A stretch of DNA of 64,000 nt from Gammaproteobacteria bacterium (lineage in GTDB: Bacteria > Pseudomonadota > Gammaproteobacteria > Chromatiales > Chromatiaceae), in NCBI GenBank assembly GCA_024275295.1, contig JAJRZI010000075.1, forward strand, positions 10,903 through 74,902. The letters are read 5' to 3'. A model generated the notes under the pieces. The model worked only from the letters and a program-made list of their open reading frames with translations. It did no database searches and was not told the origin of the DNA. Positions 1 through 64,000 of this stretch are shown here, in pieces. The translations under genes were made by a program, and so were the position numbers. Each line of letters begins with the position of its first letter. Within the stretch, counting starts at the first letter, position 1.

Positions 1-252
1 CACAGGTTCCAGGTGCCCGCCAAGGTAAAGTGTTGCCACCTCTTTCAGTGGGATGGCCTTCTCCACCACCTCAGGATAGGCCGGCAGAATCAGGCGGATA
101 TCATGATTTAGATGGCGTAGCGCAGGTGGCAGGCTACCGGCAACATCGGCAAGACCACCGGTCTTGATCAGGGGTTGTGCTTCACTGGCGGCAAACAGTA
201 TTTTTAGCGGTGCTTGTGTATCTATTGGGAACAAATTGGTTATGTTATCCAT
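1..252 (-). CDS. glgA: glycogen synthase, N-terminal 84 codons only (gene continues past the left edge)
   Basis: Absent from the ORF track because it is open at the window edge. Hand translation of the reverse strand from ATG 252-250 gives MDNITNLFPIDTQAPLKILFAASEAQPLIKTGGLADVAGSLPPALRHLNHDIRLILPAYPEVV... The ILF-x-ASE-x-x-P-x-x-KTGGLADV-x-G-x-LP pattern is the classical N-terminus of bacterial ADP-glucose glycogen synthase. Confidence 0.8.
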   Translation of the reverse strand, partial: MDNITNLFPIDTQAPLKILFAASEAQPLIKTGGLADVAGSLPPALRHLNHDIRLILPAYPEVVEKAIPLKEVATLYLGGHLEPV

Positions 253-384
253 GCTTTATTTCTTATTGACAACAACATGAATTGTCTGGGTTTGAATGTG
301 AATTTGCGTATACTCTAACACATGTCGGGAAGGTATCTGTGCTGGAGTTGTCTGCACATTACAACGCAACTGGATATAAAAATT

Positions 385-2025
385 ATGGCCATACTAAATC
401 AGACTGAAGAGTGGCGGGCTTTGGAAGACCACTGGAAAAAGTGCTCTTCTGCACAGATGCGGGATCTTTTTGCACAGGATCCAGAGCGTTTTGAAAATAT
501 GTCTCTGAGTAGTTGCGGCATGTTGTTGGACTATTCCAAAAACATTATTGATCGTAAGGGGTTGGGATTGTTGATGGAGCTGGCCCGGGCAGCAGAGCTG
601 AAAACCTGGATCCGGCGCATGTTCGCCGGTGATCGTATCAACAATACAGAACACCGTGCGGTACTTCATGTGGCGTTGCGTAACCGGGGCAGTCGTCCTG
701 TCTGGCTGGATGGTGAGGATGTGATGCTGGGGGTGCGAGAGGTATTGGCCCATGTTGCATCATTCTCCGAGGCGGTGCGCAGTGGCGAGTGGAAAGGGCA
801 TACCGGGCGCAGGATTACCGATGTGGTCAATATCGGCATCGGTGGCTCCAACCTGGGGCCGTTGATGGTGACTGAGGCATTAAAGCACTACCAGACACCG
901 CAGTTGCAGATGCATTTTGTCTCCAATGTGGATGGTACCCATATCGTGGAGACCTTGAAGCCACTGAACCCGGAAACCACACTCTTTATCGTCGCTTCCA
1001 AGACATTCACTACACAAGAGACCCTGACCAATGCCCATACGGCACGGGAGTGGTGTCTCCATGCCTTGGGGGATGAAGCGGCCATTGCCCGCCATTTTGT
1101 TGCTGTCTCCACCAATACTGAGGCGGTCAGTGCCTTTGGTATCGACCCGGCCAATATGTTTGGTTTTTGGGATTGGGTGGGTGGCCGCTATTCACTCTGG
1201 TCTGCCATCGGCCTGCCGATTGCCATTGCCGTGGGCATGGAGCAGTTTGAAGAGCTATTGACCGGCGCGCACGAGATGGATGAGCATTTCCGTACCGCCG
1301 AGCTGCCGGAAAATATGCCGGTAATCCTGGCGTTGCTGGGGATCTGGTATGTGAATTTTTTTGGAGCGCGCACCCATGCCATTCTGCCTTATGATCAATA
1401 TCTGCGCTATCTACCGGCCTATCTGCAACAGGCCGATATGGAGAGTAACGGCAAGCGGGTGATGCGGGATGGCAAGGTTGTGGAGTACGCCACTGGGCCT
1501 GTGGTGTGGGGTGCTGCGGGTACAGATGGCCAGCATGCTTTCTATCAGCTGATTCATCAGGGCACCGAGATGATACCGGCAGATTTTATTATCCCATTGA
1601 AAAGCCATAACCCTGTGGCGGATCAGCATCAAAAACTGCTGGCCAACTTTCTTGCGCAGACTGAGGCACTGATGAGGGGGCGTACCCGTGATGAGGCGCG
1701 AGATGAGCTGGAGCAGACAGGGTTGGAGGTGGAGCGTATTGTTGATCTGTTGCCGCACAAGGTATTTCCGGGCAACAGCCCAACCAACAGTATCCTGATC
1801 GATCAACTGACGCCGCGTCGACTTGGCGCGCTGATTGCGCTCTATGAGCACAAGATCTTCGTGCAGGGTGTGATCTGGAATATCAACTCATTTGACCAGT
1901 GGGGCGTAGAGTTGGGTAAGCAGCTTGCGAGCGTTATTTTGGCTGAGCTGAAGGGCGAGGCAGAACCTGCGGAGCATGATGCATCCACATCCAGTCTGAT
2001 TGATTACTGCAAACGGCACGGGTAG
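385..2025 (+). CDS. pgi: glucose-6-phosphate isomerase
   Basis: ORF 322..2025. Full-length PGI-like sequence ([50 protein letters not shown]). ATG 385 ([10 protein letters not shown]) is the likely start; the 21 upstream codons look like ORF-finder extension. Confidence 0.95.
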
Positions 2026-2036
2026 GGTGCGCCGTG

Positions 2037-3125
2037 CTAACCCGGCCGGTGCCTGAGCGAGGCAATCCACCTGGAATCACGCAACATCAGCGGGGCCGCC
2101 ATACACAGCACCACCAGATGAACCCACCATTGCCCCATCCATGCCGGAGTTATGCCATTTTTCATCCATGTGCCCGATACGCTCAGTAGATTGAAGAAGG
2201 TAAAATAGATCAGGAAGGCGAGAAACATGCGGCCATAAATGCCCTGGCGTGGTGCTGAGCGGCTCCAAGGCATGCTTATCAGGGTAAAGACGACTACCGC
2301 CAGGGGAAAGGCCAGGCGGTACTGCAACTCAGCTCGGTCTTTGATCCCGTCCGATGCCCATAGTGAGGCCGTGGAGCGGGTCTTACTTCTCAAGGATATT
2401 GGCTGTTTTGTCTCCTGAATAATACGCACGGCATATTTTCCAAATTCGGTGATACTGTAGTCCGGGCGCCCCGGCAGGCCCTCATATCGATAGCCATTGA
2501 TGAGCACTACAAAACGGTCTCCTGTCTTTTGATCCACATATTGATAGCCTTCATCGGCAGTAATCAACCCTATTTCGCCATGTTGGCGATTTTGTACGAA
2601 GACGTTGTGCATGCGCTTGTCCAGCAGCAGATCCTCGGCAAAAAACACCAGGTCGCCCCTGCTGAATTCATTGAAGCGTCCGGCTGCTGCGCTGGTGATG
2701 CTTGCAACGGCCTCCTGCTCATATTTGATCGCTTCGATGGCCTGGTTGGCCCAGGGTCGTCCCACAAGGGTTAGCCAGGCCACTATGGCGATTATAGGAA
2801 GTACGGAATAGAGAAATGAACGATAGATACGAAGCGTACCGATACCGCAGGAGGCCAGGGCGGTCATCTCGCTGTCACGGTACATGCGCCCAAGGGTATA
2901 GAGAATAGAGAAGAAGAAGGCGGCAGGAAGCAGCACCCCCAGCACCCGTAGAACCTCCAGGCCAAGCAGTGTCAGGATGACATCGTTGGCAAGAGAGCCT
3001 GCCGCTACGCGCTGCAGGTTATTAACGAATGCATGGCCAACCAATATCAATAGCAGAACGGCAAGGATTGCCAGCAGACATTTCAGCGTTTCGCGTAGTA
3101 GATAACGGTCGATGATGGAGAACAT
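2037..3125 (-). CDS. lptF: LPS export ABC transporter permease, LptF/LptG (YjgP/YjgQ) family, LptF-like
   Basis: 362 aa. The N-terminus MFSIIDRYLLRETLKCLLAILAVLLLILVG matches the LptF signature (RYLxRETLK..LAIL). Layout is 3 TM, a periplasmic domain, then 3 TM. No adjacent lptG. Confidence 0.8.
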   Translation of the reverse strand: MFSIIDRYLLRETLKCLLAILAVLLLILVGHAFVNNLQRVAAGSLANDVILTLLGLEVLRVLGVLLPAAFFFSILYTLGRMYRDSEMTALASCGIGTLRIYRSFLYSVLPIIAIVAWLTLVGRPWANQAIEAIKYEQEAVASITSAAAGRFNEFSRGDLVFFAEDLLLDKRMHNVFVQNRQHGEIGLITADEGYQYVDQKTGDRFVVLINGYRYEGLPGRPDYSITEFGKYAVRIIQETKQPISLRSKTRSTASLWASDGIKDRAELQYRLAFPLAVVVFTLISMPWSRSAPRQGIYGRMFLAFLIYFTFFNLLSVSGTWMKNGITPAWMGQWWVHLVVLCMAAPLMLRDSRWIASLRHRPG

Positions 3126-3223
3126 CTACAGATACCTAAACCCAATCTGGCCGTGTCTGACAAGTAACTGCATCAACTGCTTACCCTTCTGCGCTGTAAT
3201 AAAATGAGAAGGCAGCGAGTGTA

Positions 3224-3244
3224 GCATTAACATAACGTTAATGC
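3224..3244. promoter_or_regulatory. 21-bp perfect palindrome GCATTAAC-ATAAC-GTTAATGC (PmrA-box-like, TTAA cores 11 bp apart)
   Basis: Read directly. The same element recurs at 8265-8285 and 8288-8306. It lies between the lptF start (3125) and the 3' end of ORF 3257-3718. Confidence 0.4.
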
Positions 3245-3256
3245 AGGGTGGTGCGC

Positions 3257-3718
3257 CTATTGCCCAATAGCAACCAGCATGGTTTTTCCAAAGGTGGCTG
3301 ATCGGTATTCAGCCAGGTTGCGGGTCATTTCATCCAGGTGGGTGCTGGCATCCTTCATGCGTACGACAGCTTGATGACATTGCTGCTGCTTAATGGCGGC
3401 ATAGAGGAGACCGCCGGGCATAATGATAGTGATGAGACTCTCTTTAATGCCGAATTTTCTCTCCTCCGCTATGCGGGTCAATCTCGCTTTTTGTGCCTGA
3501 AGGTTGGAGCGCATCTCTTCCATCTGTCCGATGAGTTCTGCAGAGTTGGTGGCTGGCAGTGAGTTGATCAGGCCGGTCTTATCATTAACCTGAATCCAGA
3601 CGGAATCGCTGGATTTGAGCAGAGTTGATCTGATGGTGTTAGTGGCTTGAGAGACGGCCGAAATTAGAATCAGTACCATAAAGGCGCCAAGGCGAAACGG
3701 TAGGTGTGGGAGCGACAA
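3257..3718 (-). CDS. hypothetical exported protein
   Basis: 153-aa ORF with an N-terminal signal-like segment (FRLGAFMVLILISAVSQATN). No recognisable family. It has a TTAA-repeat element in its upstream region. Confidence 0.5.
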   Translation of the reverse strand: MSLPHLPFRLGAFMVLILISAVSQATNTIRSTLLKSSDSVWIQVNDKTGLINSLPATNSAELIGQMEEMRSNLQAQKARLTRIAEERKFGIKESLITIIMPGGLLYAAIKQQQCHQAVVRMKDASTHLDEMTRNLAEYRSATFGKTMLVAIGQ

Positions 3719-3777
3719 TGGGCAATCTCGTAGTGGCGTCTTGAAATTAAGAACAGCAGCAGGATAGCAGCAGCAAC

Positions 3778-3816
3778 CTTAACGTGGTGTTAAACAATTG
3801 TTAATAGCACGTTAAC
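3778..3816. promoter_or_regulatory. composite TTAA half-site array (CCTTAAC-GTGGT-GTTAAAC ... GTTAAT-AGCAC-GTTAAC), outer arms TTAACGTG/CACGTTAA inverted
   Basis: Read directly. The half-sites sit in an 11-bp register. The array lies upstream of ORF 3257-3718 and overlaps the stop codon (3812-3814) of the histidine kinase. Confidence 0.35.
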
Positions 3817-5071
3817 GAAACCGCCATTCTGCCCGCCCCCCTCCATCAGTGGGGGATTCCAGCCTCAGCGACCAGCCAAAGCGTTCACACAGTCGGCTGG
3901 CTATGGCCAGACCCAATCCCCTGCCGGATCTCTTTACATTGGCACCCCGCTTCCCTCTTTCAAATATTCTTTGCAGATCCGCTGCTGCGATGCCGGGGCC
4001 GCTGTCCTCTACTAGCAGGCGATCTTCCTCCAGGAGAATGCGGACATGCCCCTCGGTGGTATAGGCCAGGGCGTTGCGCAACAGGTTGTCGACCACCATG
4101 ATGGCGGCGGCTGGTGGTGCCATGAGTTTGGGATTTGCCCTCAGATCAAGGTCGAGTTCTATTGGCCGACCGGCCAGACTCTCCCGCCGGTTGACCACCA
4201 ATCTCTCCAGCTCTGATGCCAGATCGGTCCAGTTGCCCAATGAGGAGCTCTCCACCTTTTCCCGTGCCAGCCATAATAGCACCTCCAGGGTTCCGGCCAT
4301 CCCTTCTGCGGCTCGCATGATGCGCTCAGCCTTGGGACGCAGGGCGCTGGGCAATGCGCTGTTGGTGAGCATGCCCTCAGCGGTTGCCTGGATCACCGCC
4401 AACGGGCTGCGTAGCTCGTGGCTGGCATCTGCCGTGAATTCACGCTCTCTGCAGATAAAGGCCGCCAGACGATCCTGATAGGCATCAAAGGCGGCGGCCA
4501 GATTACCCACCTCATCGTTGGCGAACTCCCTGGCTAGCGGTTTACTCTCTGCCTTTGGTTCAGTTGCCTGTACCCGCTGGGCCAGATCCTTTATGGGGCG
4601 AATCACCCGCCTGGAGAGCCAGAAGCCGAACCAGGTGGCCGCAAAGGTGGTCACCAGGAATATGCCGGCCAGTAGCAGGGTGAAGATCTGCTCGTGCTGT
4701 TCAAGCTGTGTATCGTCAAATAGTAGGTAGAAGCGTTCACCAGCGCGCTCTGCTATGCCCACATCGTACTCTCGGCCCTTATGCGCTATTTCATGTAGGC
4801 CGCTTTCCAGATCGGCAAGGAATTTAAATCCTGAGGGGGCTTCGCCTGTGGGCGTGCGGTAGGCAACCCAGTGGGCTGAGTGCATCTCTGTCACCCCATT
4901 GGTGTTATCCATAAAGTGTTGCAGATCGCCCATCACGTAGGCATTCATAAGCTGCCGTTCCAGGCTTTCCAGGGCAAAAAATAGCAATCCCGCCAGCAGC
5001 AGGCCGACAATGGCGCCCAGCAGCGGGTAGGAGAGGATCAGGCGGGTGCGAAGGCTATGACGGTAGGACAT
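3812..5071 (-). CDS. two-component sensor histidine kinase (PmrB/BasS-like position)
   Basis: 419 aa with two TM segments. H-box FTADASHELRSPL, N box DNLLRNALAYT, G boxes DSGPGI and GRGLGLAI. Overlaps the upstream response regulator by 17 nt. Confidence 0.9.
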   Translation of the reverse strand: MSYRHSLRTRLILSYPLLGAIVGLLLAGLLFFALESLERQLMNAYVMGDLQHFMDNTNGVTEMHSAHWVAYRTPTGEAPSGFKFLADLESGLHEIAHKGREYDVGIAERAGERFYLLFDDTQLEQHEQIFTLLLAGIFLVTTFAATWFGFWLSRRVIRPIKDLAQRVQATEPKAESKPLAREFANDEVGNLAAAFDAYQDRLAAFICREREFTADASHELRSPLAVIQATAEGMLTNSALPSALRPKAERIMRAAEGMAGTLEVLLWLAREKVESSSLGNWTDLASELERLVVNRRESLAGRPIELDLDLRANPKLMAPPAAAIMVVDNLLRNALAYTTEGHVRILLEEDRLLVEDSGPGIAAADLQRIFERGKRGANVKRSGRGLGLAIASRLCERFGWSLRLESPTDGGGRAEWRFR

Positions 5072-5744
5072 TGGTGGCTGTCAGGCGGTAGCCGATCCCA
5101 CGCACCGTATGCAGCAGTGAGGTGTCGAATGGCTTGTCGATAATCGTGCGTAGGTTATGGATGTGTACCCGCAGGGCTTCACCATCAGGCGGTTCATCTC
5201 CCCATAGAACCCGTTCAATGCGCTCGCGTCGCACCACGCTGGGTGCAGCCTGCATCAGCACTTTAAGGATCTTGAGGCCGGTGGGTGAAACAGTGAGCGG
5301 CTGGCCGGCGCGCTGAACCTCCAGGGAGTTCATATTTAGCTCCAGATCCTCCACCTGCAGTATGTTGCCGGGCAGGTTCTGAGAACCCCGCCGCTCCAGG
5401 GCGGTCAGGCGGGCGAGCAGCTCACGCAGAGAGAAGGGTTTGACCAGGTAGTCGTCCGCCCCCTGCTCGAAGCCGGCCAGACGGTCTTCTAGCGTGTCGC
5501 GAGCGGTGAGCATGATGACCGGCGTCCAGCGGCCTGCATCGGATCGCAGTTGGCGGCAAACCTCCACCCCATCAAGCCCTGGCAGCATCAAATCCAGCAC
5601 AATGGCGTCATAATCATTGGATACTGCAAGGTGTAGTCCGGTGACACCATCTGCTGCTGCATCGATTGTATGACCATGGCTTTCCAGAAAGTCGGCCAGT
5701 TCAATTGCCAGATCGTTGTTATCTTCAATCAATAGCAGATGCAT
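5055..5744 (-). CDS. OmpR/PhoB-family response regulator (PmrA/BasR-like position)
   Basis: ORF 5055..5891. The receiver domain starts at MHLLLIEDNNDLA (Met50 of the ORF, first base 5744). C-terminal winged helix (LRVHIHNLRTIIDKPF, VRGIGYRL). The longer N-terminal extension would overlap the PAP2 gene. Confidence 0.9.
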   Translation of the reverse strand: MHLLLIEDNNDLAIELADFLESHGHTIDAAADGVTGLHLAVSNDYDAIVLDLMLPGLDGVEVCRQLRSDAGRWTPVIMLTARDTLEDRLAGFEQGADDYLVKPFSLRELLARLTALERRGSQNLPGNILQVEDLELNMNSLEVQRAGQPLTVSPTGLKILKVLMQAAPSVVRRERIERVLWGDEPPDGEALRVHIHNLRTIIDKPFDTSLLHTVRGIGYRLTATNVLPS

Positions 5745-5766
5745 GCGGTACAGCATACGTGATGTG

Positions 5767-6495
5767 CTATCCGTAGTCACTTTGCCGGTATGTGATGGTC
5801 GCATTCGGATCGGCGAGGCCTCGGTTTTTGAGGATGATCCAATACCAGGCCAAACTGTTGAACCAGCAGATGGCCAGCGTCCAGAGATCATGGGAAAGGA
5901 AGTGTGCGCCTCTTAGCTGCTGGGTGAGTCCAAACAACACGCCGCAGGTGAGACCAATGCCAAGCCCATGAAAGCGCCAACGGGGATGGGTCTGGAGAAA
6001 AAAGAAGTAGAGTGCTATCAGGGCGTAGCCGCCGCTGGCATGACCCGCCGGGAAGCATTTGCCATGGCTCTGCTGTCCGGTGTGCAGCTCGAACAGCCTG
6101 AGGTAGTGTTGCTCACCTCCGTAACGCAGCAGATCCCAGGGGCAATCGACATGAGTCAGGCTCTTTCCGGCACTGACCAGCAGGGCGGAAATCGGCATGG
6201 AGAGCGCAAGGTACCATAGCGCCCGTCGATAGGGCCGCAGTTTCTCGATCCGATGGCTGGCTGCAGCCAGGCCAAAAACAAGCAGTGCCAGGGCCTTCAC
6301 CAGTTGAGCTGCATCCTTATGCAGGATGTTGGAAAAGAGAAAATTACGCCGCAGAATCCAGTGTCCCCCCTCTAGCTGGTAGAGCCAGTCAGCGACGATG
6401 AGATCAATCTGGCTCTGCTCCAGCAGCCCGACCAGAAGGAGAAAGATCATCAATGGTGCAATGAGATGGCTGCGCCAGAACTGGGAGTTAGTCAT
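5767..6495 (-). CDS. PAP2-family membrane phosphatase (lipid phosphate / lipid A phosphatase-like)
   Basis: 242 aa, multi-TM. PAP2 motifs KCFPAGHASGGY (PSGH) and LRGAHFLSHD (SRx5Hx3D). Immediately downstream of the EptA-like gene. Confidence 0.8.
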   Translation of the reverse strand: MTNSQFWRSHLIAPLMIFLLLVGLLEQSQIDLIVADWLYQLEGGHWILRRNFLFSNILHKDAAQLVKALALLVFGLAAASHRIEKLRPYRRALWYLALSMPISALLVSAGKSLTHVDCPWDLLRYGGEQHYLRLFELHTGQQSHGKCFPAGHASGGYALIALYFFFLQTHPRWRFHGLGIGLTCGVLFGLTQQLRGAHFLSHDLWTLAICWFNSLAWYWIILKNRGLADPNATITYRQSDYG

Positions 6496-6504
6496 GGGTA
6501 CCTA

Positions 6505-8277
6505 CTACCCCCTGCATCCGGCGAACAGGTCGAGCTTTTTGTCATAAACAGTGGTGCTCACCCCCATCAGCCCAAGCAGTGAGTGAAAAATATTGTCATG
6601 TGAGTAATCCTTTTCGCCCCGCCCGTGCAGGCAGGTGCTGTTGATGCTGTTGTTTGTCGCAAATTCATCTGAAAACCACAGCATAAGTGGGACATGCTTC
6701 TGCTCATCGGGTGCAATAAAGTAGGGGAGGCCATGCAGATAGAGGTTGTTCTCGCCCAGTGACTCCCCGTGATCGGATATATAGATCATTGCGGTATTGA
6801 ATCGTGCTGAGTTCCCTTTGAGAAAATCGATGGTTTTGGCCAGGAAATAGTCGGTGTAGAGGATGGTGTTGTCATAGGCATTAACGATCTCCTGCTGCTG
6901 GCACTCCTGTAGCTGATTGGTGGCGCAGACCGGCGTAAATTGCTCAAATGCCTTGGGGTATCTTAGGTAATAGGCCGGGCCGTGGCTCCCTTTCTGATGC
7001 AACACGATCACCGCATCGCCCTTGAGCTGTTCGATATAATCTTGCAGTTTATAGAGCAGAATCTCATCGTAGCACTCTGTCGCGTTGCAGAGATCCGGCA
7101 CCGTAAGGTGCGACATCCTCTCCTGCTGAACCCGGTCACATGTCCCTTTGCAGCCGGAATTATTGTCCCGCCACAACACCTCGATACCGGCATGGGAGAG
7201 CACATCGAGCAGTCCCTCCTGCCCTTTGGCCTTTGAGTCGCTGTAGGCCTGTCGGCCAAGATGGGAAAAGAGGCAGGGTACGGAGGTGGCAGTGGCTGTC
7301 CCGCAGGAGTAGACGTTTTTGAAACTGATGACATCCTTCGTGCGGGTAAGGGGGGTGGTCTCTCGCTGGTAACCGTTCAGTGAAAAATTCATCTGCCGTG
7401 CCGTCTCACCCAGCACCAAAATGACCAGGTTATTTTTATCACCTTTTTTCCAGGCTGCCGTTAATGCGGCGTCCTCACCCAGCGGCTTGATTACCCGATT
7501 GCCATCCTTGAGGGAGCGATGGAGATAAGAGCTAAGTGAGTAGATGTAGCTGGTGGGGTTGATAAGGTATTTCAGGTATCGATTGTTTCTGGAGAGGGAT
7601 GCATAGTCCTGATAAAAAGCAAATACCAGTGCCGCTACAACCAGCAGGCTGAGCAGCGCCAGCAACAGCTTTGATCCTATCTCCCTGGCAAAGGATCTGT
7701 ATTGTATTTCGGTGCGAAGAACAAATGTGGAAGGAATGACCCCCAATAAAAACAGAGAGTAGAACATCTGTGGGTTGAGCAGTTCGAACGTCTCTTTATA
7801 GTCCGTCTGCATCACATTTTGCATCATGGTTCTATCCAGCATGATGCCGTAGCTATTCATAAAATAGCTTGCCAGTGAGGCGCTGATAAGCACCCCGATG
7901 ACCAGGGGTTTAAAGATATATTTAAAGCAGACCAGGTAGAGAAACAGATTAAGCAATACAAGTAGCAGGACAAACTGGGATAGCATGAAACCAATGTTCA
8001 CCGCAGTGAGATCATGCAGGAGATTTAGACTTGTCTTCCAGAATGAGAGGTTGTCAAAGAGGACTAAAAACAGGGCGATAACAAGTGTTAGCGCTGTGGT
8101 GCTTAACCTTGGTTTTAACCAAAGCCATGCAGGTATACCTATCCGTGATGGGTATAACAATCGAGATTGCAGTGAATTATTAACCTGTTTAGCCATAAAA
8201 ATAATAAACACCAGCATATATATGCTGGCCATTATAAAAAGATAATGCAATCTTAAAGAAGTGAACATTAACGCCAC
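6505..8277 (-). CDS. eptA: phosphoethanolamine transferase, EptA/MCR family (start uncertain)
   Basis: N-terminal multi-TM domain plus a sulfatase-type periplasmic domain (NLVILVLGETAR, CGTATATSVPCLF, YISDHGESLGENNLYLHG). The ORF-track start is a GTG at 8277 lying in the centre of a palindrome. Internal ATGs at 8232, 8217 or 8196 are more plausible starts. Confidence 0.85.
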   Translation of the reverse strand: MALMFTSLRLHYLFIMASIYMLVFIIFMAKQVNNSLQSRLLYPSRIGIPAWLWLKPRLSTTALTLVIALFLVLFDNLSFWKTSLNLLHDLTAVNIGFMLSQFVLLLVLLNLFLYLVCFKYIFKPLVIGVLISASLASYFMNSYGIMLDRTMMQNVMQTDYKETFELLNPQMFYSLFLLGVIPSTFVLRTEIQYRSFAREIGSKLLLALLSLLVVAALVFAFYQDYASLSRNNRYLKYLINPTSYIYSLSSYLHRSLKDGNRVIKPLGEDAALTAAWKKGDKNNLVILVLGETARQMNFSLNGYQRETTPLTRTKDVISFKNVYSCGTATATSVPCLFSHLGRQAYSDSKAKGQEGLLDVLSHAGIEVLWRDNNSGCKGTCDRVQQERMSHLTVPDLCNATECYDEILLYKLQDYIEQLKGDAVIVLHQKGSHGPAYYLRYPKAFEQFTPVCATNQLQECQQQEIVNAYDNTILYTDYFLAKTIDFLKGNSARFNTAMIYISDHGESLGENNLYLHGLPYFIAPDEQKHVPLMLWFSDEFATNNSINSTCLHGRGEKDYSHDNIFHSLLGLMGVSTTVYDKKLDLFAGCRG

Positions 8278-8306
8278 GTTAATGTTTCATTAGCACGGTG
8301 TTAATG
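8265..8306. promoter_or_regulatory. two tandem PmrA-box-like palindromes ACATTAAC-GCCAC-GTTAATGT and CATTAGC-ACGGT-GTTAATG, centres 22 bp apart
   Basis: Read directly. The first copy has perfect 8-bp arms; the second has one mismatch. They sit at the 5' end of the eptA operon. Confidence 0.45.
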
Positions 8307-8381
8307 TTTGGCTGGTAGAATGAAACACAGGGATAGCGGATGAGGTATCCCGTTCCCATCAAAACTGATCTCTCTGCGGGT

Positions 8382-8418
8382 TGGTTGATTTCCACCACTT
8401 CGAGTGGTTCATTTCAAC
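8382..8418. promoter_or_regulatory. 37-bp imperfect dyad GGTTGATTTCCACCACTTCGAGTGGTTCATTTCAACC, candidate enhancer (UAS)
   Basis: 13 of 18 positions are symmetric about 8400. It lies about 85-100 bp upstream of the -24/-12 element at 8485-8500, a typical distance for bacterial enhancer-binding proteins. Confidence 0.3.
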
Positions 8419-8484
8419 CAATATTAGAGTGCAAAAATAACTTAAAAAAGCATAACGTATTGACTGCACAGGAAAATCAATTAA

Positions 8485-8500
8485 TGGCACGCGTCGTGCA
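8485..8500 (+). promoter_or_regulatory. sigma54 (-24/-12) promoter TGGCACG-CGTC-GTGCA
   Basis: Matches TGGCACG-N4-TTGCA with one mismatch and correct GG-N10-GC spacing. It lies about 80 nt upstream of ORF 8579-8938 and next to a sigma54-dependent activator gene. Confidence 0.6.
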
Positions 8501-8578
8501 AGTGTTTGTTGTTGTTCAAAGAAATTAACGATAGAACCATCAGACACCTAAATTGAGAAGAGGTTAATAGCAAACAAT

Positions 8579-8938
8579 ATGGCTAATAAATTTTTATCTA
8601 CGAGTGCTTTTATCTGTGTATGTTTCCTGTCCATCCCGGTTGCCGGCTACGCCTGTGATACAGCAGGACATAGCGTGCTTGAGCAGGAAAAAAGTGAGCT
8701 TGCCGATCTGAATCTTGCCAGGCTGAAGAGTGATGAGACAGATGTGCTTCTATATAACTTCAGAACCGAGCGCTGCGTGCCCTTCAATAAAGCACATACA
8801 GAGTTGGAAGTCAGTGCGTTTATGCCCAGTGATGAAACAACGCAGGGAATGTACCAGGTATATCGCGGCCGGGGTAAAAGCCCGGTTGAGGCACTAGAAC
8901 ATACCCTCTTGTTTATGATCGAAGAGGAGCAAAGCTAA
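8579..8938 (+). CDS. small hypothetical secreted protein
   Basis: 119 aa with a signal-like N-terminus (FLSTSAFICVCFLSIPVAGYA). Bracketed by a sigma54 promoter and an intrinsic terminator. Confidence 0.55.
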   Translation: MANKFLSTSAFICVCFLSIPVAGYACDTAGHSVLEQEKSELADLNLARLKSDETDVLLYNFRTERCVPFNKAHTELEVSAFMPSDETTQGMYQVYRGRGKSPVEALEHTLLFMIEEEQS

Positions 8939-8973
8939 ATACATCTTACTTCTGTTCCATCTCCCTCAACTAT

Positions 8974-9002
8974 ACGGTGGACAATATGTCCACCGTTTTT
9001 CT
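8974..9002 (+). terminator. rho-independent terminator
   Basis: ACGGTGGACA-ATA-TGTCCACCGT (10-bp perfect arms) followed by TTTTCT. Confidence 0.75.
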
Positions 9003-9140
9003 ATGGTATGGCACTGTTCAGGGCATTGTGGTGGAGCCTGAAACGCCCGGAAAGAGGAGCGGTTAGCTAAATGGCAGGGTCTATACTGTGAGGTGGAATC
9101 GGAAGGAACCCGAAGGCAAAACAGCAACTGATCTAGGATA

Positions 9141-10601
9141 ATGAACACAGTGATACGAGAGAAAAGTCCGTACAGGCAGCTAATCTACCGCCCTTTCTGG
9201 ATCACCGTAACCGGCCTGTTGATCATCCTGACCCTGGCTTTGGCAGTGCTGATCAATTCCAGCTGGCGGGCGCTCGACCGCACTGCACCATTGAAGGAAC
9301 ACCTGGCGCTGATTGAAGAGATACAGCGTTACAGTGCCGAACTGGATAACCTGGCACCAAAATTCAAAACAACACCCCCAGAAAAATGGGTCACACAACT
9401 CACCCGGCTTAACAAGGCGTTAAAGGGTACGCTGGAGAGATCACAAATATTGAGCGATGAAGCACGATCGGCGCTGTTGCATGTGATTGACACACTGCAG
9501 GGTCTTAAAGTGGGTTCCGACCTCTCAACACTGAATATAAACATTCGCACGGCCCTGCACGCGGAGGTCAATGTTCAGAATAGATTGTTGATCCTGTTGG
9601 CCCGTGATAATCGTCTTGAACTGGAAGTTGCTACATTTATTGCGATCACTCTGACCTTGCTGGGTCTGTTAATGCTCTTTTTCCTACGTCATCGTATTCT
9701 AAGACCACTTGATGACTTGAGCCTGCTGATTACCCGGCTGGGGCGGCAACCGCTTCCTCCCGTGCCATTGGATGAGGTCGACCCCCTGCTGAAACCGCTG
9801 TTTATCGATTTTAATCGGTTTGTACAGCGTCTATCCGAATTGGAACTGGCGCAGCAAAAACACCGCCTGGAGCTTGAGAGCCGGGTTCGTGATGCCACGC
9901 AATCGCTATTGGAGTATCAACATACGCTGGCGCAATCGGAACGGCTTGCCGCCGTTGGTGAGCTTACCGCCGGGCTTGCACACGAGCTGCGCAACCCGCT
10001 GGCGGGCATTCATCTGGCGCTGGCCAACCTGAGCAATGAGATTGAAGACGGTGACAAGGTCTCCCGCCTCATGCTGGTGATGGAGGAGCTGGACAGGGTG
10101 ACAAAACTGCTTAATCAGGTACTCGATCAATCACGCTATTCGCCAGAATCCGCCAGCCGTTTCAATCTTGCTGAGATGCTGGACTCTTTGTTGCAGTTGG
10201 TGCGTTATCAAATCCCCCCGGCAATTGTGATTGAGCAGACAGTGGCGAAAGATATCCAATGCAATCTGCCCCAGGGCCGATTGCGGCAGGCCATGCTCAA
10301 TCTTATACTCAATGCGGCCCAGTCCATTGGCAAGGCGCAAGGCGTCATTACCATAGAGGCCAAAACTCATCAGGAGAGACTCACTCTGCGTATTTGTGAC
10401 AGTGGACGCGGGTTTCCAAAAAACCTGCTTGAGCATGGAATACGCCCCTTTTCGACGGGTCGGGAGCACGGCACCGGGCTGGGACTCGTTATCGTGCGTC
10501 GCTTTTGTCATGAACAAGGGGGGGAGCTGACCCTGTCCAACCTGCCATCCGGGGGGGCTTGCGTAGAGATAACCCTTCCATGGAGGTCGCAACATGGCTA
10601 A
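9141..10601 (+). CDS. sensor histidine kinase (NtrB-like partner of the sigma54 activator)
   Basis: 486 aa with 2 TM. H-box AGLAHELRNPLAGI, N box LNLILNAAQS, G boxes DSGRGF and GTGLGL. Overlaps the downstream regulator by 8 nt. Confidence 0.9.
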   Translation: MNTVIREKSPYRQLIYRPFWITVTGLLIILTLALAVLINSSWRALDRTAPLKEHLALIEEIQRYSAELDNLAPKFKTTPPEKWVTQLTRLNKALKGTLERSQILSDEARSALLHVIDTLQGLKVGSDLSTLNINIRTALHAEVNVQNRLLILLARDNRLELEVATFIAITLTLLGLLMLFFLRHRILRPLDDLSLLITRLGRQPLPPVPLDEVDPLLKPLFIDFNRFVQRLSELELAQQKHRLELESRVRDATQSLLEYQHTLAQSERLAAVGELTAGLAHELRNPLAGIHLALANLSNEIEDGDKVSRLMLVMEELDRVTKLLNQVLDQSRYSPESASRFNLAEMLDSLLQLVRYQIPPAIVIEQTVAKDIQCNLPQGRLRQAMLNLILNAAQSIGKAQGVITIEAKTHQERLTLRICDSGRGFPKNLLEHGIRPFSTGREHGTGLGLVIVRRFCHEQGGELTLSNLPSGGACVEITLPWRSQHG

Positions 10602-11961
10602 CACCCTACTGATTATTGAGGATGAACCCTTGCTGGGTGATGAGCTGTCGCGCCACTTCAAGCGACAGGGTTTCCATGTGGTTTTGGCCTCCAGCATCCA
10701 ACAAGCCCGGCACTGGTTATTAAAACAGCGGTTGGAACCACTGGTTGTCATTTCAGATATGAACCTGCCCGATGGTAACGGACTGGATCTGCTGGAGGAG
10801 ATTGGCGATCTGCGGGAGGCCAGTGAGTGGCTGTTTCTGACCGCTTATGGATCGGTGCCAGAGTCGGTTAGGGCGCTACAGCTTGGTGCCTATGACTTTC
10901 TCGAAAAGCCCTGTGATCTGGGGCGGCTTGACCTCGTTGTCGCCAGTGCCCAGCGCAGTGCCCAGGCTCAGCGGCGCCTGCGGGAACAGCACAGCATCCA
11001 CAATCAGCGCTATTCGGTTGATGCATTCCTGGGTGTGAGCCAACAGGCGCAACAGATACGGGAGATGCTCAAACGCCTCTGTGAAATCCCGTTCAGCTCG
11101 GTCATCATCAGCGGAGAGACCGGCACAGGAAAGGGATTGATCGCCAAGATCCTGCATCACTCCGGTCCCCGATCCGCCGCCCCCTTCATCGCAGTCAACT
11201 GTGCTGCCCTGCCGCATGATCTACTGGAGTCAGAGCTGTTTGGCCACGAAGCGGGAGCGTTCACTGGCGCAAAAAAGATGCGCCGCGGCCTGTTTGAACA
11301 GGCGGATGGGGGCACACTGTTTCTGGATGAGATTGGGGAGATGCCGCTGGATCTACAGAGCAAACTACTCAAAGCCATCGAGGATCAGAAAGTCCGGCGA
11401 CTGGGCAGTGAGGTTGAAACCGAGATCGACATCCAGATTATCGCAGCCAGCAATCAGAACCTGACGCAACAGGTCAGCGAAGGTCGATTCCGGGGCGACC
11501 TCTTTCATCGTTTAAGCCTGTTTGAACTTAAACTGCCATCACTACGAGAACGCAAGGAGGATCTTGAACAGCTGGTGCCTGCGCTCATCAGTGAATTTAA
11601 TCTCAAGGCCCCCCGGCAGGTGACGAAGATTCCACAACAGGCGTGGCAACAGCTCCAGCGTCATGACTGGCCCGGCAACGTGCGCGAATTGCGCAATGTT
11701 ATTGAGCGTTGTGTCCTGTTTGCGGGGGATGAAAATCTGCCGCTACAGTGGCTGCAGCTTGACACAATGCTCTCCCCGTCCCATAGCGCTGATGATGTCC
11801 TCATCATCCCGCTTGATGGCAGTATCTCGCTGGATGCGATGGAACGCCATATTATCAAAGAGGCGCTGCAGCGCTGCAACAACAGCACTGCTGCTGCGGC
11901 CCGGATGCTGGGGGTAAGCCGCGAAAAGCTGCGCTATCGAAAACAGAAACATGCACTGTGA
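10594..11961 (+). CDS. sigma54-dependent response regulator (NtrC family)
   Basis: Receiver domain ([21 protein letters not shown]), AAA+ domain ([31 protein letters not shown]), and C-terminal HTH ([15 protein letters not shown]). Confidence 0.95.
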
Positions 11962-11985
11962 TCATTTAAAGAGAGTGAGGTAGAG

Positions 11986-13425
11986 ATGTCGACAACAGAG
12001 GATCAGAGCAGCGGCTTGACCGCTTTTGAGCGGCGATCTGCCATCTCACTCGGCGCGGTGTTCTCCCTGCGTATGCTGGGTCTGTTTATGATTCTGCCGG
12101 TTTTTTCCCTGTATGCAGAGCATCTGCAGGGGGTGACTCCGACCCTGACCGGCCTGGCCATCGGAGCCTACGGTCTGACCCAGGCACTGCTACAGATCCC
12201 TTTTGGTATGCTTTCCGACCGCATTGGGCGCAAGCGGGTTATTATCATGGGTCTGCTGATCTTTGCTGCGGGCAGCGTGGTAGCGGCGCTCTCCGGTTCG
12301 ATCTGGGGTGTCATCGCGGGTCGCGCCCTCCAGGGGGCGGGGGCTATCGCTGCTGCGGTGATGGCATTGATGGCGGATCTGACCCAGGAGGAGCACCGGG
12401 CAAGGGCGATGGCGATCTTCGGCGGCAGCATTGGCATGTCGTTCACCCTGGCGCTGGTATTGGGGCCGGTGCTTAATGGCTGGATCGGTGTCTCCGGCAT
12501 CTTCTGGCTGACTGGCGGGCTGGCGCTCTCGGGTATCCTGATGACGCGCTATTGGGTTCCTCAACCGTTGGTCAGTACCTTTCACCGGGATGCCGAGCCT
12601 GTTCCCTCCCAATTCAAACGGGTGCTGGCCAATCCGCAACTGCTGCGCCTGGATTTCGGCATCCTGGTCATGCACCTGCTGATTACCGCTACCTTTGTGG
12701 CGCTCCCCCTGGTGTTGCGGGATGTGGCGGGTATGCCCCAGGAACATCACTGGTGGGTCTATCTGCCAGTGCTGCTGCTGAGCGTCATGACGATGTTTCC
12801 ATTCCTGGTTCTGTCTGAGAGACGAGGCCGAACGAAGGAGGTTTTTCTTGGGGCGATCACCCTGCTCGCACTGGCTGAGTTCGGGCTGGCGGAGTTTCAT
12901 GCCGGTCTTATGCAGATTGTCCCACTGCTTTTTCTCTTCTTCCTGGCCTTCAATATCTTGGAGGCCAGCCTGCCATCGCTGGTCTCCAAGCTGGCTCCGG
13001 CGGGCAGCAAGGGGACGGCCCTGGGGGTCTATAGCACCTCGCAGTTTCTTGGTGCCTTTCTGGGTGGTGGGCTGGGTGGCTGGCTGCTGGGGGTCTATGG
13101 CCCGGGCGGCGTATTCATGCTGTGCGGGGCGGCTGTGACGGTGTGGCTGCTGGTTGCATCTGGCATGCGCCAGCCGGCAAACCTGAAAACCCGTATGATT
13201 CATACCGTCCAGCTGGATGCCCAGGAAGCGAGACGGCTGGAGCAGAACCTGCTCACGGTTTCCGGTGTTGCTGAAGCCGTGGTGATTACTGAAGAGCGCA
13301 TGGCCTATCTCAAGGTGGTGGAGTCCGAGCTGGATGAGAAGGCGCTGGATGAATTTCTCTGGTATCTGCGTTCCAGCCATGGCGCTGAAACAGCGCAAGA
13401 CGCCGAGGCTTCGTTCATTGCATGA
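11986..13425 (+). CDS. yajR: MFS transporter, YajR family with C-terminal YAM-type domain
   Basis: 479 aa. The N-terminal half aligns by eye with E. coli YajR (VFSLRMLG.FM.LPV, GLTQA..QIPFG.LSDRIGRK, GRALQG.GAIAAAVMAL). It carries a ~80-aa soluble C-terminal extension. The stop overlaps the next gene (ATGA at 13422). Confidence 0.8.
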   Translation: MSTTEDQSSGLTAFERRSAISLGAVFSLRMLGLFMILPVFSLYAEHLQGVTPTLTGLAIGAYGLTQALLQIPFGMLSDRIGRKRVIIMGLLIFAAGSVVAALSGSIWGVIAGRALQGAGAIAAAVMALMADLTQEEHRARAMAIFGGSIGMSFTLALVLGPVLNGWIGVSGIFWLTGGLALSGILMTRYWVPQPLVSTFHRDAEPVPSQFKRVLANPQLLRLDFGILVMHLLITATFVALPLVLRDVAGMPQEHHWWVYLPVLLLSVMTMFPFLVLSERRGRTKEVFLGAITLLALAEFGLAEFHAGLMQIVPLLFLFFLAFNILEASLPSLVSKLAPAGSKGTALGVYSTSQFLGAFLGGGLGGWLLGVYGPGGVFMLCGAAVTVWLLVASGMRQPANLKTRMIHTVQLDAQEARRLEQNLLTVSGVAEAVVITEERMAYLKVVESELDEKALDEFLWYLRSSHGAETAQDAEASFIA

Positions 13426-15428
13426 ATAGTCCTATCGTGCTGGCATTGACACATCTGTCATTGGTACTTTTGTTGGTGGCTGCTCTCTGGGCGGTGATTG
13501 GCCCACAGGCCAGAGGGCGCCACATCTTCTTTGGTGTGCTGCTGCTGGCTTCCCTCTCTGCACTGGTTGCCGGTCTCGGCGCTCTGCTCGGGCATACGGC
13601 GTCTGCTGAATACCCCGCACTCGGTCTGCCCTGGTTGCACTGGCATCTGACGCTTGATCCGCTGGCGGGCTTTTTTCTGGCGCTGATTGGCCTGATCAGT
13701 ACAGCGGTCAGCCTCTATGGGCCGGATTATCTGCTCGAACACCGCCATGACCGAACCGCTTTGGGACATCTGGGATTTTTCACGGCGCTGTTCGTGCTGG
13801 GGATGGAACTGGTGGTGCTGGCCGGTGATGCCTTCGCCTTTATGGTGGCCTGGGAGCTGATGTCACTTGCCAGCTATTTTCTCGTTGTCTTCCGCCATGA
13901 GCAGGCGGCTAACCGGCGCGCCGCCTTTCTCTATCTGCTAATGGCGCAGATTGGCGGCCTCTTTATCCTGCTCGGTTTTGGTGTGCTGGCGAGCTTCGGC
14001 GGCGGGTTCGCTTTTGACGCCATGCGGGAGGCGGTGCTCTCGCCGCTGTGGGCGAGCGTGGCCTTCGGGCTGGCCTTTGTCGGCTTTGGCATGAAGGCGG
14101 GGCTGGTGCCTCTGCATGCCTGGCTGCCGGAGGCGCATCCGGTGGCGCCTTCCCATGTGTCGGCGCTGATGTCCGGGGTGATGCTCAAGGTGGCGGTCTA
14201 TGGTTTTATCCGTTTTGTGTTTGATCTTATCGGTGATCTTCAATGGCAGTGGGGGGTGGTGGTGTTGGCGGTGGGTAGCGTGTCAGCCCTGATGGGAGTG
14301 CTCTATGCCCTGATGCAGCATGATCTCAAGCGGCTGCTGGCCTATCACTCGGTGGAGAACATCGGCATCATCTTTATTGGATTGGGGCTGGGGATCATCT
14401 TTCTGGCCAGTGGGCAGCCGCTGCCAGGGGTGCTGGGGCTGGTGGCCGCCCTCTACCACTGTCTCAACCACGCCCTGTTCAAGAGCCTGCTGTTCCTCGG
14501 TGCGGGCGCTATTCTGCACACCTCTCACGAGCGGGATCTGGAACGCATGGGCGGTCTGCTGCGGCGCATGCCCTGGACCGGACTCTTTTTTCTGGTGGGT
14601 TGTCTCAGCATCTCGGCGCTGCCGCCGTTCAACGGCTTTGTATCCGAGTGGCTCACCTTTCAGACCGCGCTCCAGGCCTGGTCCCTGGAGGGGGGTGTGA
14701 TGCGTAGTCTGATCCCGATTGCTGCTGCCATGCTGGCCCTGACGGGTGCGCTGGCGGCGGCCTGCTTCGTCAAGGTCTACGGTGTGGCCTTTCTGTGGCA
14801 GGCACGCAGCCGTCCGGTTCGCAGGGCGCGTCCGACGCCTCTCGGCATGCGGCTGGGACAGGGACTGTTGGCACTGCTCTGTCTGCTGGCCGGGGTCTTT
14901 CCGACGGGGCTGTTGCAACTGCTGGATGCGGTGCCCCAACAGTTATTTGGGCAGGGTCTGACCGAGGCCACCGCCCACGGCTGGCTCTGGCTGACCCCGC
15001 TGTCGGCCCGGACTGCCAGTTATGCAGCGCCCATCGTGGTGATCGCGCTGGCCGCAGTCTGGCTGCTCGGGGTCTGGTGGCTGCGCCGCCTGGCGGTGAA
15101 CAGAATTCGGGTCTACGATCCCTGGGATTGTGGTTTTGCCTCTTCCATCCCCCGACCAAGCATGCAGTACACAGCCACCGCCTTTACCCAGCCGATCCGC
15201 CGGATCTTCGGGGTGCTGTTTCACCTGGATGAGCGGGTGGAGCGGGGGGAGGAGATCCGTTATCAACTACAGGTCGGTGATCGGGCCTGGGGCCTTTTCT
15301 ATCAGCCGGTTGAGCGCATCATCAGGGCAGCGGCCCGGCGCATCGGTTTTCTGCAATCGGGTCAGGTTCGCGTCTATCTCGGTGGTGCTTTGATGACCCT
15401 GCTGGTGCTGTTATGGCTGATCTCCTGA
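13422..15428 (+). CDS. HyfB/NuoL/MrpA-like antiporter-type membrane subunit of a hydrogenase-4-like (Ehr-type) complex
   Basis: 668 aa, polytopic. WLPEAHPVAPSHVSALMSG motif of the complex I L/M/N family. Confidence 0.85.
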   Translation: MNSPIVLALTHLSLVLLLVAALWAVIGPQARGRHIFFGVLLLASLSALVAGLGALLGHTASAEYPALGLPWLHWHLTLDPLAGFFLALIGLISTAVSLYGPDYLLEHRHDRTALGHLGFFTALFVLGMELVVLAGDAFAFMVAWELMSLASYFLVVFRHEQAANRRAAFLYLLMAQIGGLFILLGFGVLASFGGGFAFDAMREAVLSPLWASVAFGLAFVGFGMKAGLVPLHAWLPEAHPVAPSHVSALMSGVMLKVAVYGFIRFVFDLIGDLQWQWGVVVLAVGSVSALMGVLYALMQHDLKRLLAYHSVENIGIIFIGLGLGIIFLASGQPLPGVLGLVAALYHCLNHALFKSLLFLGAGAILHTSHERDLERMGGLLRRMPWTGLFFLVGCLSISALPPFNGFVSEWLTFQTALQAWSLEGGVMRSLIPIAAAMLALTGALAAACFVKVYGVAFLWQARSRPVRRARPTPLGMRLGQGLLALLCLLAGVFPTGLLQLLDAVPQQLFGQGLTEATAHGWLWLTPLSARTASYAAPIVVIALAAVWLLGVWWLRRLAVNRIRVYDPWDCGFASSIPRPSMQYTATAFTQPIRRIFGVLFHLDERVERGEEIRYQLQVGDRAWGLFYQPVERIIRAAARRIGFLQSGQVRVYLGGALMTLLVLLWLIS

Positions 15429-16381
15429 ACAGTCCGGCAGCCTGGGGGCTGGCCCTGGTGCAGGGGCTGCTGTTTCTGCTGGCGGCGCCGCTGTTGACCG
15501 CCTGGGTGCGGCGGGTCAAGGCGCGGCTGCAGAACCGGCGCGGCGCACCCCTGTTGCAGCCCTACCGGGATCTCTACAAGTTGTTCGCCAAGGAGGCGAT
15601 GGTGGCGCGCACCACCTCCGGCCTGTTCCTGGCTGCCCCCTATATCGTCTTCGGCAGTACCCTGCTGGCGGGCGCCGTGGTGCCGCTGCTTGCGGTGAAT
15701 CTGCCCACCGCCGCCATCGCCGATGTCATTGTGCTGGCGGGGTTTTTCGCCCTGGGGCGCTTCTTTCTCACCCTGGCGGGGATGGATGCGGGCACCGCCT
15801 TTGGCGGCATGGGCGCCTCGCGTGAGATGCTGGTCTCGGCACTGGCGGAGCCGGCCCTGCTGATGGCCGTCTTCACCCTGGCCATGACCGCCCACAGTAC
15901 CAATCTCTCCAGCGTGGTGGCGTATCAGCTCGATGCCGGACTGGTGCTGCGTCCATCCTATCTGTTCGCCCTGTTGGGACTGGTGCTGGTGGCTATCGCC
16001 GAGACCGGCCGTATCCCGGTGGACAATCCGGCCACCCATCTGGAGCTGACCATGATTCACGAAGCGATGATCCTGGAGTACAGCGGCCGCCATCTTGCCT
16101 TGATGGAGGGAGCAGCGCAGCTGAAGCTGATGATCTATGGGGTGCTGATCAGCAATATCTTCTTCCCCTGGGGGATTGCCACTGAATTCACCCCGGCCGC
16201 GCTGCTGCTGGGATTGGTTGCAATCACTGCCAAACTGGCTCTGCTCGGGGTGCTGCTGGCGGTGGCGGAGACGGTGCTGGCCAAGATGCGCCTGTTCCGG
16301 GCGCCGGAGTTCCTCAATATGGCGCTGCTGTTCTCGGTGCTGGGGCTGTTGAGCCATGTGATCCTGGAGGTGGGAGCGTGA
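15413..16381 (+). CDS. HyfC/HycD/NuoH-like membrane subunit
   Basis: 322 aa, polytopic. NuoH/HycD-like (IAETGRIPVDNPATHLELTM, EYSG). 16-nt overlap with the preceding gene. Confidence 0.8.
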   Translation: MADLLNSPAAWGLALVQGLLFLLAAPLLTAWVRRVKARLQNRRGAPLLQPYRDLYKLFAKEAMVARTTSGLFLAAPYIVFGSTLLAGAVVPLLAVNLPTAAIADVIVLAGFFALGRFFLTLAGMDAGTAFGGMGASREMLVSALAEPALLMAVFTLAMTAHSTNLSSVVAYQLDAGLVLRPSYLFALLGLVLVAIAETGRIPVDNPATHLELTMIHEAMILEYSGRHLALMEGAAQLKLMIYGVLISNIFFPWGIATEFTPAALLLGLVAITAKLALLGVLLAVAETVLAKMRLFRAPEFLNMALLFSVLGLLSHVILEVGA

Positions 16382-17058
16382 GCATTACACAGCTCTCCCT
16401 GCTGGAGCAGGCGGTGTTTGTGCTGGCCGCCCTGGTGCTGTTCACCTCCTTTGCCCTGCTGGGGCAGGCGCGGCTGCTCTCCACCATCCACCTGTTTGCC
16501 TGGCAGGGGCTGGCACTGGCGCTGGTCAGTAGCCTGGTGGCGACGGCCACGAATGAACCTCATCTCTATCTTTCGGCGCTGCTGACGCTCAGCCTCAAGG
16601 CACTGCTCATTCCCTGGATGCTGCACCGGCTGGTGCGCCGCCTGGAGCTGGAGCGTCATGCGGAGCCGTTACGCCACCCCGTTATGGTGATGCTGGCGGG
16701 TACGGCGCTGGTGATCTTCAGCTATTGGATCGTACTGCCCATCGAGCGCCTGGAGCTGGCGGCCACCCGCAATATCATCGCCATTAGTCTGGCGGTGATC
16801 CTGATCGGCCTGCTGATCATGGTGATGCGGCGTCAGGCGGTGATTAAGGTGATCGGCTTCATGTCGATGGAGAACGGCCTGTTCCTGGCGGCGGTGGCCG
16901 CCACCCACGGCATGCCGCTGGTGGTGGAGCTGGGGGTCGCCTTCGATGTGCTGATTGCCGCTGTGCTGTTTGGTGTCTTCTTTTTTCATATCAGTGAAAG
17001 CATCGAATCGCTGGATGTGGATCGCCTGAACCGGCTGCGCGCCAGGGATAAATCATGA
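16378..17058 (+). CDS. HyfE-like small membrane subunit
   Basis: 226 aa, about 7 TM. Position and size match hydrogenase-4 component E. GTGA overlap with the preceding gene. Confidence 0.7.
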   Translation: MSITQLSLLEQAVFVLAALVLFTSFALLGQARLLSTIHLFAWQGLALALVSSLVATATNEPHLYLSALLTLSLKALLIPWMLHRLVRRLELERHAEPLRHPVMVMLAGTALVIFSYWIVLPIERLELAATRNIIAISLAVILIGLLIMVMRRQAVIKVIGFMSMENGLFLAAVAATHGMPLVVELGVAFDVLIAAVLFGVFFFHISESIESLDVDRLNRLRARDKS

Positions 17059-18527
17059 GCCTGTTGACGATCACGGTTTTCCTCCCGTTGGCGGGGGGCA
17101 TTCTGTTGGCGTTTGTCCGTTCGTCGACAGTGGCCGGTTGGATCAATGTGGGGCTGTCGGGCTTGACCCTGGCCGCTTCGGTAGCGCTGGCGCTGGGGGT
17201 GTTGGATTCGGGTGCCTATGCCGTGCCGGGGTTTCATCTTGATGCCTTCAATGTCTATCTGGTGGTGCTGACCGCGCTGGTGGGGTTGACCACAGGCATC
17301 TTCTCGCGGCCCTATATGGCCTTTATCCGGCTGGAGAGAGGGATCAGCGCCAAGCGCATGCGGCTCTACCATTCGATGTACCAGGGCTTCATGTTCACCA
17401 TGCTGCTGGCGCTCACCACCGACAACCTGGGGGTGCTCTGGGTGGCGGTGGAGGGGGCGACCCTGGCCACGGTGCTGCTGGTCAGCCTCTACCGCACCCC
17501 GGAGTCGGTGGAGGCGGCGTGGAAATATTTCATCCTCTGCGGCGTGGGTATTGCACTGGCCCTGTTCGGCACCGTGCTGGTCTATTTTGCCGCTCAGCAT
17601 GTGCTGACCGATCCTGCACAGGGGCTGATCTGGACCCGGCTGCATCAGGCGGCTGGCCGTTTAGATCCTGCGGTGATGAGTATCGCCTTTGTCTTTCTGC
17701 TGGTGGGTTACGGCACCAAGGTGGGGCTGGTGCCGCTGCACAACTGGTTGCCGGATGCCCACTCCGAGGGGCCGACGCCGGTCTCCGCCGTGCTCTCCGG
17801 GTTGCTGCTCAATGTGGCCCTCTACGCCGTGGTGCGTTTCAAGATGTTGGTGGACGGTTCGCTGGCGGGCACGCCCAAGGCGGCCATTGCGGGCCATCTG
17901 ATGATGGGGTTTGGGTTGCTCTCGTTCCTAGTGGCCGGGCTGTTCCTGCACCGTCAGCGTGATATCAAACGCCTGTTCAGCTACTCATCCATCGAGCACA
18001 TGGGGCTGATGACCTTTGCCTTTGGCATCGGCGGGCCGTTGGCCACCTTTGGAGCGCTGCTGCACATGCTGGTGCATTCGCTTACCAAGTCCGCCATCTT
18101 CATCACTGTGGGGCATGCCACCCATATTGCAGGAACCCAGGCCATCGACAATATCCGCGGCCTGATCCGCACCCAGCCGGCGGTGGGGTGGGGGTTGCTC
18201 ATCGGGGTGGCGGCCATTGCCGGTTTTCCTCCGTTTGGGGTTTTTACCAGTGAGTTCCTGTTGCTTTCGGCGACGATGCAGAGCTGGCCCTGGCTCACCG
18301 TGGCGTTGCTGATGGGGCTGGCGGTGGCCTTTGCCGGTCTGTTCCGCCACCTGCATCCGATGGTCTATAGTGCCGCGCCGGATGGGCAGCAGGCAGTGAG
18401 AGCCAATATGTTGCCGGTGGCGCTGCATCTGGGGCTGGTGCTCTGGCTGGGGCTGGCCGTTCCTCCATTTCTGGCCCGCTGGCTAGATCAGGCAACGCTG
18501 TTGATTACCGGGAGCCGCCTGTTATGA
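17055..18527 (+). CDS. HyfF/NuoN/M-like antiporter-type membrane subunit
   Basis: 490 aa. WLPDAHSEGPTPVSAVLSG motif. ATGA overlaps at both ends. Confidence 0.85.
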   Translation: MSLLTITVFLPLAGGILLAFVRSSTVAGWINVGLSGLTLAASVALALGVLDSGAYAVPGFHLDAFNVYLVVLTALVGLTTGIFSRPYMAFIRLERGISAKRMRLYHSMYQGFMFTMLLALTTDNLGVLWVAVEGATLATVLLVSLYRTPESVEAAWKYFILCGVGIALALFGTVLVYFAAQHVLTDPAQGLIWTRLHQAAGRLDPAVMSIAFVFLLVGYGTKVGLVPLHNWLPDAHSEGPTPVSAVLSGLLLNVALYAVVRFKMLVDGSLAGTPKAAIAGHLMMGFGLLSFLVAGLFLHRQRDIKRLFSYSSIEHMGLMTFAFGIGGPLATFGALLHMLVHSLTKSAIFITVGHATHIAGTQAIDNIRGLIRTQPAVGWGLLIGVAAIAGFPPFGVFTSEFLLLSATMQSWPWLTVALLMGLAVAFAGLFRHLHPMVYSAAPDGQQAVRANMLPVALHLGLVLWLGLAVPPFLARWLDQATLLITGSRLL

Positions 18528-20110
18528 GTCGATTCGATTGGTTGCCCGATTTTCTGGCGAAGCTGGAGGATGCTTCCATAACTGCACCCTGTGGCCCCGC
18601 CTCTGGTGGCACCCCGGCCAGCTTGTTGGTGGTTGATGCGGCGGACTGGGGTCGGGTGGCTTCAGTGGCTATATCCTTCAACTGCCGCTTGGCCGGACTC
18701 TGGGGGGATCAGCGGGAGGGAAAAATTATGCTCTTCTGCTGCCTGGAGCGCCAGGGTGACTACCTGCTGCTGCGTACTGCCGTGCCTCTCTCCCACCCGG
18801 AACTGCCCTCGCACACGTTTTGGTTTCCGTCCGCTGACCGGCTGGAGCGCCATGCGCGGGATCTGTTGGGGGTAATCTTTACCCGTCATCCCGATTCCCG
18901 GCGCTGGACCCGTCATCGGGCCTGGCCCGAAACGGATTATCCACTGCGCAGCGATTTTCCTGCAGCGGGCAGAAGGACAACCAAGACCCCGCAGGATGAG
19001 GAGTACCCCTTTCTGCGCGCCAAGGGTACGGGGGTCTACGAGATCCCGGTGGGGCCAGTGCATGCCGGGATCATTGAGCCGGGGCATTTCCGTTTTCAGG
19101 CGGTGGGTGAGGAGGTGCTCAATCTGGAGGAGCGGCTGGGTTATCTGCACAAGGGGATCGAAAAGATCGCTGTGGGGCGTGATTCGGCGGGGTTGGCCCG
19201 GCTGGCCGGGCGGGTCTCCGGCGACTCCACCGTGGCCCATGCCTGGGCTGCCTGCCAGGCTATGGAGCGGGCCGCCGGGATCGAGCCACCGCCACGGGGG
19301 CTGGCGCTGCGTGCCCTGCTGGCGGAGCGGGAGCGCATCGCCAATCATCTGGGCGATATCGGTGCTATCTGCAACGATGTGGGTTTTGCCTTCGCACTCT
19401 ATCAGTTCTCTCGTCTGCGAGAGATCTGGCAGCGCCGCAGTGCCGAGCTGTTCGGCCATCGCCTGCTGATGGATCGGGTGGTGCCGGGTGGGGTCGGTGT
19501 TGATCTGGAGAGTAACGGGAGCCTAAGCCTGCGGGAGGATCACCGCCTGCTGCGCAAGGAGTTGAACGGCCTTTTCGATATTCTGGAGGATCATCCCTCA
19601 CTGGAGGATCGACTTTTGACAACCGGGCGGCTGACAGCAGAGAGTGCCCGCAGTCTGGGATCTCTTGGCTATGTGGGCAAGGCCTCCGGGCAAGGCTTTG
19701 ACGTGCGCCACAATAATCCCTATGCCCCCTATGATCGCATGGAGGTGGCGGTTCCGGTATTCGAAGAGGGGGATGTGGCGGCGCGTGTGCGGGTGCGCAT
19801 GGAGGAGGTTCGCATCTCCCTGGATCTGCTTGATTGTCTGCTTGCGGGGCTTCCGGCGGGGGAGGTGCGGCAGGAGATGCCGTCGCTGATCTCCAGTGCC
19901 GAAGGGGTGGGGTTCGTCGAGGGGTGGCGCGGTGAGATCATCACCTATGTGCGTTTTGACGGGGAAGGGCGGGTGGCCCGTTTCTTTCCTCGTGATCCGA
20001 GTTGGTTTACCTGGCCAGCGCTGGAGCGTATCGTGCTGGGCAATATCGTGCCTGACTTTCCGGTCTGCAATAAGTCGGTGAATGGTTCCTATTCGGGCCA
20101 TGATCTGTGA
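18524..20110 (+). CDS. HyfG/HycE-like large subunit (fused NuoC-NuoD type) lacking the Ni-Fe cysteine ligands
   Basis: 528 aa. VGPVHAGIIEPGHFRF matches group-4 large subunits. However, the RxCGxCxxxH motif reads RVSGDSTVAH (19211-19240) and the DPCxxC motif reads DFPVCNKS (20054-20077). Confidence 0.85.
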   Translation: MSRFDWLPDFLAKLEDASITAPCGPASGGTPASLLVVDAADWGRVASVAISFNCRLAGLWGDQREGKIMLFCCLERQGDYLLLRTAVPLSHPELPSHTFWFPSADRLERHARDLLGVIFTRHPDSRRWTRHRAWPETDYPLRSDFPAAGRRTTKTPQDEEYPFLRAKGTGVYEIPVGPVHAGIIEPGHFRFQAVGEEVLNLEERLGYLHKGIEKIAVGRDSAGLARLAGRVSGDSTVAHAWAACQAMERAAGIEPPPRGLALRALLAERERIANHLGDIGAICNDVGFAFALYQFSRLREIWQRRSAELFGHRLLMDRVVPGGVGVDLESNGSLSLREDHRLLRKELNGLFDILEDHPSLEDRLLTTGRLTAESARSLGSLGYVGKASGQGFDVRHNNPYAPYDRMEVAVPVFEEGDVAARVRVRMEEVRISLDLLDCLLAGLPAGEVRQEMPSLISSAEGVGFVEGWRGEIITYVRFDGEGRVARFFPRDPSWFTWPALERIVLGNIVPDFPVCNKSVNGSYSGHDL

Positions 20111-20119
20111 GCTGAATCC

Positions 20120-20644
20120 ATGCTGAGAGTCCTGAACAAGATCTTCCGCACCGGCGTCCTGACCGAGACCCCGCCGGTGATCAGTGAGTCCGAACTGGAA
20201 CGGTGCGGTATCGAGGTCAGGCGCCGGATTGATGCCCGCTTTGGCGGCAGTCTGGCGATCCGTCAGGTGGATGCCGGCTCCTGCAACGGCTGCGAACTGG
20301 AGATCCACGCCCTGAACAACCCCTATCATGATGTAGAGCGTTTTGGCATCCACTTTGTCGCCTCTCCCCGTCATGCCGATGCCCTGCTGGTTACCGGCCC
20401 GGTCTCCCGTCACATGGAGGCGGCGTTGCGTCGTGTCTATAATGCAACACCGGCGCCAAAGTTTGTGATCGCTGCCGGTGACTGCGCCTGTGACGGCGGT
20501 GAGTTCGGAATCTCGTATGCCAGTTGTGGTGCAGTGGAGAATGTCCTGCCGGTGGATGTGAAGATAGCGGGCTGTCCACCTGCCCCGCTGGATCTGCTGC
20601 GGGGGCTGCTTGCTGCCCTGGGCGAAGGTTCAGATCAATCCTGA
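20120..20644 (+). CDS. HyfI/HycG/NuoB-like small subunit (4Fe-4S cysteines retained)
   Basis: 174 aa. DAGSCNGCELE ... GDCACDGG ... GCPPAP. Confidence 0.85.
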   Translation: MLRVLNKIFRTGVLTETPPVISESELERCGIEVRRRIDARFGGSLAIRQVDAGSCNGCELEIHALNNPYHDVERFGIHFVASPRHADALLVTGPVSRHMEAALRRVYNATPAPKFVIAAGDCACDGGEFGISYASCGAVENVLPVDVKIAGCPPAPLDLLRGLLAALGEGSDQS

Positions 20645-20659
20645 CACGGAACTGATACG

Positions 20660-22117
20660 TTGCTGATAAGGAAAAACATTACAGCAGTGCTGCCTATTAT
20701 TGGCTTTCTGTGCATGGTTTTCAGTCCGACATTCCTGATTCCGGCGCTGCTGTCGCTCTACTATGGGGATGGGGAGTTTACCCATTTTATACTCAGTTTT
20801 GTCGCCGTATTTGTGCTGGGTTTGTTGCTATGGACGCCATCCCACGGACAGACGCTGCCACGGCGCAAGAAAGATGGCTTCCTTGTGGTGGTTCTATTCT
20901 GGATGGTGTTGAGCGTGGTGGGCGCCTCCCCTTTTCTGTTTGGCCTGCAACTCTCGCCGGTGGATGCCTGGTTCGAGTCTGTATCCGGTTTGACGACCAC
21001 CGGGGCCACCGTCATCTCTGGCCTGGATCTGCTGCCGCGTTCGATGCTCTTCTACCGTCAGGAGTTGCAGTGGTTTGGCGGCATGGGACTTATTGTGCTG
21101 GCGGTCGCGGTGCTGCCGTTGCTGGGTATTGGTGGTATGTCCATGTATCGGGCTGAGACACCGGGGCCGATGAAGGAGGATAAACTGGCTCCGCGTCTTG
21201 CCGGAAGCGCCCGCATTCTGTGGGTTATCTATGTGGGCCTGACATTAGCCTGTGCGCTGGCCTTCTGGGTGGCGGGGATGACGCCGTTCGATGCGGTGGC
21301 CCATAGTCTTAGCACCATCTCCACCGGAGGGTTTTCCACCCATGATGCGAGTTTTGCCTATTTTGACAGTGTGGCGGCGGAGAATGTTGCCACACTGTTT
21401 ATGATATTGGGTGCCATCAATTTCAGTATTCACTATCTGGTCTGGCACAATCGCCGCCCTGGAGATTATCTGCGGGATGCGGAGAGCCGCACCTTTCTTG
21501 TCCTGGTCGTGGCTGTGGTGCTGCTGGTCGCTGTGGCGCTGAAGCTGACGGGCTATCATGATGGTGTTCTGCAGGCCCTTGAGCAGGCCTCTTTTGAGGT
21601 GGTCTCCGTGGTGACCAGTACAGGCTACGGGATCGATGATTTCTCGGGCTGGCCGCTGTTTCTGCCGCTGTTGATGATCCTCATCAGTTTCATCGGGGGT
21701 TGTGGTGGCTCCACCGCCGGGGGGATGAAGGTGATGCGGGTGCTGGTGTTGGCCAAAATGGGTTACCGGGAGATTATCCGGTTGCCTCACCCTAAAGGCA
21801 TCTTCCCCGTCACGGTGGGCGGGCGGGTGCTGAAGGATGAGACACTGCAGGCAATCCGGGGCTTCTTTTCGCTCTATATCATGACCTTTGTTATCTTGAT
21901 GTTGCTGATGATGCTGGCGGGGCTGGACCAAATCTCGGCCTTCTCGGCCGTAGCGACCTGTATGAACAATCTGGGGCCAGGTCTGGGGACGGTAGCCCAG
22001 ACCTTCGGTGATGTCAGTGATATGGGTAAGCTGGTGGCGGTGGCTGCGATGCTGCTTGGACGGTTGGAGATATTTTCCGTGCTGGTTCTTTTTCATCCGG
22101 ATTTTTGGAGAGATTGA
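20660..22117 (+). CDS. trkH: TrkH-family potassium uptake protein
   Basis: 485 aa, polytopic, with repeated pore-loop segments (SGLTTTGATV, ISTGGFSTHD, TSTGYG, GGSTAGGMKV). TTG start 16 nt after the preceding gene. Confidence 0.9.
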   Translation: MLIRKNITAVLPIIGFLCMVFSPTFLIPALLSLYYGDGEFTHFILSFVAVFVLGLLLWTPSHGQTLPRRKKDGFLVVVLFWMVLSVVGASPFLFGLQLSPVDAWFESVSGLTTTGATVISGLDLLPRSMLFYRQELQWFGGMGLIVLAVAVLPLLGIGGMSMYRAETPGPMKEDKLAPRLAGSARILWVIYVGLTLACALAFWVAGMTPFDAVAHSLSTISTGGFSTHDASFAYFDSVAAENVATLFMILGAINFSIHYLVWHNRRPGDYLRDAESRTFLVLVVAVVLLVAVALKLTGYHDGVLQALEQASFEVVSVVTSTGYGIDDFSGWPLFLPLLMILISFIGGCGGSTAGGMKVMRVLVLAKMGYREIIRLPHPKGIFPVTVGGRVLKDETLQAIRGFFSLYIMTFVILMLLMMLAGLDQISAFSAVATCMNNLGPGLGTVAQTFGDVSDMGKLVAVAAMLLGRLEIFSVLVLFHPDFWRD

Positions 22118-22183
22118 TCAACTTGCGCGCTGTGCAGCGGTTTGTTGATCAGAAACTGTTTTGTTATTGCAATAGGATAAATT

Positions 22184-23608
22184 ATGAAAAGACCAAGTGC
22201 AGGTTTTACCTTCACACTGCGTATAAAGTTCCGCAACAAGGTAGGTATCATTGGTGAGGGGCTTTCAGCTATTGGGGCGGCAGGTGGTGATGTGGGTGCT
22301 GTCGATATCGTGGATGTGGAGAAGGGTTTTGTCATCCGTGATATTACCGTTCGGGCGCAGGATGAACAGCATTGTGACGAGATTGTCGCCCAGCTCAAAA
22401 AAAGTGACATCCTGGAGATCGTCCATGTCTCCGATATGACCTTTCTCATGCACCTTGGTGGCAAGATTGAGATCAGAAATAAAGCGCCATTAAAGACAAG
22501 GAGTGACCTCTCCATGGCTTATACGCACGGTGTGGCGAGGGTTTGCATGGCGATCCATGAGAATGAGGATGATGCCTACAATCTTACGATAAAGAAGAAC
22601 AGCGTCGCTGTACTCACCGATGGGTCTGCGGTATTGGGCCTGGGTGATATCGGCCCGCAGGCCGCTATGCCGGTGATGGAGGGGAAGGCGATGTTGTTCA
22701 AAGAGTTTGGTGGCATTGATGCCTATCCAATCTGCCTCGATACCCATGATGTGGATGAGATCGTGGCAACGGCGCGGGCAATCTCCCCCGGATTTGGCGG
22801 CATAAATCTGGAGGATATCTCTGCTCCAAGATGTTTTGAGATTGAGGAGCGGTTGAGAAAGAAGCTATCCATTCCTGTATTTCATGATGATCAGCATGGC
22901 ACGGCGATTGTTGTTATTGCCGCCTTGATGAATGCCTTGAAGATTGTCAATAAAGAGATTGGGGAGATCAAGATTGTTATCAGTGGCCTGGGTGCGGCAG
23001 GTATTGCCTGCGCCAAGATAATGATGGCGGCGGGGGCAAAAAATATCATCGGCTGTGACAGAAATGGTGCCCTTTACCGGGGCAGGAGTGAAGGGCTGAA
23101 CAGTATAAAAAGATGGTTCGCCGATAACAGTAATCCTGAGAACAAAAAAGGTTCACTCAAGGAGGTTATTAAGGGGGCGGACTTTTTCCTTGGTGTATCT
23201 GCTCCGGGCCTGTTGGGTAGAAATGATATAAAAAATATGGCGCCTGACGCCATCGTCTTTTCCCTGGCAAATCCAGACCCCGAAGTCGTACCGGAGGAGA
23301 TTGAGGGTATTGCCCGTATCGTGGCGACTGGCCGGTCTGACTATTTGAATCAGATAAATAATGTACTCTGTTTCCCTGGAATATTCAGGGGTGCCCTGGA
23401 TTGCCGGGCCAAAGAGATCAATATGGAGATGAATGTGGCGGCTGCCGAGGCGATTGCTGCCATTATACCGGATAGTGAGCTGAGCGAAGAGTACATCATT
23501 CCGAGCGTATTCAATAAGAAGGTGGCGCCTGCGGTTGCCTCCGCTGTTGTCGATGCGGCTATAAAAAGTGGTGTTGCAAGAAGCACGAAGGGGGTTGTTG
23601 AAGGTTAG
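22184..23608 (+). CDS. NAD(P)-dependent malic enzyme with N-terminal ACT-like domain
   Basis: 474 aa. [49 protein letters not shown] and GLGAAGIA are malic-enzyme motifs. Confidence 0.9.
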
Positions 23609-23814
23609 TGTTAACCGACCCTAAAACAGCCTGGCTCTGTAAAAGCAGATGTCTATACCCGTCAGCTCAATTATAGTGTCAGTTTTTTTTACAGTTTAGC
23701 TGCTTCGTAATGAGTGGATATTCATAACGCCATGATATAAATGTGGTTTATTTTTCGGCTTAATAATTGCTTGACTCTATTCCTATGTTCAATTGGTAAA
23801 CCTGATAGCAAAAA

Positions 23815-25653
23815 ATGGCTCAGGGGATAGGGGGGATCATGAAAAACAGTCAGATTATTTCAAGTCACTTGGTTGTGGGAGTGGCCTCGTTGATGCTACT
23901 GCTTATGGCATCACCCGGCTGGACGACACCTGTTGTCAAATGGGTTGGCAATGATGTTGACTGGGATGTTGCCAGTAACTGGGATACGAATGCCGTTCCG
24001 GCTGCAAATGATCAGGTGCTCTTTGATACGGATGGAGTGAGCAAGACAATTACCTACGCCAATGCAACGCCTCTGGCCAACCCCCTGTGGTCCGTCTCTG
24101 TACGTGGAAAAAACGGCGCCACAGCAACAATTAGGCAAAACAAGGATGCCCTGTATGCCAAGGATGAATACTTGGGAAGCGCCTGGATCTGGCCCTCCCC
24201 TGCTGCCAATCTTCCCCCCACCCATCCGGTTGGGCGACATGAACAGGATGGTGGCAGCAACACCTTGGTCAATAGTCTGCACCTGGGATATCGGGAGAAC
24301 AGCCGGGGAGAGTACGCCCTGACCGGAGGGGAGCTCTCAGCCAGCATTGAATACATTGGCCAGAAAGGCGCAGGTGACTTTAAACAGACAGCGGGCTCCA
24401 ACAAGACAGGTTCGCTCATCCTGGGGGAGATATTCTCTTCATACGGGCGCGCGGAGGGGCGCTATGAGCTGGGTGGAACCGGTGTTCTGTCTGCCACTCA
24501 AATGGATGTGGGCTTTGCAGGTGATGGAACCATGATCCAGACGGGCGGCACCAACAGTGTCGTTCTCAATCTCAGGATTGGCTATGATGTCAGCTCGCAG
24601 GGTAGCTATGATCTGAGCGGCGGTCAGTTGACGACCACGGGTACGATAGTTGGTCAGAGGGGCACAGGTGATTTCAAACAATCTGCGGGCAGCACCCATA
24701 CCGTTAAAAACAGTCTGTCTGTGGGGCAGGCGGGTCAAGGCAGCTACACGCTCAATGGCGGTACATTGACGGCGCAGAAGGAATATCTCGGTGGCCAATC
24801 ACCCAATAGCCAGGGCACCTTCACCCAGAATGGCGGCACCAATACTGTAAAATATGATCTCTCCCTGGGTTATAACGCCACCAGCAAGGGTATCTATAAC
24901 ATGAACGGCGGGACGCTTGCCGCCAACTATCTTATTCTGGGTAATTCTCAGGGCACAGGTGAGGTGTTGCAGACCGGTGGTGATGTCAAAGTGACAGGGG
25001 TAAACCTTGCCAACTCATCTCTCTATACCATGCAGGGTGGAGCGCTGGAGGCGCAGCGGAATATTGTGGTAGGGAAAGAGAGTGCGTTTCACTATCAGGG
25101 TGGCAGTGCCAGAGCCAATGGAAAAATCCTTAACTACGGGCGAATCGACGGTACAGGCACCTTTACCACCCCTGAGTTCTATAATGTGGGGATGCTGGCT
25201 CCCGGTGCCTCCCCAGGGCAGATAGACATCTCCGGAAACTTCACCCAATACGCTGCGGCTACTCTGGCTATCGAGATTGCGGGTGCCCTCCAGGGGAGCG
25301 AGTATGACTTCCTGAACATTACCGGCACTGCGTCCCTGGGTGGGTTTCTGGATGTGGATTTGTTGGGTTTTAATCCCGTATCAGGCAGCGAGTTCAATAT
25401 TTTGCATGCGGCAGATGGCATCGTAACAGGCACCGTCTTCAATGATGTCATACTTCCGAGCCTGGTCAGTGGCTTGTACTGGGATCTGGTCTATGAATCC
25501 AATGATGTCATTCTTAAGGTTCTTGGGCAGGCAGATGGAACCGTCCCAGCGCCCACCCCGTTGCTGTTAATGCTGCCAGGGTTGCTTTTTACGCTTAGCC
25601 GCAGATGGGCAGGTCAAAACATCATGTCTAAGGTGGAGTGTAAAATTTTCTGA
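23815..25653 (+). CDS. secreted repeat protein with PEP-CTERM-like C-terminal sorting signal
   Basis: Signal peptide from Met9 (ATG 23839). At least five ~45-aa repeats of the form GG-x-L-(x)n-IG-x-x-G-x-G-x-F-x-Q-x-GG-x-N. C-terminus VPAPTPLLLMLPGLLFTLSRRW (VPxP + hydrophobic helix + RR). Confidence 0.7.
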   Translation: MAQGIGGIMKNSQIISSHLVVGVASLMLLLMASPGWTTPVVKWVGNDVDWDVASNWDTNAVPAANDQVLFDTDGVSKTITYANATPLANPLWSVSVRGKNGATATIRQNKDALYAKDEYLGSAWIWPSPAANLPPTHPVGRHEQDGGSNTLVNSLHLGYRENSRGEYALTGGELSASIEYIGQKGAGDFKQTAGSNKTGSLILGEIFSSYGRAEGRYELGGTGVLSATQMDVGFAGDGTMIQTGGTNSVVLNLRIGYDVSSQGSYDLSGGQLTTTGTIVGQRGTGDFKQSAGSTHTVKNSLSVGQAGQGSYTLNGGTLTAQKEYLGGQSPNSQGTFTQNGGTNTVKYDLSLGYNATSKGIYNMNGGTLAANYLILGNSQGTGEVLQTGGDVKVTGVNLANSSLYTMQGGALEAQRNIVVGKESAFHYQGGSARANGKILNYGRIDGTGTFTTPEFYNVGMLAPGASPGQIDISGNFTQYAAATLAIEIAGALQGSEYDFLNITGTASLGGFLDVDLLGFNPVSGSEFNILHAADGIVTGTVFNDVILPSLVSGLYWDLVYESNDVILKVLGQADGTVPAPTPLLLMLPGLLFTLSRRWAGQNIMSKVECKIF

Positions 25654-25676
25654 CAGCATTGGATTTGGTATCTTGT

Positions 25677-27682
25677 TTAATGCTTGAACCCCATCTCCTG
25701 CAGCTCTTTCAGCTGGTCTCTGACCTTTGCGGCCTCTTCAAATTCCAGGTCTCTGGCGTGGTGGTACATCTGATCTTCGAGCTGCTTGATGCGTCTGGCC
25801 ATCTGTTTGGTGAGAGTGCGGCATATTCAGCCATGGCTTCAGCCACCTGGGCATACTTTTTCGCGGTGGTGGGCGCACCTGGGCGTGCCCCTTCCATAAT
25901 GTCTGTGATGGCTTTTTTGATTGTCTTGGGTGTGATGTTGTGGGCTTTGTTATAGGCGACCTGTTTGACCCGGCGGCGTTCTGTTTCGTCGATAGCCCGT
26001 TGCATGGAGCCGGTGATCTTGTCGGCGTAGAGGATGGCTTTGCCATTGACGTTACGGGCGGCCCGGCCAATGGTCTGGATCAGTGAGCCTTCAGAGCGCA
26101 GAAATCCTTCCTTATCTGCATCCAAAATGGCAACCAGTGAGACCTCTGGCATATCCAACCCTTCACGCAGCAGATTGATGCCGACCAATACATCAAATTC
26201 GCCCAGGCGCAGGTCACGGATGATCTCGACCCGCTCAACGGTGTCGATATCTGAGTGCAGGTAGCGCACCCGAACGCCGTGTTCGGTGAGGTAGTCGGTC
26301 AGATCTTCGGCCATGCGCTTGGTCAGGGTGGTGACCAATACCCGTTCATTGAGTTTGCCGTGCAGGTTGATCTCAGAGAGCAGGTCGTCCACCTGGGTGG
26401 CAACGGGGCGGATCTCCAGCTCTGGATCAATCAGACCGGTGGGGCGCACGACCTGCTCTACCAGTGCGCCTGATTTTTCCAGTTCGTAGGCCCTGGGGGT
26501 GGCAGAGACATAGATGGTCTGAGGGGAGCGGGCTTCGAACTCCTCAAAGCGTAGGGGTCTGTTGTCCAGGGCGGAGGGGAGGCGGAAGCCATATTCGACC
26601 AGTGTCTCTTTGCGGGATCGATCACCACGGTACATGCCGCCAACCTGGGGGGTGGAGACGTGGCTTTCGTCAATTACCAGCAGGGCGTTGTCGGGCAGAT
26701 AGTCGAACAGGGTGGGCGGAGATTCGCCCGCCTTGCGCCCGGAGAGGTAGCGTGAGTAGTTCTCAATGCCGGAGCAGTAGCCCAGCTCGTTGATCATCTC
26801 AATATCAAACTGGGTGCGTTGCTCCAGGCGTTGGGCCTCGACCAGCTTGTTGTTGTCACGCAGTTGTTGCAGGCGTTCCTTCAGCTCTATTTTTATCTGG
26901 TCTACTGCTTTTAGCAGGGTCTCTCTGGGGGTGACGTAATGGGATTTTGGGTAGATGGTGTAGCGGGGTACCTTGCGCTGGATCTCTCCGGTGAGTGGGT
27001 CAAACAGAGAGATCGATTCAATCTCATCATCAAACAGCTCAATACGGACGGCTTCACTGTCGGATTCTGCCGGGTAGATGTCGATGACATCCCCGCGTAC
27101 ACGGTAGGTGGCACGATGGAGTTCGACCTCATTCCTGGTGTATTGCAGCTCTGCCAGCTTGCGCAGCAGGGCGCGTTGATCCAGGGTGTCGCCCCGTACC
27201 AGATGCAGTACCATGCTGAGATAGGCACGGGGATCGCCCAGGCCATAGATGCAGGAGACGGTTGCCACGATGATGGTGTCTGGTCGCTCTAATAGCGCTT
27301 TGGTAGCTGAGAGGCGCATCTGTTCGATGTGCTCATTGACTGAGGAGTCTTTGTCGATAAAGGTGTCAGAGGAGGGGACATAGGCCTCTGGCTGGTAATA
27401 GTCGTAATAGGAGACAAAGTACTCCACCGCATTGTGTGGGAAGAATGCCTTCATCTCGCCATAGAGCTGAGCGGCGAGGGGTTTGTTGTGAACCAGTACC
27501 AATGTAGGGCGCTGCACGGCCTGAATCACATTGGCAATGGTAAATGTCTTGCCTGAGCCGGTTACACCCAGTAGGGTTTGGCCTGCCTCTCCAGCATTGA
27601 CCCCGTCGATGAGTTGACGTATTGCTTCGGGCTGATCGCCAGCGGGTTCAAAATCAGCTTCTAATTGAAATTTTTTTTCCAT
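25677..27682 (-). CDS. uvrB: excinuclease ABC subunit B, with apparent -1 nt frameshift 11 kb... see evidence: frameshift near the 3' end (at the T3/A3 run 25806-25808)
   Basis: ORF 25709..27682 is UvrB through residue ~620. Its last ~35 residues are nonsense ([23 protein letters not shown]...). The adjacent frame encodes the canonical UVR domain [43 protein letters not shown], ending at TAA 25679-25677. Confidence 0.9.
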
Positions 27683-27765
27683 TGGGGGTTTCTGTCACCG
27701 TATCGGATTGGATATTATTACATCCTTCCACCCTTTAAATTTGATTTAACCATACTGGATTTACC

Positions 27766-28953
27766 ATGAGCATCAATCTTTCAGGACGTGTTAAGGCGGT
27801 CAAGCCATCCCCAACACTTGCAATCACGGCGCGTGCTGCTGAGATGCGGGCCGCAGGCAAGGATGTCATTGGGCTTGGCGCAGGCGAACCGGATTTCGAT
27901 ACGCCAGACCATATCAAAGAGGCTGCGATTCAGGCCATCAATGATGGTTTTACCAAATATACCGCAGTGGACGGAACAGCGGATCTAAAACAGGCTGTTA
28001 TCGATAAATTCAGACGTGATAATGGCTTGGAGTATGCGCCTGATCAAATCCTGGTCTCCTGTGGGGGCAAACAGAGCTTCTTCAATCTGGCTCAAGCGCT
28101 GCTGAATCCGGGTGATGAGGTGATCATTCCTGCCCCCTACTGGGTCTCCTACCCTGATATGGCTTTGCTGGCCGGTGGTGTGCCGGTGTTTATCAATGCC
28201 GATGCTGCTCAGCACTTCAAGATTACGGCTGCCCAATTGCGCGGCGCCATTACCGATAAGACCCGCCTGGTGGTCATCAATAGCCCATCAAATCCAACGG
28301 GTATGGCCTACACTCGGGCAGAGCTGGAGGAACTCGGCAAGGTGTTGATGGAGCATCCACGCATTGTTGTGGCTACGGATGATATGTATGAACATATCCG
28401 TTGGTCAGATGAACCCTTCGTTAATATCCTGAATGCCTGCCCGGCGCTGGCGCCACAAACACTGGTGCTGAATGGCGTCTCCAAGGCCTACTCGATGACC
28501 GGCTGGCGTATTGGCTATGCGGGTGGCCCGGCGGAGATCATCAAAGCGATGAAAAAGATTCAGTCCCAGAGCACCTCCAATCCTACCTCGATCTCTCAGG
28601 TGGCGGCTCAGGCGGCGCTGGAGGGTTCGCAGGCGTGTATTCAGGAGATGCTGGTCGCTTTTAAGGAGCGCCATGACTATGTGCTGGATCGATTGAATAA
28701 AATCCCTGGTATTGATTGCCTGCCTTCTGATGGCACCTTCTACCTCTTCCCTTGTATCAAAGGTGCATTGGCTGCGATCGATGGCGTCAGCACAGATGTC
28801 GAGTTGGCTGAATATCTGATTGAAAATGCAGGTGTGGCCGTGGTGCCGGGTTCTGCCTTTGGCTTGGGAGGTCACATGCGCCTCTCTATTGCCACCAGCC
28901 AGGAAAATCTCAAAAACGCGCTGGATCGTATCGAGAAAGCGTTAAGCAAGTAG
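27766..28953 (+). CDS. class I pyridoxal-phosphate aminotransferase (aspartate aminotransferase-like)
   Basis: 395 aa. GEPDFDTP, INSPSNPTG, and NGVSKAYSMTGWRIGY (PLP lysine). Confidence 0.9.
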   Translation: MSINLSGRVKAVKPSPTLAITARAAEMRAAGKDVIGLGAGEPDFDTPDHIKEAAIQAINDGFTKYTAVDGTADLKQAVIDKFRRDNGLEYAPDQILVSCGGKQSFFNLAQALLNPGDEVIIPAPYWVSYPDMALLAGGVPVFINADAAQHFKITAAQLRGAITDKTRLVVINSPSNPTGMAYTRAELEELGKVLMEHPRIVVATDDMYEHIRWSDEPFVNILNACPALAPQTLVLNGVSKAYSMTGWRIGYAGGPAEIIKAMKKIQSQSTSNPTSISQVAAQAALEGSQACIQEMLVAFKERHDYVLDRLNKIPGIDCLPSDGTFYLFPCIKGALAAIDGVSTDVELAEYLIENAGVAVVPGSAFGLGGHMRLSIATSQENLKNALDRIEKALSK

Positions 28954-28976
28954 CTGTAGTCCGTTATGGAAAAGCA

Positions 28977-29009
28977 GGCGCAGAGTAGTGATACTCTGCG
29001 CCTTTTCTT
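28977..29009 (+). terminator. rho-independent terminator
   Basis: GGCGCAGAGTA-GTGA-TACTCTGCGCC (11-bp arms) followed by TTTTCTT. Confidence 0.8.
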
Positions 29010-29127
29010 ATTGTGCCTATTGGTTAACCGGAGAAGCCAGACGTCAACATAGGATAAAACGTACAGGGTAGATCTGTTTTTGAGGGTACTTTCTAATTAC
29101 CTCTCAATAATCATGAGAATTACCAAC

Positions 29128-29688
29128 ATGGATGTTACCCGTCTTTATAAAGGCCATTATCACTCTGGCTTTTCCCTTATTGAACTGCTGACGACGCTTG
29201 TTGTTTCTATTACAGTTATGGCGGCCGGTATCCCTGCCACGCAGAAATTTATGGCCAATCAGAAGATGATAACTTCTGTAAATGCTGTAGCTTCGTATCT
29301 TCATTTGGCGCGTAGTGAAGCCATAAAACGTGGGCTTCGTGCTGTACTCTGTCCGAGCTTGGATGGAGAGGGTTGCCTCGATAGTGTTGAGTGGCAGCGT
29401 GGATTTATTGTGTTTGCGGATAAAAACAAAAATAAAAAACGAGACGCTGGCGAAGAGCTGTTGAGGCGATTTCAGCCTAACAGAAAAGAACCGCAGATCC
29501 GTATTACTACAACTGAAGGTCGGCGATGGGTCAGATACCAATCTACTGGTGAGGCGCCAGGTAGTAATCTGACGATAACCTTTTGTGATGGCAATGATTT
29601 TGTAGACCCAAAGGCAATAATAATCTCCAATACAGGTCGTCCTCGGATATCCACTACAAAACCCAATGGAGGGCCTTTGGATTGTTAA
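29128..29688 (+). CDS. GspH/FimT-family minor pseudopilin (orphan)
   Basis: Prepilin N-methylation motif GFSLIELLTTLVV. GspH/FimT-like body. The start could be ATG 29113 or 29128. Confidence 0.7.
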   Translation: MDVTRLYKGHYHSGFSLIELLTTLVVSITVMAAGIPATQKFMANQKMITSVNAVASYLHLARSEAIKRGLRAVLCPSLDGEGCLDSVEWQRGFIVFADKNKNKKRDAGEELLRRFQPNRKEPQIRITTTEGRRWVRYQSTGEAPGSNLTITFCDGNDFVDPKAIIISNTGRPRISTTKPNGGPLDC

Positions 29689-29735
29689 GGTGCTTCATGC
29701 GCTTCCCTGCTAATATTTAGTTGGAGGTGGTGAGA

Positions 29736-30179
29736 ATGAAAACATATACCAATATTTTAGTGGCCCTGGATTTTTCCCCCACAGCTGAGAAAGTGATTGT
29801 TCGAGCCAAGGCGTTGGCCAAACAATGGCAGGCCAAATTAACGCTTATTCACGTATTTGAATATATTCCACCGATAGAGCCTGTCGGTGATATGTTGTTG
29901 GGTATAGATTGGGGGATCAATGAACAGGAGCTTACCGATCTTGCAACAGAGCGATTTGCACAGCTTGCTGAGAAGCAGGGGATGGCTGATTGTGACCGGC
30001 ATCTCATTGTGGGAAATGCCAGAATAGAGATAGCCCGCTATGCCCAGGATCAGGGATGTGATCTCATTATTATTGGCTCACACGGGCGATCCGGTTTGGC
30101 CCGGTTGCTTGGGTCAACGGCTAATGCCGTGCTGCACCATGCTCATTGTGATGTGCTGGCTGTTAGAGCAGATGAGTAG
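29736..30179 (+). CDS. universal stress protein (UspA family)
   Basis: ILVALDFS ... IIGSHGRSGLARLLGSTANAVLHHAHCDVLAV. ATG 29736 is preceded by GGAGGTGG. Confidence 0.85.
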   Translation: MKTYTNILVALDFSPTAEKVIVRAKALAKQWQAKLTLIHVFEYIPPIEPVGDMLLGIDWGINEQELTDLATERFAQLAEKQGMADCDRHLIVGNARIEIARYAQDQGCDLIIIGSHGRSGLARLLGSTANAVLHHAHCDVLAVRADE

Positions 30180-30216
30180 GATCTCGTGCGTGCATAAACC
30201 TGGGTGATCCGTCGTT

Positions 30217-31068
30217 ATGAGTGATCTCCATCAGCAGCTGGTTCAGATGGTGGACAGGATGCCCGCCTTTTCGGGTAGTGTTAATAAAATCCTCCAGATG
30301 ACCTCTGATATTGATTGTGCCCCCAAGGATCTTGTTCAAGTGATTGAGCATGATCCGGTGATGATGGCGAAGATACTCAAGTTGGTAAATTCAGCCTATT
30401 TTGGGTTATCGCGTGAAATCACATCCATTAAGCATGGTGTCGTATTTGTTGGTCTCAACACCATTAAAAATCTTGCGATAAGTATTGCCACCATGGGGAT
30501 GCTCCCAAAGGCAGGGCCAGCAGGTCTTGATATGAATAGCTTTTTATTGCATTCGCTAGGCACGGCCTCTATCGCAAAACTACTTGGAAAACGATTGGGT
30601 GTGATGCCAGACAAAACCACAGATTACTTTGTGGGTGGCTTGTTGCATGATATTGGGAAGGTGGTGTTTGCTCAATTTATGCCGCAAGAGATGGAGAGGG
30701 CTTTAAAGAGGGTTGAGGTTGAAGAGGTCTCCCTCTCTATAGCGGAGATGATTGAAATTGGTGCAGATCATGCGCAATTAGGCGGGATGCTGGCAGAGAA
30801 ATGGCAACTGCCGCATACCCTGGTCACCTGCATCAAAGAGCATCATAGCCTGGAGCCGAACGGTGGCCCAAATAAAGTACTGGATTGTGTGGTAGCGGCT
30901 AATATTATTGTAAAGCAGGTTGGATTTGGCTGTGCCGGAAATTTGATTGAAGATAGATTGCCCGATCATGTCTCGGCGCGATTTGGTATGGAGCTTGCTG
31001 AACTTCAAGAATCTATCGGAAATCTTGATGAAGAACTGGAAAAAGCAAATGCATTTATACGCATATAA
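30217..31068 (+). CDS. HDOD domain signalling protein
   Basis: 283 aa. PAFSGSVNKILQM..D....L..VIEHDPVMMAKILKLVNSAYFGL and GGLLHDIGKVVF are typical of HDOD. Confidence 0.8.
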   Translation: MSDLHQQLVQMVDRMPAFSGSVNKILQMTSDIDCAPKDLVQVIEHDPVMMAKILKLVNSAYFGLSREITSIKHGVVFVGLNTIKNLAISIATMGMLPKAGPAGLDMNSFLLHSLGTASIAKLLGKRLGVMPDKTTDYFVGGLLHDIGKVVFAQFMPQEMERALKRVEVEEVSLSIAEMIEIGADHAQLGGMLAEKWQLPHTLVTCIKEHHSLEPNGGPNKVLDCVVAANIIVKQVGFGCAGNLIEDRLPDHVSARFGMELAELQESIGNLDEELEKANAFIRI

Positions 31069-31095
31069 ACTAATGCTCCGCCAAGGTGATTATCC

Positions 31096-31983
31096 ATGCT
31101 GAAGTTTACGTTCCGGGGTGTGCGCGGCTCCATAGCATCGCCTGGGCCTAAAACGGTCAAGTATGGTGGCAATACGACCTGCATTGAAGTGCGTACGGAT
31201 AGCGAGCTGATTATACTGGATGCGGGTACAGGTATTTTTCCACTCTCTCAAACACTCTTCCCTGAATTTCCATTGACCTGCCATATATTCATTAGCCATA
31301 CACACTGGGATCATATACAGGGCCTGCCCTTTTTTATCCCGATGTTTGTGGCGGGCAACAGGGTGAAGATATATGGCGGACAAGATCCAGTGACAGGTAA
31401 TGGTGTGCAGGAGGCACTCTCCCGGCAACTGGAGTATGCATTCTTCCCCATCCGGGAAGCAGAGTTGAGTGCCGAGCTGGAGTATATATCGCTATCAGAG
31501 AATCAGGTGGTGAATATAGGTGATGCTCAGATTACCAATGTTCTAATGAATCATCCTGCGATTGATTATGGTTATAAAGTCAGTTGTGGTGATAAGTCGC
31601 TGTTTTTTACAGGGGATCATGAGTGGCCCTACAACATCTATGAGCCAGGTGATGATGATTACCAACTTTTTAAAGAGCATATCGCACAGAAACGCAAAAG
31701 CATAATTGATATGGTTGCCGAGGTTGATGTACTGATTGTAGATACAGCCTATACAGATGATGAGTACCCGGCAAAAAAAGGGTGGGGCCATGGCTCATTT
31801 TTATCCTCTATTGCTATGGCGCGGGATGCTGGAGTGAAACACTGTTTTTTTACCCACCATGAACCCACGCGTAGTGATGAAGAGCTGGAGAAGGTTTTTC
31901 AGGCGGCGCTGGAGAAACACCCCAGTCAACCTGGTGATCAAGAGTTCTATCTGGCTCAGGAGGGGTTTACATTTGAGCTATAA
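31096..31983 (+). CDS. MBL-fold metallo-hydrolase
   Basis: 295 aa. ISHTHWDHIQG (HxHxDH) and downstream His/Asp ligands. Confidence 0.8.
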   Translation: MLKFTFRGVRGSIASPGPKTVKYGGNTTCIEVRTDSELIILDAGTGIFPLSQTLFPEFPLTCHIFISHTHWDHIQGLPFFIPMFVAGNRVKIYGGQDPVTGNGVQEALSRQLEYAFFPIREAELSAELEYISLSENQVVNIGDAQITNVLMNHPAIDYGYKVSCGDKSLFFTGDHEWPYNIYEPGDDDYQLFKEHIAQKRKSIIDMVAEVDVLIVDTAYTDDEYPAKKGWGHGSFLSSIAMARDAGVKHCFFTHHEPTRSDEELEKVFQAALEKHPSQPGDQEFYLAQEGFTFEL

Positions 31984-31995
31984 AACGGTGTTTTA

Positions 31996-33669
31996 TTAGT
32001 CGTTATTTTGAGATGGGTTTTGAGGGATGGTTGCCTTGCTCATGCGTCTGGCAAAGTAGTAGATACGCTTTAGTTTTTCGATAGTGTCCATCTCTATGGT
32101 ATAGGCCTGGAGTCGCTTTGGCTCTTCTGCAATCAGGCGTTTTGCCTCATAGAGTGCAGCTGCATCAGCCAGCCGGTTAATGGTTGCTTTCATGGCGATG
32201 ACCTGCTGTGCGGCATCCGGGTCTCCCTCTGTCACTGCCTGGATGGCCAGATCCATTGCCGCAGATACTTTTTCATGCAGGTTAATCAGTACCTCTTGGG
32301 TCTTTTTGCTGATGATGACATCTTCATCAAGCCGTTTGTGACCCAGTTCCACCAGGTCGCTCTCAATGATATCACCGATGTTTTCCAGATTGTTGGCTGC
32401 CCCCATGAAGGTGGTGAACTCCTGGGTTTGGGCGTCAGTTAATGACTGTTTGCTGATCTGTCCCAGATAGGTGATGACCTGTCCGTGGGTGATGTCGATG
32501 GTATCGTCCATTGCGGCAATCTGGCTGAGTGAGCTGCGGGTGCCGGTGAAGATGGCAGGCATGATCTGCACCAGCATCTCCTGTGCCTGCTGCCCCATTT
32601 GTCCAATCTCAAGACGGGTACGATCCAGTGCCAGTGAGGGGGTGCCGATGAGTTCTTTATCCAGGAATCTGGGTGTTGTGAGCATACTTTCATCTAAGGG
32701 TTTGTCTGGGATCAGCCACTCCACCAGGCGGGCAAACTGACTGGTAAAGCCAATAAAAATCAGGGTGTTGGCAATATTAAACAGGGTGTGGGCATTGGCG
32801 ATCTGGCGAGGTGTTTCGGCAGCCAGTTTGGCTGTGCCGGTTAGCATCTCATAACGGGGAGAGAACCAGGTGACAAACTGTGCCAGTTGGTCAATAAACC
32901 CAACCCATAACAGTACCCCGATGATATTGAAGAGGATGTGTACCATGGCGGCCCGAACGGCCTCACGAGGCTTGCCGATGGAGGCCAGGATGGCGGTAAT
33001 ACAGGTGCCAATATTGGCGCCAAAGGCCAATGCAATGCCGGTGGGTAGGGTTATGAAGCCTTGGCTGGCCATGATAATGATGATGCCTGTGGTGGCTGAT
33101 GAGGATTGAATCAGGCCGGTGAAGGCGGCTGCAATCAGGATGCTGATCAGTGGGTTGCCCATCTGCATCATGAGATGAAGGAAGGGTGGGTAATCATGCA
33201 GGGGCTGCATGGCATTGCTCATGATTGTCATGCCAAAAAAAACCATGCCCAGCCCCATTAATATGCCGCCATAGAGTTTGATCTTCTCCTGCTTTATGAA
33301 AAACAGCATGCCAAAGCCCAGGGCGATCATCAGCATGGAGGCTTCGGTAATCTTGAAGGCGATGATTTGGGCGGTGATGGTGGTGCCGATATTGGCACCC
33401 ATGATGATGCAGACAGATTGCGCCAAAGACATTAGTCCTGCGCTGATAAAACCAACGACCAGTACTGTAGTGACTGAAGATGACTGGATGATTGCGGTAA
33501 TAAAGGCACCCGTGATGGCGCCCATAAAACGGTTAGCGGTGAGGCGGGCCAGAATGTTTTTCATTCTTTTTCCAGCAACCGCTTTTAAGGCGTCGGCCAT
33601 CTGCTCCATGCCGAATAGGAAGAGCGCCAGCCCTCCCAGTAGCTGGATGCTCATGCTGCTCCAGGACAT
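31996..33669 (-). CDS. Na/Pi cotransporter family protein with PhoU-like C-terminal domain
   Basis: ORF 31996..33732. Likely start at Met22 (MSWSSMSIQLLGGLALFLFGM). QSSSVTT / QSSSATT repeats of the NptA family. Confidence 0.85.
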   Translation of the reverse strand: MSWSSMSIQLLGGLALFLFGMEQMADALKAVAGKRMKNILARLTANRFMGAITGAFITAIIQSSSVTTVLVVGFISAGLMSLAQSVCIIMGANIGTTITAQIIAFKITEASMLMIALGFGMLFFIKQEKIKLYGGILMGLGMVFFGMTIMSNAMQPLHDYPPFLHLMMQMGNPLISILIAAAFTGLIQSSSATTGIIIIMASQGFITLPTGIALAFGANIGTCITAILASIGKPREAVRAAMVHILFNIIGVLLWVGFIDQLAQFVTWFSPRYEMLTGTAKLAAETPRQIANAHTLFNIANTLIFIGFTSQFARLVEWLIPDKPLDESMLTTPRFLDKELIGTPSLALDRTRLEIGQMGQQAQEMLVQIMPAIFTGTRSSLSQIAAMDDTIDITHGQVITYLGQISKQSLTDAQTQEFTTFMGAANNLENIGDIIESDLVELGHKRLDEDVIISKKTQEVLINLHEKVSAAMDLAIQAVTEGDPDAAQQVIAMKATINRLADAAALYEAKRLIAEEPKRLQAYTIEMDTIEKLKRIYYFARRMSKATIPQNPSQNND

Positions 33670-33673
33670 AGGG

Positions 33674-34150
33674 TTACTCTTCGCTCTCTTTTTTCTTGAT
33701 GATGGTGACTGGGGAGGGGCAGAGTCGAACAACCTGTTCTGCTTTGGAGCCTAGTAACAGGTGGGCCAGCCCAGTTCTTCCCTTGCTTCCCATGATGACC
33801 ATCTGTGGGTCGCTCTGTTCTGCCACCTCCAGGATGCGGGTTACGGGTAACCCGGTAATGAGTTTGGTTTGGGCCTGTGGGATATTGTCCAGCTCTGGGT
33901 GTGCCTTGGCTATTCGGTTGATAAACTCAGTCATCATCTCGGCTGCAACATCTGCAATTCTCTGGGGATGTTTGGGGTCTTTTTGGGAGTAATAACCGGG
34001 TGATTCACCAGGATCGTGTATGACGTGGAGTATGACCAGAGGGGCATTAAGGCGTGTTGCCAGTTCTGCGGCAAACAGTAGTGCCTCTTCTGAATGGGCA
34101 GAGAAATCTACAGGCACCAGGATAGTGGAGGTTGCAGCATTATGGGCCAT
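33674..34150 (-). CDS. universal stress protein (UspA family)
   Basis: 158 aa. ILVPVDFS ... IMGSKGRTGLAHLLLGSKAEQVV. Confidence 0.85.
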   Translation of the reverse strand: MAHNAATSTILVPVDFSAHSEEALLFAAELATRLNAPLVILHVIHDPGESPGYYSQKDPKHPQRIADVAAEMMTEFINRIAKAHPELDNIPQAQTKLITGLPVTRILEVAEQSDPQMVIMGSKGRTGLAHLLLGSKAEQVVRLCPSPVTIIKKKESEE

Positions 34151-34229
34151 TGTCTTTTCCTGTGGTTACCTGAAAAAGTATAGCACCCTGGAATTATCTC
34201 TCCTTGCCCTTCTGATGTGGTGTGGTGAA

Positions 34230-34688
34230 TTAGCGTGGTGCCCAAAAACGGTTGAGATAGAACAGGTCATCATAATTAATCATTTCAATCTTCATGACCT
34301 CTGGATATCGGTGCTGGCCGGTTTCATAAATGACAAAGTAGTAGCGCAGGTGTTTGAATTCGTTTATGAGATCCTGATAGTAATAGACGGCGTCAATCTT
34401 TGCTTTTGGGTTGTTGAATATATAGAGCCGGGCAATCTTTTCACTGGAGTAGTTGCTATGTTTTCCAATATCTTCATCACCGCCATCAGTTGCCAGTGCC
34501 CTTGCTTCAGCTTCATTGCCCTTGAGAATAAAATCCATGAAGCGCTGAATGATGGCAATATCTCGCTCTTTGGCGGCTTTGGGTATGCGGGTGACAACAC
34601 GTTGACTGTTTTGGGTGGCGGCATGGGTCTCTGCAGTGACAAAAAACAGGGCTAAGGTGATGGTTAATATAATTGTTATCGTTTTCAT
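34230..34688 (-). CDS. hypothetical periplasmic protein
   Basis: Signal peptide from ATG 34688 (MKTITIILTITLALFFVTAETHA). No family recognised. Last gene of minus-strand cytochrome set 1. Confidence 0.5.
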   Translation of the reverse strand: MKTITIILTITLALFFVTAETHAATQNSQRVVTRIPKAAKERDIAIIQRFMDFILKGNEAEARALATDGGDEDIGKHSNYSSEKIARLYIFNNPKAKIDAVYYYQDLINEFKHLRYYFVIYETGQHRYPEVMKIEMINYDDLFYLNRFWAPR

Positions 34689-34741
34689 GGCTATTCCTTT
34701 GTTTGCCAGCATATTGTGTACGGTTGTAAGTGCTGATTTTT

Positions 34742-37700
34742 CTAGGGTTGTCCGATGAGTCCAGGCGGCCTGGATCTCCTTGAACCTCCGCCTTTCCTTG
34801 AACTGGGCGAATGGAAGTATTTGAATTTTTGCAGGCTATCCAATCCATGACAGTTGCGGCAGATGTTTTTTGAGCTTTTAAAGCGTAAAAAACTGGTTCT
34901 ATTGGTGCCTTCAGTGGGTTTGCCCGGCCCTTTTTTGTCGATACCGGGTGCCCAGATGTGTGGCTCATGACAGGTTGCACAGGTGATCACGCCTGCCTGC
35001 ACTTCGTTACCCTCTTTATCGTAGATAGGCGCATAGCTTTCGTTACCGATACGGTGTGCCTCTGTAACCAATACCTTTCTGGGGTGGATAAATCGAGTGA
35101 CAACCTTCTTGCTGCCGACCCCGTTTTTTGCGTGACAGCCCAGGCACAGGCGCTCCTGTTTTAGCTCACTGCCGCTGCCTGGGGTACGTCCCCAGAGTTG
35201 GTAGCCATCTTTTTGTGCGTTGTGAGGCAGGTGACAGGCGCTACAGATGCCGCTCTGAGCAACGGACTGTTTGAGCCTGTTTTTGCTTTCAGGTGCCACG
35301 ATGGACATGTCATGATCGGTGCCCTGGATGAAGGCTTTTTTGGCGTGGCAGGTGGTGCAGAGCTGTGAATTGGGCAGGTTTGATTTTCTTAAGAAGCTGT
35401 TGCCGCCATCACCTTCCAGATTTTTTCTGGCTGACCCCGGGCCTGCCTGTTCAGGGTCCCAAACGTGGACGTTATGGCAGGTTGGGCAGGTGATGTCGCC
35501 GTCGGGCGTGCGGAATCCATCCCGCGTAAACAGTGGGAATTCGGTTCTGACCTTGGCTTCGCTGTCATAGATATAGAAGGACGCTGTCTCGCCCTGGAGG
35601 GATGCTTTTGCCTCATTCACCCGTTTGTTCATCGGGTGATTGGGGCCTCGCAGGCTCTTTTTTGAGGCCGATTTTCTGCGCCAGTGACAACCGCTGCAAC
35701 GCGCCTCGTTGCGGTTCTCTCCAAGACCCACGCTACGGCTCCACAGGCCATTGCCCCAGGCGTTGTGTACCACATGGCAGGCGCTGCAGACACCTGCTTC
35801 GGCTACCGTCTGTTGCTCCATATTGCGTTCATTGGGTGCGGTAATGCTCAGGTCGTGATCTGTGCCAACAACGTAGCTGTTCTGTTTGTGGCAGGCGGCG
35901 CAGAGTTTGGCTGAGTCATCATTCGGGATGCGCAGAAAGCTGGTCATGCGATCACCCTCCACCTTCATGCTTCCTGGCCCCTTGGGGGTTGCCGGATCCC
36001 ATTGGTGAAGATTGTGACAGGTGGCGCAACTGATGAAACCGTCGGGACTTTTGCTGCCATCCTTGGCGAAGAGTGGCAGTATCTCTTTTGCGGCGGGATC
36101 TATCTTGTCAACGTACAGTTGCAGTGGATGGCTCTCTTTACCCGTGGTTTTATCCTCGGCCAGCCCCCCTTTTTTGTGGCAGTCATTGCAGGCGCGCTCA
36201 ATGATTTCGAGTCCGGCCCCCGTATGTCTAGCCCACAGTTTGTCCCTGTTGGCATTATGCGGTGTGTGGCAGGCACCGCAGACGCCGCTCTACTTGAGGC
36301 TTTGGTCTTTGATGTTTTTCTCGTCCGGTGCGGCCAGTCTCAGGTCATGCTTGGTGCCGGCAATGGCGGCCTGGGCTTTGTGGCAGCTTTGGCAAAGCTT
36401 CCATGTGGTGACAGATTTGCGTAGAAAACTGTTGTTTCCATTGCCGGGAACCTCAGGATGCCCCGGGTTGTTGGAGTCCGGACTCCAGCGGTGGACATCA
36501 TGACAGGTGGGGCATCTGACCTTGCCATTGGCGGATCGTTTACCCGCTTCGGTAAAGAGTGGGAGTGATTCGGGTGCATTTTCCAGTGTGCTGCCAACCG
36601 GGTGTGTCTTGTCGCCAATCAGCGCCTCTTTGGCGATGCCGTCCTTGTTGTGGCAGTTGCTGCACATCTCATCAATAGAGCCGTTGATGGGGTCTCTGGC
36701 CCACATCTTTGGTCCCTGTCCTTTGTGCATGAAGTGGCAGGCGTTGCATGCTCCCTTGTCGATGGTTTTAACTCCGGCGGAGTTTTCATCCTCAGGGAAC
36801 AGCTCGCTGATATCGTGCCGGGTGTAATAGATCGACTCCTTTGAGGTGTGGCAGGTCAGGCAGAGCGGGTCTCCTCCTGCAAACTGCACCAGCAGATGGT
36901 TGTCATCGGTACCATTGTGGGGGGAGTGACAGGTGCGGCAGTTGATGTATTTGCCCTGTCCCAGGTAGGGCTTCTCGCCGTTGTCCCACTTTTCAGGTAG
37001 ATCGGCATCTTTGGGCAGCTCCACATCGATCGGATGAGTGTAGCGCCGCAGTGCCTTGTTGCTGCTCAGGTCGGGTGAGAGGCCATGGCATGCTTCACAT
37101 AACATGGATTGGGAGAGGGATGCCTCACTGTTGGGTATGATGAGGAAATCATCATTGGTGCTGCCGTGGGGAGTATGGCAGGATTCGCAGATAACGGTGC
37201 TGTTTTTGCCAGGTTTTCCACCGGCCTGAATCACCTGATCTGGAAATTCCTTAAACTCAATATTGATGGGGTGGTTGCCTTTTTTGGGGCCGGTCTCCTT
37301 GCCTTTATGGCATCTCTGACAGATGGATGAGTCGATGTTGGGTTCGCGCAGGAATATGGCGGATGCCATGGTGATACGGGTATCTACACCATGTGCAGAG
37401 TGACAGGTGACGCACTGCATCCTGCCTTCGGGATCCAATGGGTACTCTTCAGGGATCGTGACCTTTTCCGAGGGTACGACTCCCGCCTTGTGCCGGTTGG
37501 TCTCCCAGACCCGGAAGCGGGAGTCGGAGATGGAGCCATCGTGGCAGCTGTAGCACATCATCTCTTTTGAGACGGCGCGTTCCTCCGGGATCTCCAGCAG
37601 GTAGCGCTGCCCCTTATCCTCAAGAAAATCCTCCATCCATCGGAAGTGACACATGGCGCACTCTTTGGATGAGTTTTGCCCACCTTCCGGTGCTGCCCAG

Positions 37701-37765
37701 GATATTGTGGGTGCTAAAATGAGAGCCAGTAGCGGAAAAAGCCAGATCAGTCGCAGCTGTTTCAT
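34742..37765 (-). pseudogene. 24-haem c-type cytochrome (about 1006 aa), one frame interrupted by an in-frame TAG at 36290-36292 (pseudogene, read-through or sequence error)
   Basis: ORFs 36290..37765 (12 CxxCH, signal peptide) and 34742..35968 (9 CxxCH) are in the same frame. I translated 35969-36289 codon by codon and found no other stop and three more CxxCH (CGACH, CNDCH, CATCH). Paralogue of 57658..60729. Confidence 0.75.
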
Positions 37766-38733
37766 GATGCGATGCGGTAGACGCTGATGCGGTTGGCGAA
37801 CATCTCTACCACGTAGAAGAGGCCGTTGTTATCAAAATAGAGCCGGGTCGGGGTGGTGAAGCGTTTGACCTTGCCCTGGCCATCACTGAGTACGGCCTGG
37901 AATTTGCCTGTTTTGTCGAACATCTGGATCACGCCCAGATAGGAGTCGGCAATAAAGACCTGCCCTTTGGCGTTGACGGCTACCCCTTTGGGGCGGAACA
38001 GCTCACCCTTTTCAACCCCCCAGCCGCCAATATCGTAGCCAAAGTTGAATCCCTCTTCGGGCAGAATGGTACGTATGCGGGTGTTGATGACATCGACAAT
38101 ATAGAGGGTGCCTGCAGAGTCGATATAGAGGGAGAAGGGCCAGCGGAAGCCATCCTGTTTATGGCTCATGCCGCCGATCGTGCGGATGAACTTTTGCTCT
38201 TTCAGGCTATAGACCAGTACCTGGTGATTCTCATTATCGACCACATAGAGCAGTTGACGTTGGTTGTCGATGGCCACATCGGTGGGGTCGGGGCGCTTCT
38301 GTTTCTTGCTCTGAGGGAGTTTGATCTGATCAAGATGTTTGCCATCAGGGCTGTAGATCTGCACGCGGGCATTGCCTGAGTCGGCGATGTAGACATTATC
38401 TTTGGCATCGAGGGTCATGCCCAGAGGGTAGCTAAGCTCATCGTCTGCGCTGCCACCCCTGCCAAAACTGCCCTGAAATTTGCCTTCATAGCTGTAGATA
38501 ACAACCCGGTTTGAGACGCCATCCAATACCAGGATGCGGTTGTCCGAGGTCATCCGCACATTGCTGGGATGGCGCAGGCCGAGCTTGTCGCCACCTTCGA
38601 TGACTCTGACGGGTTCAACAGGCAGCAGATCGCCGCGGGGGGCGGCGCTGAGCTGTTGGGTAATGAGTAGCAGGCAGGCAGCGGTGAGCAGGGCTGTGGC
38701 CCTCACGGTGTTGAGCAGGGTGAGATTACTCAT
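37762..38733 (-). CDS. NHL-repeat six-bladed beta-propeller protein (periplasmic)
   Basis: ORF 37762..38784. ATG 38733 gives a signal peptide (MSNLTLLNTVRATALLTAACLLL) and an ATGA overlap with the octahaem gene. Repeats such as YIADSGNARVQIYSPDGK and YVVDNENHQVLVYS. ATGA overlap with the 24-haem gene at 37762-37765. Confidence 0.85.
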   Translation of the reverse strand: MSNLTLLNTVRATALLTAACLLLITQQLSAAPRGDLLPVEPVRVIEGGDKLGLRHPSNVRMTSDNRILVLDGVSNRVVIYSYEGKFQGSFGRGGSADDELSYPLGMTLDAKDNVYIADSGNARVQIYSPDGKHLDQIKLPQSKKQKRPDPTDVAIDNQRQLLYVVDNENHQVLVYSLKEQKFIRTIGGMSHKQDGFRWPFSLYIDSAGTLYIVDVINTRIRTILPEEGFNFGYDIGGWGVEKGELFRPKGVAVNAKGQVFIADSYLGVIQMFDKTGKFQAVLSDGQGKVKRFTTPTRLYFDNNGLFYVVEMFANRISVYRIAS

Positions 38734-39686
38734 CACGGCAGCTGGAATCCCTTGATATCTTTTGTATCGTGGCAACCACGACAAATGCCGGCATTCTTTT
38801 GGCTAATGCGCAGGCGCTTATGTGAGTCTGCGCCAGCATTGGCGCGTTCCCTTATCTGTACGCCCAGCTCATGTGGGTTGTGGCAGGTGCCACAGAAAAC
38901 ATTGCCGGTCACGATCTCCAGAGGCAGAATGACATCCTTCTCGGTGGCGATGATCTTGTTGGCCATCTTTGCGTCGGGTGCGGCTGCATGATAGATAGGG
39001 TCACCATTCTCCTTATAACCCATTACGCAGCCTACGGCATAGGCATCATCGGTGTGGCAGCGCAGACAGAGTTGGTCGAAACGACTCTGATTAAAAGTAA
39101 CGTCTTCAATGCTCTTTGCGTGCTTTCGGTCAGGGGTTATGTCGTGACAGTAGGTGCAAACATCTTCTTTAAGTTCGCCCTCTTCGTTGATCTGATTATG
39201 TGGGTTGAGTTTTTTGTATTTGGATCTGTCGTGGCAGTTGTAGCAGAGGTCGGTTCGGTTTTTGTAGGGTGCGCCCCGATGAAAGAGTCGGTTCTCTTTC
39301 TTACGATAAAATTCACTGTTTAGGCATTGGTAGCTGATCTTATGACAGACGGCGCAGGTGATTTGATTGTCGCCATTAAGGCCAGAAAGAAACTCCTCTG
39401 GCATCTTCTCCATCATGGTTCGAGGTGGAATCATGCAGGTTGCGTGGATGTATTTGTCTTTTGAAATGGTAGCGTGGCAACGGTTGCATAGCATGTTGAT
39501 GTCGCCATTAAAACGGAGTGCTGTTCTTCCGCCTCGTTCGGGTATCTGCTCATGACACTCCAGGCACTTGTCCTGTGTTTCTGACCAGTGTGGATAGATG
39601 TTCAGGTTTTCACTTGCAAAGGTTTGTGAGAACAGCAGTGAGATGAGCAGTGTTGTTATAAATAGTCGCATCAGTTTATCTTTCAT
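38733..39686 (-). CDS. octahaem c-type cytochrome (periplasmic)
   Basis: Start at ATG 39686 (MKDKLMRLFITTLLISLLFSQTFA signal peptide). 8 CxxCH. Co-linear homologue of 52034..53041. Confidence 0.85.
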   Translation of the reverse strand: MKDKLMRLFITTLLISLLFSQTFASENLNIYPHWSETQDKCLECHEQIPERGGRTALRFNGDINMLCNRCHATISKDKYIHATCMIPPRTMMEKMPEEFLSGLNGDNQITCAVCHKISYQCLNSEFYRKKENRLFHRGAPYKNRTDLCYNCHDRSKYKKLNPHNQINEEGELKEDVCTYCHDITPDRKHAKSIEDVTFNQSRFDQLCLRCHTDDAYAVGCVMGYKENGDPIYHAAAPDAKMANKIIATEKDVILPLEIVTGNVFCGTCHNPHELGVQIRERANAGADSHKRLRISQKNAGICRGCHDTKDIKGFQLP

Positions 39687-39959
39687 AGCGTTATATCTTT
39701 TCCCCAAGCCATCCTTGCCACCAAAATAGACCTTGCCAGAAGCAACGGTGGGGGAGGTGCAGATCAGATCACCGGCATCAAATTCCCACAGTGGCTCAAG
39801 CGGTGGTGCAAGATCAGGGGTCGATTGGGTGTTGAGTTGTGGGTTGTAGAGGAACATGGGCCAGGAGGCGGACTCTGCTGCTCCAGGAGGATGCCATATT
39901 GTCAGAAGGAGTGACGATAGCCACTTATGAGGTTTAGTTGTTGCCAATAGTGCGCTCAC
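39687..39959 (-). pseudogene. remnant of the 5' end of a PQQ/BamB-like beta-propeller gene, in frame with the octahaem ORF
   Basis: The upstream 91 codons of ORF 38733..39959 read ...SWPMFLYNPQLNTQSTPDLAPPLEPLWEFDAGDLICTSPTVASGKVYFGGKDG. This aligns with the N-terminus and first blade of 50786..51916 (WNALNGGSRHLSHSPDVIPLEPKNVWQVGIARRFYASPVVIGDRIFVAARGK). Confidence 0.45.
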
Positions 39960-40084
39960 ACCGTTAAGTCTTATTTCGCCAAAATGTCCAGGAATAGAAT
40001 CTTATAGGTAAAAATAACAGTGTTGTTGTTAGTGACAGAGGAATCCGCTTGTACGATGGCCTCCTCTGTCGCTGTTGTTGCCCC

Positions 40085-40909
40085 CTACGGCGTGTTTCTT
40101 CTGCCTCGGGTTCTGGAGGCAGGGTCAAACATCGTTGGCAGGTAAAATTTACTGTACTTGGTGATCATACTCGCCACTTCGCCGGTCTCCAAGCGGTTTG
40201 CAACCACGGGTGAGTAGAGGAGCGATCTGAAGTTCAGCAGACCGTTCTTTGTATGACACTCATCACAGAAGATGGGTTTTTGTGAGATCTCCTTATGGAT
40301 GCGAACCTTTGCCTCTGCCTGTTGGTCGGCGTTAAAGGTGGCGCGTAGGCTGAGGTACTCCTCAATGAATGCCTTGTCGGCAGATTCATCTAGCCGTCGG
40401 CCTATGCCATCCTCCGCAACTTTGATAGGTACAATCATGGCACCATAGCTGCCCGGTTTGCCCTCAAGCCTGCTGAGTTCCATGCCGGTTTTTTTATTGA
40501 GCCATTTATAGACGATGTGGTCACTCTCCGTGGGTCTGATATGGCAGGTTTCGCAGGCGGTGAAAAAGGCATGGGCATTCAGGAAAGCCCGTACATCGGG
40601 TGCCTTTGAGTGCGGATAGTTGCCGTGACACTTCAGGCAGAGTGAGATGGACTCGGCACCTTCCAGTACAGCCTGGTCAACATTATGAAAATGTTCTCTT
40701 GAGATGCCTGCGCCAGTGGCAATCTGTTCCAGCGCGGTCTGATCACTGCTGCTGACCAGGCCGGTGTCAAAGGTGGCACGGAAGAAGGTGATCCACAGCA
40801 ACCAGAGTGCAAAGCCGGCAAGCAGGATGAATATGGATGCCATCAGGATATCCACCAGTAACCGTTTAAAGGGGGGCATGTCGGTGTGATGATTATGCAT
40901 TGTCGCCAT
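40085..40909 (-). CDS. membrane-anchored trihaem c-type cytochrome
   Basis: 274 aa. One N-terminal TM (LLVDILMASIFILLAGFALWLLWITFF). CLKCH, CETCH, CDECH. Homologue of 55469..56383. Confidence 0.75.
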   Translation of the reverse strand: MATMHNHHTDMPPFKRLLVDILMASIFILLAGFALWLLWITFFRATFDTGLVSSSDQTALEQIATGAGISREHFHNVDQAVLEGAESISLCLKCHGNYPHSKAPDVRAFLNAHAFFTACETCHIRPTESDHIVYKWLNKKTGMELSRLEGKPGSYGAMIVPIKVAEDGIGRRLDESADKAFIEEYLSLRATFNADQQAEAKVRIHKEISQKPIFCDECHTKNGLLNFRSLLYSPVVANRLETGEVASMITKYSKFYLPTMFDPASRTRGRRNTP

Positions 40910-41615
40910 TCCCCTCTGATGTTGCTTCTGCTTTTTCTGTGGCCAGCCGCTCCAGTTCGCGTTCGTACCAGAGTCCGTGCTCTTCTTTCATCATGCTTTC
41001 TGAGATCTTGCCGTCAATAAATGCTTTGTTCATAGGGTAGACATGGGGGTTGTAATGCACTGAAAAGATATGCCCGATAATGATGGCAAGGGCTGCCAGG
41101 GTGGCTTCACCCAGGTGGAAGGTGTCTGCGATATCCAGCCAAAATTTGGGCCAGTATTGCTCTGTCCACATCATGGTGCCGGTGACGATCACGATGAACA
41201 TGCCAAAGTAGACGGAGAAGTACTCTACTTTTTCCAGATAGGTGAAACGCTCCATTTTAGGTCGTGCCTCTCTGAAACCCAGCATGTAGCTGACGTTTTG
41301 TACAGCAAAGGTGGCGTCGCTCATGCGTGGCAGCATGTCTTTGATCCAGCTGCGTCCCTCGGCTTGTAAAACAACATAGCCCAGGTGGTAGAGGCAGACC
41401 AGTGTTACAGAGACCCCCGCTATCCGGTGCACAATGCCGCGCCAGTAGAAGATGGTGTCACCCGCACTGCCAAACATCTCAATGACCCAACGCTCGCCCA
41501 TCAGCATGAACCCGGTGAGGATCAGCAGGCCGGTGGAGACGAAGAGTATGACGTGTTGTATGCGTTGGCTTTTGGTAAGCCGAACAAAGCTTCTTTCATT
41601 TTTGCTATGGCTCAT
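40893..41615 (-). CDS. dihaem cytochrome b, FdnI/HydC (Ni_hydr_CYTB) type
   Basis: 240 aa with 4 TM. RIQHVILFVSTGLLILTG signature and conserved His in TM2 and TM4. ATGA overlap with the upstream cytochrome c gene. Confidence 0.8.
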   Translation of the reverse strand: MSHSKNERSFVRLTKSQRIQHVILFVSTGLLILTGFMLMGERWVIEMFGSAGDTIFYWRGIVHRIAGVSVTLVCLYHLGYVVLQAEGRSWIKDMLPRMSDATFAVQNVSYMLGFREARPKMERFTYLEKVEYFSVYFGMFIVIVTGTMMWTEQYWPKFWLDIADTFHLGEATLAALAIIIGHIFSVHYNPHVYPMNKAFIDGKISESMMKEEHGLWYERELERLATEKAEATSEGNGDNA

Positions 41616-42739
41616 GATGTATGTCTCCCCAACTTGGCAGCTCTGAGGGCAATTTTGCGCTCTCTGTGTGTGGCGTAAAGATCGGCTAAACGGTGAAATC
41701 CCAGTCCTCCCACTACGGCGATAATTAGGATCTTATAGAACAGTGCGATCATCTCAATGACCCAGGCTTGGAACTCTTGCTCCTCTTGATAGATGGTTAC
41801 GCCATCTTCATCTACACGCTCAGTCATAACGTTGGATGGGTGCGCTTTACCTTTGTTGGCAAAGGCTTCCTGTGCATCGGCATGACAGCCTGATTGCCGA
41901 CAGTCTCTCAGTTTGTTGTCGGGATGGACAGGCGATGAGCTATCGGTGTGAGAGATAATTCGGTGAGGTGAAAATCCCAGCTGATAGGGCGCATGACAGT
42001 TCAGGCAGTTGGCGACATCTTCATCACCATAGACGATGGCTTTGCCGTGGAAGGTGTCTTTAAAGCCAATAACCACGTCCACTTCATGCCGATCCATCTT
42101 CTCTTTGTCGGCATGACATTTGCTGCACAGGGCGACGACCTGCTTGGATGATCTACGGGTTTGGGCACGGTAGAACATGTGCTTGTAGAAGCGATTGGTC
42201 CAGGCCTCTGATTCGTGGCATTCCAGGCAGACCTTGATGAACTGCATTGATTTCAGCTCTTTACCAATACCGATCTGGTAAGGCTTGTTGGTGTGGCAGT
42301 CCTTGCATTTGGGTAGATCCTTGATGAGGTCGGGTTTTTTTGTACCATCCGGGCCATGGGCGCTCTTTCTCAGGTCGTTCACGATGGATTTGTGTGAGAA
42401 GGCCCGCCCGGTGGATGGGTCATTCAGATGGCAGTCGGTGGCGCAGTCTACGTTTTTGACATCGGTATGAGGTATCTCTTCAACGCCGGTGTGGCAGTTT
42501 TTACATCTGAGCTTGCCGTGGTAAGAGGCTTTGAAGAGCTCTTCATTGACATAAAAGATGCGCTTGACCGCCTTCTGTTCCTCATTTTTGGCATACCGCC
42601 CCAGGCCAGCGTATTTATGGCACATGAGGCAGTTTTCATCATCTACGGCCATGGCAGCAGCCGGGATGAAAAGAGTAAGAAAGGCGGTCAGCAGAAATAG
42701 GGCAACGGTAATGTCCCGTGCGGTGTGCTTGGTCTTCAT
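41612..42739 (-). CDS. multihaem c-type cytochrome with C-terminal membrane anchor (8 haem sites: 6 CxxCH + CX3CH + CX4CH), CbcA-like
   Basis: ORF 41612..42772. Signal peptide from ATG 42739. C-terminal TM (VIEMIALFYKILIIAVVGGLGF). Homologue of 53076..54185. Confidence 0.8.
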   Translation of the reverse strand: MKTKHTARDITVALFLLTAFLTLFIPAAAMAVDDENCLMCHKYAGLGRYAKNEEQKAVKRIFYVNEELFKASYHGKLRCKNCHTGVEEIPHTDVKNVDCATDCHLNDPSTGRAFSHKSIVNDLRKSAHGPDGTKKPDLIKDLPKCKDCHTNKPYQIGIGKELKSMQFIKVCLECHESEAWTNRFYKHMFYRAQTRRSSKQVVALCSKCHADKEKMDRHEVDVVIGFKDTFHGKAIVYGDEDVANCLNCHAPYQLGFSPHRIISHTDSSSPVHPDNKLRDCRQSGCHADAQEAFANKGKAHPSNVMTERVDEDGVTIYQEEQEFQAWVIEMIALFYKILIIAVVGGLGFHRLADLYATHRERKIALRAAKLGRHTS

Positions 42740-42939
42740 ACGGAGATTAATTCCACTGTAGTGGTTGGGCATGCTGAGGTCATTCGAATCACTTGTTTGC
42801 AGGGAGGTAAGGGGGGACTAGGGTGTTAAGTTGGCTTGACATTTAATACGAAACTCTATACTTGAGAAAACAAAGGGTTATTTTGACGTGAAATAGAAAG
42901 CGTTGCAACCTACTATTTTGCTTAGGTATTTCCTCATCT

Positions 42940-44718
42940 CTAGGGTGTTCCTTGTGTCCGGGTTGGCGCCAGGTTGCGGATTAATTCCAGCAGCTCTCTT
43001 GCTTCCCGGTTTTGCGGGAAGAGGGTGAGTTCCTGAAGCAACTCCGTGCGGGCGGCGGCTATTTGACCCACTGCCAGATAGGCCCTGGCTCGCATCAGAT
43101 GCAGCTTTCTGTGGCGTGCCCGGGTTCTGGCCAATTCGTCCATTGCGCGCATGACCATGCCGGGATTATTAAGCTTCAGATACAGCTTGGCAAGGTTGAT
43201 CAGACAGTCCGGCATGGATGAGTATTTAAGTGATTTGTTCATGTAGGTTTTGGCCGGGCCATACTGCTGCAGATGCATGGATGCGATTCCCATGTTGCAG
43301 TAGAGTGATGCCCAGGCAACCTGGTTTTCATCGTAGGCATTTTCAACACCCTGTTGAAAGATCTCCATGGCCTTGGCAGGTCGGTTTTTTATATCCCAAA
43401 TAATACCCAGGTTGATATAGGCTCTCAGGCTGCCAGGGGACTTTTCCACGCTCTCTTCCCAGAATTTTGTTGGATCTCCCCATACGGCGGCGCGGCTATG
43501 CCAGCTGAGCAGAAAGAGCACCATTAATATGACAGTTGGGATCAATATGGTTAGTTGTGGCTTGTTCTGCCTGGCCAGCCAATAGGCGACAGGCAGAAAC
43601 AGAAAGATGGATGGCAGGTAGTTGCGGTGGACAAAGGCCATCTCCAGCTGAATGAAGGTGGATTCAAGCAGATGGTTGATAAAAAACCAGAAAATTGCCA
43701 GCCATAGGAGTGGATACCGTTTGATCTGCAGGCTTGAGATAACTAAGAGTAAAACAATGCCGCTCCAGGAAAGAAGGGTGGTGATGGGGTTGAATAGCGT
43801 GTGTGACAGAGGGTATTTGAGTACAAAGGCCAGTCGGTCAGGATGCGGGAAGAAGAGCAGGCTGAGATAGTGGATCAATACCCGGCCCTGGGTCAGCAGA
43901 CGCTCTGTATTGGTGAATACGCGGTTGCCGGAGTCTTTGAGTAATCCCTGGATAATCTGAACGGGGCTGTAGCCGAGTGCCATGGCGCCTAATGCGGGTA
44001 CGACCAGCACGGCGCCCAGCAGGCAGGCCAGGCGTTTTCTGCGCGCCGGGGTGCCGCCGATGCGATCAGGTGGCAGTACAAATTCCAATACCAGTAACCC
44101 AAGTGGGAGCAGCGCAGCGTTCTCTTTGCTGGCAATGCCTGCGATAAAACTGGCTGTGAGCGCACTCCACCATCTCCAGCCGTGAGGGGACTCCCGTGTG
44201 TGCAGATAGGCAATGACCCCCAGAAGATAGAATGTGGCGGAGAGGAGTGTCATGCGCTGAATGACATAGAAAACGGTATCAGCATGAAAGGGATTCAGCC
44301 CCCAAAGCAGGGCGCACAGAAGTGCGGCGCTGTCTGCAATCTGTGGGCTGTTGCCAAAATGGGTCAGGAGGCGTCGGCAGAGAAAGAAGAGAATGATGAT
44401 ATTCAGACAGTGGATCAGGGTGTTGATGATCCGTCCTGATTTTGGTGTTAGCCCAACGATATTGTTTTCAATCAAAAAAGATAGGGTTGGAATAGGGCGC
44501 TGGGCTGCCGGGTAGGGGTTGTCAAAAATGGTATTGTGAATCTTGTCCCAAGAGAGTGAGGGTTCCCTTAAATAGGAGATGGATCGAAAGTGCCCTTCGG
44601 AATCGAGATAAAAACGCCCGGTTGTTGAATTCCAGCTGGCAGTCACTATGGCAGCTGATGCTATCAACAGCAGAACTGTGGATAGCAATACCCTCTGGAG
44701 TGCTGGCTTAGCTAGCAT
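42940..44718 (-). CDS. polytopic membrane protein with C-terminal TPR repeats (PMT/TMTC-like glycosyltransferase architecture)
   Basis: 592 aa. About 10 TM in the first ~400 aa, then TPR-like repeats (AYINLGIIW, ASLYCNMGIA, CLINLAKLYL, ARAYLAVGQ). Confidence 0.6.
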   Translation of the reverse strand: MLAKPALQRVLLSTVLLLIASAAIVTASWNSTTGRFYLDSEGHFRSISYLREPSLSWDKIHNTIFDNPYPAAQRPIPTLSFLIENNIVGLTPKSGRIINTLIHCLNIIILFFLCRRLLTHFGNSPQIADSAALLCALLWGLNPFHADTVFYVIQRMTLLSATFYLLGVIAYLHTRESPHGWRWWSALTASFIAGIASKENAALLPLGLLVLEFVLPPDRIGGTPARRKRLACLLGAVLVVPALGAMALGYSPVQIIQGLLKDSGNRVFTNTERLLTQGRVLIHYLSLLFFPHPDRLAFVLKYPLSHTLFNPITTLLSWSGIVLLLVISSLQIKRYPLLWLAIFWFFINHLLESTFIQLEMAFVHRNYLPSIFLFLPVAYWLARQNKPQLTILIPTVILMVLFLLSWHSRAAVWGDPTKFWEESVEKSPGSLRAYINLGIIWDIKNRPAKAMEIFQQGVENAYDENQVAWASLYCNMGIASMHLQQYGPAKTYMNKSLKYSSMPDCLINLAKLYLKLNNPGMVMRAMDELARTRARHRKLHLMRARAYLAVGQIAAARTELLQELTLFPQNREARELLELIRNLAPTRTQGTP

Positions 44719-44735
44719 GCTGCGACCAGTGGCCC

Positions 44736-45881
<1,146 letters not shown>

Positions 45882-45925
45882 CTATACACCAAGATTCTAT
45901 ATTTACCCTCTTTGTGGAGTGAGAA

Positions 45926-47053
45926 GTGAGTAGATCAACTAATTGTCTTCAACGTTGTTATGTGTTGCTTGTTACATTGCTGTTATTGGTTGCTGCAGTG
46001 GGACTCAGTGGTTGCGTCGAAAAGCCGAGGAAGGTTCTGGAAGAGCCAAAAAATCTAGTCTGGCCTATGCCGCCAGAGCAACCAAGGATCCGCTACATAA
46101 AGAGCTGGCGTGGGCAAATAAATTTTAAAAAGCGCAGTGACTTTAAAGATGCGCTGCTTGGCATTGATCATCAGGGTCTTTATCTGGCCAAGCCATATGG
46201 TGTTGCAGTCAATGCAGATGGTAGCCGTATGTATGTTACAGATGCCAAATTGCGAGGTGTGGTTGTCTTTGATATGAAGAAGGAACAGGTCTACATGTTG
46301 AAAACGGATGCAATGGGTGGGTTGGCATCACCTGTTGAGGTGCGTGTTGATAGTAAGGGGCGAATCTATGTTACGGACAGCTTTGGTGGAAAGCTGATGG
46401 TCTATAAGCCCAATGGAGAGACTTTGAGAACATTAGGAAGGGCTGATGGGATGAAACGGCCAACAGGCTTGGCACTTGATGAGGCGCACAACCGAATCTA
46501 TGTTAGCGATGTAGTGAGTCACCAGATTATGGTGTACGATTTTGATGGCCATTTTATTAAACGCTTTTCTGAGCGGGGATCTGATCCGGGTTATCTAAAC
46601 TTTCCAAATAACCTGGCAGTGGATAAGGATGGAAAGATATACGTTACAGACAGTGGTAATTTCAGGGTGCAGATTTTTTCACCTGAAGGTGAATATCTCT
46701 CAGGCTTTGGAAAGCTTGGGGACGGCTTTGGAGCTTTTGCCCGGCCAAAAGGGATAGCAGTAGATAGTGATAATCATGTATATGTACTTGATGCGGCATT
46801 TGGAAATTATCAGATTTTTAATAATGCGGGCCAATTGCTCTTGTTTGTTGGTACAGTAGGCAGAGGCCCCGGTATGTTTTGGTTGCCTGCGGGCATGTAT
46901 ATTGATAATAACGATAAAATTTATGTTGTTGATTCGCTTAATAAACGGGTGCAGGTTTTCCAGTATATAAAGGAAGAGGAGACTGAAAGCACAGCAATAC
47001 CTAAAGCAGTCTCAAATGGAGGAACTGCTAAGGCGGTTGATTCAGGTAGGTAG
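45926..47053 (+). CDS. NHL-repeat beta-propeller lipoprotein
   Basis: 375 aa. Lipobox LSGC. Repeats YVTDSFGGKLMVYKPNG, YVSDVVSHQIMVYDFDG, YVTDSGNFRVQIFSPEG, YVVDSLNKRVQVFQ. Confidence 0.85.
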   Translation: MSRSTNCLQRCYVLLVTLLLLVAAVGLSGCVEKPRKVLEEPKNLVWPMPPEQPRIRYIKSWRGQINFKKRSDFKDALLGIDHQGLYLAKPYGVAVNADGSRMYVTDAKLRGVVVFDMKKEQVYMLKTDAMGGLASPVEVRVDSKGRIYVTDSFGGKLMVYKPNGETLRTLGRADGMKRPTGLALDEAHNRIYVSDVVSHQIMVYDFDGHFIKRFSERGSDPGYLNFPNNLAVDKDGKIYVTDSGNFRVQIFSPEGEYLSGFGKLGDGFGAFARPKGIAVDSDNHVYVLDAAFGNYQIFNNAGQLLLFVGTVGRGPGMFWLPAGMYIDNNDKIYVVDSLNKRVQVFQYIKEEETESTAIPKAVSNGGTAKAVDSGR

Positions 47054-47363
47054 TTGGGCTTTGAAAGTGGAGTCTTATTAAAATTCCATTATTTCAGGAT
47101 TGATAAGACTAAGTTGCTTATATAATTTGATTGTTTTTTTTTAGTAAAGCACTGATAACAGCATGAAATATAAAAACATTATGCTTTATTATGAGATGCT
47201 CAAGCACAAGATGTGTCATGGAGTAGAATCTAGCTAAAGGCAAAGTGCTGTGCTAAAGTTGAATGTAAGGGCTGGCTCTTAATACGCACGGCAGGGCGTG
47301 GGTAAGCTGAATTGAGTATACTGTTGTTACAGCGTTACAGCATATTAATTGCGGGGGGTAAAA

Positions 47364-48137
47364 ATGCGCAGGAATGTATCACTATTAGTAGCTGCGGGTG
47401 CGGTCTTAGCGTTCTCGCTAGGCGGGATAGCAAACGCAGGTATCGAATTAACCAAGCACAATATGTCTTCTGGTGCAACGAGTACCATTAAGTCTGTAGT
47501 TGGTGCAACGGGTACAGACGAGATCTGTATTTTTTGTCATACGCCACACATGAACGTTACCAAGGGTGATGTGTTGCCACTTTGGAATCACAGGTTGAGC
47601 AGTGGCGTGGGTAGTTACACTATGTATAAGAGTGCTTCATTCAATGGGGCTGATAACTATGGTCTTCTCCAAGCAGTAACATTAAACACCCCAACTACCC
47701 CTGCGGACTTAGTTACAGGCAATATGTCTGTAACCAATCTGTGTCTCTCATGTCATGATGGCACGCAGGCTGTGAATGCAATGTTTAATCCGCCAAACAG
47801 GCTTAATGCCAATCCAGTTATGACAGGCGGGGGTGGTGCAGGTAGCGCCTATATTCCCAACACTTCAAATGCCTATCTTGGTACAGATCTTCAAAATGAT
47901 CACCCGGTAAACTTTACCTATTCAGTATCCCAGACTGTTTCTGATGAGACCTTGCATACAGAAGGAGGGGGTGGTGTACAGTGGAATGGTGAGACTGTTC
48001 GGTTATTCAATGGTACGGTTCAGTGTGCTTCGTGCCATGATCCACATAAGGACTATGTTACAAGTACAGAGTTTACTCCATTCCTCCGCGTGACAATTTC
48101 AGGAAGCAAGCTGTGCCTGACATGTCATGATAAGTAG
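47364..48137 (+). CDS. tetrahaem c-type cytochrome, small secreted family (HN-x-S ... IC-x-FCHTPH ... PLWN)
   Basis: ATG 47364 is preceded by GGGGGG. Signal peptide. CIFCH, CLSCH, CASCH, CLTCH. Paralogous to 61013..61891 and 63094..>64000. Confidence 0.8.
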   Translation: MRRNVSLLVAAGAVLAFSLGGIANAGIELTKHNMSSGATSTIKSVVGATGTDEICIFCHTPHMNVTKGDVLPLWNHRLSSGVGSYTMYKSASFNGADNYGLLQAVTLNTPTTPADLVTGNMSVTNLCLSCHDGTQAVNAMFNPPNRLNANPVMTGGGGAGSAYIPNTSNAYLGTDLQNDHPVNFTYSVSQTVSDETLHTEGGGGVQWNGETVRLFNGTVQCASCHDPHKDYVTSTEFTPFLRVTISGSKLCLTCHDK

Positions 48138-48162
48138 CTAGGAGAATTTACTCCCGCATTAC

Positions 48163-48192
48163 AAAAAAGAGGGCTATTAAGCCCTCTTTTTT
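48163..48192 (+). terminator. rho-independent (bidirectional-looking) terminator
   Basis: AAAAAA-GAGGGCT-ATTA-AGCCCTC-TTTTTT. Confidence 0.8.
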
Positions 48193-49001
48193 GTTGTATA
48201 AAATGCTTATTTGCCATAGCTAGAATATGGCATCATGTAAGGCCTGTTGTTTAATCGAAGTACCATTTCTGCTATTTTCTTTAAGTATTTCTATTGTTGT
48301 CAGATCTTTGTTGTTTCAGGCTGCTGGTAAAAACTATGCACCTTGATGCAAGGCTTTTGTGTTTTTACTATTCAGCAGCCTCACTGGGTCTCTACAAGGG
48401 GCTGCATGTCGCCTGGGAGCGGAAGCGTTAAGTTGCAATAAAATAATCTATGGACTTGCGATCCATAGTGGTTGAATGCTCTGATCAGAGTCCCTTGGGA
48501 ACGTTAAGTGGTTCCATGTCTTTGCGCATCTTCTTCGGCACGTGCCTCCTTCCTTAATTGTAGATCTGGAGATGGGTATCGCCTGCTGGATGTGATCTAT
48601 TTCCGCTTTGTTATCCTTGGCAGTTAGTGCTTAGTGAAGAGGTGGTTAGTATTTTGGTTTAGCGGGGGAATCAAGTACAATCACCGATTCATTTGTGGAT
48701 ATATGCAACGATGGGGAGTCGTGCAGATATTAACATGCCCGGCAATAGCTCGCTGGCTGCTGGGTCGTGTGCATTTGATTGGTTTTTGTGGATTGAAATA
48801 GATTGTATTTCTAACAATTAATAAAAATGCTGATTTAGAAAAAAGTCGGCATTTATCCTTATTGATTATAGTGTTGGGGGAGGGTTGTATTCGTGAAGCT
48901 AGATTGCAGGCAGATCAGCCAATACAAAGAGGTGTATTTAAAGCTATGGAATGGCGATTGGTGAAATCTCACTTTAATTAAGCAATATAAGCATTGGCCA
49001 C

Positions 49002-50765
49002 ATGAGTTCTGTTAGCAGGACAGCATTTGCTTTGCTGGTGATTATTTGCGCTACTGGGGGTTCTTTTCCTGTGATGGCCTCGCTTCGGGATTATGGTATA
49101 TACCTGGGCTCAATAGGGGGAAGTACGTCGTTGCGCCTGGATAATAGGCTCAGAAAAAATACAACCAATAAGGAAAAATCAAATAAGTTAACTTCGACTA
49201 CAGTGATCCGTACAGAAGGTTTTATTTGGGATCCTCGTTTTATGACGGTAGATCTGAACTTAAAGTACGCTACAAGTAGAAGAAAGGCTGATACCTACGA
49301 TTCCGATGAGGATTCTATTGGCTTCAGGTTCAAATCTGTTCTTTTCCCTCGCTGGCGCTACCCATACTCACCAATTCGTTTGTCTGCCTCTAAAACAACA
49401 CGCACACTTGATAGTAATGGAGGAGGCGGTGTTGAGACAGGCTATACCCAGATGTCATTAAATTGGGGATTGGTTCAAAAACAGTTGGGCCGGGTGCGAA
49501 TGCGCTATAGTTATACCCTTGAGGAATCTACTGGGTGGATGCGTGAGCGGGATACCGTTAGAAACAGATTTCAGGCTCATGCAAGTAAACGAATCCTAAA
49601 AGGTAAGTGGGGTGAAACGCGCTCAAGGTATGGGTATCAGTTTGATACCTTTGATGAGCGAGTAGAAGATACGTTTGATGTGCAGCACTATCTTTTTATG
49701 AATAATGATACGAAGTTTGGGAGGAAAGCAGATTTAAGCTCTAATGCCTTGTTTTACCAGCGATACTATGATGGGCGTGATGATGGCATTGATGATGAAT
49801 ACGTATTTGCATCAAATGCAAATCTAAAGGTTCAGGAATCAGAGAGATTTCAACATTATTACTCATTGGGTTTTAGGTCTGATGATGAGAGTAATAATTA
49901 TTTTGGATCTGCAGGTGCAAGTTATAGTTATACCCATGACTTTGATAAGTATTTAAAAGCTACTGCCTCTACTGGGGCATTAGCTCGCTTTGGTGGAGGA
50001 TCAGCCGAGCAGTCCTTAATGCGGTTTAATGCAAATGCAAATGGCAGATTGGCTTATAGGCTAAGCTACGATGTTTATCGGCTAAATGCGCACTATAGTA
50101 TGCATGTGCGATCGCCTGCATGGGGTTCTGGATTGCGCAGTGCTCAGTCAGAGGTGGTTCGAATTAGTCAGTCTGCATCACTGGCGGTTTCCAGGCCAAA
50201 GAATCCATTGTATTCAGATATAGCTACTCTTCGAGCACAATATGAGATGGCGGAAGTGGATAGTTATTCATACTCTGCGGACTATTCAGCCAGGAGTGTA
50301 TATGAGTTTTCAAATAAAGCCTCTTCTCTGATCTCCGGGAATGTTACGGCATCTCAGCCAAGCCGTGGGGATTTCAGTCTTGGATTTGGTTCGTCGGCAA
50401 TGCTTAGGTATCGTTTTGGTCGTAGAGTGCATGCTTCTGTCAATGCCCGTCAGCGATGGAGGAAACAGGCCAATAGAGCGTTTTCTCTATTTGGTATTAA
50501 GGGGCTTGTTTCAGGGCGGCTCTATAGGCGGTTTAATGTAAAATTTTCTAGTGCATTAGGGTGGACAAGACGAATTGAAGAGATTCAATATAGTAATACC
50601 AGCCCTAGAGATGAAATTAGAGGGATGGCTGAAGTTAGTTCATCAATAGGAAAGCTTGTAACCTCATTAAGGTATACCTATAGCGAGACTGATTACGATG
50701 GCGACGTTTCATCTGACCAGTCAATTATGCTCCAAATCAAACGTTTTTTTGGCTGGCGACTATAG
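49002..50765 (+). CDS. putative outer-membrane beta-barrel protein (porin-like component of the cytochrome cluster)
   Basis: 587 aa. Signal peptide (AFALLVIICATGGSFPVMA). Tyr/Arg/Ser/Asp-rich with many alternating amphipathic stretches (RMRYSYTLEES, RLAYRLSYDVYRLNAHYSMHV, LRYTYSETDY). Aromatic-rich C-terminus (KRFFGWRL). No family recognised. Confidence 0.55.
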   Translation: MSSVSRTAFALLVIICATGGSFPVMASLRDYGIYLGSIGGSTSLRLDNRLRKNTTNKEKSNKLTSTTVIRTEGFIWDPRFMTVDLNLKYATSRRKADTYDSDEDSIGFRFKSVLFPRWRYPYSPIRLSASKTTRTLDSNGGGGVETGYTQMSLNWGLVQKQLGRVRMRYSYTLEESTGWMRERDTVRNRFQAHASKRILKGKWGETRSRYGYQFDTFDERVEDTFDVQHYLFMNNDTKFGRKADLSSNALFYQRYYDGRDDGIDDEYVFASNANLKVQESERFQHYYSLGFRSDDESNNYFGSAGASYSYTHDFDKYLKATASTGALARFGGGSAEQSLMRFNANANGRLAYRLSYDVYRLNAHYSMHVRSPAWGSGLRSAQSEVVRISQSASLAVSRPKNPLYSDIATLRAQYEMAEVDSYSYSADYSARSVYEFSNKASSLISGNVTASQPSRGDFSLGFGSSAMLRYRFGRRVHASVNARQRWRKQANRAFSLFGIKGLVSGRLYRRFNVKFSSALGWTRRIEEIQYSNTSPRDEIRGMAEVSSSIGKLVTSLRYTYSETDYDGDVSSDQSIMLQIKRFFGWRL

Positions 50766-50785
50766 CCAAATAGTGATGACACGGA

Positions 50786-51916
50786 TTGAAAATGTATCTT
50801 CAAGCTAGAGAGATTAAGTTTACCCGTTACCTGTTTAACCTGTGTTTGTTGATGGTAGTGCTTTCTAATGTAAACGCTGCTGATTGGAATGCGCTTAATG
50901 GTGGGTCACGGCATCTGTCGCATAGCCCGGATGTTATCCCTTTAGAACCTAAAAATGTATGGCAAGTGGGTATTGCCAGGCGCTTTTATGCGTCACCTGT
51001 TGTGATTGGTGATCGAATCTTTGTTGCGGCGCGTGGGAAACGTATTAAGGCGCTTAATATCAAGGATGGCGCTATTGTCTGGGAAGTGGCAGTGAAGGGG
51101 ATCCTGTCAGCCACACCGGCGGTTTCGGGTAATATATTAGTAGCGGGCGCAAAAGATGGTGTCGTAACTGCTTTAGATATATCAGATGGAAAGATTATTT
51201 GGCAGGTAAAGACAGGTGGCAAAGTCCTTTCCTCTCCTGTTATACTGGATGAAACGGTGTTTATAGGTTCAAATGATCTGCATTTGTATGCTCTGGATTT
51301 ATCTACTGGGAAGGTGCGCTGGAGGTATCGCGCTCATGACTATAAATATGGCGGCCTGTATGCATCTCCATCACTCGATGATAAACGGGTGTTTATAGGG
51401 GGCAAAAATGGTTACCTGTATGCAATAGATATAAAAACAGGCAAGCCAGTCTGGGGAGTGGCGCTTGGATCATCGATTTATGGGGCTGCTGCTGTTAGTG
51501 GAGAGCGCCTCTATATAGGTTCATACGACCGTAATCTGTATGCATTGCAAGCAGAGGATGGAAAAGAGATCTGGCGAGTTGAATTGGATGATTGGCCCCA
51601 AGGTGCACCTGTACTGTTTGAGGGTAAAGTGATTATTGCAAGTCGTAGTGGCATTTTATATGGAGTAGACGCTGAGGAAGGCCGCATATCATGGCGTATG
51701 GATCTGGAAGAGGGGCTACGGCATAGCCCTGTTGTAGATTCAAATGGAACGGGCGTGATTGGGACTACTGGCGGTAGATTGCTAGCTATTGACTTGCAAA
51801 AACAAGAGTTAATATGGGAGCAGGAAATGGAAGGGGGGGTATTTGGGCAAGTTGCCGTTACTGAATACGGTATTGTCGTGGCGACACTGGATGGGGTTGT
51901 GACATTGCTGCATTGA
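50786..51916 (+). CDS. PQQ-like/BamB-like eight-bladed beta-propeller protein
   Basis: 376 aa. Eight repeats of the form SP-V-x-x-x-x-(V/I)(F/Y)(V/I)G-x-x-x-G-x-(L/V)YA(L/I)D-x-x-x-G-x-x-x-W. Confidence 0.8.
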   Translation: MKMYLQAREIKFTRYLFNLCLLMVVLSNVNAADWNALNGGSRHLSHSPDVIPLEPKNVWQVGIARRFYASPVVIGDRIFVAARGKRIKALNIKDGAIVWEVAVKGILSATPAVSGNILVAGAKDGVVTALDISDGKIIWQVKTGGKVLSSPVILDETVFIGSNDLHLYALDLSTGKVRWRYRAHDYKYGGLYASPSLDDKRVFIGGKNGYLYAIDIKTGKPVWGVALGSSIYGAAAVSGERLYIGSYDRNLYALQAEDGKEIWRVELDDWPQGAPVLFEGKVIIASRSGILYGVDAEEGRISWRMDLEEGLRHSPVVDSNGTGVIGTTGGRLLAIDLQKQELIWEQEMEGGVFGQVAVTEYGIVVATLDGVVTLLH

Positions 51917-52033
51917 GATTGATTTTTGATGCTGTAAAGTTTTTTCCTTTAATTAATTGTGTATAATGCCCGCAAGATTTAATTATGATTCCCCTTATAG
52001 TAAATAGTTATATTTTTTAATGACTTATTTAAG

Positions 52034-53041
52034 TTGGGAGAGTGTGTGGTCGTTCGTGCATTAGTCACGCTATTGATATTGTGTTTTGCAGCAATGAGTA
52101 GTGCTGCGTGGGCGATAAGCGAGAAAGAGCTTTTAAATAATCCTGAGCAGATACACAGTCTGCTCGCAGATGAAAAAATTGCCTTTGAAGATGTCCCCAA
52201 CCCTCATTGGCGAGCAGATGCATGTATGGCCTGCCACCTTGAAAAGGCAAAAGAAGATAATAAAATGCCGCCCCTGCGAAGTACTGATTACAATGGGCTA
52301 TGCGGGAATTGCCATGATCCATCGCTGGTAGCTGAGTATATCCATGCCGTTGATATCGAGCCTCCGGATGAATTTCTAGACCGCATGCCTGAAGACTTTT
52401 TAGCGGCACTGGATCGTGGAGAAGGTGTGCTGACCTGTATCGTCTGTCATGATATGGCGATACATTGCGATGAAGGTTCGTTTGAACAGGCTGAGATAAA
52501 TCCGCTGTTTTTTCGCGGCGGGCCATATTCATCGCGTACAGATTTATGTTTTAATTGCCACGATCCAGAAGATTATGAGCGCTACAACCCCCACGATCAG
52601 GTTACTGATGAAGGGGAACTGGATACAGAGCAGTGTTTCTTTTGCCATAATGTAACGCCGAATCGTGCTGTTGCGCGAAGCATCAACGATGTCACCTTTA
52701 ATGTGGTAGAAGATCTAAAAAAATTATGTACAGGTTGTCACCCTTATAGTCCACACCCTGGAGGAACCTGGTTTGGTGCTACCGGCAACAAAGTAGGTGG
52801 AGGCCCTAATCACTTAAAGGTTCCTCCAGAGAAAATCCGGAAGCGCCTGGAAGTGATGGAAGCGAAAAGTGGGGCTGTGATGCCGCGAGAACCTGGAACA
52901 GGTAGCATCTTTTGTGCAACCTGTCATAATCCGCACGAAAGAGGCGTACAGTTCAGCAGGAAGGCGGATGTTGGTGCAGATGGATATAAGCGCCTGCGGC
53001 GAGGAAAATTCGAGATATGTCTGGCATGCCACGAAATGTAG
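52034..53041 (+). CDS. octahaem c-type cytochrome (periplasmic)
   Basis: 335 aa (TTG 52034 or GTG 52046 start). 8 CxxCH. Co-linear with 38733..39686. Confidence 0.85.
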   Translation: MGECVVVRALVTLLILCFAAMSSAAWAISEKELLNNPEQIHSLLADEKIAFEDVPNPHWRADACMACHLEKAKEDNKMPPLRSTDYNGLCGNCHDPSLVAEYIHAVDIEPPDEFLDRMPEDFLAALDRGEGVLTCIVCHDMAIHCDEGSFEQAEINPLFFRGGPYSSRTDLCFNCHDPEDYERYNPHDQVTDEGELDTEQCFFCHNVTPNRAVARSINDVTFNVVEDLKKLCTGCHPYSPHPGGTWFGATGNKVGGGPNHLKVPPEKIRKRLEVMEAKSGAVMPREPGTGSIFCATCHNPHERGVQFSRKADVGADGYKRLRRGKFEICLACHEM

Positions 53042-53075
53042 CAGTCAGTCAGTGTTACAACAAAAATGTTAGGTA

Positions 53076-54185
53076 TTGTCCATTAGTAAAATAAGGTTGC
53101 TGGTTTGCGCGATTTTTGTCGCGCTCAGTCTGCCCTCGATATCCCAGGCATTTGTGGATGACGAGGCATGTCTGATGTGTCACAAGTACCCCAAGATGGG
53201 GCGGGTTGACGATGAGGGATTCCAGAAGGCTTATTATGTGATACCCGAGGTGTTTTCAAAGACGGTGCACCGCAATGTGCCCTGTCGCGACTGTCACTAC
53301 TACATCAAGCAACTGCCTCACCGTCCAGTGAAGGAAGGTGTTCGTTGTGACCGCGAATGTCACTCGATTGAGAATCCATCAACGGGCAAGCCGTTCAGTC
53401 ATAAGCCTATCTATGATACCTTCAAGAAAAGTGTTCATGGGCGTGAGAAGCTGGAGACGGGGCTGGATAACGACAAGCCCTATTGCATTACCTGTCACAC
53501 CAACCCTCTCTACAATAAAGAAGAGGAAGCGCCACCAAAGAAAATCACAGACCGCTGCGTTGTATGCCATGAGGATGAGAAATTCGCCTTTAAATGGTAC
53601 AACCATACCAGTCGGCGCATCCGAGAAGTGAAGCGTGATACTCAGGATATCATCAAACTCTGTTCTCGCTGCCATGCTGACCAAGAGCTCCTTGCCCGGC
53701 ACAAAAAGGATGCAGATGATACAGGGCGTGAGATTGGGGAAAAGTACACTATTGCAGCTGAGTCATACCAAAACAGTTTTCACGGCAAGGTCGCCAAATA
53801 CGGTAATAAACAGGTTGCCAACTGCCTGAGTTGTCATGCGTCACCAGATAACTACTATATGAGTGTGCATGAACTGCGCCCATCTCGGGATCCGTTATCA
53901 CCTGTTAACAAGAACAACCGGGTGAAGACCTGTCGGCAGTGCCACAAAACAGCGGATGCCAATTATGCGGCCATTGATCCGCACCCAACCGATGAGAAGG
54001 AACTGAATGAGTTTAACTATTATGCAGAGATTATCTACGGCATCGTGGGTGATACAGCGCTGGCGCTACTGGTTGGACTCTCCTTGTTTGAAACTATTGG
54101 GCGTAAGCGTGATGGTATAGCGTGGGTTCTGCGCAATGGTACAACCTGGCGTGGCCGTAGCCGACGCAAACGCAAGTCAGCGTAA
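53076..54185 (+). CDS. multihaem c-type cytochrome with C-terminal membrane anchor (7 CxxCH + 1 CX3CH), CbcA-like
   Basis: 369 aa. VDDEACLMCHKYPKMGR. C-terminal TM (IIYGIVGDTALALLVGLSLF) and a basic tail. Confidence 0.8.
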   Translation: MSISKIRLLVCAIFVALSLPSISQAFVDDEACLMCHKYPKMGRVDDEGFQKAYYVIPEVFSKTVHRNVPCRDCHYYIKQLPHRPVKEGVRCDRECHSIENPSTGKPFSHKPIYDTFKKSVHGREKLETGLDNDKPYCITCHTNPLYNKEEEAPPKKITDRCVVCHEDEKFAFKWYNHTSRRIREVKRDTQDIIKLCSRCHADQELLARHKKDADDTGREIGEKYTIAAESYQNSFHGKVAKYGNKQVANCLSCHASPDNYYMSVHELRPSRDPLSPVNKNNRVKTCRQCHKTADANYAAIDPHPTDEKELNEFNYYAEIIYGIVGDTALALLVGLSLFETIGRKRDGIAWVLRNGTTWRGRSRRKRKSA

Positions 54186-54278
54186 AAGATATTTTAAATA
54201 GCCTAAAACTATGCTGCTTTAGCACTGTAGCTATAGGTCAAAATTAGTCACAGATTAACCAATGGGGACAACACGAGA

Positions 54279-55295
54279 ATGAAGCTGTCCAATGATGCAA
54301 ATAAGGTGCTGGGAACTTTTCTGCGCCAATATAAAATTCCAACGGAAGATGTAAATGATCTTGAAGAGATCGTTTCCATGATGCCGGAGGACAGAAAACA
54401 GATATACAAGAATGTGCAATCAAATCCAGTTGGGGATCTGTTTCGCTACTCTGTGCATATCCGTATCCAGCATTTACTGACCTTTACAACCTTTCTGCTG
54501 CTGGCATTTACGGGGTTGCCTATCCACTACAATGATGCGTTTTGGGCTGTGCCATTCAATGATCTACTGGGTGGCGTAGAGGTTACACGTGTTATTCACC
54601 GTACCCTGGCAACATGGATGGTGCTCTCTATGGTCTACCATCTCTTTACTGTTATTGGCGGAACCTTGCAGAAGATGGTAGAGGGCAAATTCGATATTGG
54701 CCGGAGCATTTTGCCTATTTTAAAGGATGCGAGGGACTTTGCTGCAGATATGGCTTACTTCGCTGGGCAGCGTGACAATCGTCCTGAGATGGATAAATTC
54801 ATGTATAAGCAGAAGATCCATTACTTTGCTGCCGCCTTTGGTAATATCGTGATGGTGATATCGGGATCTAGTTTCCTATTCCCCGAGTTCTGGAATAGCA
54901 TTTTGCCGCCTGATATCGCCTCCCATTTCCAAGAGATGATGCGGCTGTCGCATCCCCATGAGGCGTTGCTCGCCTTGTTGGTTATCGCATTCTGGCACTG
55001 GTATAACGTGCATCTCGCGCCGGGTCGTTTTCCGATGCAGTGGACATTTCTGACTGGTAAGCTGACAAGAGAACACCAGATTGAAGAGCATTTCCTTGAG
55101 TACCTCCGGTGCTTGGCTTCGCTTCCAGAAGAGAGGTCATATCTGCGAGAGGTGCTAGTCAGTAAGGGATTGGTCTCTGCTACAAAAGAGATAGATGCGC
55201 GCCAAAATTTCTTGTTTGATCAGCATCGCCAGTGGATCAAGGAACAGACGGAGTTGGGAGCACAAGGAGATGTGCTGGAAGATAGACAATCATGA
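54279..55295 (+). CDS. dihaem cytochrome b, FdnI/HydC type (extended N- and C-termini)
   Basis: 338 aa. RIQHLLTFTTFLLLAFTG. Homologue of 40893..41615. Confidence 0.8.
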   Translation: MKLSNDANKVLGTFLRQYKIPTEDVNDLEEIVSMMPEDRKQIYKNVQSNPVGDLFRYSVHIRIQHLLTFTTFLLLAFTGLPIHYNDAFWAVPFNDLLGGVEVTRVIHRTLATWMVLSMVYHLFTVIGGTLQKMVEGKFDIGRSILPILKDARDFAADMAYFAGQRDNRPEMDKFMYKQKIHYFAAAFGNIVMVISGSSFLFPEFWNSILPPDIASHFQEMMRLSHPHEALLALLVIAFWHWYNVHLAPGRFPMQWTFLTGKLTREHQIEEHFLEYLRCLASLPEERSYLREVLVSKGLVSATKEIDARQNFLFDQHRQWIKEQTELGAQGDVLEDRQS

Positions 55296-55408
55296 TGTCA
55301 CAGCTGACAAAAGGGCAAAAATTCATAGCATATGGATCTCTTCTCTTTGTGTTGGCTTGGACAGTCTTTGGTGTCTATGCCATTTGGCTAATGACTTCTG
55401 AAGGTTGA
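55292..55408 (+). CDS. possible 38-aa single-TM peptide
   Basis: Below the ORF-track length cut-off. ATGA overlap with the cytochrome b stop. Sequence MMSQLTKGQKFIAYGSLLFVLAWTVFGVYAIWLMTSEG. Confidence 0.35.
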   Translation: MMSQLTKGQKFIAYGSLLFVLAWTVFGVYAIWLMTSEG

Positions 55409-55468
55409 TGCCTTGCGTATCGCTTCAGGTAACAACAAATACTTTTACAAAATTGAAGGTTTCTGGTT

Positions 55469-56383
55469 ATGGCTGAAACAGTAGAACTCGATGCCATTTT
55501 TATCGCGCTGGCGGTAACACTGTTTGTGTTTTTCGTAACTGCCGTTATGGTGATTATCGATCACAAGGCAAAAATACCTGGAAAAGAGACGGCTGATTTT
55601 TTCAGTGTTTCAGGTATTCGACGGAACCACCCGGCATGGGCATGGATGGTATCGGTATTTTTGTGGTTTATTATTGGCAGCCTATTGGTGATTGTTTCCT
55701 ATAACATGCTGTCACATCTATGGGTACATGAAGAGCCTGTCGAGCGCTCTTTCCTGTAAAAGGTCTCTTTTGAAGGCGACCTTGAGCGCATCAGACATTT
55801 CCATAATTCCCCTAAAGTAGCGGCCTATTCAAAGGGTAAACAGCCTGTCTGCTTCTACTGCCATGGTGAATTTCCACATGCTAAACGCCCAATGGTACGC
55901 ACCTTGTTGAATATGCATACCCAGTTCGTTGGGTGTATGACCTGCCATGCAAACAATGAGAAGATTCCAGAAGAGGAACTTACATTTCGCTGGCTTAATT
56001 ACTCAGGAATCAGGGTTAACGGGCCGCAGTTTGGCACGGCTTATGATGAAGAGACAGGCGATCTCATCGGGACAGATGATCAGTACTCCAAAATTGTTGC
56101 CTACCGGAAAAAAGCAAATGGTGAGGAAGAGTTGTTGGAAATCACAGAAGATGCGCCAGAAGCTGCTGAGTTTATTAACATGTGCGGACAACTGACTACC
56201 CAGCAACAGGGTTCTGTGAAAAAGATGTTTCACACCATCGTTAATCCTATTGGCCGATTCTGTACGCGTTGTCATGTAGCAGAAGAGGGTAAGGGTTACC
56301 TGCCATTTCGAGAGCTTGGATTTTCGGATGCCAGAGCATTGGGTCTGACCAACCTTAATATTGCGGGTTTGGTTCAGAAGTAG
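55469..56383 (+). pseudogene. membrane-anchored trihaem c-type cytochrome, frame interrupted by in-frame TAA at 55757-55759 (and possibly continuing past TAG 56381-56383 to 56533)
   Basis: ORFs 55469..55759 (2 TM) and 55892..56383 are in the same frame. Codons 55760-55891 contain no stop and no ATG/GTG/TTG, yet encode the conserved RHFHN...CFYCHGEFPH first haem site seen in paralogue 40085..40909. Confidence 0.7.
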
Positions 56384-56557
56384 AAAGAGTTCTATATGGA
56401 GCTGGTATTTTTGGGCAAAGAAGATGATGAAGAAACCAAGGCTTTAGTTGGCGAAGATTCAGATCTTCCAGAGATGGATGACAATATGAAGAATGATCCA
56501 CGCGGCTGGTGGCGTCAGGGTGCTGACGAGTAAGTTGCTTAAGGCATAATTAGCTAA

Positions 56558-56644
56558 CCCGGATGTTTCATGAATCACGCGAATTCATGAAACATCCGGG
56601 CTAAGTGTTACAGGGGGTGAGCTCATAACTGAACCACCCCCTGT
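56558..56644. repeat. two consecutive perfect hairpins (18-bp and 10-bp stems)
   Basis: CCCGGATGTTTCATGAAT (56558-56575) pairs with ATTCATGAAACATCCGGG (56583-56600). ACAGGGGGTG (56610-56619) pairs with CACCCCCTGT (56635-56644). There is no U-tract. Confidence 0.7.
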
Positions 56645-56713
56645 CTGTTGTCAGACTATTTCTAGGCTACACTGACCAAATCAGTTTTTTGAATACCTCG
56701 GAGGTTCCCCGAT

Positions 56714-57655
56714 TTGAATTACAGAAATCGGTTCCTTGGAACCAATCTTCTAATCGTGACTTTGTTGTTGCTTATCAGCAGCAGCATTGCCGCAAAGCAG
56801 ACCATACCTTTAGGTAAGGCTGAACATCTGTTTGATATTCAGTCAGCGCCGGATGGCCCCCTCTCTTTACCGTCAGACGTTGCAATTGCAAATGATAACC
56901 GGATTTACATTGTGGATGGCGGCCATCACCGTGTGTTGGCGTATGGGCCAGATGGAAAATTTCTCTTTTCATTCGGAAAAAGAGGACGAGGCAAGGCTGA
57001 GTTCATGTGGCCACTGGGGATTGATGTAGATAAGGCCGGGTTGGTTTATGTTACTGATAAGGAGAATCACCGGATCCAGGTATTTGATCGCGATGGCGGG
57101 CATCAATTCAGTTTTGCAGTTAATAGAAAAGATGGCACGCCAGGGACGCCAATTGATGTTACGGTGAGTGCCAAGACAGGGCTTATATTTGTAACTGAAA
57201 ACTCACAACATCGTATCCTGGTATTTGATATAGATGGAACAAAGCTAGGCGGATGGGGTAAACGAGGTGTTCGGCAAAGGGAGTTCCGCTATCCAGGATC
57301 TATCCTCGTGCAGGATGGGAATGTTTATGTGGTTGATGTTCTGAATACCGTTATCAAAATATTCGATGAACGAGGCAAGTACCAATACAAAGTGGGTGAA
57401 TGGGGTGTATTGCCGGGTCAGTTCTACCGTCCAAAAGGTGTGGCTGTGGATAGCCAGGGTTTGATATATGTGACAGATAGTTATATGGATGTAGTTGAAG
57501 TCTTTGATAAAGGGTATAAATTTACCCATGTTCTTGCATCGGGCAAACAAAAATATAAATTCTATGCGCCTGCTGGTATTGCGATAGATGGTAGGGATAG
57601 ACTGTATGTTGCAGAGATGTTGGGGAATAAGGTTTCGGTATTTAAACTGCGATAG
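56714..57655 (+). CDS. NHL-repeat beta-propeller protein
   Basis: 313 aa (TTG start) with a signal peptide. Repeats YIVDGGHHRVLAYGPDGK, YVTDKENHRIQVFDRDG, FVTENSQHRILVFDIDG, YVAEMLGNKVSVF. Confidence 0.85.
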   Translation: MNYRNRFLGTNLLIVTLLLLISSSIAAKQTIPLGKAEHLFDIQSAPDGPLSLPSDVAIANDNRIYIVDGGHHRVLAYGPDGKFLFSFGKRGRGKAEFMWPLGIDVDKAGLVYVTDKENHRIQVFDRDGGHQFSFAVNRKDGTPGTPIDVTVSAKTGLIFVTENSQHRILVFDIDGTKLGGWGKRGVRQREFRYPGSILVQDGNVYVVDVLNTVIKIFDERGKYQYKVGEWGVLPGQFYRPKGVAVDSQGLIYVTDSYMDVVEVFDKGYKFTHVLASGKQKYKFYAPAGIAIDGRDRLYVAEMLGNKVSVFKLR

Positions 57656-57657
57656 CC

Positions 57658-60600
57658 ATGTTTGCTCGATATCTACTCATCCTTGTTTTTCTGCTGGTTG
57701 GATCATCATTAACCTTTAATGATGCTGAAGCTCGAAGTATCGCAGCTAAACGTGAATGTTCAATCTGCCACATTATGTGGCTGGATGACTTTCAGCGGCC
57801 TGAGGCAACGCCACTTATCCCCTATGATCCAAATCCTGTGATGAACACAGGTAAGCAGGATGTTGTCAGTAATGAGCGCAACTGCTTCTCCTGCCATGAT
57901 GGCTTTGTGCTTGATTCCCGGTTTGTATGGCAAAACAAGCAGTATTCCCATCCGGTCGGTGTTGTGCCATCAGATAAAGTAAATCTGCCAACAGCGAATG
58001 AGGCACAGCTGCGACCAGATCTCAATCTTTTTCCGCTGAATAAAGATGGGAAGGTCTACTGCGGGACCTGCCATAGTGCGCATGGTGTGGATTGGAAGCA
58101 GGAGGCCTCTCCGGTCTTTCTGCGAGCCAAAAATATTGAGTCAAGTATCTGCCTTAACTGCCATAGAAATCGAAGTACCGGCCCAAAAGGTGGCAATCAT
58201 CCCATTCGCAGGAAACTGGAGAACATTCCAGCTGAATTGTTGGATAAGGGATCCAAGTTTGGCAAGGACAATATTATTATTTGTCAGTCATGCCATCGTA
58301 TCCATGGTGGACGTGACAAGAAGGTGTTGGTGGCCTCAAACAGGAACTCTGCGCTGTGCGGCAAGTGTCACAGTGATCGTTATGCCAAGGATAGGGTTGA
58401 GTCTACAAAGATGGGAACCCACCCGGTTAATATCACCTCGAAAAAGGTCAAAATCCCCAAGGAGATTATTGACAGAGGTGGCAAGCTTGGGGAGAAGGGG
58501 CAGATCATTTGTCAGACATGTCACCGTCCACATCTGGCAGAGAAAAAAGCCACTATTCTGGTTAAGAAAAATGGTAATGACTCGGCGCTTTGCCGGACAT
58601 GCCATCTGAAGGAGGGGCGGGTAAAAAATACCAAACATAATATGGTGCTGCAGGAGAAGGAGGTTAAGAACATACGTGGCCAGAAGGTGAGTGAGGCCGG
58701 GGTGTGCAGCGCCTGTCATCTTCCCCATAATGGAAATGGCCCAAGGATGTGGGCACGTAAGATTGGTGCTGGCCCTGAGAAAATATCGAGGCTGTGCCTG
58801 AGTTGTCACAGCAAGGGAAAGATTGCTGAGCACAAACAGGTTGGCTCGATCAGTCATCCTCTCGGGCGCAATATGTCCCGTCTGGGTGAAGCGGTGAAAC
58901 TCCCTGGGTTCACAGATGCCGGGTTGAAAAAAATAGGCGATATGAAGGGCAAAGTATCCTGCGCCAGTTGCCATAATCCGCACCAATGGGATCCTAAAAA
59001 CCCTGATAAATCATCTAAACCAGGTGAACCAAGTGATGCAAATAACCGCTTCCTGCGTGTAGCTAATAAAGGCTCTAATGCACTATGCCGTACCTGTCAT
59101 AAGGATAAGGCGGGTATAAAGGGAACCAAGCATGATGTAGCCACGATGGATGCTTCGGCAAAAAGTGAAAATGGAACCCCGGGGTTATGCAAAACCTGCC
59201 ATCTTGTGCATAAAGGAAAGGGGCCGCGTCTGTGGGCAAGAGCGCCGCTTAAAGGGGTTGATCCCATCTCGTCAATCTGCCTGAGTTGTCATAATAAAAA
59301 AGGGTTAGGTAAAAAGAAAACCATTGGAGAGCATAGCCATCCTGTTAATGTGCCTCTGTCCAATCTGGGTATTGTCTCTTCAAATAACGGTTGGGTGATT
59401 GGCACAAAGAAAAAACCTGATGAAAGATATAAAAATAGAAAATTAAAAGTGCTGCCGTTATTTGATGCGAAAGGTAAAAAAACAGCTGAAGATGGTCGGG
59501 TGACCTGTGCCAGCTGTCATAACCTGCACCGTTGGTCAGCTGCATCAAAGGCAGTTAAAGGTGCTGCACTGACCGCTGAAGGCGATGCAAAAACGAGTTT
59601 CTTGCGCATCTCCAACACTCAAAAAGCAGAGTTATGCATCAATTGCCACTTTGACAAGGGAGCAGTGGCCTTATCCAAACACAACCTGGCGATTACTGCA
59701 CCAGAGGAACGGAACAGCATCGGGCAGAAGGCCAAGGATATTGTGGTCTGTTTTAACTGCCATGTACCACACAATGCAGATGGGGCAAAGCTCTGGGGCA
59801 GGGGATTTGGCCCAGGTGGTGATAGGGCTGAATCAATGTGTCGAGAGTGTCACCGGGATGATGGTATTGCTAAAAATAAGCAGACAGGTGAGTTCACTCA
59901 TCCACTGCAGGCAAACATAAAAAAGGTTGGAGGAAGAACCAAATTGCCCTTATTTAATAAAAAGGGTGAGCGTAGCGACAGTAAATCTGGCTGAAGGGTC
60001 AGCTGTCCCTCCTGTCATAATCCTCATCAGTGGGATCCAGCAGATCCACTGAGTAAGGCCGGTGCCGATGCAAAGGTTGAAGGCGACGCAAATACCAGTT
60101 TCCTGCGTATGCCTGCTGCACCAGATGGGGCCTTGTGCGCGTATTGCCATCGTGACAAACGCTGGGTGAAGGGCACGGATCATGATCTTAGGGTGACTGC
60201 GCCAGAAGCTAAAAATCTACGCGGTGAAACCGTTCAGCAATCAGGTATCTGCCAGCAATGCCATCTGGTTCACAATGCAAGACAGGCTCTACGATTGTGG
60301 GCGCGTAAGCCAGGGCTTGGACAAGATATTAATGAACAGATGTGTCGAGGTTGTCATGATAAAGGCCTGGCAGCACAGCAGAAGATCCCGATAAAGAAAA
60401 ATCATCCGGCTAAGGTGAAGGCGCAGATTCTTCGGCAACGAGCCCGTCGAGGCCCGGTGCGTGGGTTTACCCCCCTATTTGATGAGGATGGAAAGAGAGC
60501 AAATACCGGTATTATCTCATGCCCCACTTGCCATAACCCACATCGCTGGAGTCCTGTAGTTATGGAATATGGTACAGGTGAGAATATTGAAGGTAATTCG

Positions 60601-60729
60601 CGAAGTAGTTTCCTACGCAATCGTAGTAAATTGGCATTGTGCTCAAACTGTCATGGCATGGATGCGTTATTCAGATATAAGTACTTCCATGGCAAGTCCT
60701 CGCGTAAAAAACATCAGTTATATCGCTGA
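57658..60729 (+). pseudogene. 24-haem c-type cytochrome (about 1022 aa), one frame interrupted by an in-frame TGA at 59992-59994 (pseudogene, read-through or sequence error)
   Basis: ORFs 57658..59994 (18 CxxCH, signal peptide) and 60109..60729 (5 CxxCH, no signal peptide) share a frame. Codons 59995-60108 have no stop and encode RVSCPSCHNPHQWDP...NTSFLR, the missing fourth haem of a repeat unit. Confidence 0.75.
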
Positions 60730-61012
60730 TGTAATGATTGTATTAGGAAGAAAAGGCACTATTCTCGACCTGTCTTATTAAGAGAGGCCGTTTTGCAGCT
60801 AATTTTTTGGTTGGCATGCCTATAATATATAGAGGTGGAGCTAAACAGCTCGTGTGGGTGTATTGTTAAGTCTTTTATATGTGTGATGTTACTGATGGTC
60901 AAAGATAGCCTGAGTACAAACCGCTAGGCAACAGGGATGCTAAATCTATTGGCTAGTAGCGTAGCGCATGCAAAGTTGGTTTGGTTTGAGATTTAAATTA
61001 TGATGGTTAGGT

Positions 61013-61891
61013 ATGGTTGATATGCCATGTAGAGTGCAGATTATCTGCTTTTTGTTGCTGTGTTGCTTAATTCAGGCGGCAATGGCTGGTAATGGCTTGG
61101 GTACTTTGAGCAATACTATTGTAGGCTCAAAACATGATCTGAGCATAAGTAACTACTACGGAATAGATGCATCCTATGGGGTAACCCCTTCAGATCAAAT
61201 CTGTGTATTTTGCCATACACCGCATGGGGCCAATGTTGATCTAAATAATGATGGCACTGTTGATACAGATGATCCTATTCGCCCGTCTGCGCCCCTTTGG
61301 AATCGCAATATTTCTGATACCAGCTTATCGGCTAGCTTTACCCCCTATGGTAGTGCGCCAGGCTATCAAAGCTACACGCTAAATACTGTTTTTGAGGCGG
61401 GTTGGGTGCCTAGTCCTGTATCGCTGGTTTGCTTGAGCTGTCATGATTCAGCTTTGGCAAATAGTGGCAGTTCAGGTATTGTCACCACTTCTGGGTCAGA
61501 GGGCGATACTCACAATTTGGTCAATATGCCTAATCGTGCTGGCGCTGAAACGCCAAACTGTGGCGCCTGCCACCCTGATGGTGGAACTGTTCCTCCTACT
61601 TGGTGGCAGATCGGCCCAGACATGTCGAATGACCACCCTATTTCAATGTCATATCCGCCAAATTATTCAGGTTGGGCAGATGATTTTTATCCTGCACCAA
61701 ATGCAACAAATGGTTGGACGGGTGTTAAGTTATATCAAGGCCGAGTGGAGTGCCCAAGCTGCCATAATCCGCATAATCCCGGTGAGATTGTCTATATAGA
61801 CAACTCATACGCCGTCCCGCTTAAATATGCGCCATTCCTGCGCACAACACTTGATGGCAGTACACTTTGTGTGACCTGTCATAAGAAGTAG
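61013..61891 (+). CDS. pentahaem c-type cytochrome, same small secreted family as 47364..48137
   Basis: 292 aa. GSKHDLS...QICVFCHTPH...PLWNR. CVFCH, CLSCH, CGACH, CPSCH, CVTCH. Ends LCVTCHKK. Confidence 0.8.
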   Translation: MVDMPCRVQIICFLLLCCLIQAAMAGNGLGTLSNTIVGSKHDLSISNYYGIDASYGVTPSDQICVFCHTPHGANVDLNNDGTVDTDDPIRPSAPLWNRNISDTSLSASFTPYGSAPGYQSYTLNTVFEAGWVPSPVSLVCLSCHDSALANSGSSGIVTTSGSEGDTHNLVNMPNRAGAETPNCGACHPDGGTVPPTWWQIGPDMSNDHPISMSYPPNYSGWADDFYPAPNATNGWTGVKLYQGRVECPSCHNPHNPGEIVYIDNSYAVPLKYAPFLRTTLDGSTLCVTCHKK

Positions 61892-62056
61892 GCTTCCTAA
61901 AAGGCGCTTGTAAAACGCCGGAGCTGGCTCCTGGTAGCGTTAGAAGCCGGCTGGTGCGTACACTTGATAGTGTACTATTCTAATGAGATAGGTTACCTGT
62001 CTATGTTATAGAAGCAAGGGGGCATGTGGAGATATGTGTAATATGGGGAATGTGAA

Positions 62057-63097
62057 GTGACAATTTTTCGCTGGCTACTACTCGTTATGGTGATGGTTGT
62101 GCCCTGTGCAGGGTTACAGGCTGCATCGCCCCAGTCTGAGGAAGAAGATATTATCGATTTGGTGTGGCCACCCAAGCCTATGCCAGCACGTATCCGCTAC
62201 CTGAATGCAATTGCCAGCTTTGATGATATTAAGTATGAAAAAGGTTTTTGGGAAAAGTTTTGGGATCTCATTAGAGGGGAACAACAGAATAGCCAGCTCA
62301 AACCCACAGCTGTGGCTGTAGATGATAAGGGGCGGATGAGTGTTGCTGACCCAACAGGAAAAGTGGTTCACGTTTATGATCAAAAAACGGGTGATTATTG
62401 GGTCATAGAAGAGGCAGATGTTCCTCTAATATTGCCCGTTGGACTGGCGGTAGATGAAAAAGGCAATATCTATGTTTCTGATGGTGGCCTGAAGAAAGTA
62501 TGCGTTTTTTCTCCAAAAGGTAAATATCTGAGGTCGATTGGGGATGCTGAGCAGATAGAACGCCCCACAAGTATTGCTATTGATACAACCAGACGTGTGC
62601 TTTATGTGGTCGATACGCCTGCTCATACGATCAGGGTTTTCAATCTGGATGATGGCTCTTTTATCCGTACTATTGGAAAGCGTGGGCGGAAAGAGGGAGA
62701 GTTGAACTTTCCTGGTTATGTCTTTGTTGGGCCAAATGGATATCTGTATGTTAATGATGCGCTAAATGGGCGGATTCAGGTTTTTGATACTGAGGGTAAG
62801 TTTGTTAACACATTTGGTCGATTTGGTGATGCTTCGGGTACCTTTGCTACGCCAAAGGGCATCGCTGTGGATAGTGATAGAAATATATATGTGGCAGATG
62901 CTGGATTCGATAATATCCAGATTTTTAATAGTCAGGGCCGTTTGTTGTTGGACTTTGGCCGGTCTGGTCAGGCACCGGGTGAATTCTGGACACCCTCGGG
63001 CTTATACTTTGATAGTAAAGACCGATTATATGTAGCCGATGCATACAATAGACGGATACAGATTTTTCAGTATTTGAAGACAGCGGTGAAGCAATGA
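62057..63097 (+). CDS. NHL-repeat beta-propeller protein
   Basis: 346 aa (GTG start) with a signal peptide. Repeats YVSDGGLKKVCVFSPKGK, YVVDTPAHTIRVFNLDDG, YVNDALNGRIQVFDTEGK, YVADAGFDNIQIFNSQG, YVADAYNRRIQIFQ. Confidence 0.85.
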   Translation: MTIFRWLLLVMVMVVPCAGLQAASPQSEEEDIIDLVWPPKPMPARIRYLNAIASFDDIKYEKGFWEKFWDLIRGEQQNSQLKPTAVAVDDKGRMSVADPTGKVVHVYDQKTGDYWVIEEADVPLILPVGLAVDEKGNIYVSDGGLKKVCVFSPKGKYLRSIGDAEQIERPTSIAIDTTRRVLYVVDTPAHTIRVFNLDDGSFIRTIGKRGRKEGELNFPGYVFVGPNGYLYVNDALNGRIQVFDTEGKFVNTFGRFGDASGTFATPKGIAVDSDRNIYVADAGFDNIQIFNSQGRLLLDFGRSGQAPGEFWTPSGLYFDSKDRLYVADAYNRRIQIFQYLKTAVKQ

Positions 63098-64000
63098 GAA
63101 TGCAGTTTTATTCCATATCGTGGTGGCAGTTGTTGGGGGTGTGCTTGTTACTTGGTTGCATCGGCCTGGTAGATGCCGGCATTGAAACCACGAAGCATAA
63201 TCTTTCAGCCAGTTCTGGGAATACACACAAAGCTACAGCTGAAGAAAGAATCTGTCTTATGTGCCACACGCCGCATAATGCCAATCCGGCAGGGCCACTG
63301 TGGAATCACCAACTCTCATCAAGTGGCACAACCTACACACCTTACAGTAGCAGCACACTCAATGCGGCGCCAGGGCAGCCAACAGGGGCATCAAAGCTCT
63401 GCCTTGCTTGTCATGATGGCACCATTGCACTAGGCGCGCTGCTTAATATGCCAGGGGCAATTCAGGGGTATGATGGGCTGAGCCAACCATTCTACAATGG
63501 TATTATCCCTGGTTTAGAGTCCTCGATGACGGGGGCTGCCAACCTGGGCATAGATCTTCGTGATGATCATCCCATCTCCTTTGTTTATGATCTCGCTTTA
63601 GCGGGTTATAGCCTGGAGTTTAATGACCCTGCAACCTTAACAGGCAATGTCCGCCTCGATGGTAATAATGAGCTGCAGTGCACCAGTTGCCATGATCCAC
63701 ACACTGATGTGAATCCTAAATTTCTGCGCATGCCATTTACTGATGTCGGGGGATTTGGTTCACCCCTCTGCCGCGAATGCCACAACAAAGATGGCTGGGG
63801 GCTGGGCAATAAACACCGTGATTCCATTGCCCAGTGGAATGGTACCGGCACCAACCCCTGGCATATCACAGGGCAGAATGTGGCAAATGATATTGGCTCC
63901 ACGCCCAAGATCAATGGTTGCGAGAACTGCCATCAGCCGCACAACAATCCCAACCTCAACGAACGGCTACTAAAAGGGGATGGTGAGTCGGGACTCTGCG
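63094..64000 (+). CDS. multihaem c-type cytochrome, 5' part only (runs off the right edge), same family as 47364 and 61013
   Basis: Not in the ORF track (open-ended). ATG 63094 overlaps the NHL stop (ATGA). Hand translation gives MRMQFYSISWWQLLGVCLLLGCIGLVDAGIETTKHNLSASSGNTHKATAEERICLMCHTPHNANPAGPLWNH... There are 5 CxxCH so far (CLMCH, CLACH, CTSCH, CRECH, CENCH). Confidence 0.8.
   Translation, partial: MRMQFYSISWWQLLGVCLLLGCIGLVDAGIETTKHNLSASSGNTHKATAEERICLMCHTPHNANPAGPLWNHQLSSSGTTYTPYSSSTLNAAPGQPTGASKLCLACHDGTIALGALLNMPGAIQGYDGLSQPFYNGIIPGLESSMTGAANLGIDLRDDHPISFVYDLALAGYSLEFNDPATLTGNVRLDGNNELQCTSCHDPHTDVNPKFLRMPFTDVGGFGSPLCRECHNKDGWGLGNKHRDSIAQWNGTGTNPWHITGQNVANDIGSTPKINGCENCHQPHNNPNLNERLLKGDGESGLC

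Follow-up and report, generated by a model that had tools for sequence, protein, structure and literature searches.

The locus analysed here raises two questions: what a hydrogenase-4-like membrane complex may do when its large subunit seems unable to hold a Ni-Fe centre, and why its genes lie between those of an MFS transporter and of TrkH. We use "window" for the whole 64-kb stretch of DNA, which belongs to a sulfur-oxidiser-like gammaproteobacterium. All ten open reading frames of the original prediction were recovered at their positions on the plus strand, and its subunit identities (a hydrogenase-4-like set, a YajR MFS transporter and TrkH) matched the Pfam and NCBIfam assignments. A histidine kinase gene (9141-10601) and a sigma54-dependent response regulator gene (10594-11961), both assigned by Pfam, precede the YajR-like MFS transporter gene (11986-13425, 479 aa; Pfam MFS_1 and YajR_YAM, the latter exactly at the 26-bit cut-off) and probably share its transcription unit; the same pair is found upstream of the MFS gene in the relatives L086, L087 and L088. 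The complex begins with hyqB/ehrA, encoding an antiporter-like subunit of the NuoL/HyfB type (13422-15428, 668 aa; 818.8 bits to NCBIfam 'hydrogenase 4 subunit B', cut-off 667), whose start codon overlaps the MFS stop codon (ATGA). It is followed by hyqC, for a NuoH/HycD-like membrane subunit (15413-16381, 322 aa; Pfam NADHdh, E 3e-42), and by hyqE, for a HyfE-like membrane subunit with a NuoK-like C-terminal part (16378-17058, 226 aa, GTG start), which matches NCBIfam 'hydrogenase 4 membrane subunit' under the cut-off (E 7e-26) and Pfam Oxidored_q2 weakly. Next come hyqF, for a HyfF-type antiporter-like subunit (17055-18527, 490 aa; 727.7 bits to NCBIfam 'hydrogenase 4 subunit F', cut-off 543), hyqG/ehrL, for a fused NuoC-NuoD-like large subunit lacking the Ni-Fe cysteines (18524-20110, 528 aa), hyqI/ehrS, for a NuoB-like small subunit with one [4Fe-4S] site (20120-20644, 174 aa), and finally trkH (20660-22117, 485 aa, TTG start; NCBIfam TrkH, E 2e-162). 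The five predicted overlaps of 4-16 nt were recomputed as 4, 16, 4, 4 and 4 nt at 13422, 15413, 16378, 17055 and 18524, respectively. The gap of 24 nt between the sigma54 regulator and MFS genes was likewise as predicted, 9 nt separate the large and small subunit genes, and the distance from the small subunit gene to trkH is 15 nt, not 16.

The genes at 13422-20644 encode a Hyq/Ehr-type complex, a member of an already known family and a minimal six-subunit relative of complex I and the group-4 hydrogenases. The family is called Ehr in Geobacter and hyqRBCEFGI in Azorhizobium (PMC2650096, PMC3357923, PMC7894505). The Ech-hydrogenase-related (energy-converting hydrogenase-related) complexes were named in Geobacter sulfurreducens (GSU0739-0745), their subunit composition is described in PMC7894505, and they were later reported in Nitrospira, ammonia-oxidising archaea and Margulisbacteria (PMC7894505, PMC6349859, PMC10284858, PMC12342949). 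The complex is present in more than 568 species genomes, mostly of sulfur-oxidising Gammaproteobacteria, and among 80 related genomes the order B-C-E-F-G-I was invariant wherever a contig spanned the operon. In 42 of 63 of these genomes an 86-aa HTH gene stands directly upstream; its product shares 66% identity with that of the HTH gene preceding hyfB on plasmid pRL11 of Rhizobium johnstonii.

The closest counterpart is the hyqRBCEFGI operon of Azorhizobium caulinodans and other alphaproteobacteria, whose six structural genes stand in the identical order (Ng et al. 2009, PMC2650096; Sprecher et al. 2012, PMC3357923). In both cases the large subunit is a NuoC/NuoD-type fusion without CxxC motifs that ends in ...CNKSxNxSYSGHDL, and HyfA, HyfD, HyfH and HyfJ are missing; HyqG was itself described as having neither CxxC motif (PMC3357923). 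The differences are that hyqR was not found in the window, that the NifA-type control region is lacking, that Gly521 here takes the place of the conserved third cysteine of alphaproteobacterial HyqG, which the pRL11 protein has, and that the genes sit in a foreign operon of a sulfur-oxidiser-like host, whereas Azorhizobium is a diazotroph. The Ehr complexes share the group-4-hydrogenase-like set of NuoL-like, HyfE-like, large and small subunits without the Ni-Fe CxxC motifs (PMC7894505, PMC6349859, PMC10284858, PMC12342949), a likeness that, for the Geobacter and Nitrospira complexes, is taken from their published descriptions. However, Ehr has been tied to formate dehydrogenase by proteomics or gene neighbourhood, and Pfam scans of the window's open reading frames of at least 200 aa gave no formate dehydrogenase, in agreement with the prediction.

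In order to assess the Ni-Fe site, we aligned the HyqG protein with HycE and HyfG of E. coli by HMMER and MAFFT. The N-terminal motif RxCGxCxxxH is replaced by RVSGDSTVAH (19211-19240, plus strand), which aligns with RVCGICGFAH of both E. coli proteins, as had been proposed; this motif is near-invariant among 26 close relatives, and its consensus among 90 Cys-less cluster representatives is [SA]-G-D-[ST]. At the other end DFPVCNKS does lie at 20054-20077, but it is not equivalent to DPCxxC, as had been assumed. HMMER comparison to HycE and two MAFFT alignments pair the 'DPCYSC' of HycE/HyfG with 'NGSYSG' (residues 520-525, 20081-20098), while C515 falls opposite an Ile of HycE. DPCxxCxDR instead corresponds to NGSYSGHDL (20081-20107, plus strand), which forms the C-terminus of the protein without any cleavable extension and has the consensus N-L-S-Y-[SA]-G-x-D in the wider family. 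Ni-Fe cysteines are therefore missing at all four positions rather than at three: the proposed loss of ligands holds, the single remaining cysteine does not (0/4 are left). The corrected alignment thus strengthens the prediction of an Ehr-type six-subunit complex whose large subunit, with its four cysteines replaced, is unfit for a canonical Ni-Fe centre.

Loss of the catalytic cysteines and of the maturation genes might also be expected of a decaying ex-hydrogenase operon without present function. However, all six reading frames are intact, dN/dS between the window and L088 is 0.05 over the first 819 nt of hyqB (0.06 for the MFS gene and 0.04 for the regulator gene), and the replacement motifs are near-invariant over hundreds of species, which makes decay highly improbable. 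By this dN/dS, the cassette has been under purifying selection since its arrival. Of the 90 full-length Cys-less representatives, 84 have G233, 76 have D234, 82 have S522, 82 have G525 and 88 have D527, and the pocket of HyqG is thus re-specified rather than decayed. The best solved relative of HyqG is E. coli HycE (7z0s_E, E 1.4e-67); identity is 32-33% to HycE and HyfG, and 48% to HyqG of R. johnstonii pRL11. The predicted fold gave a TM of 0.80 to HycE and of 0.75 to NuoCD, in a model whose pocket region is itself unreliable (pLDDT under 50 for residues 158-208 and 508-528).

Could the complex still be a real hydrogenase, of an unconventional kind? This has been argued by the Ludwig laboratory, whose 'endo-hydrogenase' is an H2:quinone oxidoreductase with a cytoplasm-facing catalytic site independent of the four canonical cysteines, oxidising H2 when oxygen is ample and evolving it at the expense of the proton-motive force when oxygen is scarce. 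The window carries the identical six-gene unit and clearly belongs to the Hyq family, and 86 of the 90 Cys-less representatives retain R469, the hydrogenase-type Arg within the 'RG' motif. In A. caulinodans, deletion of hyq slowed diazotrophic growth and, where hupSL had been deleted, lowered H2 evolution under microaerobic conditions by about 80%, an effect that also held in a nifK background; H2 evolution remained rapid in a nifK hupSL double mutant (PMC2650096, PMC3357923). The statement that no substrate is known for this class is thus overstated, given one laboratory's report of H2 turnover that depends on hyq in vivo, and the predicted absence of an H2 phenotype is contested. If the attribution of H2 uptake and evolution in Azorhizobium (PMC3357923) is correct, then 'not a hydrogenase' is wrong. 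On the other hand, not one Ni-Fe ligand is present, and the Hyq authors themselves called the Ni-Fe site 'uncertain, if not unlikely'; the Hyq enzyme has never been purified, and the window holds neither hyp/hycI genes nor a large subunit with a C-terminal extension. Moreover, H2 brought no increase in Ehr expression in Nitrospira moscoviensis (PMC12342949), hydrogenase-classification papers count Ehr complexes as non-hydrogenases (PMC6349859, PMC10284858), and the A. caulinodans phenotype could be indirect because the strains retain the hupUV sensory hydrogenase genes (PMC2650096). On balance we consider such a hydrogenase unlikely.

The search for partner proteins pointed the same way as the prediction: in the 64-kb window there was no homologue of HyfH/HycF/NuoI, of HypA/B or HycI, nor of HyfA/HycB or NuoEFG, and no product with a ferredoxin-type CxxCxxCxxxCP motif. 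With no NuoI-type subunit, no Ni-Fe cysteines and no cleavable extension, the complex does not qualify as a conventional [NiFe]-hydrogenase. E. coli hydrogenase 4 (HyfABCDEFGHIJ) and hydrogenase 3 (HycBCDEFG, 7z0s) provide its closest characterised enzyme and closest solved structure. It shares with Hyf the HyfB- and HyfF-type antiporter subunits with an equal Glu/Lys pattern, and with both enzymes the hydrogenase-type CxxC spacing of the small subunit; unlike them, it lacks the four Ni-Fe cysteines, HyfH/HycF, HyfA/HycB, HyfD, the C-terminal extension, HycI and the formate dehydrogenase partner. With respiratory complex I (NuoA-N) it has in common a homologous core of NuoB, NuoCD, NuoH, NuoK-like and NuoL/M/N-like subunits, and its large subunit resembles NuoD in having neither a Ni-Fe site nor a C-terminal extension. 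In contrast to complex I, the NuoEFG input module, NuoI, NuoA and a separate NuoJ are missing, and the tandem CC of NuoB is a CxxC in the small subunit. The position of the quinone-ligating tyrosine of complex I is occupied by Gly233 of HyqG, and there is thus no evident quinone site of the complex I kind.

The remaining subunits keep their key residues. As predicted, HyqI has its four cluster cysteines: C55, C58, C122 and C152 align with the ligands of HycG, HyfI and NuoB, and all 70 relatives compared have them. For Azorhizobium HyqI the published numbers are Cys-55, Cys-58, Cys-112 and Cys-152 (PMC3357923), three of them the same as here and the fourth, Cys-112, differing from our C122. The ion-path residues of the antiporter-like and NuoH-like subunits are intact: E145, K225, K256 and E409 of HyqB align with E144, K234, K265 and E407 of NuoM, E133, K222, N253 and E400 of HyqF fit the pattern of E. 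coli HyfF, and HyqC has the seven acidic positions common to NuoH, HycD and HyfC (D53, D104, E146, D204, E211, E217 and E222).

From its sequence, the complex is most likely a redox-coupled ion pump. HyqB, HyqF, HyqC and HyqE would make up the ion-translocating membrane arm, and HyqG and HyqI a small cytoplasmic head. By homology, the single cluster of HyqI may relay electrons between a soluble low-potential carrier, docking on the surface occupied by NuoI in complex I, and a substrate in the remodelled pocket where HyqG, HyqI and HyqC meet, with [SA]-G-D-[ST] and N-x-S-Y-[SA]-G as its conserved replacement signature. This redox reaction would be coupled, in either direction, to the movement of H+ or Na+ via HyqC, HyqE, HyqF and HyqB; the specific version that we prefer is electron transfer from quinol to ferredoxin or flavodoxin driven by the proton-motive force. 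The absence of both an electron-input module and a NuoI-type wire, the presence of only one cluster and the intact ion-path residues would also suit an Mrp-like cation/proton antiporter without redox function, in which the HyqG/HyqI head and its cluster are structural or regulatory, e.g., a redox sensor gating ion flux. However, none of the four cluster cysteines varies, R469 and the pocket residues are strongly conserved, beyond the needs of a purely structural role, and Pfam scans of the operon products found no MrpE-, MrpF- or MrpG-type subunit; it seems quite doubtful that the complex works in this way. A redox-coupled Hyq/Ehr ion pump that reached this locus as a cassette is our best explanation overall, and we hold it to be somewhat probable.

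The cassette origin is based on comparison with L086. DNA homology to L086 covers 11972-13388 at 83.7% identity and resumes at 20661-22117 at 85.3%; in L086 the two blocks are only 83 nt apart, with the breaks at window positions 13388 and 20661. The intervening plus-strand segment of about 7.27 kb (13389-20660) comprises a new 12-codon MFS tail, hyqBCEFGI and the 15-nt spacer. L086 has nothing between the MFS and TrkH genes and no hyq remnants, and its TrkH starts with ATG at the position of the TTG of the window. Both L086 and L087 have the order histidine kinase, sigma54 regulator, MFS, TrkH without hyq genes (MFS and TrkH each 90% identical), so the MFS-TrkH pair predates the cassette, and the MFS gene and trkH are older host genes that became its left and right neighbours. 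The cassette is present in L088, whose MFS protein is 97% identical, while more distant MFS homologues (61-65% identity) sit between uvrA and ssb.

The original prediction had seen in this arrangement one functional ion- or solute-coupled module, in which the complex could, for example, energise or regulate K+ or solute transport, explaining the translational coupling. The ATGA overlap, the closeness of trkH on the same strand and the persistence of the MFS-hyq arrangement in L088 under purifying selection are compatible with this, and transporter genes (SulP, CNNM/CorC-type, P-type ATPase, MFS; assigned by eye) occur sporadically beside hyq operons. However, in none of the 80 related genomes does an MFS or TrkH gene lie less than 10 kb from the complex, the other flanking genes vary almost entirely among them, L086 and L087 have the MFS-TrkH adjacency without the complex, and the lineage of the complex differs from that of its host. 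A joint function is thus improbable. The linkage is best read as a recent insertion of the cassette, which would account for the position of the complex between the two genes, and as the cassette would have landed precisely between two older host genes, the neighbourhood says little about the role of the complex. The hyq genes are now probably co-transcribed with those of the histidine kinase, sigma54 regulator, MFS transporter and TrkH.

Since we found no outgroup with the histidine kinase, regulator, MFS and TrkH arrangement, the same pattern may formally also have arisen if the L086 lineage lost the cassette precisely. Yet the cassette-free L086 and the lack of the linkage in related genomes make the cassette look horizontally acquired by a Sedimenticolaceae-like host from a Thiohalobacter-like donor, without the usual regulator hyqR. 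Concatenated HyqB, HyqF and HyqG group the window with Thiohalobacter, Thiohalophilus and Chromatiales MAGs (74-77% identity; 68-72% to Sedimenticola), whereas UvrB places the host with Sedimenticola at 85%. GC3 is 0.67-0.83 in the hyq genes and 0.59-0.71 in the flanking genes, which is only supportive, because L086 is itself GC3-rich (0.68-0.90). The hyq cassette is also found on plasmids, with transposase genes flanking it on a Methylocalor plasmid.

On one metagenome contig, L125, a TrkH gene is preceded at 1.2 kb, on the same strand, by a Cys-less Ehr-type operon that is only distantly related; of 77 TrkH-related metagenome loci, none other than L125 has hyq genes upstream. This one case hints that the TrkH neighbourhood is perhaps not wholly accidental, and a weak version of the module idea survives with it.

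The six hyq genes (13422-20644) were found on the plus strand between a YajR-like MFS transporter gene (11986-13425) and trkH (20660-22117), behind genes for a histidine kinase (9141-10601) and a sigma54-dependent response regulator (10594-11961), all on the same strand. Every gene named by the original prediction was reproduced in our ORF list, as were the overlaps, which are 4, 16, 4, 4 and 4 nt from the MFS/hyqB junction onward; the gaps are 24, 9 and 15 nt. At its C-terminus the MFS protein has a YajR_YAM domain, the Pfam score of which is exactly at the 26-bit cut-off. The two antiporter-like subunits pass the curated NCBIfam cut-offs, HyqB scoring 818.8 for 'hydrogenase 4 subunit B' (cut-off 667) and HyqF 727.7 for 'subunit F' (cut-off 543). 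The large subunit HyqG (528 aa, 18524-20110) passes no NCBIfam equivalog cut-off, and Pfam NiFeSe_Hases still scores above its cut-off on residues 210-276 of this protein despite the absent cysteines. In the membrane arm, HyqB (E145, K225, K256, E409) has the pattern of E. coli HyfB and HyqF (E133, K222, N253, E400) that of HyfF, in both cases at the positions of NuoM E144, K234, K265 and E407, and HyqC has the seven acidic positions common to NuoH, HycD and HyfC. Judged by homology, the ion path of the membrane arm appears complete.

The Ni-Fe site of HyqG was assessed by one HMMER and two MAFFT alignments against E. coli HycE, HyfG and NuoCD, which were mutually consistent. The nearest solved relative is HycE of the E. 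coli formate hydrogenlyase (7z0s_E, E 1.4e-67). At the N-terminal site, RVSGDSTVAH pairs with RVCGICGFAH of HycE/HyfG, both Cys being replaced by Ser, in agreement with the earlier reading of this motif as the counterpart of RxCGxCxxxH. The C-terminal motif had been misplaced: DFPVCNKS had been taken for DPCxxC with one surviving Cys, whereas all three alignments pair DPCYSC with NGSYSG (residues 520-525), where one Cys is replaced by Ser and the other by Gly, and C515 of DFPVCNKS stands opposite an Ile of HycE. Taken together, the motifs at both ends leave none of the four Ni-Fe ligands in HyqG, which has neither of the Cys motifs of group 4 [NiFe]-hydrogenases. The predicted absence of the Ni-Fe cysteines is thus, at the level of sequence, real and stronger after the correction, and only the single remaining Cys has to be given up. 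HyqG terminates at the same point as mature HycE and hence lacks an extension for protease cleavage, and in the alignment with NuoCD the position of the quinone-binding Tyr of complex I is occupied by Gly233. The AlphaFold2 monomer of HyqG (pLDDT 78.7, pTM 0.85) gave TM scores of 0.80 to HycE and 0.75 to NuoCD; since its confidence is below 50 where the pocket is formed (residues 158-208 and 508-528), it was used for fold assignment only.

The small subunit HyqI (174 aa, 20120-20644) keeps its four cluster cysteines, as had been stated for the NuoB-like subunit: C55, C58, C122 and C152 occupy the positions of the cluster ligands in HycG, HyfI and NuoB, the CxxC spacing is hydrogenase-type, and all 70 relatives compared have the four unchanged. 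HyqI therefore has the CxxC...C...CPP arrangement of the proximal [4Fe-4S] small subunit of group 4 hydrogenases. Searches of the 64 kb by tblastn with E. coli HyfA, HyfH, HyfJ, HycB, HycF, HycH, HycI, HypA, HypB, NuoE, NuoF, NuoG and NuoI gave no credible match (best E 0.013 for the HyfH, HycF and NuoI queries), in line with the claim that the window holds no NuoI-type gene and no hyp/hyc maturation gene; homologues of HycI, HypA and HypB are absent from it, and no gene of the 64-kb window encodes the ferredoxin-type motif CxxCxxCxxxCP. Among 80 related loci from other genomes, no conserved extra partner (electron donor, ferredoxin or formate dehydrogenase) was found beside the operon, the flanks being nearly all unique. 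The recurrent flanks are the regulator gene hyqR, a SulP plus a Sel1-repeat gene (about six loci) and a CNNM/CorC-type gene (about four loci).

HyqG has thousands of relatives, the best of which (64-72% identical) come from sulfur-oxidising Gammaproteobacteria. Scanning one genome per species, we found hyqG in at least 568 genomes, including those of Chromatiaceae, Sedimenticola, Thiodiazotropha, Thiohalobacter, Halothiobacillus, Thioalkalivibrio, Sulfuricaulis and Thiogranum. In the 80 loci the gene order is B-C-E-F-G-I without exception wherever the operon lies fully on the contig, and it recurs on pRL11 of Rhizobium johnstonii 3841, where the annotation runs HTH regulator, hyfB, NuoH, hydrogenase-4 E, hydrogenase-4 F, NuoC, NuoB. 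An 86-aa helix-turn-helix gene, hyqR, lies directly upstream in 42 of the 63 informative loci and is the one widely recurrent neighbour; the gammaproteobacterial HTH protein and that of pRL11 share 66% identity. The window has no hyqR (best tblastn E 2.8), which, as a feature of Hyq/Ehr membership, concerns the operon and not the complex. A search of plasmid proteins placed the hyq operon on replicons of Rhizobium, Azospirillum and Cupriavidus, with 46-50% identity among the alphaproteobacterial and Cupriavidus matches listed. HyqG of the window is 48% identical to pRL11 HyqG and 57% to a Methylocalor plasmid protein, 32-33% to HycE/HyfG and 25% to NuoCD.

The hyqRBCEFGI operon was first described in Azorhizobium caulinodans, with Rhizobium leguminosarum bv. 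viciae and Azospirillum brasilense among the listed carriers, and the published complex comprises six structural proteins, HyqG being a fused NuoC/NuoD without either CxxC motif (PMC2650096, PMC3357923). Three of the published HyqI ligand numbers (Cys-55, Cys-58, Cys-112, Cys-152) are equal in the window, the third ligand being C122 here (PMC2650096, PMC3357923). Of the cysteines reported as invariant in alphaproteobacterial HyqG (C258, C491 and C497 in A. caulinodans), two would correspond to C283 and C515, as judged from a 24-residue length offset and the alignment with the pRL11 protein; on the same basis the third would be Gly521 in the window and in its gammaproteobacterial relatives. The same kind of complex is named Ehr in Geobacter, Nitrospira, ammonia-oxidising archaea and Margulisbacteria, in papers that describe its function as unknown (PMC7894505, PMC6349859, PMC10284858, PMC12342949, PMC10432482). 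With the six-gene order and a replacement signature lacking CxxC, and nearer to named Hyq proteins than to true hydrogenases, the window complex shares genes, order and motifs with published Hyq/Ehr and thus belongs to a known, widespread family. Its assignment to the Ehr class in the original prediction was therefore correct, though already known for this gene set with a Cys-less HyqG. It differs from complex I by Gly233 at the quinone-ligating Tyr and by the lack of NuoE, NuoF, NuoG and NuoI homologues in the window. Unlike the Mrp antiporter (MrpA-G), which is without NuoB/NuoD-like subunits, the operon has NuoB- and NuoCD-like genes, and none of its products matches MrpE/F/G-type Pfam families.

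Cys-less members of the family carry such database names as 'Ni,Fe-hydrogenase III large subunit', 'hydrogenase 4', 'nickel-dependent hydrogenase large subunit', 'hydrogenase expression protein HypE' and 'NADH-quinone oxidoreductase subunit C'. This naming is a systematic annotation pitfall, and hydrogenase labels put by genome pipelines on Hyq/Ehr, which is among the commonest complex I relatives without an agreed function, inflate predictions of H2 metabolism.

We searched 1.84 billion cluster representatives exhaustively with HMMER and obtained 988 proteins at E <= 1e-30. Among the best 150 of these 988 (50%-identity clusters), at least 90 are full-length with none of the four Cys, and 18 have all four, interleaved from rank 28 onward. 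In window numbering, the 90 Cys-less representatives have Ser (72) or Ala (16) at position 232, Gly at 233 (84/90), Asp at 234 (76/90) and Ser (39) or Thr (22) at 235. Towards the C-terminus, the hydrogenase-type Arg at position 469 is kept in 86 of the 90, followed by Ser522 (82), Tyr523 (78), Gly525 (82) and Asp527 (88). The consensus reads [SA]GD[ST] and NLSY[SA]G, against SGDS and NGSYSG in the window, and the C-terminal 22 residues of HyqG are almost invariant among 26 close relatives. Such conserved replacement residues argue for a functional site of a different kind, and the pocket of HyqG would accordingly be re-specified rather than decayed.

How the complex most likely works can be outlined. 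A redox reaction at the HyqG/HyqI/HyqC junction would be coupled to ion movement through the membrane arm. As there is no NuoI-type subunit, electrons would have to pass straight between the HyqI cluster and a soluble partner at the exposed HyqI face. We favour electron transfer from quinol to ferredoxin or flavodoxin, run in reverse by the proton-motive force, because low-potential reductant is needed by the organisms that carry the complex, lithoautotrophs and diazotrophs with an aerobic or microaerobic way of life. In such organisms the electron donors enter at the level of quinone or cytochrome. The same preference draws on the Azorhizobium operon, which is controlled by NifA and sigma54 and is required for normal diazotrophic growth (PMC2650096). 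The absence from HyqG of the complex I Tyr counts against it.

The strongest competing reading, still to be taken seriously, comes from the literature: Hyq of Azorhizobium is claimed to be a bidirectional H2:quinone oxidoreductase, based on in vivo H2 measurements, including those of a nifK hupSL strain that still evolves H2 (PMC3357923). Since this mutant evolves H2, a simple indirect effect of nitrogenase was rejected as the source of the phenotype. The claim, however, demands H2 chemistry without the known ligands, the in vivo H2 data for the orthologue are contested (PMC3357923), and we found no biochemical follow-up in the literature. The statement that no substrate is known for the class is incomplete in view of this proposal of H2 turnover (PMC3357923). 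We consider it possible, but somewhat unlikely, that the Cys-free pocket and the single [4Fe-4S] cluster form a true active site with chemistry new to the complex I superfamily, be it (a) quinol to ferredoxin or flavodoxin transfer driven by the proton-motive force or (b) H2 turnover without canonical Ni-Fe ligands. The quinol reaction would serve aerobic or microaerobic lithoautotrophs and diazotrophs as a source of low-potential electrons, and this would fit the family distribution. A catalytic pocket would bear on the supply of low-potential reductant in aerobic lithotrophs and diazotrophs, and also on the evolution from hydrogenase to complex I.

The original prediction had also joined the complex with its MFS and TrkH neighbours into a functional module. 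A survey of the 80 related loci found the yajR-ehr-trkH linkage in none, homologues of MFS, TrkH and the sigma54 regulator being absent from beside the complex in every case. Close relatives of the window MFS protein occur in locus L088 (97%) and in loci L086 and L087 (90%, hydrothermal-vent metagenome), the latter two without hyq. In L086 and L087 the order is EptA, small ORF, histidine kinase, sigma54 regulator, MFS and TrkH, with a gap of 72 nt between MFS and TrkH. DNA of L086 is homologous to window positions 11972-13388 (83.7%) and then 20661-22117 (85.3%), so that 7.27 kb between these blocks (cassette 13389-20660) replaces 83 nt of L086, which holds no hyq remnants. L088 is collinear with the window through the MFS/hyqB junction (92.9%). 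Through the cassette the MFS protein acquired 12 new residues at its end, and its YAM domain (residues 413-444) was unaffected. When short k-mers were compared between the two junctions, no direct repeat of 6-12 nt was common to them, and thus no integration-site signature emerged. By these comparisons, the hyq neighbourhood is most probably a recent insertion between the MFS gene and trkH. Given this history, the absent linkage and the MFS-TrkH pair without hyq in L086/L087, the module is not supported.

The host UvrB is 85% identical to that of Sedimenticola species, and by this marker the host is Sedimenticolaceae-like. Concatenated HyqB+F+G, however, places the window in one clade with Thiohalobacter, Thiohalophilus and Chromatiales MAGs (74-77% identity), while the operons of Sedimenticola, in which hyqR is present, are 68-72% identical to it. 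In the hyq genes GC3 is 0.67-0.83, higher than in the flanking genes (0.59-0.71) and in most of the window. As L086 is GC3-rich throughout, this shift is only supportive and was dropped as strong proof of horizontal transfer. Between the window and L088, dN/dS is 0.05 for hyqB (first 819 nt) and 0.04 and 0.06 for its neighbours, which indicates that the cassette is in use. At this locus the six structural genes have travelled together and remain under selection in the absence of hyqR, and gene neighbourhood is a poor functional guide for the Hyq/Ehr family. If the pocket is indeed a true active site, the regulator-less cassette in a foreign operon would be a natural case of six genes being sufficient and portable. 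New here are the insertion history, the portable regulator-less cassette and the conserved replacement signature.

The hyq cassette is also found on plasmids. On plasmid OZ026885.1 of Candidatus Methylocalor cossyra (148 kb; L085:127-11872) it lies between transposase genes; its large subunit is 57% identical to HyqG, and an extra 103-aa ORF separates hyfF from the gene for this subunit. Genes for more remote relatives of the MFS protein (61-65% identity) are located between uvrA and ssb. Among 77 TrkH-related metagenome loci, hyq is upstream in none but L125 and an MFS gene in none. In L125 (L125:17-7239), a 226-aa ORF without Pfam match separates a TrkH gene (53% identical) from a distantly related Cys-less Ehr-type operon on the same strand, whose large subunit is 33% identical and has RISGNESIAY and DLSYAGNDL as its motifs. 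It is a second, independent Ehr/TrkH neighbourhood; one such case in about 50 informative loci is not far from chance and lends the module idea weak support. In locus L097 (L097:8507-11222), a TrkH gene (66% identical) directly precedes a YajR-like MFS gene (67% identical), opposite to the order in the window, thus the MFS/TrkH pairing may recur independently of the hyq cassette. The start of trkH is TTG at 20660 in the window and ATG at the homologous position of L086; since the cassette junction is immediately upstream, the insertion may have altered translation initiation of trkH. A pair of OmpR-type regulator and histidine kinase genes lies upstream on the opposite strand in the window (3812-5891) and downstream of trkH in L086 (L086:11711-13675), which points to local rearrangement between the two lineages.

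No sigma54 promoter was found directly upstream of the MFS or hyq genes, and near-consensus sigma54 sites are fewer in the whole window (40) than expected by chance (50). The best match of the region, TGGCACGCGTCGTGCA at 8485-8500, is the sole well-placed site and precedes a different small gene. This 119-aa ORF (8579-8938) has a signal-peptide-like N-terminus and no Pfam match, is followed by a strong hairpin terminator (8974-8996), and has a 114-aa ORF at the same place in L086; it is a putative target of the sigma54 regulator encoded next to it. An Rfam scan of 8-24 kb gave sub-threshold chance matches only.

Further downstream, the window contains a dense island (34742-63097) of at least ten multihaem c-type cytochrome genes with paired-CXXCH, cytochrome c7 and MtrC/MtrF-like domains, the largest encoding 778 aa (57658-59994). 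Four NHL beta-propeller genes, two cytochrome b561-type genes and one BamB/PQQ-propeller gene are also found there, and from about 46 kb onward GC (0.42-0.48) is below that of the rest of the window. The island resembles gene clusters for extracellular electron transfer.

Follow-up and report, generated by a model that had tools for sequence, protein, structure and literature searches.

Several described systems bear on the haem-rich region analysed here. OmcE filaments have solved structures, and the D. soudanensis preprint gives a signature for OmcE clusters (the OmcE subunit accompanied by a large beta-barrel and by two each of beta-propeller lipoproteins and multihaem cytochromes), counting among them members from Pseudomonadota and variants with five CxxCH. 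In the Uet and Occ clusters a tetrahaem cytochrome is found together with a barrel, an NHL propeller, and an undecahaem cytochrome, while in CbcBA a four-helix dihaem cytochrome b (CbcB) is joined to a multihaem cytochrome c with a C-terminal anchor (CbcA). Every element of the OmcE signature is present in the 29-kb region, which lies in the 64,000-nt stretch of DNA that was analysed (the window), and the pairing of an anchored cytochrome c with a cytochrome b has the same architecture as CbcBA. The comparison with Tenderia Uet, Dechloromonas Occ, Geobacter GSU0612-0619, osc, CbcBA, and PCC3 is one of architecture and of the OmcE PDB match only. An initial sequence-only reading had proposed an uncharacterised system; given that OmcE filaments, clusters of OmcE, barrel, and propellers, Uet/Occ, and CbcBA are known, this is not wholly the case. 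The region makes best sense as two parts put together, module A and module B, each conserved separately from the other and the latter present twice.

The region is a genuine gene cluster, very rich in haem sites. Open reading frame, motif, and Pfam analyses reproduced the inventory made by eye: 11 cytochrome c genes with 97 CxxCH and three CX3-4CH motifs, four NHL propellers, two cytochromes b, one barrel, and one PQQ-like propeller with the remnant of another. Of the CxxCH motifs, 92 fall in the ten complete cytochrome genes and five in the eleventh, which starts at 63094 and continues past the end of the window; all three CX3-4CH motifs are in the two anchored cytochromes. The Pfam families expected were recovered, with NHL in four proteins, Ni_hydr_CYTB in both cytochromes b, PQQ_2/BamB-like at 50786-51916, and Paired_CXXCH_1/Cytochrome_C7 in cytochromes. 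Reading frames were found at or near the places where the genes had been put, with the exception of three that are not open, being broken by in-frame stops that the sequence-only reading had overlooked. The supposed paralogy of the minus-strand genes (set 1) and plus-strand genes (set 2) was confirmed by BLASTP, every set-1 protein matching its counterpart (26-39% identity, E 1e-21 to 0). Values of dN/dS between 0.03 and 0.22 across all genes, interrupted ones included, indicate purifying selection. Localisations given below are predictions from simple hydropathy and lipobox rules.

Module A and the outer-membrane barrel

Module A (45926-50765, and 61013 to the end of the window) consists of the barrel and genes previously taken for satellites, and is an OmcE/Uet/Occ-type set. 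A conserved triad is opened by an NHL propeller lipoprotein (45926-47053, plus strand; lipobox LSGC; Pfam NHL 2.6e-36), whose gene precedes the OmcE-like gene wherever a barrel locus extends far enough upstream. The second member is an OmcE-family tetrahaem cytochrome (47349-48137, plus strand), a candidate filament subunit that aligns over its full length with PDB 7TFS (E=3e-27) and also matches 9YUQ (E=4.4e-24); its four CxxCH motifs and four distal His are at least 98% conserved among 44 homologues. The third, with a signal peptide, is the putative barrel (49002-50765, plus strand), for which the AlphaFold2 model (35 sequences; pLDDT 87.6, pTM 0.71) has 28 long strands, beta-type hydrophobic periodicity is evident (z=3.9), and the best fold match is MtrB (6R2Q_B, E=3e-9, TM-score 0.44), a protein of 26 strands. 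The candidate is a large outer-membrane beta-barrel, as had been suspected. No protein of the region reaches the threshold of the MtrA/MtrB/MtrC-type NCBIfam models, in keeping with the earlier impression that none resembles MtrA/B/C, the barrel fold itself being nearest to MtrB.

The remainder of module A is also encoded on the plus strand and comprises a five-haem OmcE-like cytochrome (61013-61891; PDB 7TFS, E=1.1e-16; 32% identity to the tetrahaem), a second NHL propeller of OmcE/Uet type (62057-63097; Pfam NHL 3.6e-26; 41% identity to the NHL lipoprotein), and the 5' portion of a gene for an undecahaem cytochrome whose N-terminus is OmcE-like (63094-64000; five CxxCH inside the window). 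Its full-length homologues in metagenome loci (568-726 aa) all carry 11 CxxCH motifs. In the closest relative, the undecahaem gene is followed by the cytochrome maturation genes ResB/CcsA, which take a position like that of ccsAB in the Uet cluster.

The three genes of the triad are adjacent in 26/26 barrel loci with upstream sequence (22 once identical copies are removed), in hosts ranging from Gamma- and Betaproteobacteria through to an Acidobacteriota MAG. Homologues of the 24-haem cytochrome, with which the sequence-only reading had partnered the barrel, have a barrel within 10 kb in only 5/31 loci; on this ground we assign the barrel to the OmcE-like filament protein and not to the 24-haem cytochrome.

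Module B and its distribution

Module B has the gene order anchored 8-haem cytochrome c, FdnI-type cytochrome b, membrane trihaem cytochrome c (together the bc unit), NHL propeller, and 24-haem cytochrome, and its two paralogous copies in the region are old paralogues. On the minus strand, set 1 encodes a cytochrome c with a signal peptide, a C-terminal membrane anchor, and eight haem sites (41612-42739; six CxxCH, one CX3CH, one CX4CH), an FdnI/HydC-type cytochrome b (40893-41615; Pfam Ni_hydr_CYTB 6.9e-12; TIGR01583 2.3e-13, under cut-off), a trihaem cytochrome c anchored by one N-terminal hydrophobic helix (40085-40909; three CxxCH), a six-bladed NHL propeller with signal peptide (37762-38733; Pfam NHL 1.3e-28), and its partner, the 24-haem cytochrome (34742-37765; 1007 codons, 24 CxxCH), interrupted by a TAG. 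On the plus strand, set 2 encodes the corresponding C-terminally anchored cytochrome c with eight sites (53076-54185; seven CxxCH, one CX3CH), FdnI/HydC-type cytochrome b (54279-55295; Pfam Ni_hydr_CYTB 4e-8), twice-interrupted membrane trihaem cytochrome (55469-56533; two N-terminal helices, three CxxCH), NHL propeller (56714-57655; Pfam NHL 2.2e-36), whose nearest solved relatives are TRIM-NHL binding domains, and 24-haem cytochrome (57658-60729; 1023 codons), interrupted by a TGA. Six His are invariant among the cytochrome b paralogues. The two 24-haem proteins share 37% identity over 1046 columns, orthologues of the set-2 protein have 1021-1023 aa and 24 CxxCH, and in the alignment of the family (716 homologues at E<=1e-10) 24/24 CxxCH motifs are invariant.

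Each set also includes an octahaem cytochrome c (set 1, 38733-39686, minus strand, eight CxxCH; set 2, 52034-53041, plus strand, from motif count and Pfam), the two being 39% identical. The set-2 gene is paired with a PQQ_2/BamB-like propeller (50786-51916, plus strand; Pfam 5e-57), and this gene pair is seen again in many loci. The remnant of such a propeller noted in set 1 (39705-39959, minus strand), which comprises the first ~86 residues and is in frame with the octahaem reading frame, was verified by tblastn, its 86 residues aligning with the intact set-1 PQQ-like protein of a relative (62% identity, E=8e-28).

A metagenome survey yielded 75 loci of 24-haem homologues, with denominators that vary per question. 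In 48/55 loci the 24-haem gene is immediately preceded by an NHL gene, so that the partnership, described at first as obligate, is near-obligate, and in 36/43 a bc unit is found upstream. Of 31 loci, 18 have two bc units and 21 an octahaem. Module B is a unit in its own right: a Deltaproteobacteria MAG carries it by itself, as an operon of five genes among unrelated housekeeping genes, and a Gallionellaceae MAG has it without a barrel. Since it usually has no nearby barrel, it may be purely periplasmic or couple to conduits encoded elsewhere. Carriers include sulfur-oxidising denitrifiers. In several independent lineages module B is inserted, in identical order, between the barrel and the remainder of module A.

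Putative electron path and alternatives

We infer that the cluster probably carries electrons across the cell envelope, and the earlier suggestion that its parts cover all envelope compartments is plausible. On balance we favour a joining of two independently conserved electron-transfer modules that together could carry electrons between the quinone pool and the outside of the cell. By analogy with OmcE of Geobacter and Desulfuromonas, the tetrahaem cytochrome would polymerise into an extracellular haem filament, exported or anchored by the barrel (whichever cytochrome may occupy it) with the aid of the propeller proteins. At the inner membrane, a bc unit of four-helix dihaem cytochrome b, C-terminally anchored 8-haem cytochrome c, and membrane trihaem would exchange electrons with quinol or quinone and feed the 24-haem periplasmic cytochrome, which has its own NHL propeller partner; the octahaem cytochrome and its PQQ-like propeller partner would accompany module B. 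At roughly 0.8-1 nm per haem (our own estimate), the 24-haem chain would roughly match the width of the periplasm in length and could therefore bridge the gap between the bc unit and the module at the outer membrane.

A classical Mtr/Pcc porin-cytochrome conduit, in which the barrel would sheathe the 24-haem or octahaem cytochrome, the sheathed protein would hand electrons across the outer membrane to cytochromes at the surface, and the OmcE-like proteins would be accessory, appears unlikely. Structurally the barrel does match best with MtrB, the sheath of MtrA, a 28-strand pore is wide enough for a cytochrome, and the octahaem gene sits two genes 3' of the barrel in most expanded loci, a position reminiscent of OmaB/OmaC, the octahaem cytochromes of Geobacter Pcc complexes. 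The Uet authors made the same cytochrome-in-pore proposal for UetC. However, the frequencies of barrel (5/31) and octahaem (21/31) in 24-haem loci argue that neither the 24-haem nor the octahaem cytochrome requires this barrel, which is strictly partnered by the OmcE-like tetrahaem and the NHL lipoprotein; the barrel has a low TM-score to MtrB, strand numbers differ, and the MtrA/MtrB/MtrC family models are all under cut-off. Module B might instead serve respiration or electron storage in the periplasm, with no link to extracellular electron transfer and with module A as an incidental neighbour in this lineage; it would then be either a quinol-linked haem "capacitor" or an oxidoreductase of a soluble substrate with propellers as substrate-binding or catalytic subunits. 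Its occurrence alone among housekeeping genes, mostly without the barrel, and the sulfur-oxidising denitrifiers among its carriers would fit, and periplasmic enzymes often pair a beta-propeller with haem proteins. We nevertheless consider this improbable: the NHL proteins are nearest to non-catalytic binding propellers (TRIM-NHL, PknD), Pfam and NCBIfam profile searches found no catalytic domain in module B proteins, which counts against an enzyme, 24 invariant haem motifs far exceed what electron entry to a simple enzyme needs, and the same-order insertion into module A recurs across lineages.

Interrupted and flanking genes

Whether the two-module pathway still works in this particular genome is a separate matter, as four in-frame stops interrupt three genes. 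Each 24-haem gene has one, a TAG in set 1 (36290-36292, minus strand, between DQSLK and SGVCGACH) and a TGA in set 2 (59992-59994, plus strand), and the set-2 trihaem gene, the true end of which is 56533, has two, a TAA (55757-55759, plus strand) and a TAG (56381-56383, plus strand). Orthologues of the interrupted genes are all intact (353-361 aa for the set-2 trihaem). If real, the stops would truncate both 24-haem proteins and the set-2 trihaem in this genome. A decaying relic is a serious possibility, though we lean against it. Aligned orthologues have a sense codon one base away from the TGA (GGA) and from the TAG at 56381 (TAC/TAT), and Glu at the position of the TAA in the protein alignment suggests a change from GAA; for the TAG at 36290 the sole aligned orthologue is distant and has CGA. 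The set-1 PQQ-like propeller is cut down to 86 codons by gene deletion, and a scan of the upstream 34 kb, less sensitive there for want of orthologues to compare, gave no obvious case of comparable interruption. Against decay, the interrupted genes show dN/dS of 0.03-0.06 and zero frameshifts relative to the closest relative, so any inactivation must be very recent; module A and the entire set-1 bc unit are intact, and the stops might just as well be errors of sequencing, assembly, or consensus.

Two further genes lie between set 1 and module A. A multi-pass membrane protein with C-terminal TPR repeats (42940-44718, minus strand) has an N-terminal domain similar to GT-C/PMT_2 glycosyltransferases (PMT_2 E=1.6e-5; 25.6 bits, just under the cut-off of 26.1) and adjoins the cluster in close relatives too. 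A LysR-family regulator (44736-45767, minus strand), divergent from the NHL-lipoprotein and OmcE-like genes, is likewise kept in close relatives.

Gene content and paralogy of the cluster

The haem-protein cluster is chromosomal. It comprises a minus-strand gene set (set 1, 34742-42739) and its plus-strand paralogues (set 2, 49002-60729), with a LysR regulator and a GT-C-like/TPR membrane protein, both kept in close relatives, between set 1 and the genes that begin at 45926. Our gene map agrees with the list of open reading frames in an earlier sequence-only reading, which had, however, overlooked four in-frame stop codons. The total of 97 CxxCH motifs in that reading was reproduced, with 92 in ten complete cytochrome c genes and five in an eleventh, which starts at 63094 and leaves the window, as were three CX3-4CH motifs, all located in two anchored cytochromes. 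Domain families assigned by eye were likewise recovered by Pfam, with NHL matches in each of four propeller proteins, Ni_hydr_CYTB in both cytochromes b, and a PQQ_2/BamB-like match in the propeller at 50786-51916; the cytochromes matched Paired_CXXCH_1 and Cytochrome_C7. In an NCBIfam scan of the proteins, none reached a whole-family cut-off and only a generic doubled-CXXCH domain model passed, so that under NCBI rules these proteins would carry generic names. PDB searches with the octahaem, anchored cytochrome and 24-haem proteins returned marginal matches only, and Rfam gave no match within 34-64 kb.

Every set-1 protein matches its set-2 counterpart, as had been proposed from visual alignment, with 26-39% identity and E-values of 1e-21 to 0; judged by this divergence, the copies appear to be old paralogues and not a recent duplication. 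A propeller remnant suspected in set 1 (39705-39959, minus strand) matches, at 62% identity (E=8e-28), residues 1-86 of the set-1 propeller that a relative has kept intact. Within 34000-64000, G+C content is 0.51-0.55 in set 1 and 0.42-0.48 in set 2 and the genes around the barrel, and these sharp differences may reflect different origins of the two sets.

Gene linkage of the barrel and of the 24-haem protein

Genes at 45926-50765 and from 61013 to the window end form what we call module A, encoding an NHL lipoprotein, an OmcE-like tetrahaem cytochrome, the barrel, a five-haem cytochrome, a second NHL protein and an undecahaem cytochrome. The alignment of the tetrahaem protein (47349-48137) with PDB 7TFS, which we take to be G. 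sulfurreducens OmcE, is full-length (E=3e-27), and so is that (E=4.4e-24) with PDB 9YUQ, the D. soudanensis OmcE bundle (data statement of the D. soudanensis preprint). Blocks common to it and the solved filament subunits are TKH(D/N)xSSG, CxFCHTPH, PLWN, CxSCHDG, NDHPVNF and PFLRxT..GSKLCxxCHxK, and its four CxxCH motifs and four distal His residues are at least 98% conserved in a set of 44 homologues, no two identical, taken from related loci. Resemblance to OmcE extends to the five-haem protein (61013-61891; E=1.1e-16), and the window-cut gene (63094 on) encodes an N-terminus of the same type; full-length undecahaem homologues from metagenome loci (568-726 aa) all contain 11 CxxCH. Of the two NHL proteins, that at 45926-47053 carries a lipobox (LSGC) and that at 62057-63097 has no clear one.

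According to the D. soudanensis preprint, a minimal omcE cluster combines the subunit gene with genes for a large beta-barrel, for two lipoproteins of beta-propeller type and for a pair of multihaem cytochromes; many such clusters adjoin glycosyltransferase, TPR and regulator genes, omcE homologues occur in Pseudomonadota, and variants with five CxxCH exist. By sequence, module A appears to hold all of these minimal elements, the lipobox being clear in one of the two propellers, and it displays the testable features of an OmcE-type cluster, with filament formation putative.

The barrel gene (49002-50765) encodes a protein for which an AlphaFold2 model built from 12 close sequences was unusable (pLDDT 38.5), while one built from 35 sequences including distant representatives reached a pLDDT of 87.6 and a pTM of 0.71. 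Past the signal peptide this model is all beta with 28 long strands, which upholds the assignment as a barrel over a soluble or non-barrel protein. Its best fold match was MtrB (6R2Q_B, E=3e-9, TM 0.44), followed by TonB-dependent receptors, LptD and pilus ushers; hydrophobic periodicity of the membrane strands was significant (z=3.9), and most family members end in ...FGxRF. No match was found in a PDB sequence search, Pfam or NCBIfam, and an exact look-up of the protein showed it is not on record. A homologue search by word index, with the alignment widened, returned the same 14 proteins, and only 31 representative clusters among 1.84 billion were related at E<=1e-3. The family is thus rare and unnamed: in 20 of its clusters that were looked up, all named members were described as 'hypothetical protein', and so provide no tie to UetC or to a Geobacter barrel.

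In all 26 barrel loci with upstream sequence (22 after removal of identical copies), the gene immediately 5' of the barrel is OmcE-like, and an NHL-lipoprotein gene precedes it in every barrel locus with long enough sequence. Genes that the sequence-only reading had called satellites make up one conserved module together with the barrel. Labels of the metagenome-assembled genomes (MAGs) place the 26 loci in Sedimenticola and other Gammaproteobacteria, Thiobacillus, Sulfuricella, Sulfurimicrobium, Rhodocyclaceae, Nitrosomonadales and Thiohalomonas; the 26 do not include an Acidobacteriota MAG (L031), whose barrel match is weaker and partial. Two loci (L009, L019) come from MAGs labelled 'Candidatus Polarisedimenticolaceae', a family that NCBI taxonomy places in Acidobacteriota, and have synteny near-identical to that of the gammaproteobacterial relatives; the label probably reflects confusion with Sedimenticolaceae or a binning problem.

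The OmcE-like and barrel genes are separated by an 865-bp non-coding gap (48138-49001), which opens with a hairpin and then a T-run (GAGGGC...GCCCTC TTTTTT, about 48167-48186) and has no Rfam match; the gap measures 600-900 bp in close relatives, and the genes almost abut in distant ones. In the closest relative (locus L115), the undecahaem gene is followed by genes for ResB, a CcsA-type protein and a thioredoxin-like protein (10666-13194 of that locus, past the right end of the window), which together form a system II set dedicated to cytochrome c maturation.

The 24-haem protein (set-2 copy, 57658-60729) belongs to a different module from that of the barrel. This module B, present in two copies, consists of an anchored 8-haem cytochrome c, a cytochrome b and a membrane trihaem protein (together the bc unit), an NHL protein and the 24-haem protein. 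The 24-haem family yielded 716 matches at E<=1e-10, with full-length relatives (35-58% identity) in Sulfuricella, Thiobacillus, Gallionellaceae, Thiohalomonas, Deltaproteobacteria, Thermodesulfobacteriota and Poribacteria, and all 24 haem motifs are invariant in every case across the family alignment. Linkage was counted in 75 non-redundant metagenome loci. An NHL gene stood directly upstream of the 24-haem gene in 48 of 55, and the large cytochrome had exactly 24 CxxCH in 58 of 66; a complete bc unit lay within 6.5 kb upstream in 36 of 43 (four more had a partial one), an octahaem gene (at 52034 in set 2) lay upstream in 21 of 31, and two or more bc units were found in 18 of 31. The NHL partnership proposed earlier is thus real and strong; the barrel partnership did not hold, with a barrel anywhere in the locus in only 5 of 31. 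In a Deltaproteobacteria MAG the five genes of module B, from the anchored cytochrome c to the large cytochrome, stand alone amid housekeeping genes, and in a Gallionellaceae MAG two bc units accompany NHL and the 24-haem gene without a barrel.

The closest relatives of the NHL proteins are non-catalytic binding propellers such as TRIM-NHL and PknD, and a PQQ-like propeller accompanies the octahaem in many loci, one propeller for each large cytochrome being a recurring theme. In five loci (L051, L054, L061, L067, L081), the octahaem, bc unit, NHL and 24-haem genes are directly preceded by genes for an NHL lipoprotein and an OmcE-like undecahaem protein, and neither a barrel nor a PQQ-like gene lies within 10 kb. 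Directly downstream of the set-1 24-haem gene, a 160-residue secreted protein without a Pfam match is encoded at 34230-34712 (minus strand).

Within the bc unit, both cytochromes b match the formate dehydrogenase gamma subunit model below its cut-off, and six membrane-helix His residues are invariant in all paralogues; each 8-haem cytochrome combines a signal peptide with a hydrophobic helix at its C-terminus. A side-by-side pair of diverged bc units is the rule in the 24-haem family, and by analogy with Geobacter ImcH, CbcL and CbcBA the two units could operate in different potential windows or carry electrons in opposite directions. A 38-codon open reading frame encoding a single hydrophobic helix (MMSQLTKGQKFIAYGSLLFVLAWTVFGVYAIWLMTSEG) at 55292-55408 (plus strand) overlaps the 3' end of the set-2 cytochrome b gene, and may encode a small subunit of the bc unit, since loci L001, L002 and L004 have a predicted 38-residue gene in the corresponding position.

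Relationship to known conduits and a candidate electron route

Module A most closely recalls the OmcE clusters of Geobacter sulfurreducens and Desulfuromonas soudanensis in its tetrahaem subunit with four CxxCH and four distal His, in its neighbours (the large beta-barrel, a pair of beta-propeller proteins of which one has a lipobox, and two more multihaem cytochromes), and in the GT-C-like/TPR membrane protein and regulator that adjoin the tetrahaem gene. It differs in that its host is a gammaproteobacterium of the Sedimenticola neighbourhood and not a member of the Desulfuromonadia, that a nine-gene block (PQQ-like propeller, octahaem, bc unit, NHL, 24-haem) splits the barrel from the rest of the module, and that filament formation is here a prediction. 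Four features (a tetrahaem cytochrome, a barrel predicted to be 28-stranded, NHL propellers and an extracellular undecahaem cytochrome) are shared with the Uet cluster of 'Ca. Tenderia electrophaga' and the Occ cluster of 'Ca. Dechloromonas occultata'. The Uet combination is matched, including ccsAB-type maturation genes downstream (here in the closest relative), and Occ is resembled, the likeness being one of gene architecture. In contrast to both, a domain search of 45.9-64 kb yielded no peptidyl-prolyl isomerase, c7-type trihaem triplet or cupredoxin, and neither cluster contains the cytochrome b or the 8-, 8- and 24-haem proteins.

For the inner-membrane part, the nearest parallel is CbcBA of Geobacter sulfurreducens, a quinone-pool oxidoreductase for low-potential extracellular electron transfer in which a four-helix dihaem b protein is paired with a periplasm-facing multihaem c protein anchored by a C-terminal helix. 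The Ni_hydr_CYTB matches, invariant His residues and hydrophobic helices indicate the same architecture here, but with eight haem sites in place of seven, a third subunit (the membrane trihaem) always present, and a tie to the NHL/24-haem pair; module B would work like CbcBA with a periplasmic haem chain added. Such a chain spanning the periplasm, and the overall logic, are also features of PCC3 of iron oxidisers, which comprises a porin, a very large periplasmic cytochrome (21-27 haems, often 24), an extracellular cytochrome and an inner-membrane haem b protein (He et al. 2017). PCC3, however, is a four-gene set with low-complexity extracellular cytochromes, its five-helix inner-membrane protein is unannotated and has two WX3HX13H motifs whereas ours are FdnI/Ni_hydr_CYTB members, and its descriptions name no NHL, OmcE-like or anchored cytochrome c genes; given these differences in gene content and inner-membrane protein family, membership of PCC3 was rejected, as was membership of Pcc. 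MtrCAB, MtoAB and PioAB likewise set a large outer-membrane barrel beside multihaem cytochromes, and MtrB is the top structural match of our barrel, but there is no detectable sequence relationship, the strands number 28 and not 26, and no decahaem MtrA-type or MtrC-type protein is present, the DmsE/MtrA-type model TIGR03508 scoring far below its cut-off. With no Pfam or NCBIfam match for the barrel and a likeness to MtrB at the level of fold, membership of the Mtr/Mto/Pio systems was also rejected.

To our knowledge, cytochrome filaments have been studied almost exclusively in Geobacter and its relatives, and the electron path from inner membrane to filament is still unsettled in the field. 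Homologies, motif conservation, barrel fold and gene linkage are shown here; from these we infer localisation, contacts, filament formation and electron direction in the following candidate route. Electrons would be exchanged between the quinol/quinone pool and cytochrome b, then with the anchored 8-haem and trihaem proteins on the periplasmic face; they would cross the periplasm via the 24-haem protein, perhaps also the octahaem; and they would arrive at the outer-membrane barrel with the OmcE-like and undecahaem cytochromes, and then at an extracellular filament. Most hosts oxidise sulfur or iron, which makes electron uptake from minerals or Fe(II) and electron disposal to oxides equally plausible. 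More broadly, we tentatively suggest, with rather less than even confidence, that the five-gene unit is an undescribed, widespread 'inner-membrane-rooted haem cable' that wires the quinone pool across the whole periplasm, with NHL as an obligatory assembly or docking factor and with lineage-specific outer-membrane exits, here an OmcE-type filament machine. Neither the bc-NHL-24-haem operon nor its fusion with an OmcE-type module was found described in the open-access literature, and no experimental work was found on the 24-haem/NHL operon family, for which we recovered 716 homologues.

In these sulfur-oxidising and iron-oxidising Gamma- and Betaproteobacteria, genes of the OmcE filament family adjoin a complete candidate supply line, comprising a quinone-linked bc unit and a 24-haem periplasmic protein. 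The arrangement maps out, in a form open to testing, how environmentally abundant lineages might take up or dispose of electrons; it draws attention to a large conserved operon family, and it suggests for the NHL and PQQ-like propellers that recur beside multihaem cytochromes a specific role that experiments could probe.

Interrupted genes and genomic surroundings

The four in-frame stops comprise a TAG at 36290-36292 in the set-1 24-haem gene, a TGA at 59992-59994 in the set-2 24-haem gene, and a TAA (55757-55759) and a TAG (56381-56383) in the set-2 membrane trihaem gene, the frame of which is still well conserved past the stops, up to 56533. These genes are unbroken in all relatives (1021-1023 aa with 24 CxxCH, and 353-361 aa for the trihaem). 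Aligned orthologues have a sense codon one base off at 59992 (GGA to TGA) and at 56381 (TAC/TAT to TAG), and their Glu at the position aligned with 55757 suggests a change of GAA to TAA; at 36290 the sole aligned orthologue is distant and has CGA. Selenocysteine insertion or another form of stop-codon recoding was rejected as unlikely, because three different stop codons occur and the orthologues that could be aligned have ordinary Gly, Glu and Tyr. In comparison with the closest relative (JGI sample 3300005096), the set-2 24-haem gene has a dN/dS of 0.056 and the trihaem gene one of 0.029, inside the range of 0.03-0.22 across all genes tested, and with values this low the stops are either very recent mutations or else sequence errors. 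A scan of the upstream 34 kb for like interruptions, less sensitive in that part, gave no obvious case.

Upstream of the cluster lie pgi, lptF/G, two-component systems, a group-4 Hyf/Ech-type hydrogenase, trkH, malic enzyme and uvrB. The membrane-bound [NiFe]-hydrogenase-like operon (13422-20644, plus strand) encodes Proton_antipo_M and NADHdh proteins and a fused Complex1 30/49 kDa protein with a NiFeSe_Hases match, and is preceded by a sigma-54 two-component pair (9141-11961) and then an MFS transporter gene (11986-13425). Over the hydrogenase and MFS genes (12000-22000), G+C content is 0.58-0.65 with a strong T-over-A skew.

Follow-up and report, generated by a model that had tools for sequence, protein, structure and literature searches.

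Three cytochrome genes with four premature stop codons in two related clusters of a Chromatiaceae genome

Two related cytochrome gene clusters

The stretch of Chromatiaceae DNA that we analysed (64 000 nucleotides, hereafter the window) carries two related clusters of cytochrome genes, set 1 and set 2, whose paralogues share ∼37% amino acid identity (Table 1). The set-2 genes are found in the order NHL, 4-haem cytochrome, 587-aa porin-like protein, PQQ-like beta-propeller, two multihaem cytochromes, cytochrome b, TM-trihaem cytochrome, NHL, 24-haem cytochrome, cytochrome, NHL and cytochrome, and this order is kept in two orthologous loci (L003 and L004) and on a Thiobacillus contig (L089). A 262-aa cytochrome encoded at 48137 was suspected to be short; its length is close to that of the 260-aa counterpart in L004, which is itself cut by the end of the locus. 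A suspected loss of the start codon in the set-1 trihaem gene was dismissed, the gene call of the orthologue being over-extended.

Table 1. Genes and in-frame stops of the two cytochrome clusters in the window
Feature	Position	Strand	Remarks
Set-1 cluster	34230..42772	-	all genes intact except the 24-haem gene
Multihaem cytochrome, set 1	41612..42772	-	
Cytochrome b561-type protein, set 1	40893..41615	-	PF01292 match
TM-anchored trihaem cytochrome, set 1	40085..40909	-	
Multihaem cytochrome, set 1	38733..39959	-	
NHL beta-propeller, set 1	37762..38784	-	
24-haem cytochrome, set 1, whole frame	34742..37765	-	1007 codons, 24 CXXCH, signal-peptide-like N-terminus
5' ORF ending at the TAG	36290..37765	-	491 aa, signal peptide and haem motifs 1-12
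3' in-frame part	34742..36289	-	515 codons, haem motifs 13-24, no signal peptide
160-aa unknown protein, set 1	34230..34712	-	
Set-2 cluster	45926..64000	+	runs past the window end
587-aa putative porin-like protein, set 2	49002..50765	+	signal peptide, no Pfam match, adjoins the 4-haem cytochrome
Cytochrome b-type protein, set 2	54279..55295	+	PF01292 match
Membrane-anchored trihaem cytochrome, set 2	55469..56533	+	354 codons, two in-frame stops; orthologues 353-362 aa
In-frame TAA, trihaem gene	55757..55759	+	Glu in three close orthologues, L002-L004 (GAA in L002)
In-frame TAG, trihaem gene	56381..56383	+	TAC (Tyr) in orthologues
24-haem cytochrome, set 2, whole frame	57658..60729	+	1023 codons, one in-frame TGA
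In-frame TGA, codon 779 of the set-2 24-haem gene	59992..59994	+	Gly in all 31 aligned orthologues (GGA in L002)

The 24-haem protein resembles the periplasmic cytochrome of the PCC3 porin-cytochrome cluster in being of Sec type, ∼1000 aa long and highly repetitive (PMC5566968; PMC10734462). Periplasmic PCC3 cytochromes have 21, 24 or 27 haems (PMC10734462), and the protein found here, with 24 CXXCH motifs and a signal-peptide-like N-terminus, falls within the range of ∼21–27 CXXCH by which such cytochromes are recognized. Homologues at 38–54% identity are found in Gallionellaceae, Sulfuricella and Thiobacillus. As in PCC3, additional multihaem cytochromes are encoded in the set-2 cluster, together with a protein that may be a porin; no porin candidate was found in the set-1 cluster. 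Other features differ: NHL beta-propeller genes flank the 24-haem gene, the 24-haem gene in the window is interrupted by a stop, and the inner-membrane partner is a cytochrome b561/Ni_hydr_CYTB-type protein together with a TM-anchored trihaem cytochrome, whereas PCC3 has a conserved inner-membrane protein of ∼300 aa with SGXXG and two WX3HX13H motifs (PMC5566968; PMC10734462), none of which is present in either of the two cytochrome b-type proteins of the window. A second comparison is with the Uet cluster of 'Ca. Tenderia electrophaga' (bioRxiv 10.1101/2022.05.06.490989), in which NHL beta-propellers likewise adjoin large multihaem cytochromes, and which shares a beta-barrel protein (putative here) and dedicated CcsA/ResB cytochrome maturation genes; NHL proteins of Desulfovibrio ferrophilus and Geobacter are cited in the same context in that work. 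The Uet cluster encodes the 11-haem UetJ and trihaem c7 proteins instead of a 24-haem protein, and the likeness drawn here is one of gene content.

An in-frame TAG in the set-1 24-haem gene

Read from 37765 to 34742 on the minus strand, the set-1 24-haem frame has a sole internal stop, a TAG at 36292..36290 (codon 492). Translation thus agrees with the original prediction, which had placed a gene-splitting TAG at 36290–36292 and had joined the ORFs 36290..37765 and 34742..35968 in one frame with no other stop. The minus-strand letters round the TAG are AAA GAC CAA AGC CTC AAG TAG AGC GGC GTC TGC GGT GCC TGC CAC, and the translated junction is ...KNIKDQSLK*SGVCGACHTPHNANRDKLWAR... (the asterisk is the stop). 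Twelve CXXCH motifs lie before the TAG and 12 after it, the 13th beginning four residues past the stop. The in-frame continuation exceeds chance, because 515 stop-free codons follow the TAG, all haem motifs are present, and the frame is collinear over its full length with intact orthologues (1005–1022 aa; one ungapped-frame tblastn segment).

The TAG aligns with Glu or Gln in the other repeats of the protein (the internal-repeat comparison quoted earlier is present as described) and with Glu in orthologues. All eight close orthologous sequences examined (83–84% amino acid identity) have Glu at this site, and the codon is GAG in L001, the only one aligned at the DNA level, in line with the proposed one-base change from CAG or GAG. 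The tblastn comparison with relatives that had been suggested as a check returned full-length orthologues, and a sense residue, though a variable one (E/Q/R/K etc.), occupies the site in all ∼60 full-length homologues. Since the relatives all carry sense residues there, the TAG appears to be derived and lineage-specific; judging from these alignments, it is a G-to-T nonsense substitution of this lineage and not a conserved recoding site. Downstream of the TAG, dN/dS is 0.07–0.11, equal to that in comparisons between intact orthologues.

The truncated product expected earlier (491 aa, 12 haems) holds by ORF length and motif count, as does the absence from the downstream part of a signal peptide and of any start codon before 35968, the position of the first ATG, GTG or TTG after the TAG. 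It is very improbable that this 491-aa product is a functional shorter cytochrome, the gene having been remodelled by the stop and not killed. The family is modular (homologues have 14–35 CXXCH motifs, and periplasmic PCC3 cytochromes also vary in haem number; PMC10734462), and the N-terminal half retains a signal peptide and 12 complete motifs. But exactly 24 haems are found in 132 out of 193 homologues, no close orthologue has a half-length form, and the TAG lies four residues before the next CXXCH and not where a module clearly ends. The same purifying-selection signal, moreover, persists in the downstream half, which was thus needed until very recently, and the other three stops described below look like plain damage, one of them at an invariant Tyr of the trihaem protein.

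Further stops in set 2 and the four stops as a group

The set-2 paralogue, which the original prediction had cited as intact, has an in-frame TGA of its own, which replaces the Gly of the motif SGGRVSCPSCH. Two more stops are found in the set-2 trihaem gene. At the site of the TAA, the Thiobacillus homologue has Ala; the Tyr replaced by the TAG at 56381 is invariant, including in the Thiobacillus homologue and the set-1 paralogue, and the conserved frame runs 49 codons past this TAG, to a TAA at 56531..56533. With these three stops the TAG of set 1 becomes part of a pathway-level pattern and is not an isolated lesion. The options raised earlier for it (a recent nonsense mutation, low-level read-through or a base-call error) remain the live ones, with changed weights.

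Four premature stops (36292, 55757, 56381 and 59992) are thus found in three cytochrome genes of the two clusters. Each is one base from the sense codon of its DNA-aligned orthologue (GAG, GAA, TAC and GGA, respectively), and a stop is absent at all four sites from every orthologue compared. The three interrupted frames are single full-length tblastn segments broken only by these stops; tblastn against orthologues found no frameshifts in them, and 17 other cluster genes that were checked are intact. For the remaining genes of the window, Pfam coverage and checks for read-through extension suggest full length (their intactness rests on these checks because synteny around UvrB in 80 genomes is limited to uvrB and the neighbouring aminotransferase gene). 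All four stops fall inside the 41% of the window that the two clusters occupy (0.41^4 = 0.03).

The interrupted genes show no long-term decay. Window-specific changes in the interrupted set-2 genes comprise 95 synonymous changes, 21 missense changes and three stops, compared with 107, 37 and none over the set-2 genes in the sister lineage, and no relaxed constraint is seen in lineage-specific dN/dS or in the synonymous and missense counts. Under unselected random substitution, stops were computed to make up 3.3–4.3% of changes and missense changes 70–74%, so that three set-2 stops predict ∼55 missense changes; the 21 observed in total are mostly conservative. The stops therefore outnumber what the accompanying missense changes would lead one to expect, and the pattern is mildly odd (P ∼0.14 for the stop/missense ratio, even counting every missense change as neutral).

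It is possible, though unlikely, that the cells carry GAG, GAA, TAC and GGA, and that the stops entered the sequence through errors of consensus, base calling or polishing, or through the assembler's choice of minor alleles. On the coding strand, G-to-T accounts for three of the four changes (P ∼0.01–0.03 for random nonsense paths), a class of change familiar from oxidative damage. The interrupted genes otherwise look healthy: their frames are intact, none of the 24 haem motifs is missing, and lineage-specific dN/dS is low. The gene family offers a precedent for such an error, in that a sequencing error had split the PCC3 porin gene of Leptothrix ochracea (PMC5566968). The collections searched hold no independent assembly of the species, and no same-species sequence was found in them at these loci, including with a 33-mer carrying N at the stop in genome_contigs, and exact-product searches with the 491-aa and 778-aa fragments and with UvrB were likewise without a match; a degenerate pattern in metagenome_contigs found four orthologues only (82–83% nucleotide identity, all with Glu), and a 228-aa protein query centred on the TAG gave one distant match in a search that was insensitive, as the known 84% orthologues were not recovered.

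Only ∼4% of random errors would give stops, however, so four stops imply ∼100 errors, most of which would be missense changes at conserved positions; no such load of changes is observed. Nor would errors have a reason to fall solely in three functionally linked cytochrome genes (P ∼0.03 for the clusters); given this restriction, release from, or selection against, a function at the level of the pathway fits better than random error. The window-specific G:C-to-T:A changes are mostly synonymous (12 synonymous, five missense and two stops), with no damage-type burst, and a mutator or oxidative burst of this class is accordingly unsupported. The paralogues, at ∼37% amino acid identity, are too diverged for read cross-mapping, and gene conversion or cross-mapping from the paralogue was also rejected on the ground that the equivalent site there has neither the T nor an alignable codon.

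Another reading, which we consider improbable, is that the stops are leaky: near-cognate tRNAs would read through them at ∼1% or more, some full-length protein would be exported, and the alleles would be hypomorphs, not nulls, that may persist under purifying selection owing to a weak termination context. If the TAG of set 1 is read through, the junction peptide would be DQSLK-X-SGVCGACHTPHNANR, where X is Q, K, Y or E. The base after each of the four stops is A (TAG-A, TAA-A, TAG-A and TGA-A), for which P is ∼0.005 given the codons able to mutate to stops, although the pattern was noticed post hoc; A is the rarest base at this +4 position among the natural stops in the window (nine out of 48). 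In E. coli reporters, basal read-through is 0.4–2%, with TGA-A leaking slightly more than TGA-T (PMC10959953). Constraint is not relaxed in the downstream halves, and insertion of Gln, Lys or Tyr at the set-1 TAG would be harmless, the residue there being variable among homologues. But two of the other sites are an invariant Gly and an invariant Tyr, at which misincorporation is likely to be harmful, and with two stops in the trihaem gene its full-length yield would be ∼1e-4. Downstream RNA is no stabler than shuffled controls (z = -0.97, -0.97, +0.87 and -0.30) and has no Rfam match. As for programmed read-through, no relative has a stop and no stable structure lies downstream, which leaves the +4 A as the sole point in its favour.

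The probability of programmed recoding, with the TAG read as pyrrolysine and the TGA of the paralogue as selenocysteine, is next to negligible. In its favour, the proteins are redox proteins, and a long conserved frame follows both the in-frame TAG and the in-frame TGA. Among the natural terminators of the window, however, TAG is the most frequent (19 out of 48 genes), and for that reason it is read as a stop here; TAG and TGA together terminate 37 out of 48 genes. Pyrrolysine was rejected because UAG is not conserved in the orthologues (Glu or another sense residue, not Lys or Pyl) and no tRNA is found in the window, and selenocysteine because the replaced residue is Gly in all 31 orthologues (not Cys or Sec) and the downstream fold has z = -0.97. 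Rfam gave no match, SECIS-like or otherwise, neither the TAG nor the TGA is followed by a stable hairpin, and the in-frame TAA in the same cluster is not explained by any recoding system.

Proposed knock-out alleles in a putative electron-transfer pathway

We hold with moderate confidence that the stops are real, very recent loss-of-function alleles in one electron-transfer pathway. In set 1, GAG (Glu) would have become TAG by one G-to-T change on the coding strand, very recently in evolutionary terms, in the DNA of the cells themselves. The gene so disrupted is predicted to encode a Sec-exported, ∼1000-residue, 24-haem periplasmic 'wire' cytochrome, as part of a putative NHL-propeller/cytochrome b/multihaem-cytochrome electron-transfer cluster. 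Release factor 1 would terminate efficiently at codon 492, with the 12-haem N-terminal half as the main product; the distal 12-haem half would not be made separately, as it has neither a start codon nor a signal peptide, and would be missing but for the ∼1% basal read-through typical of bacteria. The paralogous cluster would have been struck three times (once in the 24-haem gene and twice in the trihaem gene). The pathway would then be non-functional, and the lineage, or part of the sampled population, may have just lost it or be losing it via knock-out alleles.

If real, the lesion is very recent, because there are no frameshifts, dN/dS is not relaxed, and the synonymous and missense counts are no worse than those of the sister lineage. 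The kind of event, a nonsense substitution, is ordinary: as in any nonsense pseudogene, a derived stop stands at a sense codon of all relatives, one base off, and the remaining frame is readable. What differs is that four stops are found in three linked genes without frameshifts or an excess of missense changes, which favours artefact, selection or a very recent origin over long neutral decay. Simple neutral decay fits poorly, since too few missense changes accompany the stops, and four nonsense lesions without a frameshift are somewhat unusual for natural pseudogenisation. Selection for knock-outs, for its part, does not explain three hits in one operon, as one hit would suffice.

There is only a slender chance that the stops are real and yet not simple junk, being either leaky hypomorphs or independently selected 'cheater' knock-outs. 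As hypomorphs, with ∼1% full-length protein from the stop-A context, they would throttle the very costly 24-haem cytochromes; as 'cheaters', they would be knock-outs of an extracellular-electron-transfer public good in a biofilm population, merged into one consensus. Either version would explain both the excess of stops over missense changes and the strong purifying selection elsewhere in the genes. The undecahaem UetJ, which is flagged as a 'pseudogene' by NCBI yet is highly expressed (bioRxiv 10.1101/2022.05.06.490989), warns against equating an annotated break in a gene of this kind with lost function.

Should the stops be artefacts, three genes of the assembly have been split in error or would be annotated as pseudogenes. 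When multihaem cytochrome genes are counted in this group's genomes, they need to be checked for internal stops. If the stops are real, a conserved and widely distributed 24-haem electron-transfer module has just been switched off in this organism, in both its copies; this would alter metabolic inference (iron or electrode oxidation/reduction) from gene presence, and would provide a naturally occurring knock-out of a pathway to which a function has so far been assigned only by prediction.

Nonsense codons in the two cytochrome clusters

Translation of the set 1 24-haem cytochrome gene confirmed the original prediction that an in-frame TAG splits it: the 1007 codons contain a single internal stop at codon 492 (minus strand AAG TAG AGC GGC GTC TGC GGT GCC TGC CAC; KNIKDQSLK, the stop, then SGVCGACHTPHNANRDKLWAR), with 12 of the 24 haem-binding CXXCH motifs upstream and 12 downstream. 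The repeat comparisons offered in that prediction were found in the sequence exactly as quoted, and the downstream half indeed has no start or signal peptide of its own, as judged from the ORF list and the translation; the two ORFs leave 107 codons past the TAG without ATG, GTG or TTG.

When 60 full-length homologues are aligned, all of them show a sense residue in the TAG column. The three closest proteins (83-84% identity) have Glu there, and more distant ones have E/Q/R/K or other residues. The codon is GAG in the orthologous contig L001, in line with the expected CAG or GAG one base away, and Glu occupies the site in all four further metagenome contigs found by a degenerate DNA pattern. 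The TAG is thus derived, a single coding-strand change from G to T that is specific to the window lineage. The stop is genuinely present in the sequence, and the original interpretation stands; a gene disrupted by a nonsense codon is an ordinary kind of event.

The set 2 paralogue, however, does not serve as the intact comparison for which it had been taken, since it is itself interrupted by a TGA, at a site with an invariant Gly in 31 orthologues (SGGRVSCPSCH; GGA in the set 2 orthologue contig L002). Two further stops lie in the set 2 trihaem gene, whose conserved frame runs past the second of them to the natural TAA. Each of the 20 cluster genes compared with orthologue proteins gave one full-length segment, with no frameshifts and no stops other than these four. 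Pfam coverage of the genes outside the clusters is complete, and none of them shows a suspicious extension of its frame (orthologue-level intactness was checked for uvrB and its neighbour). The result added here by sequence comparison is that three linked cytochrome genes carry four derived stops and show no further mark of decay.

Coordinates and contents of the features discussed
Feature	Position	Strand	Remarks
Set 1 cluster	34230..42772	-	multihaem cytochrome, cytochrome b561-type membrane protein, membrane-anchored trihaem cytochrome, second multihaem cytochrome, NHL beta-propeller, 24-haem gene, 160-aa unknown protein
Set 1 24-haem gene	37765..34742	-	ORFs 36290..37765 (491 aa) and 34742..35968
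TAG	36292..36290	-	set 1 24-haem gene
Set 2 cluster	45926 to window end	+	24-haem paralogue, porin-like protein, PQQ-type propeller, further cytochromes, NHL proteins
Set 2 membrane-anchored trihaem gene	55469..56533	+	natural TAA at 56531
TAA	55757-55759	+	trihaem gene; Glu in three close orthologues (GAA in L002), Ala in Thiobacillus homologue
TAG	56381-56383	+	trihaem gene; TAC (Tyr) in orthologues, the Tyr shows no variation, Thiobacillus and the set 1 paralogue included
Set 2 24-haem gene	57658..60729	+	one frame, 1023 codons
TGA	59992..59994	+	set 2 24-haem gene
ORF-poor gaps	8278-9140; 48138-49001		~864 bp each
Inverted repeat	56558-56600		perfect, 18 bp, 7-nt loop
High-G+C block	~12000-22000	+	60-64% G+C, 42-58% elsewhere in the window

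Protein families and genomic contexts

Both halves of the set 1 24-haem protein match generic multihaem models only (Paired_CXXCH_1, cytochrome c7/c3 and MtrC-like domains); the NCBIfam search gave no model at or above cut-off, and solved structures gave no close match. The fused frame has >1200 homologues, mostly of ~1000 aa, and exactly 24 CXXCH motifs are present in 132 of the 193 retrieved. The periplasm-spanning cytochrome of PCC3 (a predicted porin-cytochrome conduit) has 21, 24 or 27 haems (PMC5566968, PMC10734462), a description that the 24-haem protein matches; in the inner-membrane partner encoded in the window, however, the SGXXG and WX3HX13H motifs by which the PCC3 membrane protein is defined are absent, so the cluster is filed as PCC3-like, not PCC3.

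The set 1 gene order is identical in L001 (GCA_021648685.1, JAKISI010000001.1), the closest set 1 orthologue contig. This contig shares 82% DNA identity with the window despite its NCBI label 'Candidatus Polarisedimenticolaceae' (Acidobacteriota), whereas the window UvrB is nearest to uncultured Gammaproteobacteria (84%), then Sedimenticolaceae (81%); mis-binning, mislabelling or recent transfer are possible explanations.

The set 2 order (porin-like, propeller, two cytochromes, cytochrome b, TM-trihaem cytochrome, NHL, 24-haem, ..., then ResB/CcsA) is kept in the orthologous contigs L003 and L004 and in the Thiobacillus contig L089, with the ResB/CcsA haem-attachment genes at the end of the L003 and L089 clusters and of contig L002. 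Judged by gene order, its sharing between the window gammaproteobacterium and Thiobacillus marks a widespread, still unnamed cluster type, with an inner-membrane component unlike that of canonical PCC3.

The second ORF-poor gap, between the 4-haem cytochrome and the porin-like gene, has a ~840 bp equivalent in L004, so that a regulatory region under conservation, or a small gene missed by annotation, may be located there. Directly 3' of the trihaem gene, an inverted repeat (CCCGGATGTTTCATGAAT and its complement) lies inside a 47-nt insertion (~56553-56599) relative to L002, from which it is absent; it occurs once in the window and might act as a terminator or represent a small mobile element of the hairpin type. 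The high-G+C block also has a strong skew of T over A. It carries genes for an MFS transporter and a Hyf/Ech/Mrp-like membrane complex (NuoL/M/H/K-like subunits, a fused 30-kDa/49-kDa NiFe-hydrogenase-like subunit and a 20-kDa subunit), then TrkH, and may be a horizontally acquired island.

Age and pattern of the stops

The dN/dS of the set 1 gene is 0.07-0.11 downstream of the TAG and 0.06-0.08 upstream; comparisons between intact orthologues give 0.07-0.105, equal to the window's downstream part. Lineage-specific changes in the two interrupted set 2 genes, counted with L002 as the sister and L003/L004 as the outgroups, number 95 synonymous, 21 missense and three stops for the window lineage, and 107, 37 and none for the L002 lineage; few of the window's missense changes hit positions that are conserved elsewhere, and most of those are conservative. 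These values indicate normal purifying selection over essentially the whole branch, so the four stops must be very young, if they are real at all. We put the chance that they are real, recent knock-out alleles at about even; a functional truncation, in which the shortened product works, seems highly improbable.

Unselected random substitution in these genes is expected to give 3.3-4.3% stops and 70-74% missense changes. The three set 2 stops should then come with ~55 missense changes, versus 21 observed in total; P for at least three stops is ~0.14 if all 21 are taken as unselected, and far lower if most are old. All four stops fall inside the two clusters, which make up 41% of the window (0.41^4 = 0.03). 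A coding-strand G-to-T change accounts for three of them (P ~0.01-0.03), and each of the four is directly followed by A (P ~0.005); both patterns were noted post hoc and call for caution. Window-specific G:C-to-T:A changes are mostly synonymous (12 synonymous, five missense, two stops), which gives no support to a burst of this class of mutation or damage.

Neutral decay and random sequencing error, in their plain forms, both predict many extra missense changes, and the data speak against them. A sequence artefact has a precedent in the PCC3 porin gene of Leptothrix ochracea, split by sequencing error (PMC5566968), but the undecahaem UetJ of 'Ca. Tenderia electrophaga', annotated as a pseudogene yet highly expressed (bioRxiv 10.1101/2022.05.06.490989), points in the opposite direction; we regard an artefact as unlikely. 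Mildly favoured is a stop-enriching process in the pathway, such as knock-out selection or several population knock-out alleles pooled into one consensus; another option is that leaky stops survive preferentially.

Recoding, read-through and consequences

Recoding of the four stops is ruled out by orthologue residues (Glu, Gly, Glu and Tyr, not Lys/Pyl or Cys/Sec), by terminator use (among 48 genes in the window TAG is the commonest, with 19, then TGA 18 and TAA 11) and by the lack of supporting signals: no tRNA genes were found within the window and no Rfam family match, and the 69 nt 3' of each stop form structures no more stable than those of shuffled controls (z = -0.97, -0.97, +0.87, -0.30). 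A is the rarest base after natural stops in the window (9/48).

E. coli reporters show 0.4-2% basal read-through, with TGA-A slightly above TGA-T (PMC10959953). A trace of full-length protein is therefore plausible for the two 24-haem genes, which have one stop each, and implausible for the trihaem gene with its two stops; that the stops are tolerated because they are leaky is improbable. In the set 1 24-haem gene, RF1 would end translation at codon 492, and the exported product would be the N-terminal half (491 aa, 12 haems); the distal half would not be made independently, as it has neither start nor signal peptide. With the set 1 periplasm-spanning cytochrome halved, and the set 2 membrane-anchored and 24-haem cytochromes broken, both conduits are most likely non-functional.

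Follow-up and report, generated by a model that had tools for sequence, protein, structure and literature searches.

The pairing of NHL beta-propeller genes with multihaem cytochrome genes is real and strongly conserved over hundreds of genomes. The four propellers encoded in the window, by which we mean the whole 64,000-nucleotide stretch of DNA analysed here, fall into two orthologous families, NHL1 and NHL2, and we consider them, with a probability of roughly 0.6, to be dedicated accessory partners of cytochromes containing OmcE modules in an OmcE/Uet-type extracellular-electron-transfer locus. The propellers are exported and non-redox, and their most likely function is to assist these cytochromes in assembly, docking or secretion.

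NHL genes and cytochrome genes of the window

A profile search of all window ORFs found exactly four NHL genes, even at E<=10, which is the number given in the preliminary description of this DNA; their Pfam PF01436 E-values range from 1e-26 to 1e-36. The genes of the locus are:

34742..37765, minus strand: c24-A, cytochrome with 24 CXXCH motifs, broken by an in-frame TAG at 36290-36292
37762..38733, minus strand: NHL1-A, exported six-bladed NHL propeller, type 1 (PF01436 E=1.3e-28)
38733..39686, minus strand: c8-A, octahaem cytochrome, likely start MKDKLM at 39686
40085..42772, minus strand: inner-membrane module A, the next three genes
40085-40909, minus strand: trihaem membrane protein
40893-41615, minus strand: b-type cytochrome (PF01292)
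41612-42772, minus strand: 6-7-haem cytochrome with C-terminal TM helix
45926..47053, plus strand: NHL2-D, NHL propeller, type 2, lipoprotein (Pfam NHL E=2.6e-36)
47364..48137, plus strand: OmcE-like tetrahaem cytochrome, 310 nt downstream of NHL2-D
49002..50765, plus strand: 587-aa exported protein, putative large outer-membrane beta-barrel
50786..51916, plus strand: PQQ/BamB-like beta-propeller (PF13360 E=5e-57)
52034..56533, plus strand: c8-B and inner-membrane module B, the next four genes
52034-53041, plus strand: c8-B
53076-54185, plus strand: heptahaem cytochrome with C-terminal TM helix
54279-55295, plus strand: b-type cytochrome (PF01292)
55469-56533, plus strand: trihaem membrane protein, broken by TAA 55757 and TAG 56381
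56714..57655, plus strand: NHL1-B, exported six-bladed NHL propeller, type 1 (Pfam NHL E=2.2e-36)
57658..60729, plus strand: c24-B, cytochrome with 24 CXXCH motifs, broken by an in-frame TGA at 59992-59994
61013..61891, plus strand: pentahaem cytochrome, upstream of NHL2-C
62057..63097, plus strand: NHL2-C, NHL propeller, type 2 (Pfam NHL E=3.6e-26)
63094..64000, plus strand: undecahaem-type cytochrome, 5' part, with an N-terminal OmcE-like domain; runs past the window end

As had been described, each of the four NHL genes leads into a multihaem cytochrome gene on the same strand, and the junctions are read directly from the sequence. ATGA overlaps join the stop of NHL1-A to the start of c24-A (37762-37765, minus strand) and the stop of NHL2-C to the start of the undecahaem-type gene (63094-63097), a 2-nt gap (57656-57657) lies between NHL1-B and c24-B, and NHL2-D and the tetrahaem gene (ATG 47364), separated by positions 47054-47363, are adjacent and uncoupled. 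A GGAGG Shine-Dalgarno motif is found upstream of NHL1-B, whereas no such motif was found at the c24 starts in the window. At the three close junctions this arrangement suggests that the NHL and cytochrome genes are translationally coupled and that their products may be stoichiometric partners.

The two NHL1 propellers have 38% identity to each other, and the two NHL2 propellers 41%. The NHL1-A product has a signal-peptide-like N-terminus and that of the 45926 gene a lipobox, LSGC, in agreement with the earlier lipoprotein call. Many members of the NHL2 family (37/120) carry a lipobox, but few of NHL1 do (5/120), 115 of 120 NHL1 homologues having an ordinary signal peptide without one.

The partner cytochromes are all built of OmcE-like tetrahaem modules. 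Judged by sequence, the tetrahaem gene encodes a full-length OmcE homologue, with matches along its whole length to PDB 7TFS (E=2.5e-27) and 9YUQ (E=5e-24) in which all four CXXCH motifs align, as do another four His. An OmcE-family profile matched 29/29 undecahaem and 57/57 c18/24 proteins, with a full domain at the N-terminus of the undecahaem cytochromes and OmcE-like repeat pieces in c24-B. Five CXXCH motifs of the undecahaem-type gene are visible in the window, and its orthologues have 11 in 698-711 aa. The name "24-haem genes" used previously holds for the motif count of both c24 genes, but depends on readthrough of one in-frame stop in each. In an alignment of the paralogous repeats, the c24-A TAG falls at a Q/E position, and close relatives have sense codons at the stop sites, in intact genes of 1019-1023 aa. 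The nonsense codons of the two c24 genes and of the trihaem gene in module B may reflect either a system which is inactive in this host or sequence errors.

Elsewhere in the locus, the 587-aa protein had no Pfam or NCBIfam family match; its AF2 model is all-beta with ~27 long strands, at a mean pLDDT of only 43, and the gene is kept beside the OmcE-like gene in many loci. In cluster A, the stop of c8-A overlaps the start of NHL1-A by 1 nt (TGATG at 38733), a junction absent from the preliminary description.

Conservation of the pairing across genomes

Multihaem cytochromes account for 11 of the ~21 genes between 34.7 and 64 kb. The window alone proves little because around half of the region's genes are cytochromes; four-for-four pairing within it has a chance of roughly 5% and is statistically unremarkable, and the significance of the pairing rests on cross-genome conservation. 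These same figures count in favour of an explanation by passive adjacency, in which the NHL genes would be generic parts of a cytochrome-dense locus, would in truth be partnered with the outer-membrane barrel or with the inner-membrane module, and would adjoin cytochromes through gene density alone.

The adjacency on which the preliminary description had staked its proposal persists outside this genome. NHL1 was followed by a same-strand cytochrome in 77/77 assessable loci from species-representative genomes, spanning the Gamma- and Betaproteobacteria, Nitrospirota and Desulfobacterota, against a background of 34-41% for non-NHL genes in the same loci; reciprocally, NHL1 lay directly upstream in 66/72 long-cytochrome loci from metagenomes, and NHL2 preceded an OmcE-domain cytochrome in 23/24 loci, all of these being homologous loci whose counts are not independent events. 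Four distant loci, including Thermodesulfobacteriota, likewise have NHL2 ahead of an OmcE-domain cytochrome. Among cultured organisms, Noviherbaspirillum denitrificans TSA40 is a carrier of the module. The gap from NHL1 to the long cytochrome was <=10 nt in 56 of 60 loci (median -4), with overlaps of the ATGA (27), GTGA (8) and TTGA (1) types, and the NHL2-undecahaem pairs mostly overlap by 4 nt. Such excess over background, and 4-nt overlaps which are conserved specifically with the long and undecahaem cytochromes, argue against passive adjacency, as does the finding that c8, the PQQ propeller, the barrel and NHL2-c11 shift position among lineages while the NHL-cytochrome pairs stay intact.

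The pairing has exceptions. Six of the 72 long-cytochrome loci (three c24, three or four c20 variants) were without an adjacent NHL, and therefore NHL1 in cis is not obligatory. A variant found mostly in Betaproteobacteria has NHL1 ahead of a CbcA-like membrane cytochrome with 6 haems, at large distances (median 187 nt); the partner family of NHL1 is not invariant, and NHL1 here heads the inner-membrane-module operon, as passive adjacency would have it. A further point in favour of that explanation is that OscE/F are proposed to work with the porin OscG (PMC13194489). However, across 29 loci NHL1 varies together with its cytochrome, as a block distinct from the neighbouring membrane module, the distance-matrix correlation of NHL1 being 0.87 with c24 and 0.57-0.74 with the inner-membrane proteins (partial r 0.76, against -0.43 to 0.16), although a mirror-tree correlation of this kind could come from co-transfer of the gene pair instead of co-adaptation. 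We regard passive adjacency as improbable. No natural NHL-cytochrome fusion was found in the fetched loci, which counts against direct binding of the two proteins.

Fold of the propellers and alternative functions

The AF2 model of NHL1-B has six four-stranded blades (mean pLDDT 94.9), and its best structural matches in Foldseek are the non-catalytic NHL domains of TRIM, Brat and Thin (PDB 6XG7, 7QRW, 7B2R, 1Q7F), with TM ~0.9 and 27-34% identity for TRIM and Thin, lower for Brat. These domains share the six-bladed fold and are ligand-binding rather than catalytic propellers; however, they are eukaryotic, cytosolic and RNA- or protein-binding, and sit inside larger proteins, whereas the propellers of the window stand alone and are exported. 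The propellers contain no Cys and no CXXCH haem motif, and NHL1 has a single invariant His. Central-channel residues of the propellers include H166, N118, N211 and Y257.

There is the possibility that the propellers are instead lactonase-, lyase- or PAL-like enzymes, modifying either the cytochrome or some small molecule that the pathway uses as substrate or shuttle. In its favour, the NHL products do give weak Pfam matches to the SGL/gluconolactonase, arylesterase and strictosidine-synthase-like families, and the lyase PAL (3FVZ) is among the structural matches to NHL1-B, at rank 41. We think this very improbable: the Pfam matches lie over generic six-bladed repeats, with scores far lower than that of the NHL repeat, the NHL propellers reach the cut-off of no curated enzyme family, the best structural matches are non-catalytic, NHL1 has one invariant His and no Cys, and ~19 of the 27 invariant NHL1 residues outside the blade 4-5 loop are at equivalent repeat positions. 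The earlier statement that NHL propellers have no cofactor fails as a universal, since PAL, a lyase with an NHL-like fold, is a Zn- and Ca-binding protein; in the propellers of this window no such site is conserved.

It could also be supposed that the propellers are substrate-facing or adhesive modules, offering mineral, metal, sulfur particles or partner cells to the cytochrome and not assembling it. Designed NHL-derived "Pizza" propellers, which bind metal and polyoxometalate, are among the structural matches, the lipoprotein NHL2-D could be surface-exposed, binding of mineral nanocrystals has been raised (PMC12016550), and Gmet_0556 has been read as acting via cell adhesion, as cited in bioRxiv 10.1101/2022.05.06.490989. 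However, the ordinary signal peptides of the NHL1 homologues, the placing of the NHL1 gene, with an inner-membrane module on one side and a rod cytochrome of periplasmic type on the other, and the failure of the NHL1 conservation check to find a Cys or His cluster fit for metal binding all make an adhesive role unlikely, and a conserved start/stop overlap with the cytochrome would not be expected of a separate adhesin.

Relation to known systems and proposed role

The scaffold or docking role put forward in the preliminary description fits propellers with this residue content; its claim that such a role is uncharacterised is overstated, since NHL-cytochrome adjacency has been reported, and complex-stabilising or secretion roles proposed, in several systems. 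With the association already known from Uet clusters, OmcE/OmcS clusters and those of Desulfovibrio ferrophilus, its novelty is modest; NHL propellers also adjoin multihaem cytochromes in Geoalkalibacter (PMC12016550) and Dethiobacter (PMC10376724).

By gene layout, the window resembles the uet cluster of "Ca. Tenderia electrophaga" and some Gallionella, in which the NHL proteins UetH/UetI adjoin the undecahaem UetJ (bioRxiv 10.1101/2022.05.06.490989, PMC10734462), in that a six-bladed NHL gene directly precedes an 11-haem cytochrome, the locus also includes a tetrahaem cytochrome and a large barrel and, in its close relatives (loci L087 and L086), ResB/CcsA cytochrome-maturation genes come next. 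It differs in lacking the peptidyl-prolyl isomerase, cupredoxin and three c7-type trihaem proteins, and in having the CbcAB-like b-type/heptahaem module, the PQQ-like propeller and the NHL1/24-haem pair. The OmcE nanowire clusters of Desulfuromonadia comprise OmcE, two beta-propeller lipoproteins, two multihaem cytochromes and a large beta-barrel (bioRxiv 10.1101/2025.10.22.684050). In the window, too, the OmcE homologue, in which all eight haem-ligating His positions align, has a propeller lipoprotein just before it and a large putative barrel just after it, further multihaem cytochromes are present, and distant loci of Thermodesulfobacteriota that carry this NHL2 family repeat the layout. 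However, the host of the window is of a gammaproteobacterial, Sedimenticola-like lineage, and NHL1-c24 and the inner-membrane modules are additional.

Two further systems are alike by description. The osc operon of Geobacter sulfurreducens (OscE, OscF, OscG), with the NHL protein GSU2505 beside omcS (Shen et al. 2025 via PMC13194489; PMC9070056), has non-cytochrome accessory proteins beside a nanowire cytochrome, and these are proposed to be needed for its secretion, assembly or expression, although OmcS is a hexahaem cytochrome of another family. In D. ferrophilus IS5, DFE_0451 and DFE_0463 are NHL beta-propellers in outer-membrane cytochrome clusters (PMC5815863; PMC9769857), with reported co-expression, and are proposed as protein-protein interaction sites stabilising the complex; the window belongs to a different phylum and has a different cytochrome set.

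In the reading we favour, each of the two NHL1 copies would be produced along with a long rod cytochrome of 18-24 haems, the two genes forming a translationally coupled pair that follows a CbcAB-like quinol module of anchored heptahaem cytochrome, b-type cytochrome and trihaem membrane protein. NHL1 is most likely a periplasmic binding partner of the rod: it may hold the rod through haem insertion and folding or, alternatively, form a permanent collar or dock placing it between the inner-membrane module and the outer-membrane conduit. The two copies of NHL2, one a lipoprotein, pair with cytochromes carrying a full OmcE domain at their N-terminus, namely the OmcE-like tetrahaem subunit and the UetJ-like undecahaem protein, and would most likely work with the large barrel on the inner side of the outer membrane, exporting or anchoring their partners in a manner which parallels the OscE/F-OscG proposal for OmcS biogenesis.

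Gene content of the locus and its NHL genes

Two clusters, paralogous to each other, and two extra pairs make up the locus in the window. These are listed here with the four NHL ORFs identified by the NHL profile and Pfam PF01436, their junctions with the cytochrome genes that follow, and four in-frame stop codons.

Clusters, NHL genes, junctions and in-frame stops in the window
Cluster A, minus strand: membrane module, octahaem, NHL1 and c24 (24-CXXCH cytochrome) genes only
Upstream of cluster B: NHL2 lipoprotein gene and OmcE-like gene
Cluster B, plus strand: genes for a putative barrel, PQQ-like propeller, octahaem, heptahaem with C-terminal membrane helix, PF01292 b-type cytochrome, trihaem membrane protein, NHL1, c24, pentahaem, NHL2 and undecahaem
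37762-38733 (-): NHL1-A, NHL gene of cluster A
45926-47053 (+): NHL2-D, NHL gene upstream of cluster B
56714-57655 (+): NHL1-B, first NHL gene of cluster B
62057-63097 (+): NHL2-C, second NHL gene of cluster B
37762-37765: ATGA overlap, NHL1-A stop and c24-A start
57656-57657: gap of 2 nt, NHL1-B to c24-B
63094-63097: ATGA overlap, NHL2-C stop and start of the next cytochrome
Before ATG 47364: gap of 310 nt, NHL2-D to the OmcE-like tetrahaem gene
36290-36292: TAG, the one in-frame stop in c24-A
59992-59994: TGA, the one in-frame stop in c24-B
55757-55759 and 56381-56383: TAA and TAG, in the trihaem membrane gene

A profile built from NHL homologues, applied at a cut-off as loose as E<=10, recovered four NHL ORFs and no more from the 64 kb, and all four products score 90-122 bits with PF01436 against a cut-off of 20. 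The preliminary description, in which each of four NHL genes was followed by a cytochrome gene across these junctions, is borne out by the profile search and by reading of the sequence, and the lipobox LSGC which ends the signal peptide of NHL2-D agrees with its assignment there as a lipoprotein. The octahaem gene upstream of NHL1-A in cluster A shares one base with the NHL start (TGATG at 38733), and the cytochrome gene after NHL2-C runs past the window end. Within the window alone the pairing is not improbable, because 11 of the approximately 21 genes between 34.7 and 64 kb encode multihaem cytochromes.

The gene at 53076-54185 encodes seven CXXCH motifs and a hydrophobic C-terminal helix, and those at 54279-55295 and 40893-41615 match PF01292. 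The putative barrel (49002-50765) has no family match; its AF2 model is all-beta, with approximately 27 long strands, at a mean pLDDT of only 43, which is too low for the model to be relied on. The locus is closest to MAGs of Sedimenticola and Polarisedimenticolaceae (76-86% amino-acid identity), and a JGI metagenome contig is 94.5% identical at the DNA level.

The preliminary description had also spoken of 24-haem genes, which needs the correction that each gene is broken by one in-frame stop. Three of the four stops are single transversions relative to the 94.5%-identical contig, which has GGA, GAA and TAC at these sites and intact genes, and the other c24 differences from this contig fall mostly at the third codon position (30/16/134), a bias which indicates purifying selection. 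Either both clusters were inactivated very recently or the stops are errors in the sequence. Recoding, whether as selenocysteine or otherwise, was considered and rejected: all three stop codons occur (TGA, TAG, TAA), the residues aligned with them are Gly, Gln/Glu, Glu and Tyr and not Cys, and close relatives have sense codons. A preprint notes that NCBI flags Tenderia UetJ as a pseudogene, which may or may not be related to the stops in the window.

Upstream of the cluster A octahaem gene (39687-39959, minus strand), approximately 50 residues resemble the N-terminus of the cluster B PQQ-like propeller (PLEPLWEFDAGD...GKVYFGGKDG), in what looks like the relic of a deleted propeller gene; cluster A is also without a barrel gene. 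Between cluster A and a LysR-type regulator, 42940-44718 (minus strand) encodes a protein of 592 aa that has many transmembrane helices, with TPR repeats at its C-terminus, and in which no glycosyltransferase domain was detected. A homologue of this protein adjoins the NHL2-OmcE pair in locus L008, and OmcE clusters elsewhere have been reported with glycosylation and TPR genes. The block at approximately 12000-22000 has 58-64% G+C against approximately 45-55% elsewhere in the window, together with a strong negative AT skew, a composition which suggests an origin different from that of the rest. It codes for an MFS transporter and for NuoL/M-like, NuoH-like and fused NuoC/D-like subunits of a membrane-bound complex, a relative of group-4 [NiFe] hydrogenase or Mrp, and a sensor kinase and sigma-54 activator lie upstream of it at 9141-11961.

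Conservation, probable coupling and co-variation of the pairs

An NHL alignment scan of species-representative genomes gave 424 relatives, and the best 80 of the 424 loci were examined. Of these best 80, 77 could be assessed, and in all 77 NHL1 is followed on its strand by a gene with two or more CXXCH motifs, the haem counts being mostly 24, 18 or 6; for the non-NHL genes of these loci, which serve as background, a cytochrome comes next in 34% of cases, or 41% within the cluster. Between NHL1 and a long partner (13-38 haems) the gap is at most 10 nt in 56 of 60 loci (median -4), the start/stop overlaps in these 60 being ATGA in 27, GTGA in 8 and TTGA in one; gaps to the 6-haem CbcA-like partner, found mainly in Betaproteobacteria, are large (median 187 nt). 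When metagenome contigs were scanned reciprocally with the long cytochrome as query, an NHL gene was directly upstream in 66 of the 72 assessable loci; the six without one comprise three c24 and three or four c20 variants, and one further locus is a marginal match only. After NHL2 the next gene encodes an OmcE-domain cytochrome in 23 of 24 loci, the two mostly overlapping by 4 nt, and likewise in four distant NHL2 loci, Thermodesulfobacteriota included. No natural NHL-cytochrome (Rosetta-stone) fusions were found in the loci examined. The pairing seen in the window is thus genuine, and its conservation outside this genome, the lack of which the preliminary description had named as a refutation of the partnership, is strong. 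Passive adjacency would suit the abundance of cytochrome genes in the window; set against the background frequencies and the conserved overlaps, it is less well supported than a partnership.

A variant operon of betaproteobacterial type (L037, L041, L043, L046, L050, L054, L055, L058, L065, L066 and L072, mainly Betaproteobacteria) is headed by NHL1, with large gaps after it, and continues with the 6-haem CbcA-like cytochrome, a b-type cytochrome (detected in some loci only) and a trihaem protein; it is often divergent from further membrane-module copies.

Both c24 starts in the window are without a Shine-Dalgarno-like motif, NHL1-B having GGAGG, and this, with the conserved overlaps, fits termination-reinitiation coupling. 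The NHL2-D/OmcE-like pair is approximately 430 nt apart in a relative, and the 865 nt of non-coding DNA that separate the OmcE-like gene from the putative barrel gene (48138-49001) contain several terminator-like hairpins; the OmcE-like subunit gene probably has its own expression signals. An Rfam scan of the intergenic gaps, including 48138-49001, found no riboswitch or other RNA at gathering thresholds, and a promoter/terminator scan of the 310-nt gap gave one weak promoter-like site only, which is uninformative.

Pairwise distance matrices from the 29 loci with the full five-gene module fall into two blocks. The heptahaem, b-type and trihaem proteins correlate among themselves (r 0.89-0.95, partial r 0.66-0.78), as does NHL1 with c24 (r 0.87, partial r 0.76), the values for NHL1 with the three membrane proteins being r 0.57-0.74 and partial r -0.43 to 0.16; physical co-adaptation and co-transfer of a gene pair would give the same outcome in such correlations. 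NHL1 has therefore been inherited or adapted with the long cytochrome and not with the membrane module.

Partner cytochromes and the propeller fold

The tetrahaem protein encoded at 47364-48137 can be aligned over its full length with PDB 7TFS (E=2.5e-27), including all four CXXCH motifs and four further histidines (KH, TPH, DHP and xH), and is also homologous to 9YUQ; 7TFS has the database title 'Cytochrome c', and we take it to be the Geobacter OmcE filament. A profile of tetrahaem proteins of this kind matches the N-terminus of the undecahaem NHL2 partners end to end (29/29, E approximately 1e-65) and repeated N- and C-terminal pieces of the 18- and 24-haem NHL1 partners (57/57, median E 3e-44), and all four NHL genes therefore precede cytochromes of OmcE-like modules. 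Haem counts in the long-cytochrome family (homologues of 57658-60729 in loci L003-L167) are stepwise, at 18, 20, 24, 28 and 38, and the C-terminal half of c24 consists of tandem tetrahaem units, a pattern which fits growth by duplication of OmcE-like modules.

The propellers belong to two families, NHL1 (37762 and 56714, 38% identity) and NHL2 (45926 and 62057, 41% identity), which are 28-31% identical to each other and neither of which is claimed by a curated NCBIfam family. NHL1-B, the one of the four covered by a structural model, is confidently predicted to be a six-bladed propeller (AF2 with 66 homologues: mean pLDDT 94.9, approximately 25 strands, six four-stranded blades). Foldseek gave TM 0.89-0.92 to Thin, TRIM3 and TRIM2, whose NHL domains are six-bladed, and the nearest solved structures are the NHL domains of TRIM3, TRIM2, TRIM71, Thin and Brat (Brat at TM approximately 0.83), with no cytochrome-complex structure among the structural matches.

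NHL1 has neither cysteine nor haem motif. The 66 NHL1 sequences share 27 invariant residues, eight of them in the blade 4-5 loop and most others at equivalent NHL-repeat positions, and only one invariant histidine, H166. Conserved aromatic and basic residues specific to the family (W181, R192, W230, R239 and K241) lie in long inter-blade loops and would be on the usual NHL ligand-binding face. That the propellers are substrate-binding or adhesion modules is a reading less well supported than that of cytochrome partners, with which the conserved pairing and co-variation agree. That they are enzymes is also less well supported: catalytic NHL-like propellers are known, among them SMP-30/gluconolactonase and PAL, in which zinc is held by three histidines in the central channel, and no conserved metal site of this kind is apparent in the 66 NHL1 sequences, with their one invariant histidine and no cysteine.

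Relation to known systems and proposed roles

The likeness to OmcE-type nanowire clusters lies in the tetrahaem OmcE homologue (47364-48137), which has all the haem-ligating histidine positions, and in the beta-propeller lipoprotein NHL2-D directly upstream of it. OmcE clusters 'always encode' two propeller lipoproteins and a large barrel (bioRxiv 10.1101/2025.10.22.684050), the last of which is putative here (49002-50765, model pLDDT 43). Of the features of an OmcE cluster, the locus has the OmcE homologue and the propeller lipoprotein. The likeness to the uet cluster is one of gene order and haem count, the Uet proteins being compared by description only: NHL2-C overlaps the start of the cytochrome that runs off the window, and the orthologous, 94% identical locus L087 supplies the rest: a 711-aa protein with 11 CXXCH, then ResB and CcsA, which gives an NHL-undecahaem-ccsAB unit. 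In Tenderia and Gallionella, the undecahaem UetJ has UetH and UetI as neighbours (bioRxiv 10.1101/2022.05.06.490989; PMC10734462). Among the ORFs in 34.7-64 kb there is no UetB peptidyl-prolyl isomerase, UetF cupredoxin or c7-type trihaem UetD/E/G domain, and because these other uet genes are absent the locus shares just the NHL-undecahaem unit and is not a uet cluster.

PCC3 comprises low-complexity cytochromes with 22-39 residues per haem and an inner-membrane protein of approximately 300 aa with five helices, and no propeller is described (He et al. 2017, PMC5566968). Identity with PCC3 was rejected, as c24 has approximately 43 residues per haem and is not low-complexity, and the membrane module consists of a b-type cytochrome (PF01292) and two haem c partners. 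The adjacency of a membrane-anchored multihaem c gene and a PF01292/FdnI-like dihaem b gene is instead like a CbcAB-type quinol:cytochrome module, presumably resembling that of Geobacter (GSU0593/0594), a likeness of description and not of compared sequence. A limited literature search found no description of an NHL1-c18/24 unit downstream of a CbcAB-like module.

The role of the propellers had been called uncharacterised in the preliminary description, which is overstated. NHL propellers of D. ferrophilus are proposed stabilisers of an outer-membrane cytochrome complex (PMC5815863; PMC9769857), cytochrome loci of Geoalkalibacter and Dethiobacter contain NHL proteins (PMC12016550; PMC10376724), GSU2505 adjoins omcS and is implicated in OmcS assembly or secretion (PMC9070056), and OscE/F/G are likewise implicated, according to a passage of PMC13194489 citing Shen et al. 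2025. With the association already known from Uet, OmcE/OmcS and D. ferrophilus clusters, this is no new kind of system. The earlier interpretation of the propellers as partners is reasonable.

The propellers carry export signals and would be non-redox partners of cytochromes: the analysis shows their fold, export signals, pairing, conserved overlaps, co-variation and lack of redox motifs, and we infer binding, its stoichiometry and a role in assembly or secretion. NHL1 probably attaches to the rod-like 18/24-haem cytochrome within the periplasm, either holding it during maturation or docking it permanently, and NHL2 probably acts at the outer membrane with the barrel, exporting or anchoring OmcE-domain cytochromes. 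A bolder proposal, which we consider unlikely, is that NHL1 and the 18/24-haem protein form a distinct, widespread two-gene unit, a 'single-chain nanowire' with a dedicated propeller. The cytochrome would be a covalent concatenation of OmcE-like tetrahaem modules spanning the periplasm, and NHL1 an obligate 1:1 cap or dock, either blocking OmcE-type end-to-end polymerisation or plugging the rod onto the CbcAB-like quinol module; the result would be an envelope-spanning conduit unlike Mtr, Pcc, PCC3 or Uet in sulfur- and iron-oxidising Gamma- and Betaproteobacteria and Nitrospirota.

Extracellular electron transfer is the basis of iron and sulfur cycling, corrosion and bioelectrochemical devices, and the folding, holding and envelope placement of very long multihaem cytochromes are poorly understood. 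Two NHL families are locked to OmcE-module cytochromes, often via overlapping start and stop codons, in hundreds of genomes of several phyla, a comparative result which also points to cultured carriers, such as Noviherbaspirillum denitrificans TSA40, Thiohalomonas denitrificans and Sedimenticola isolates. Given this conserved pairing, and the co-variation of NHL1 specifically with its cytochrome, the propellers are the best candidates for assembly or docking factors.
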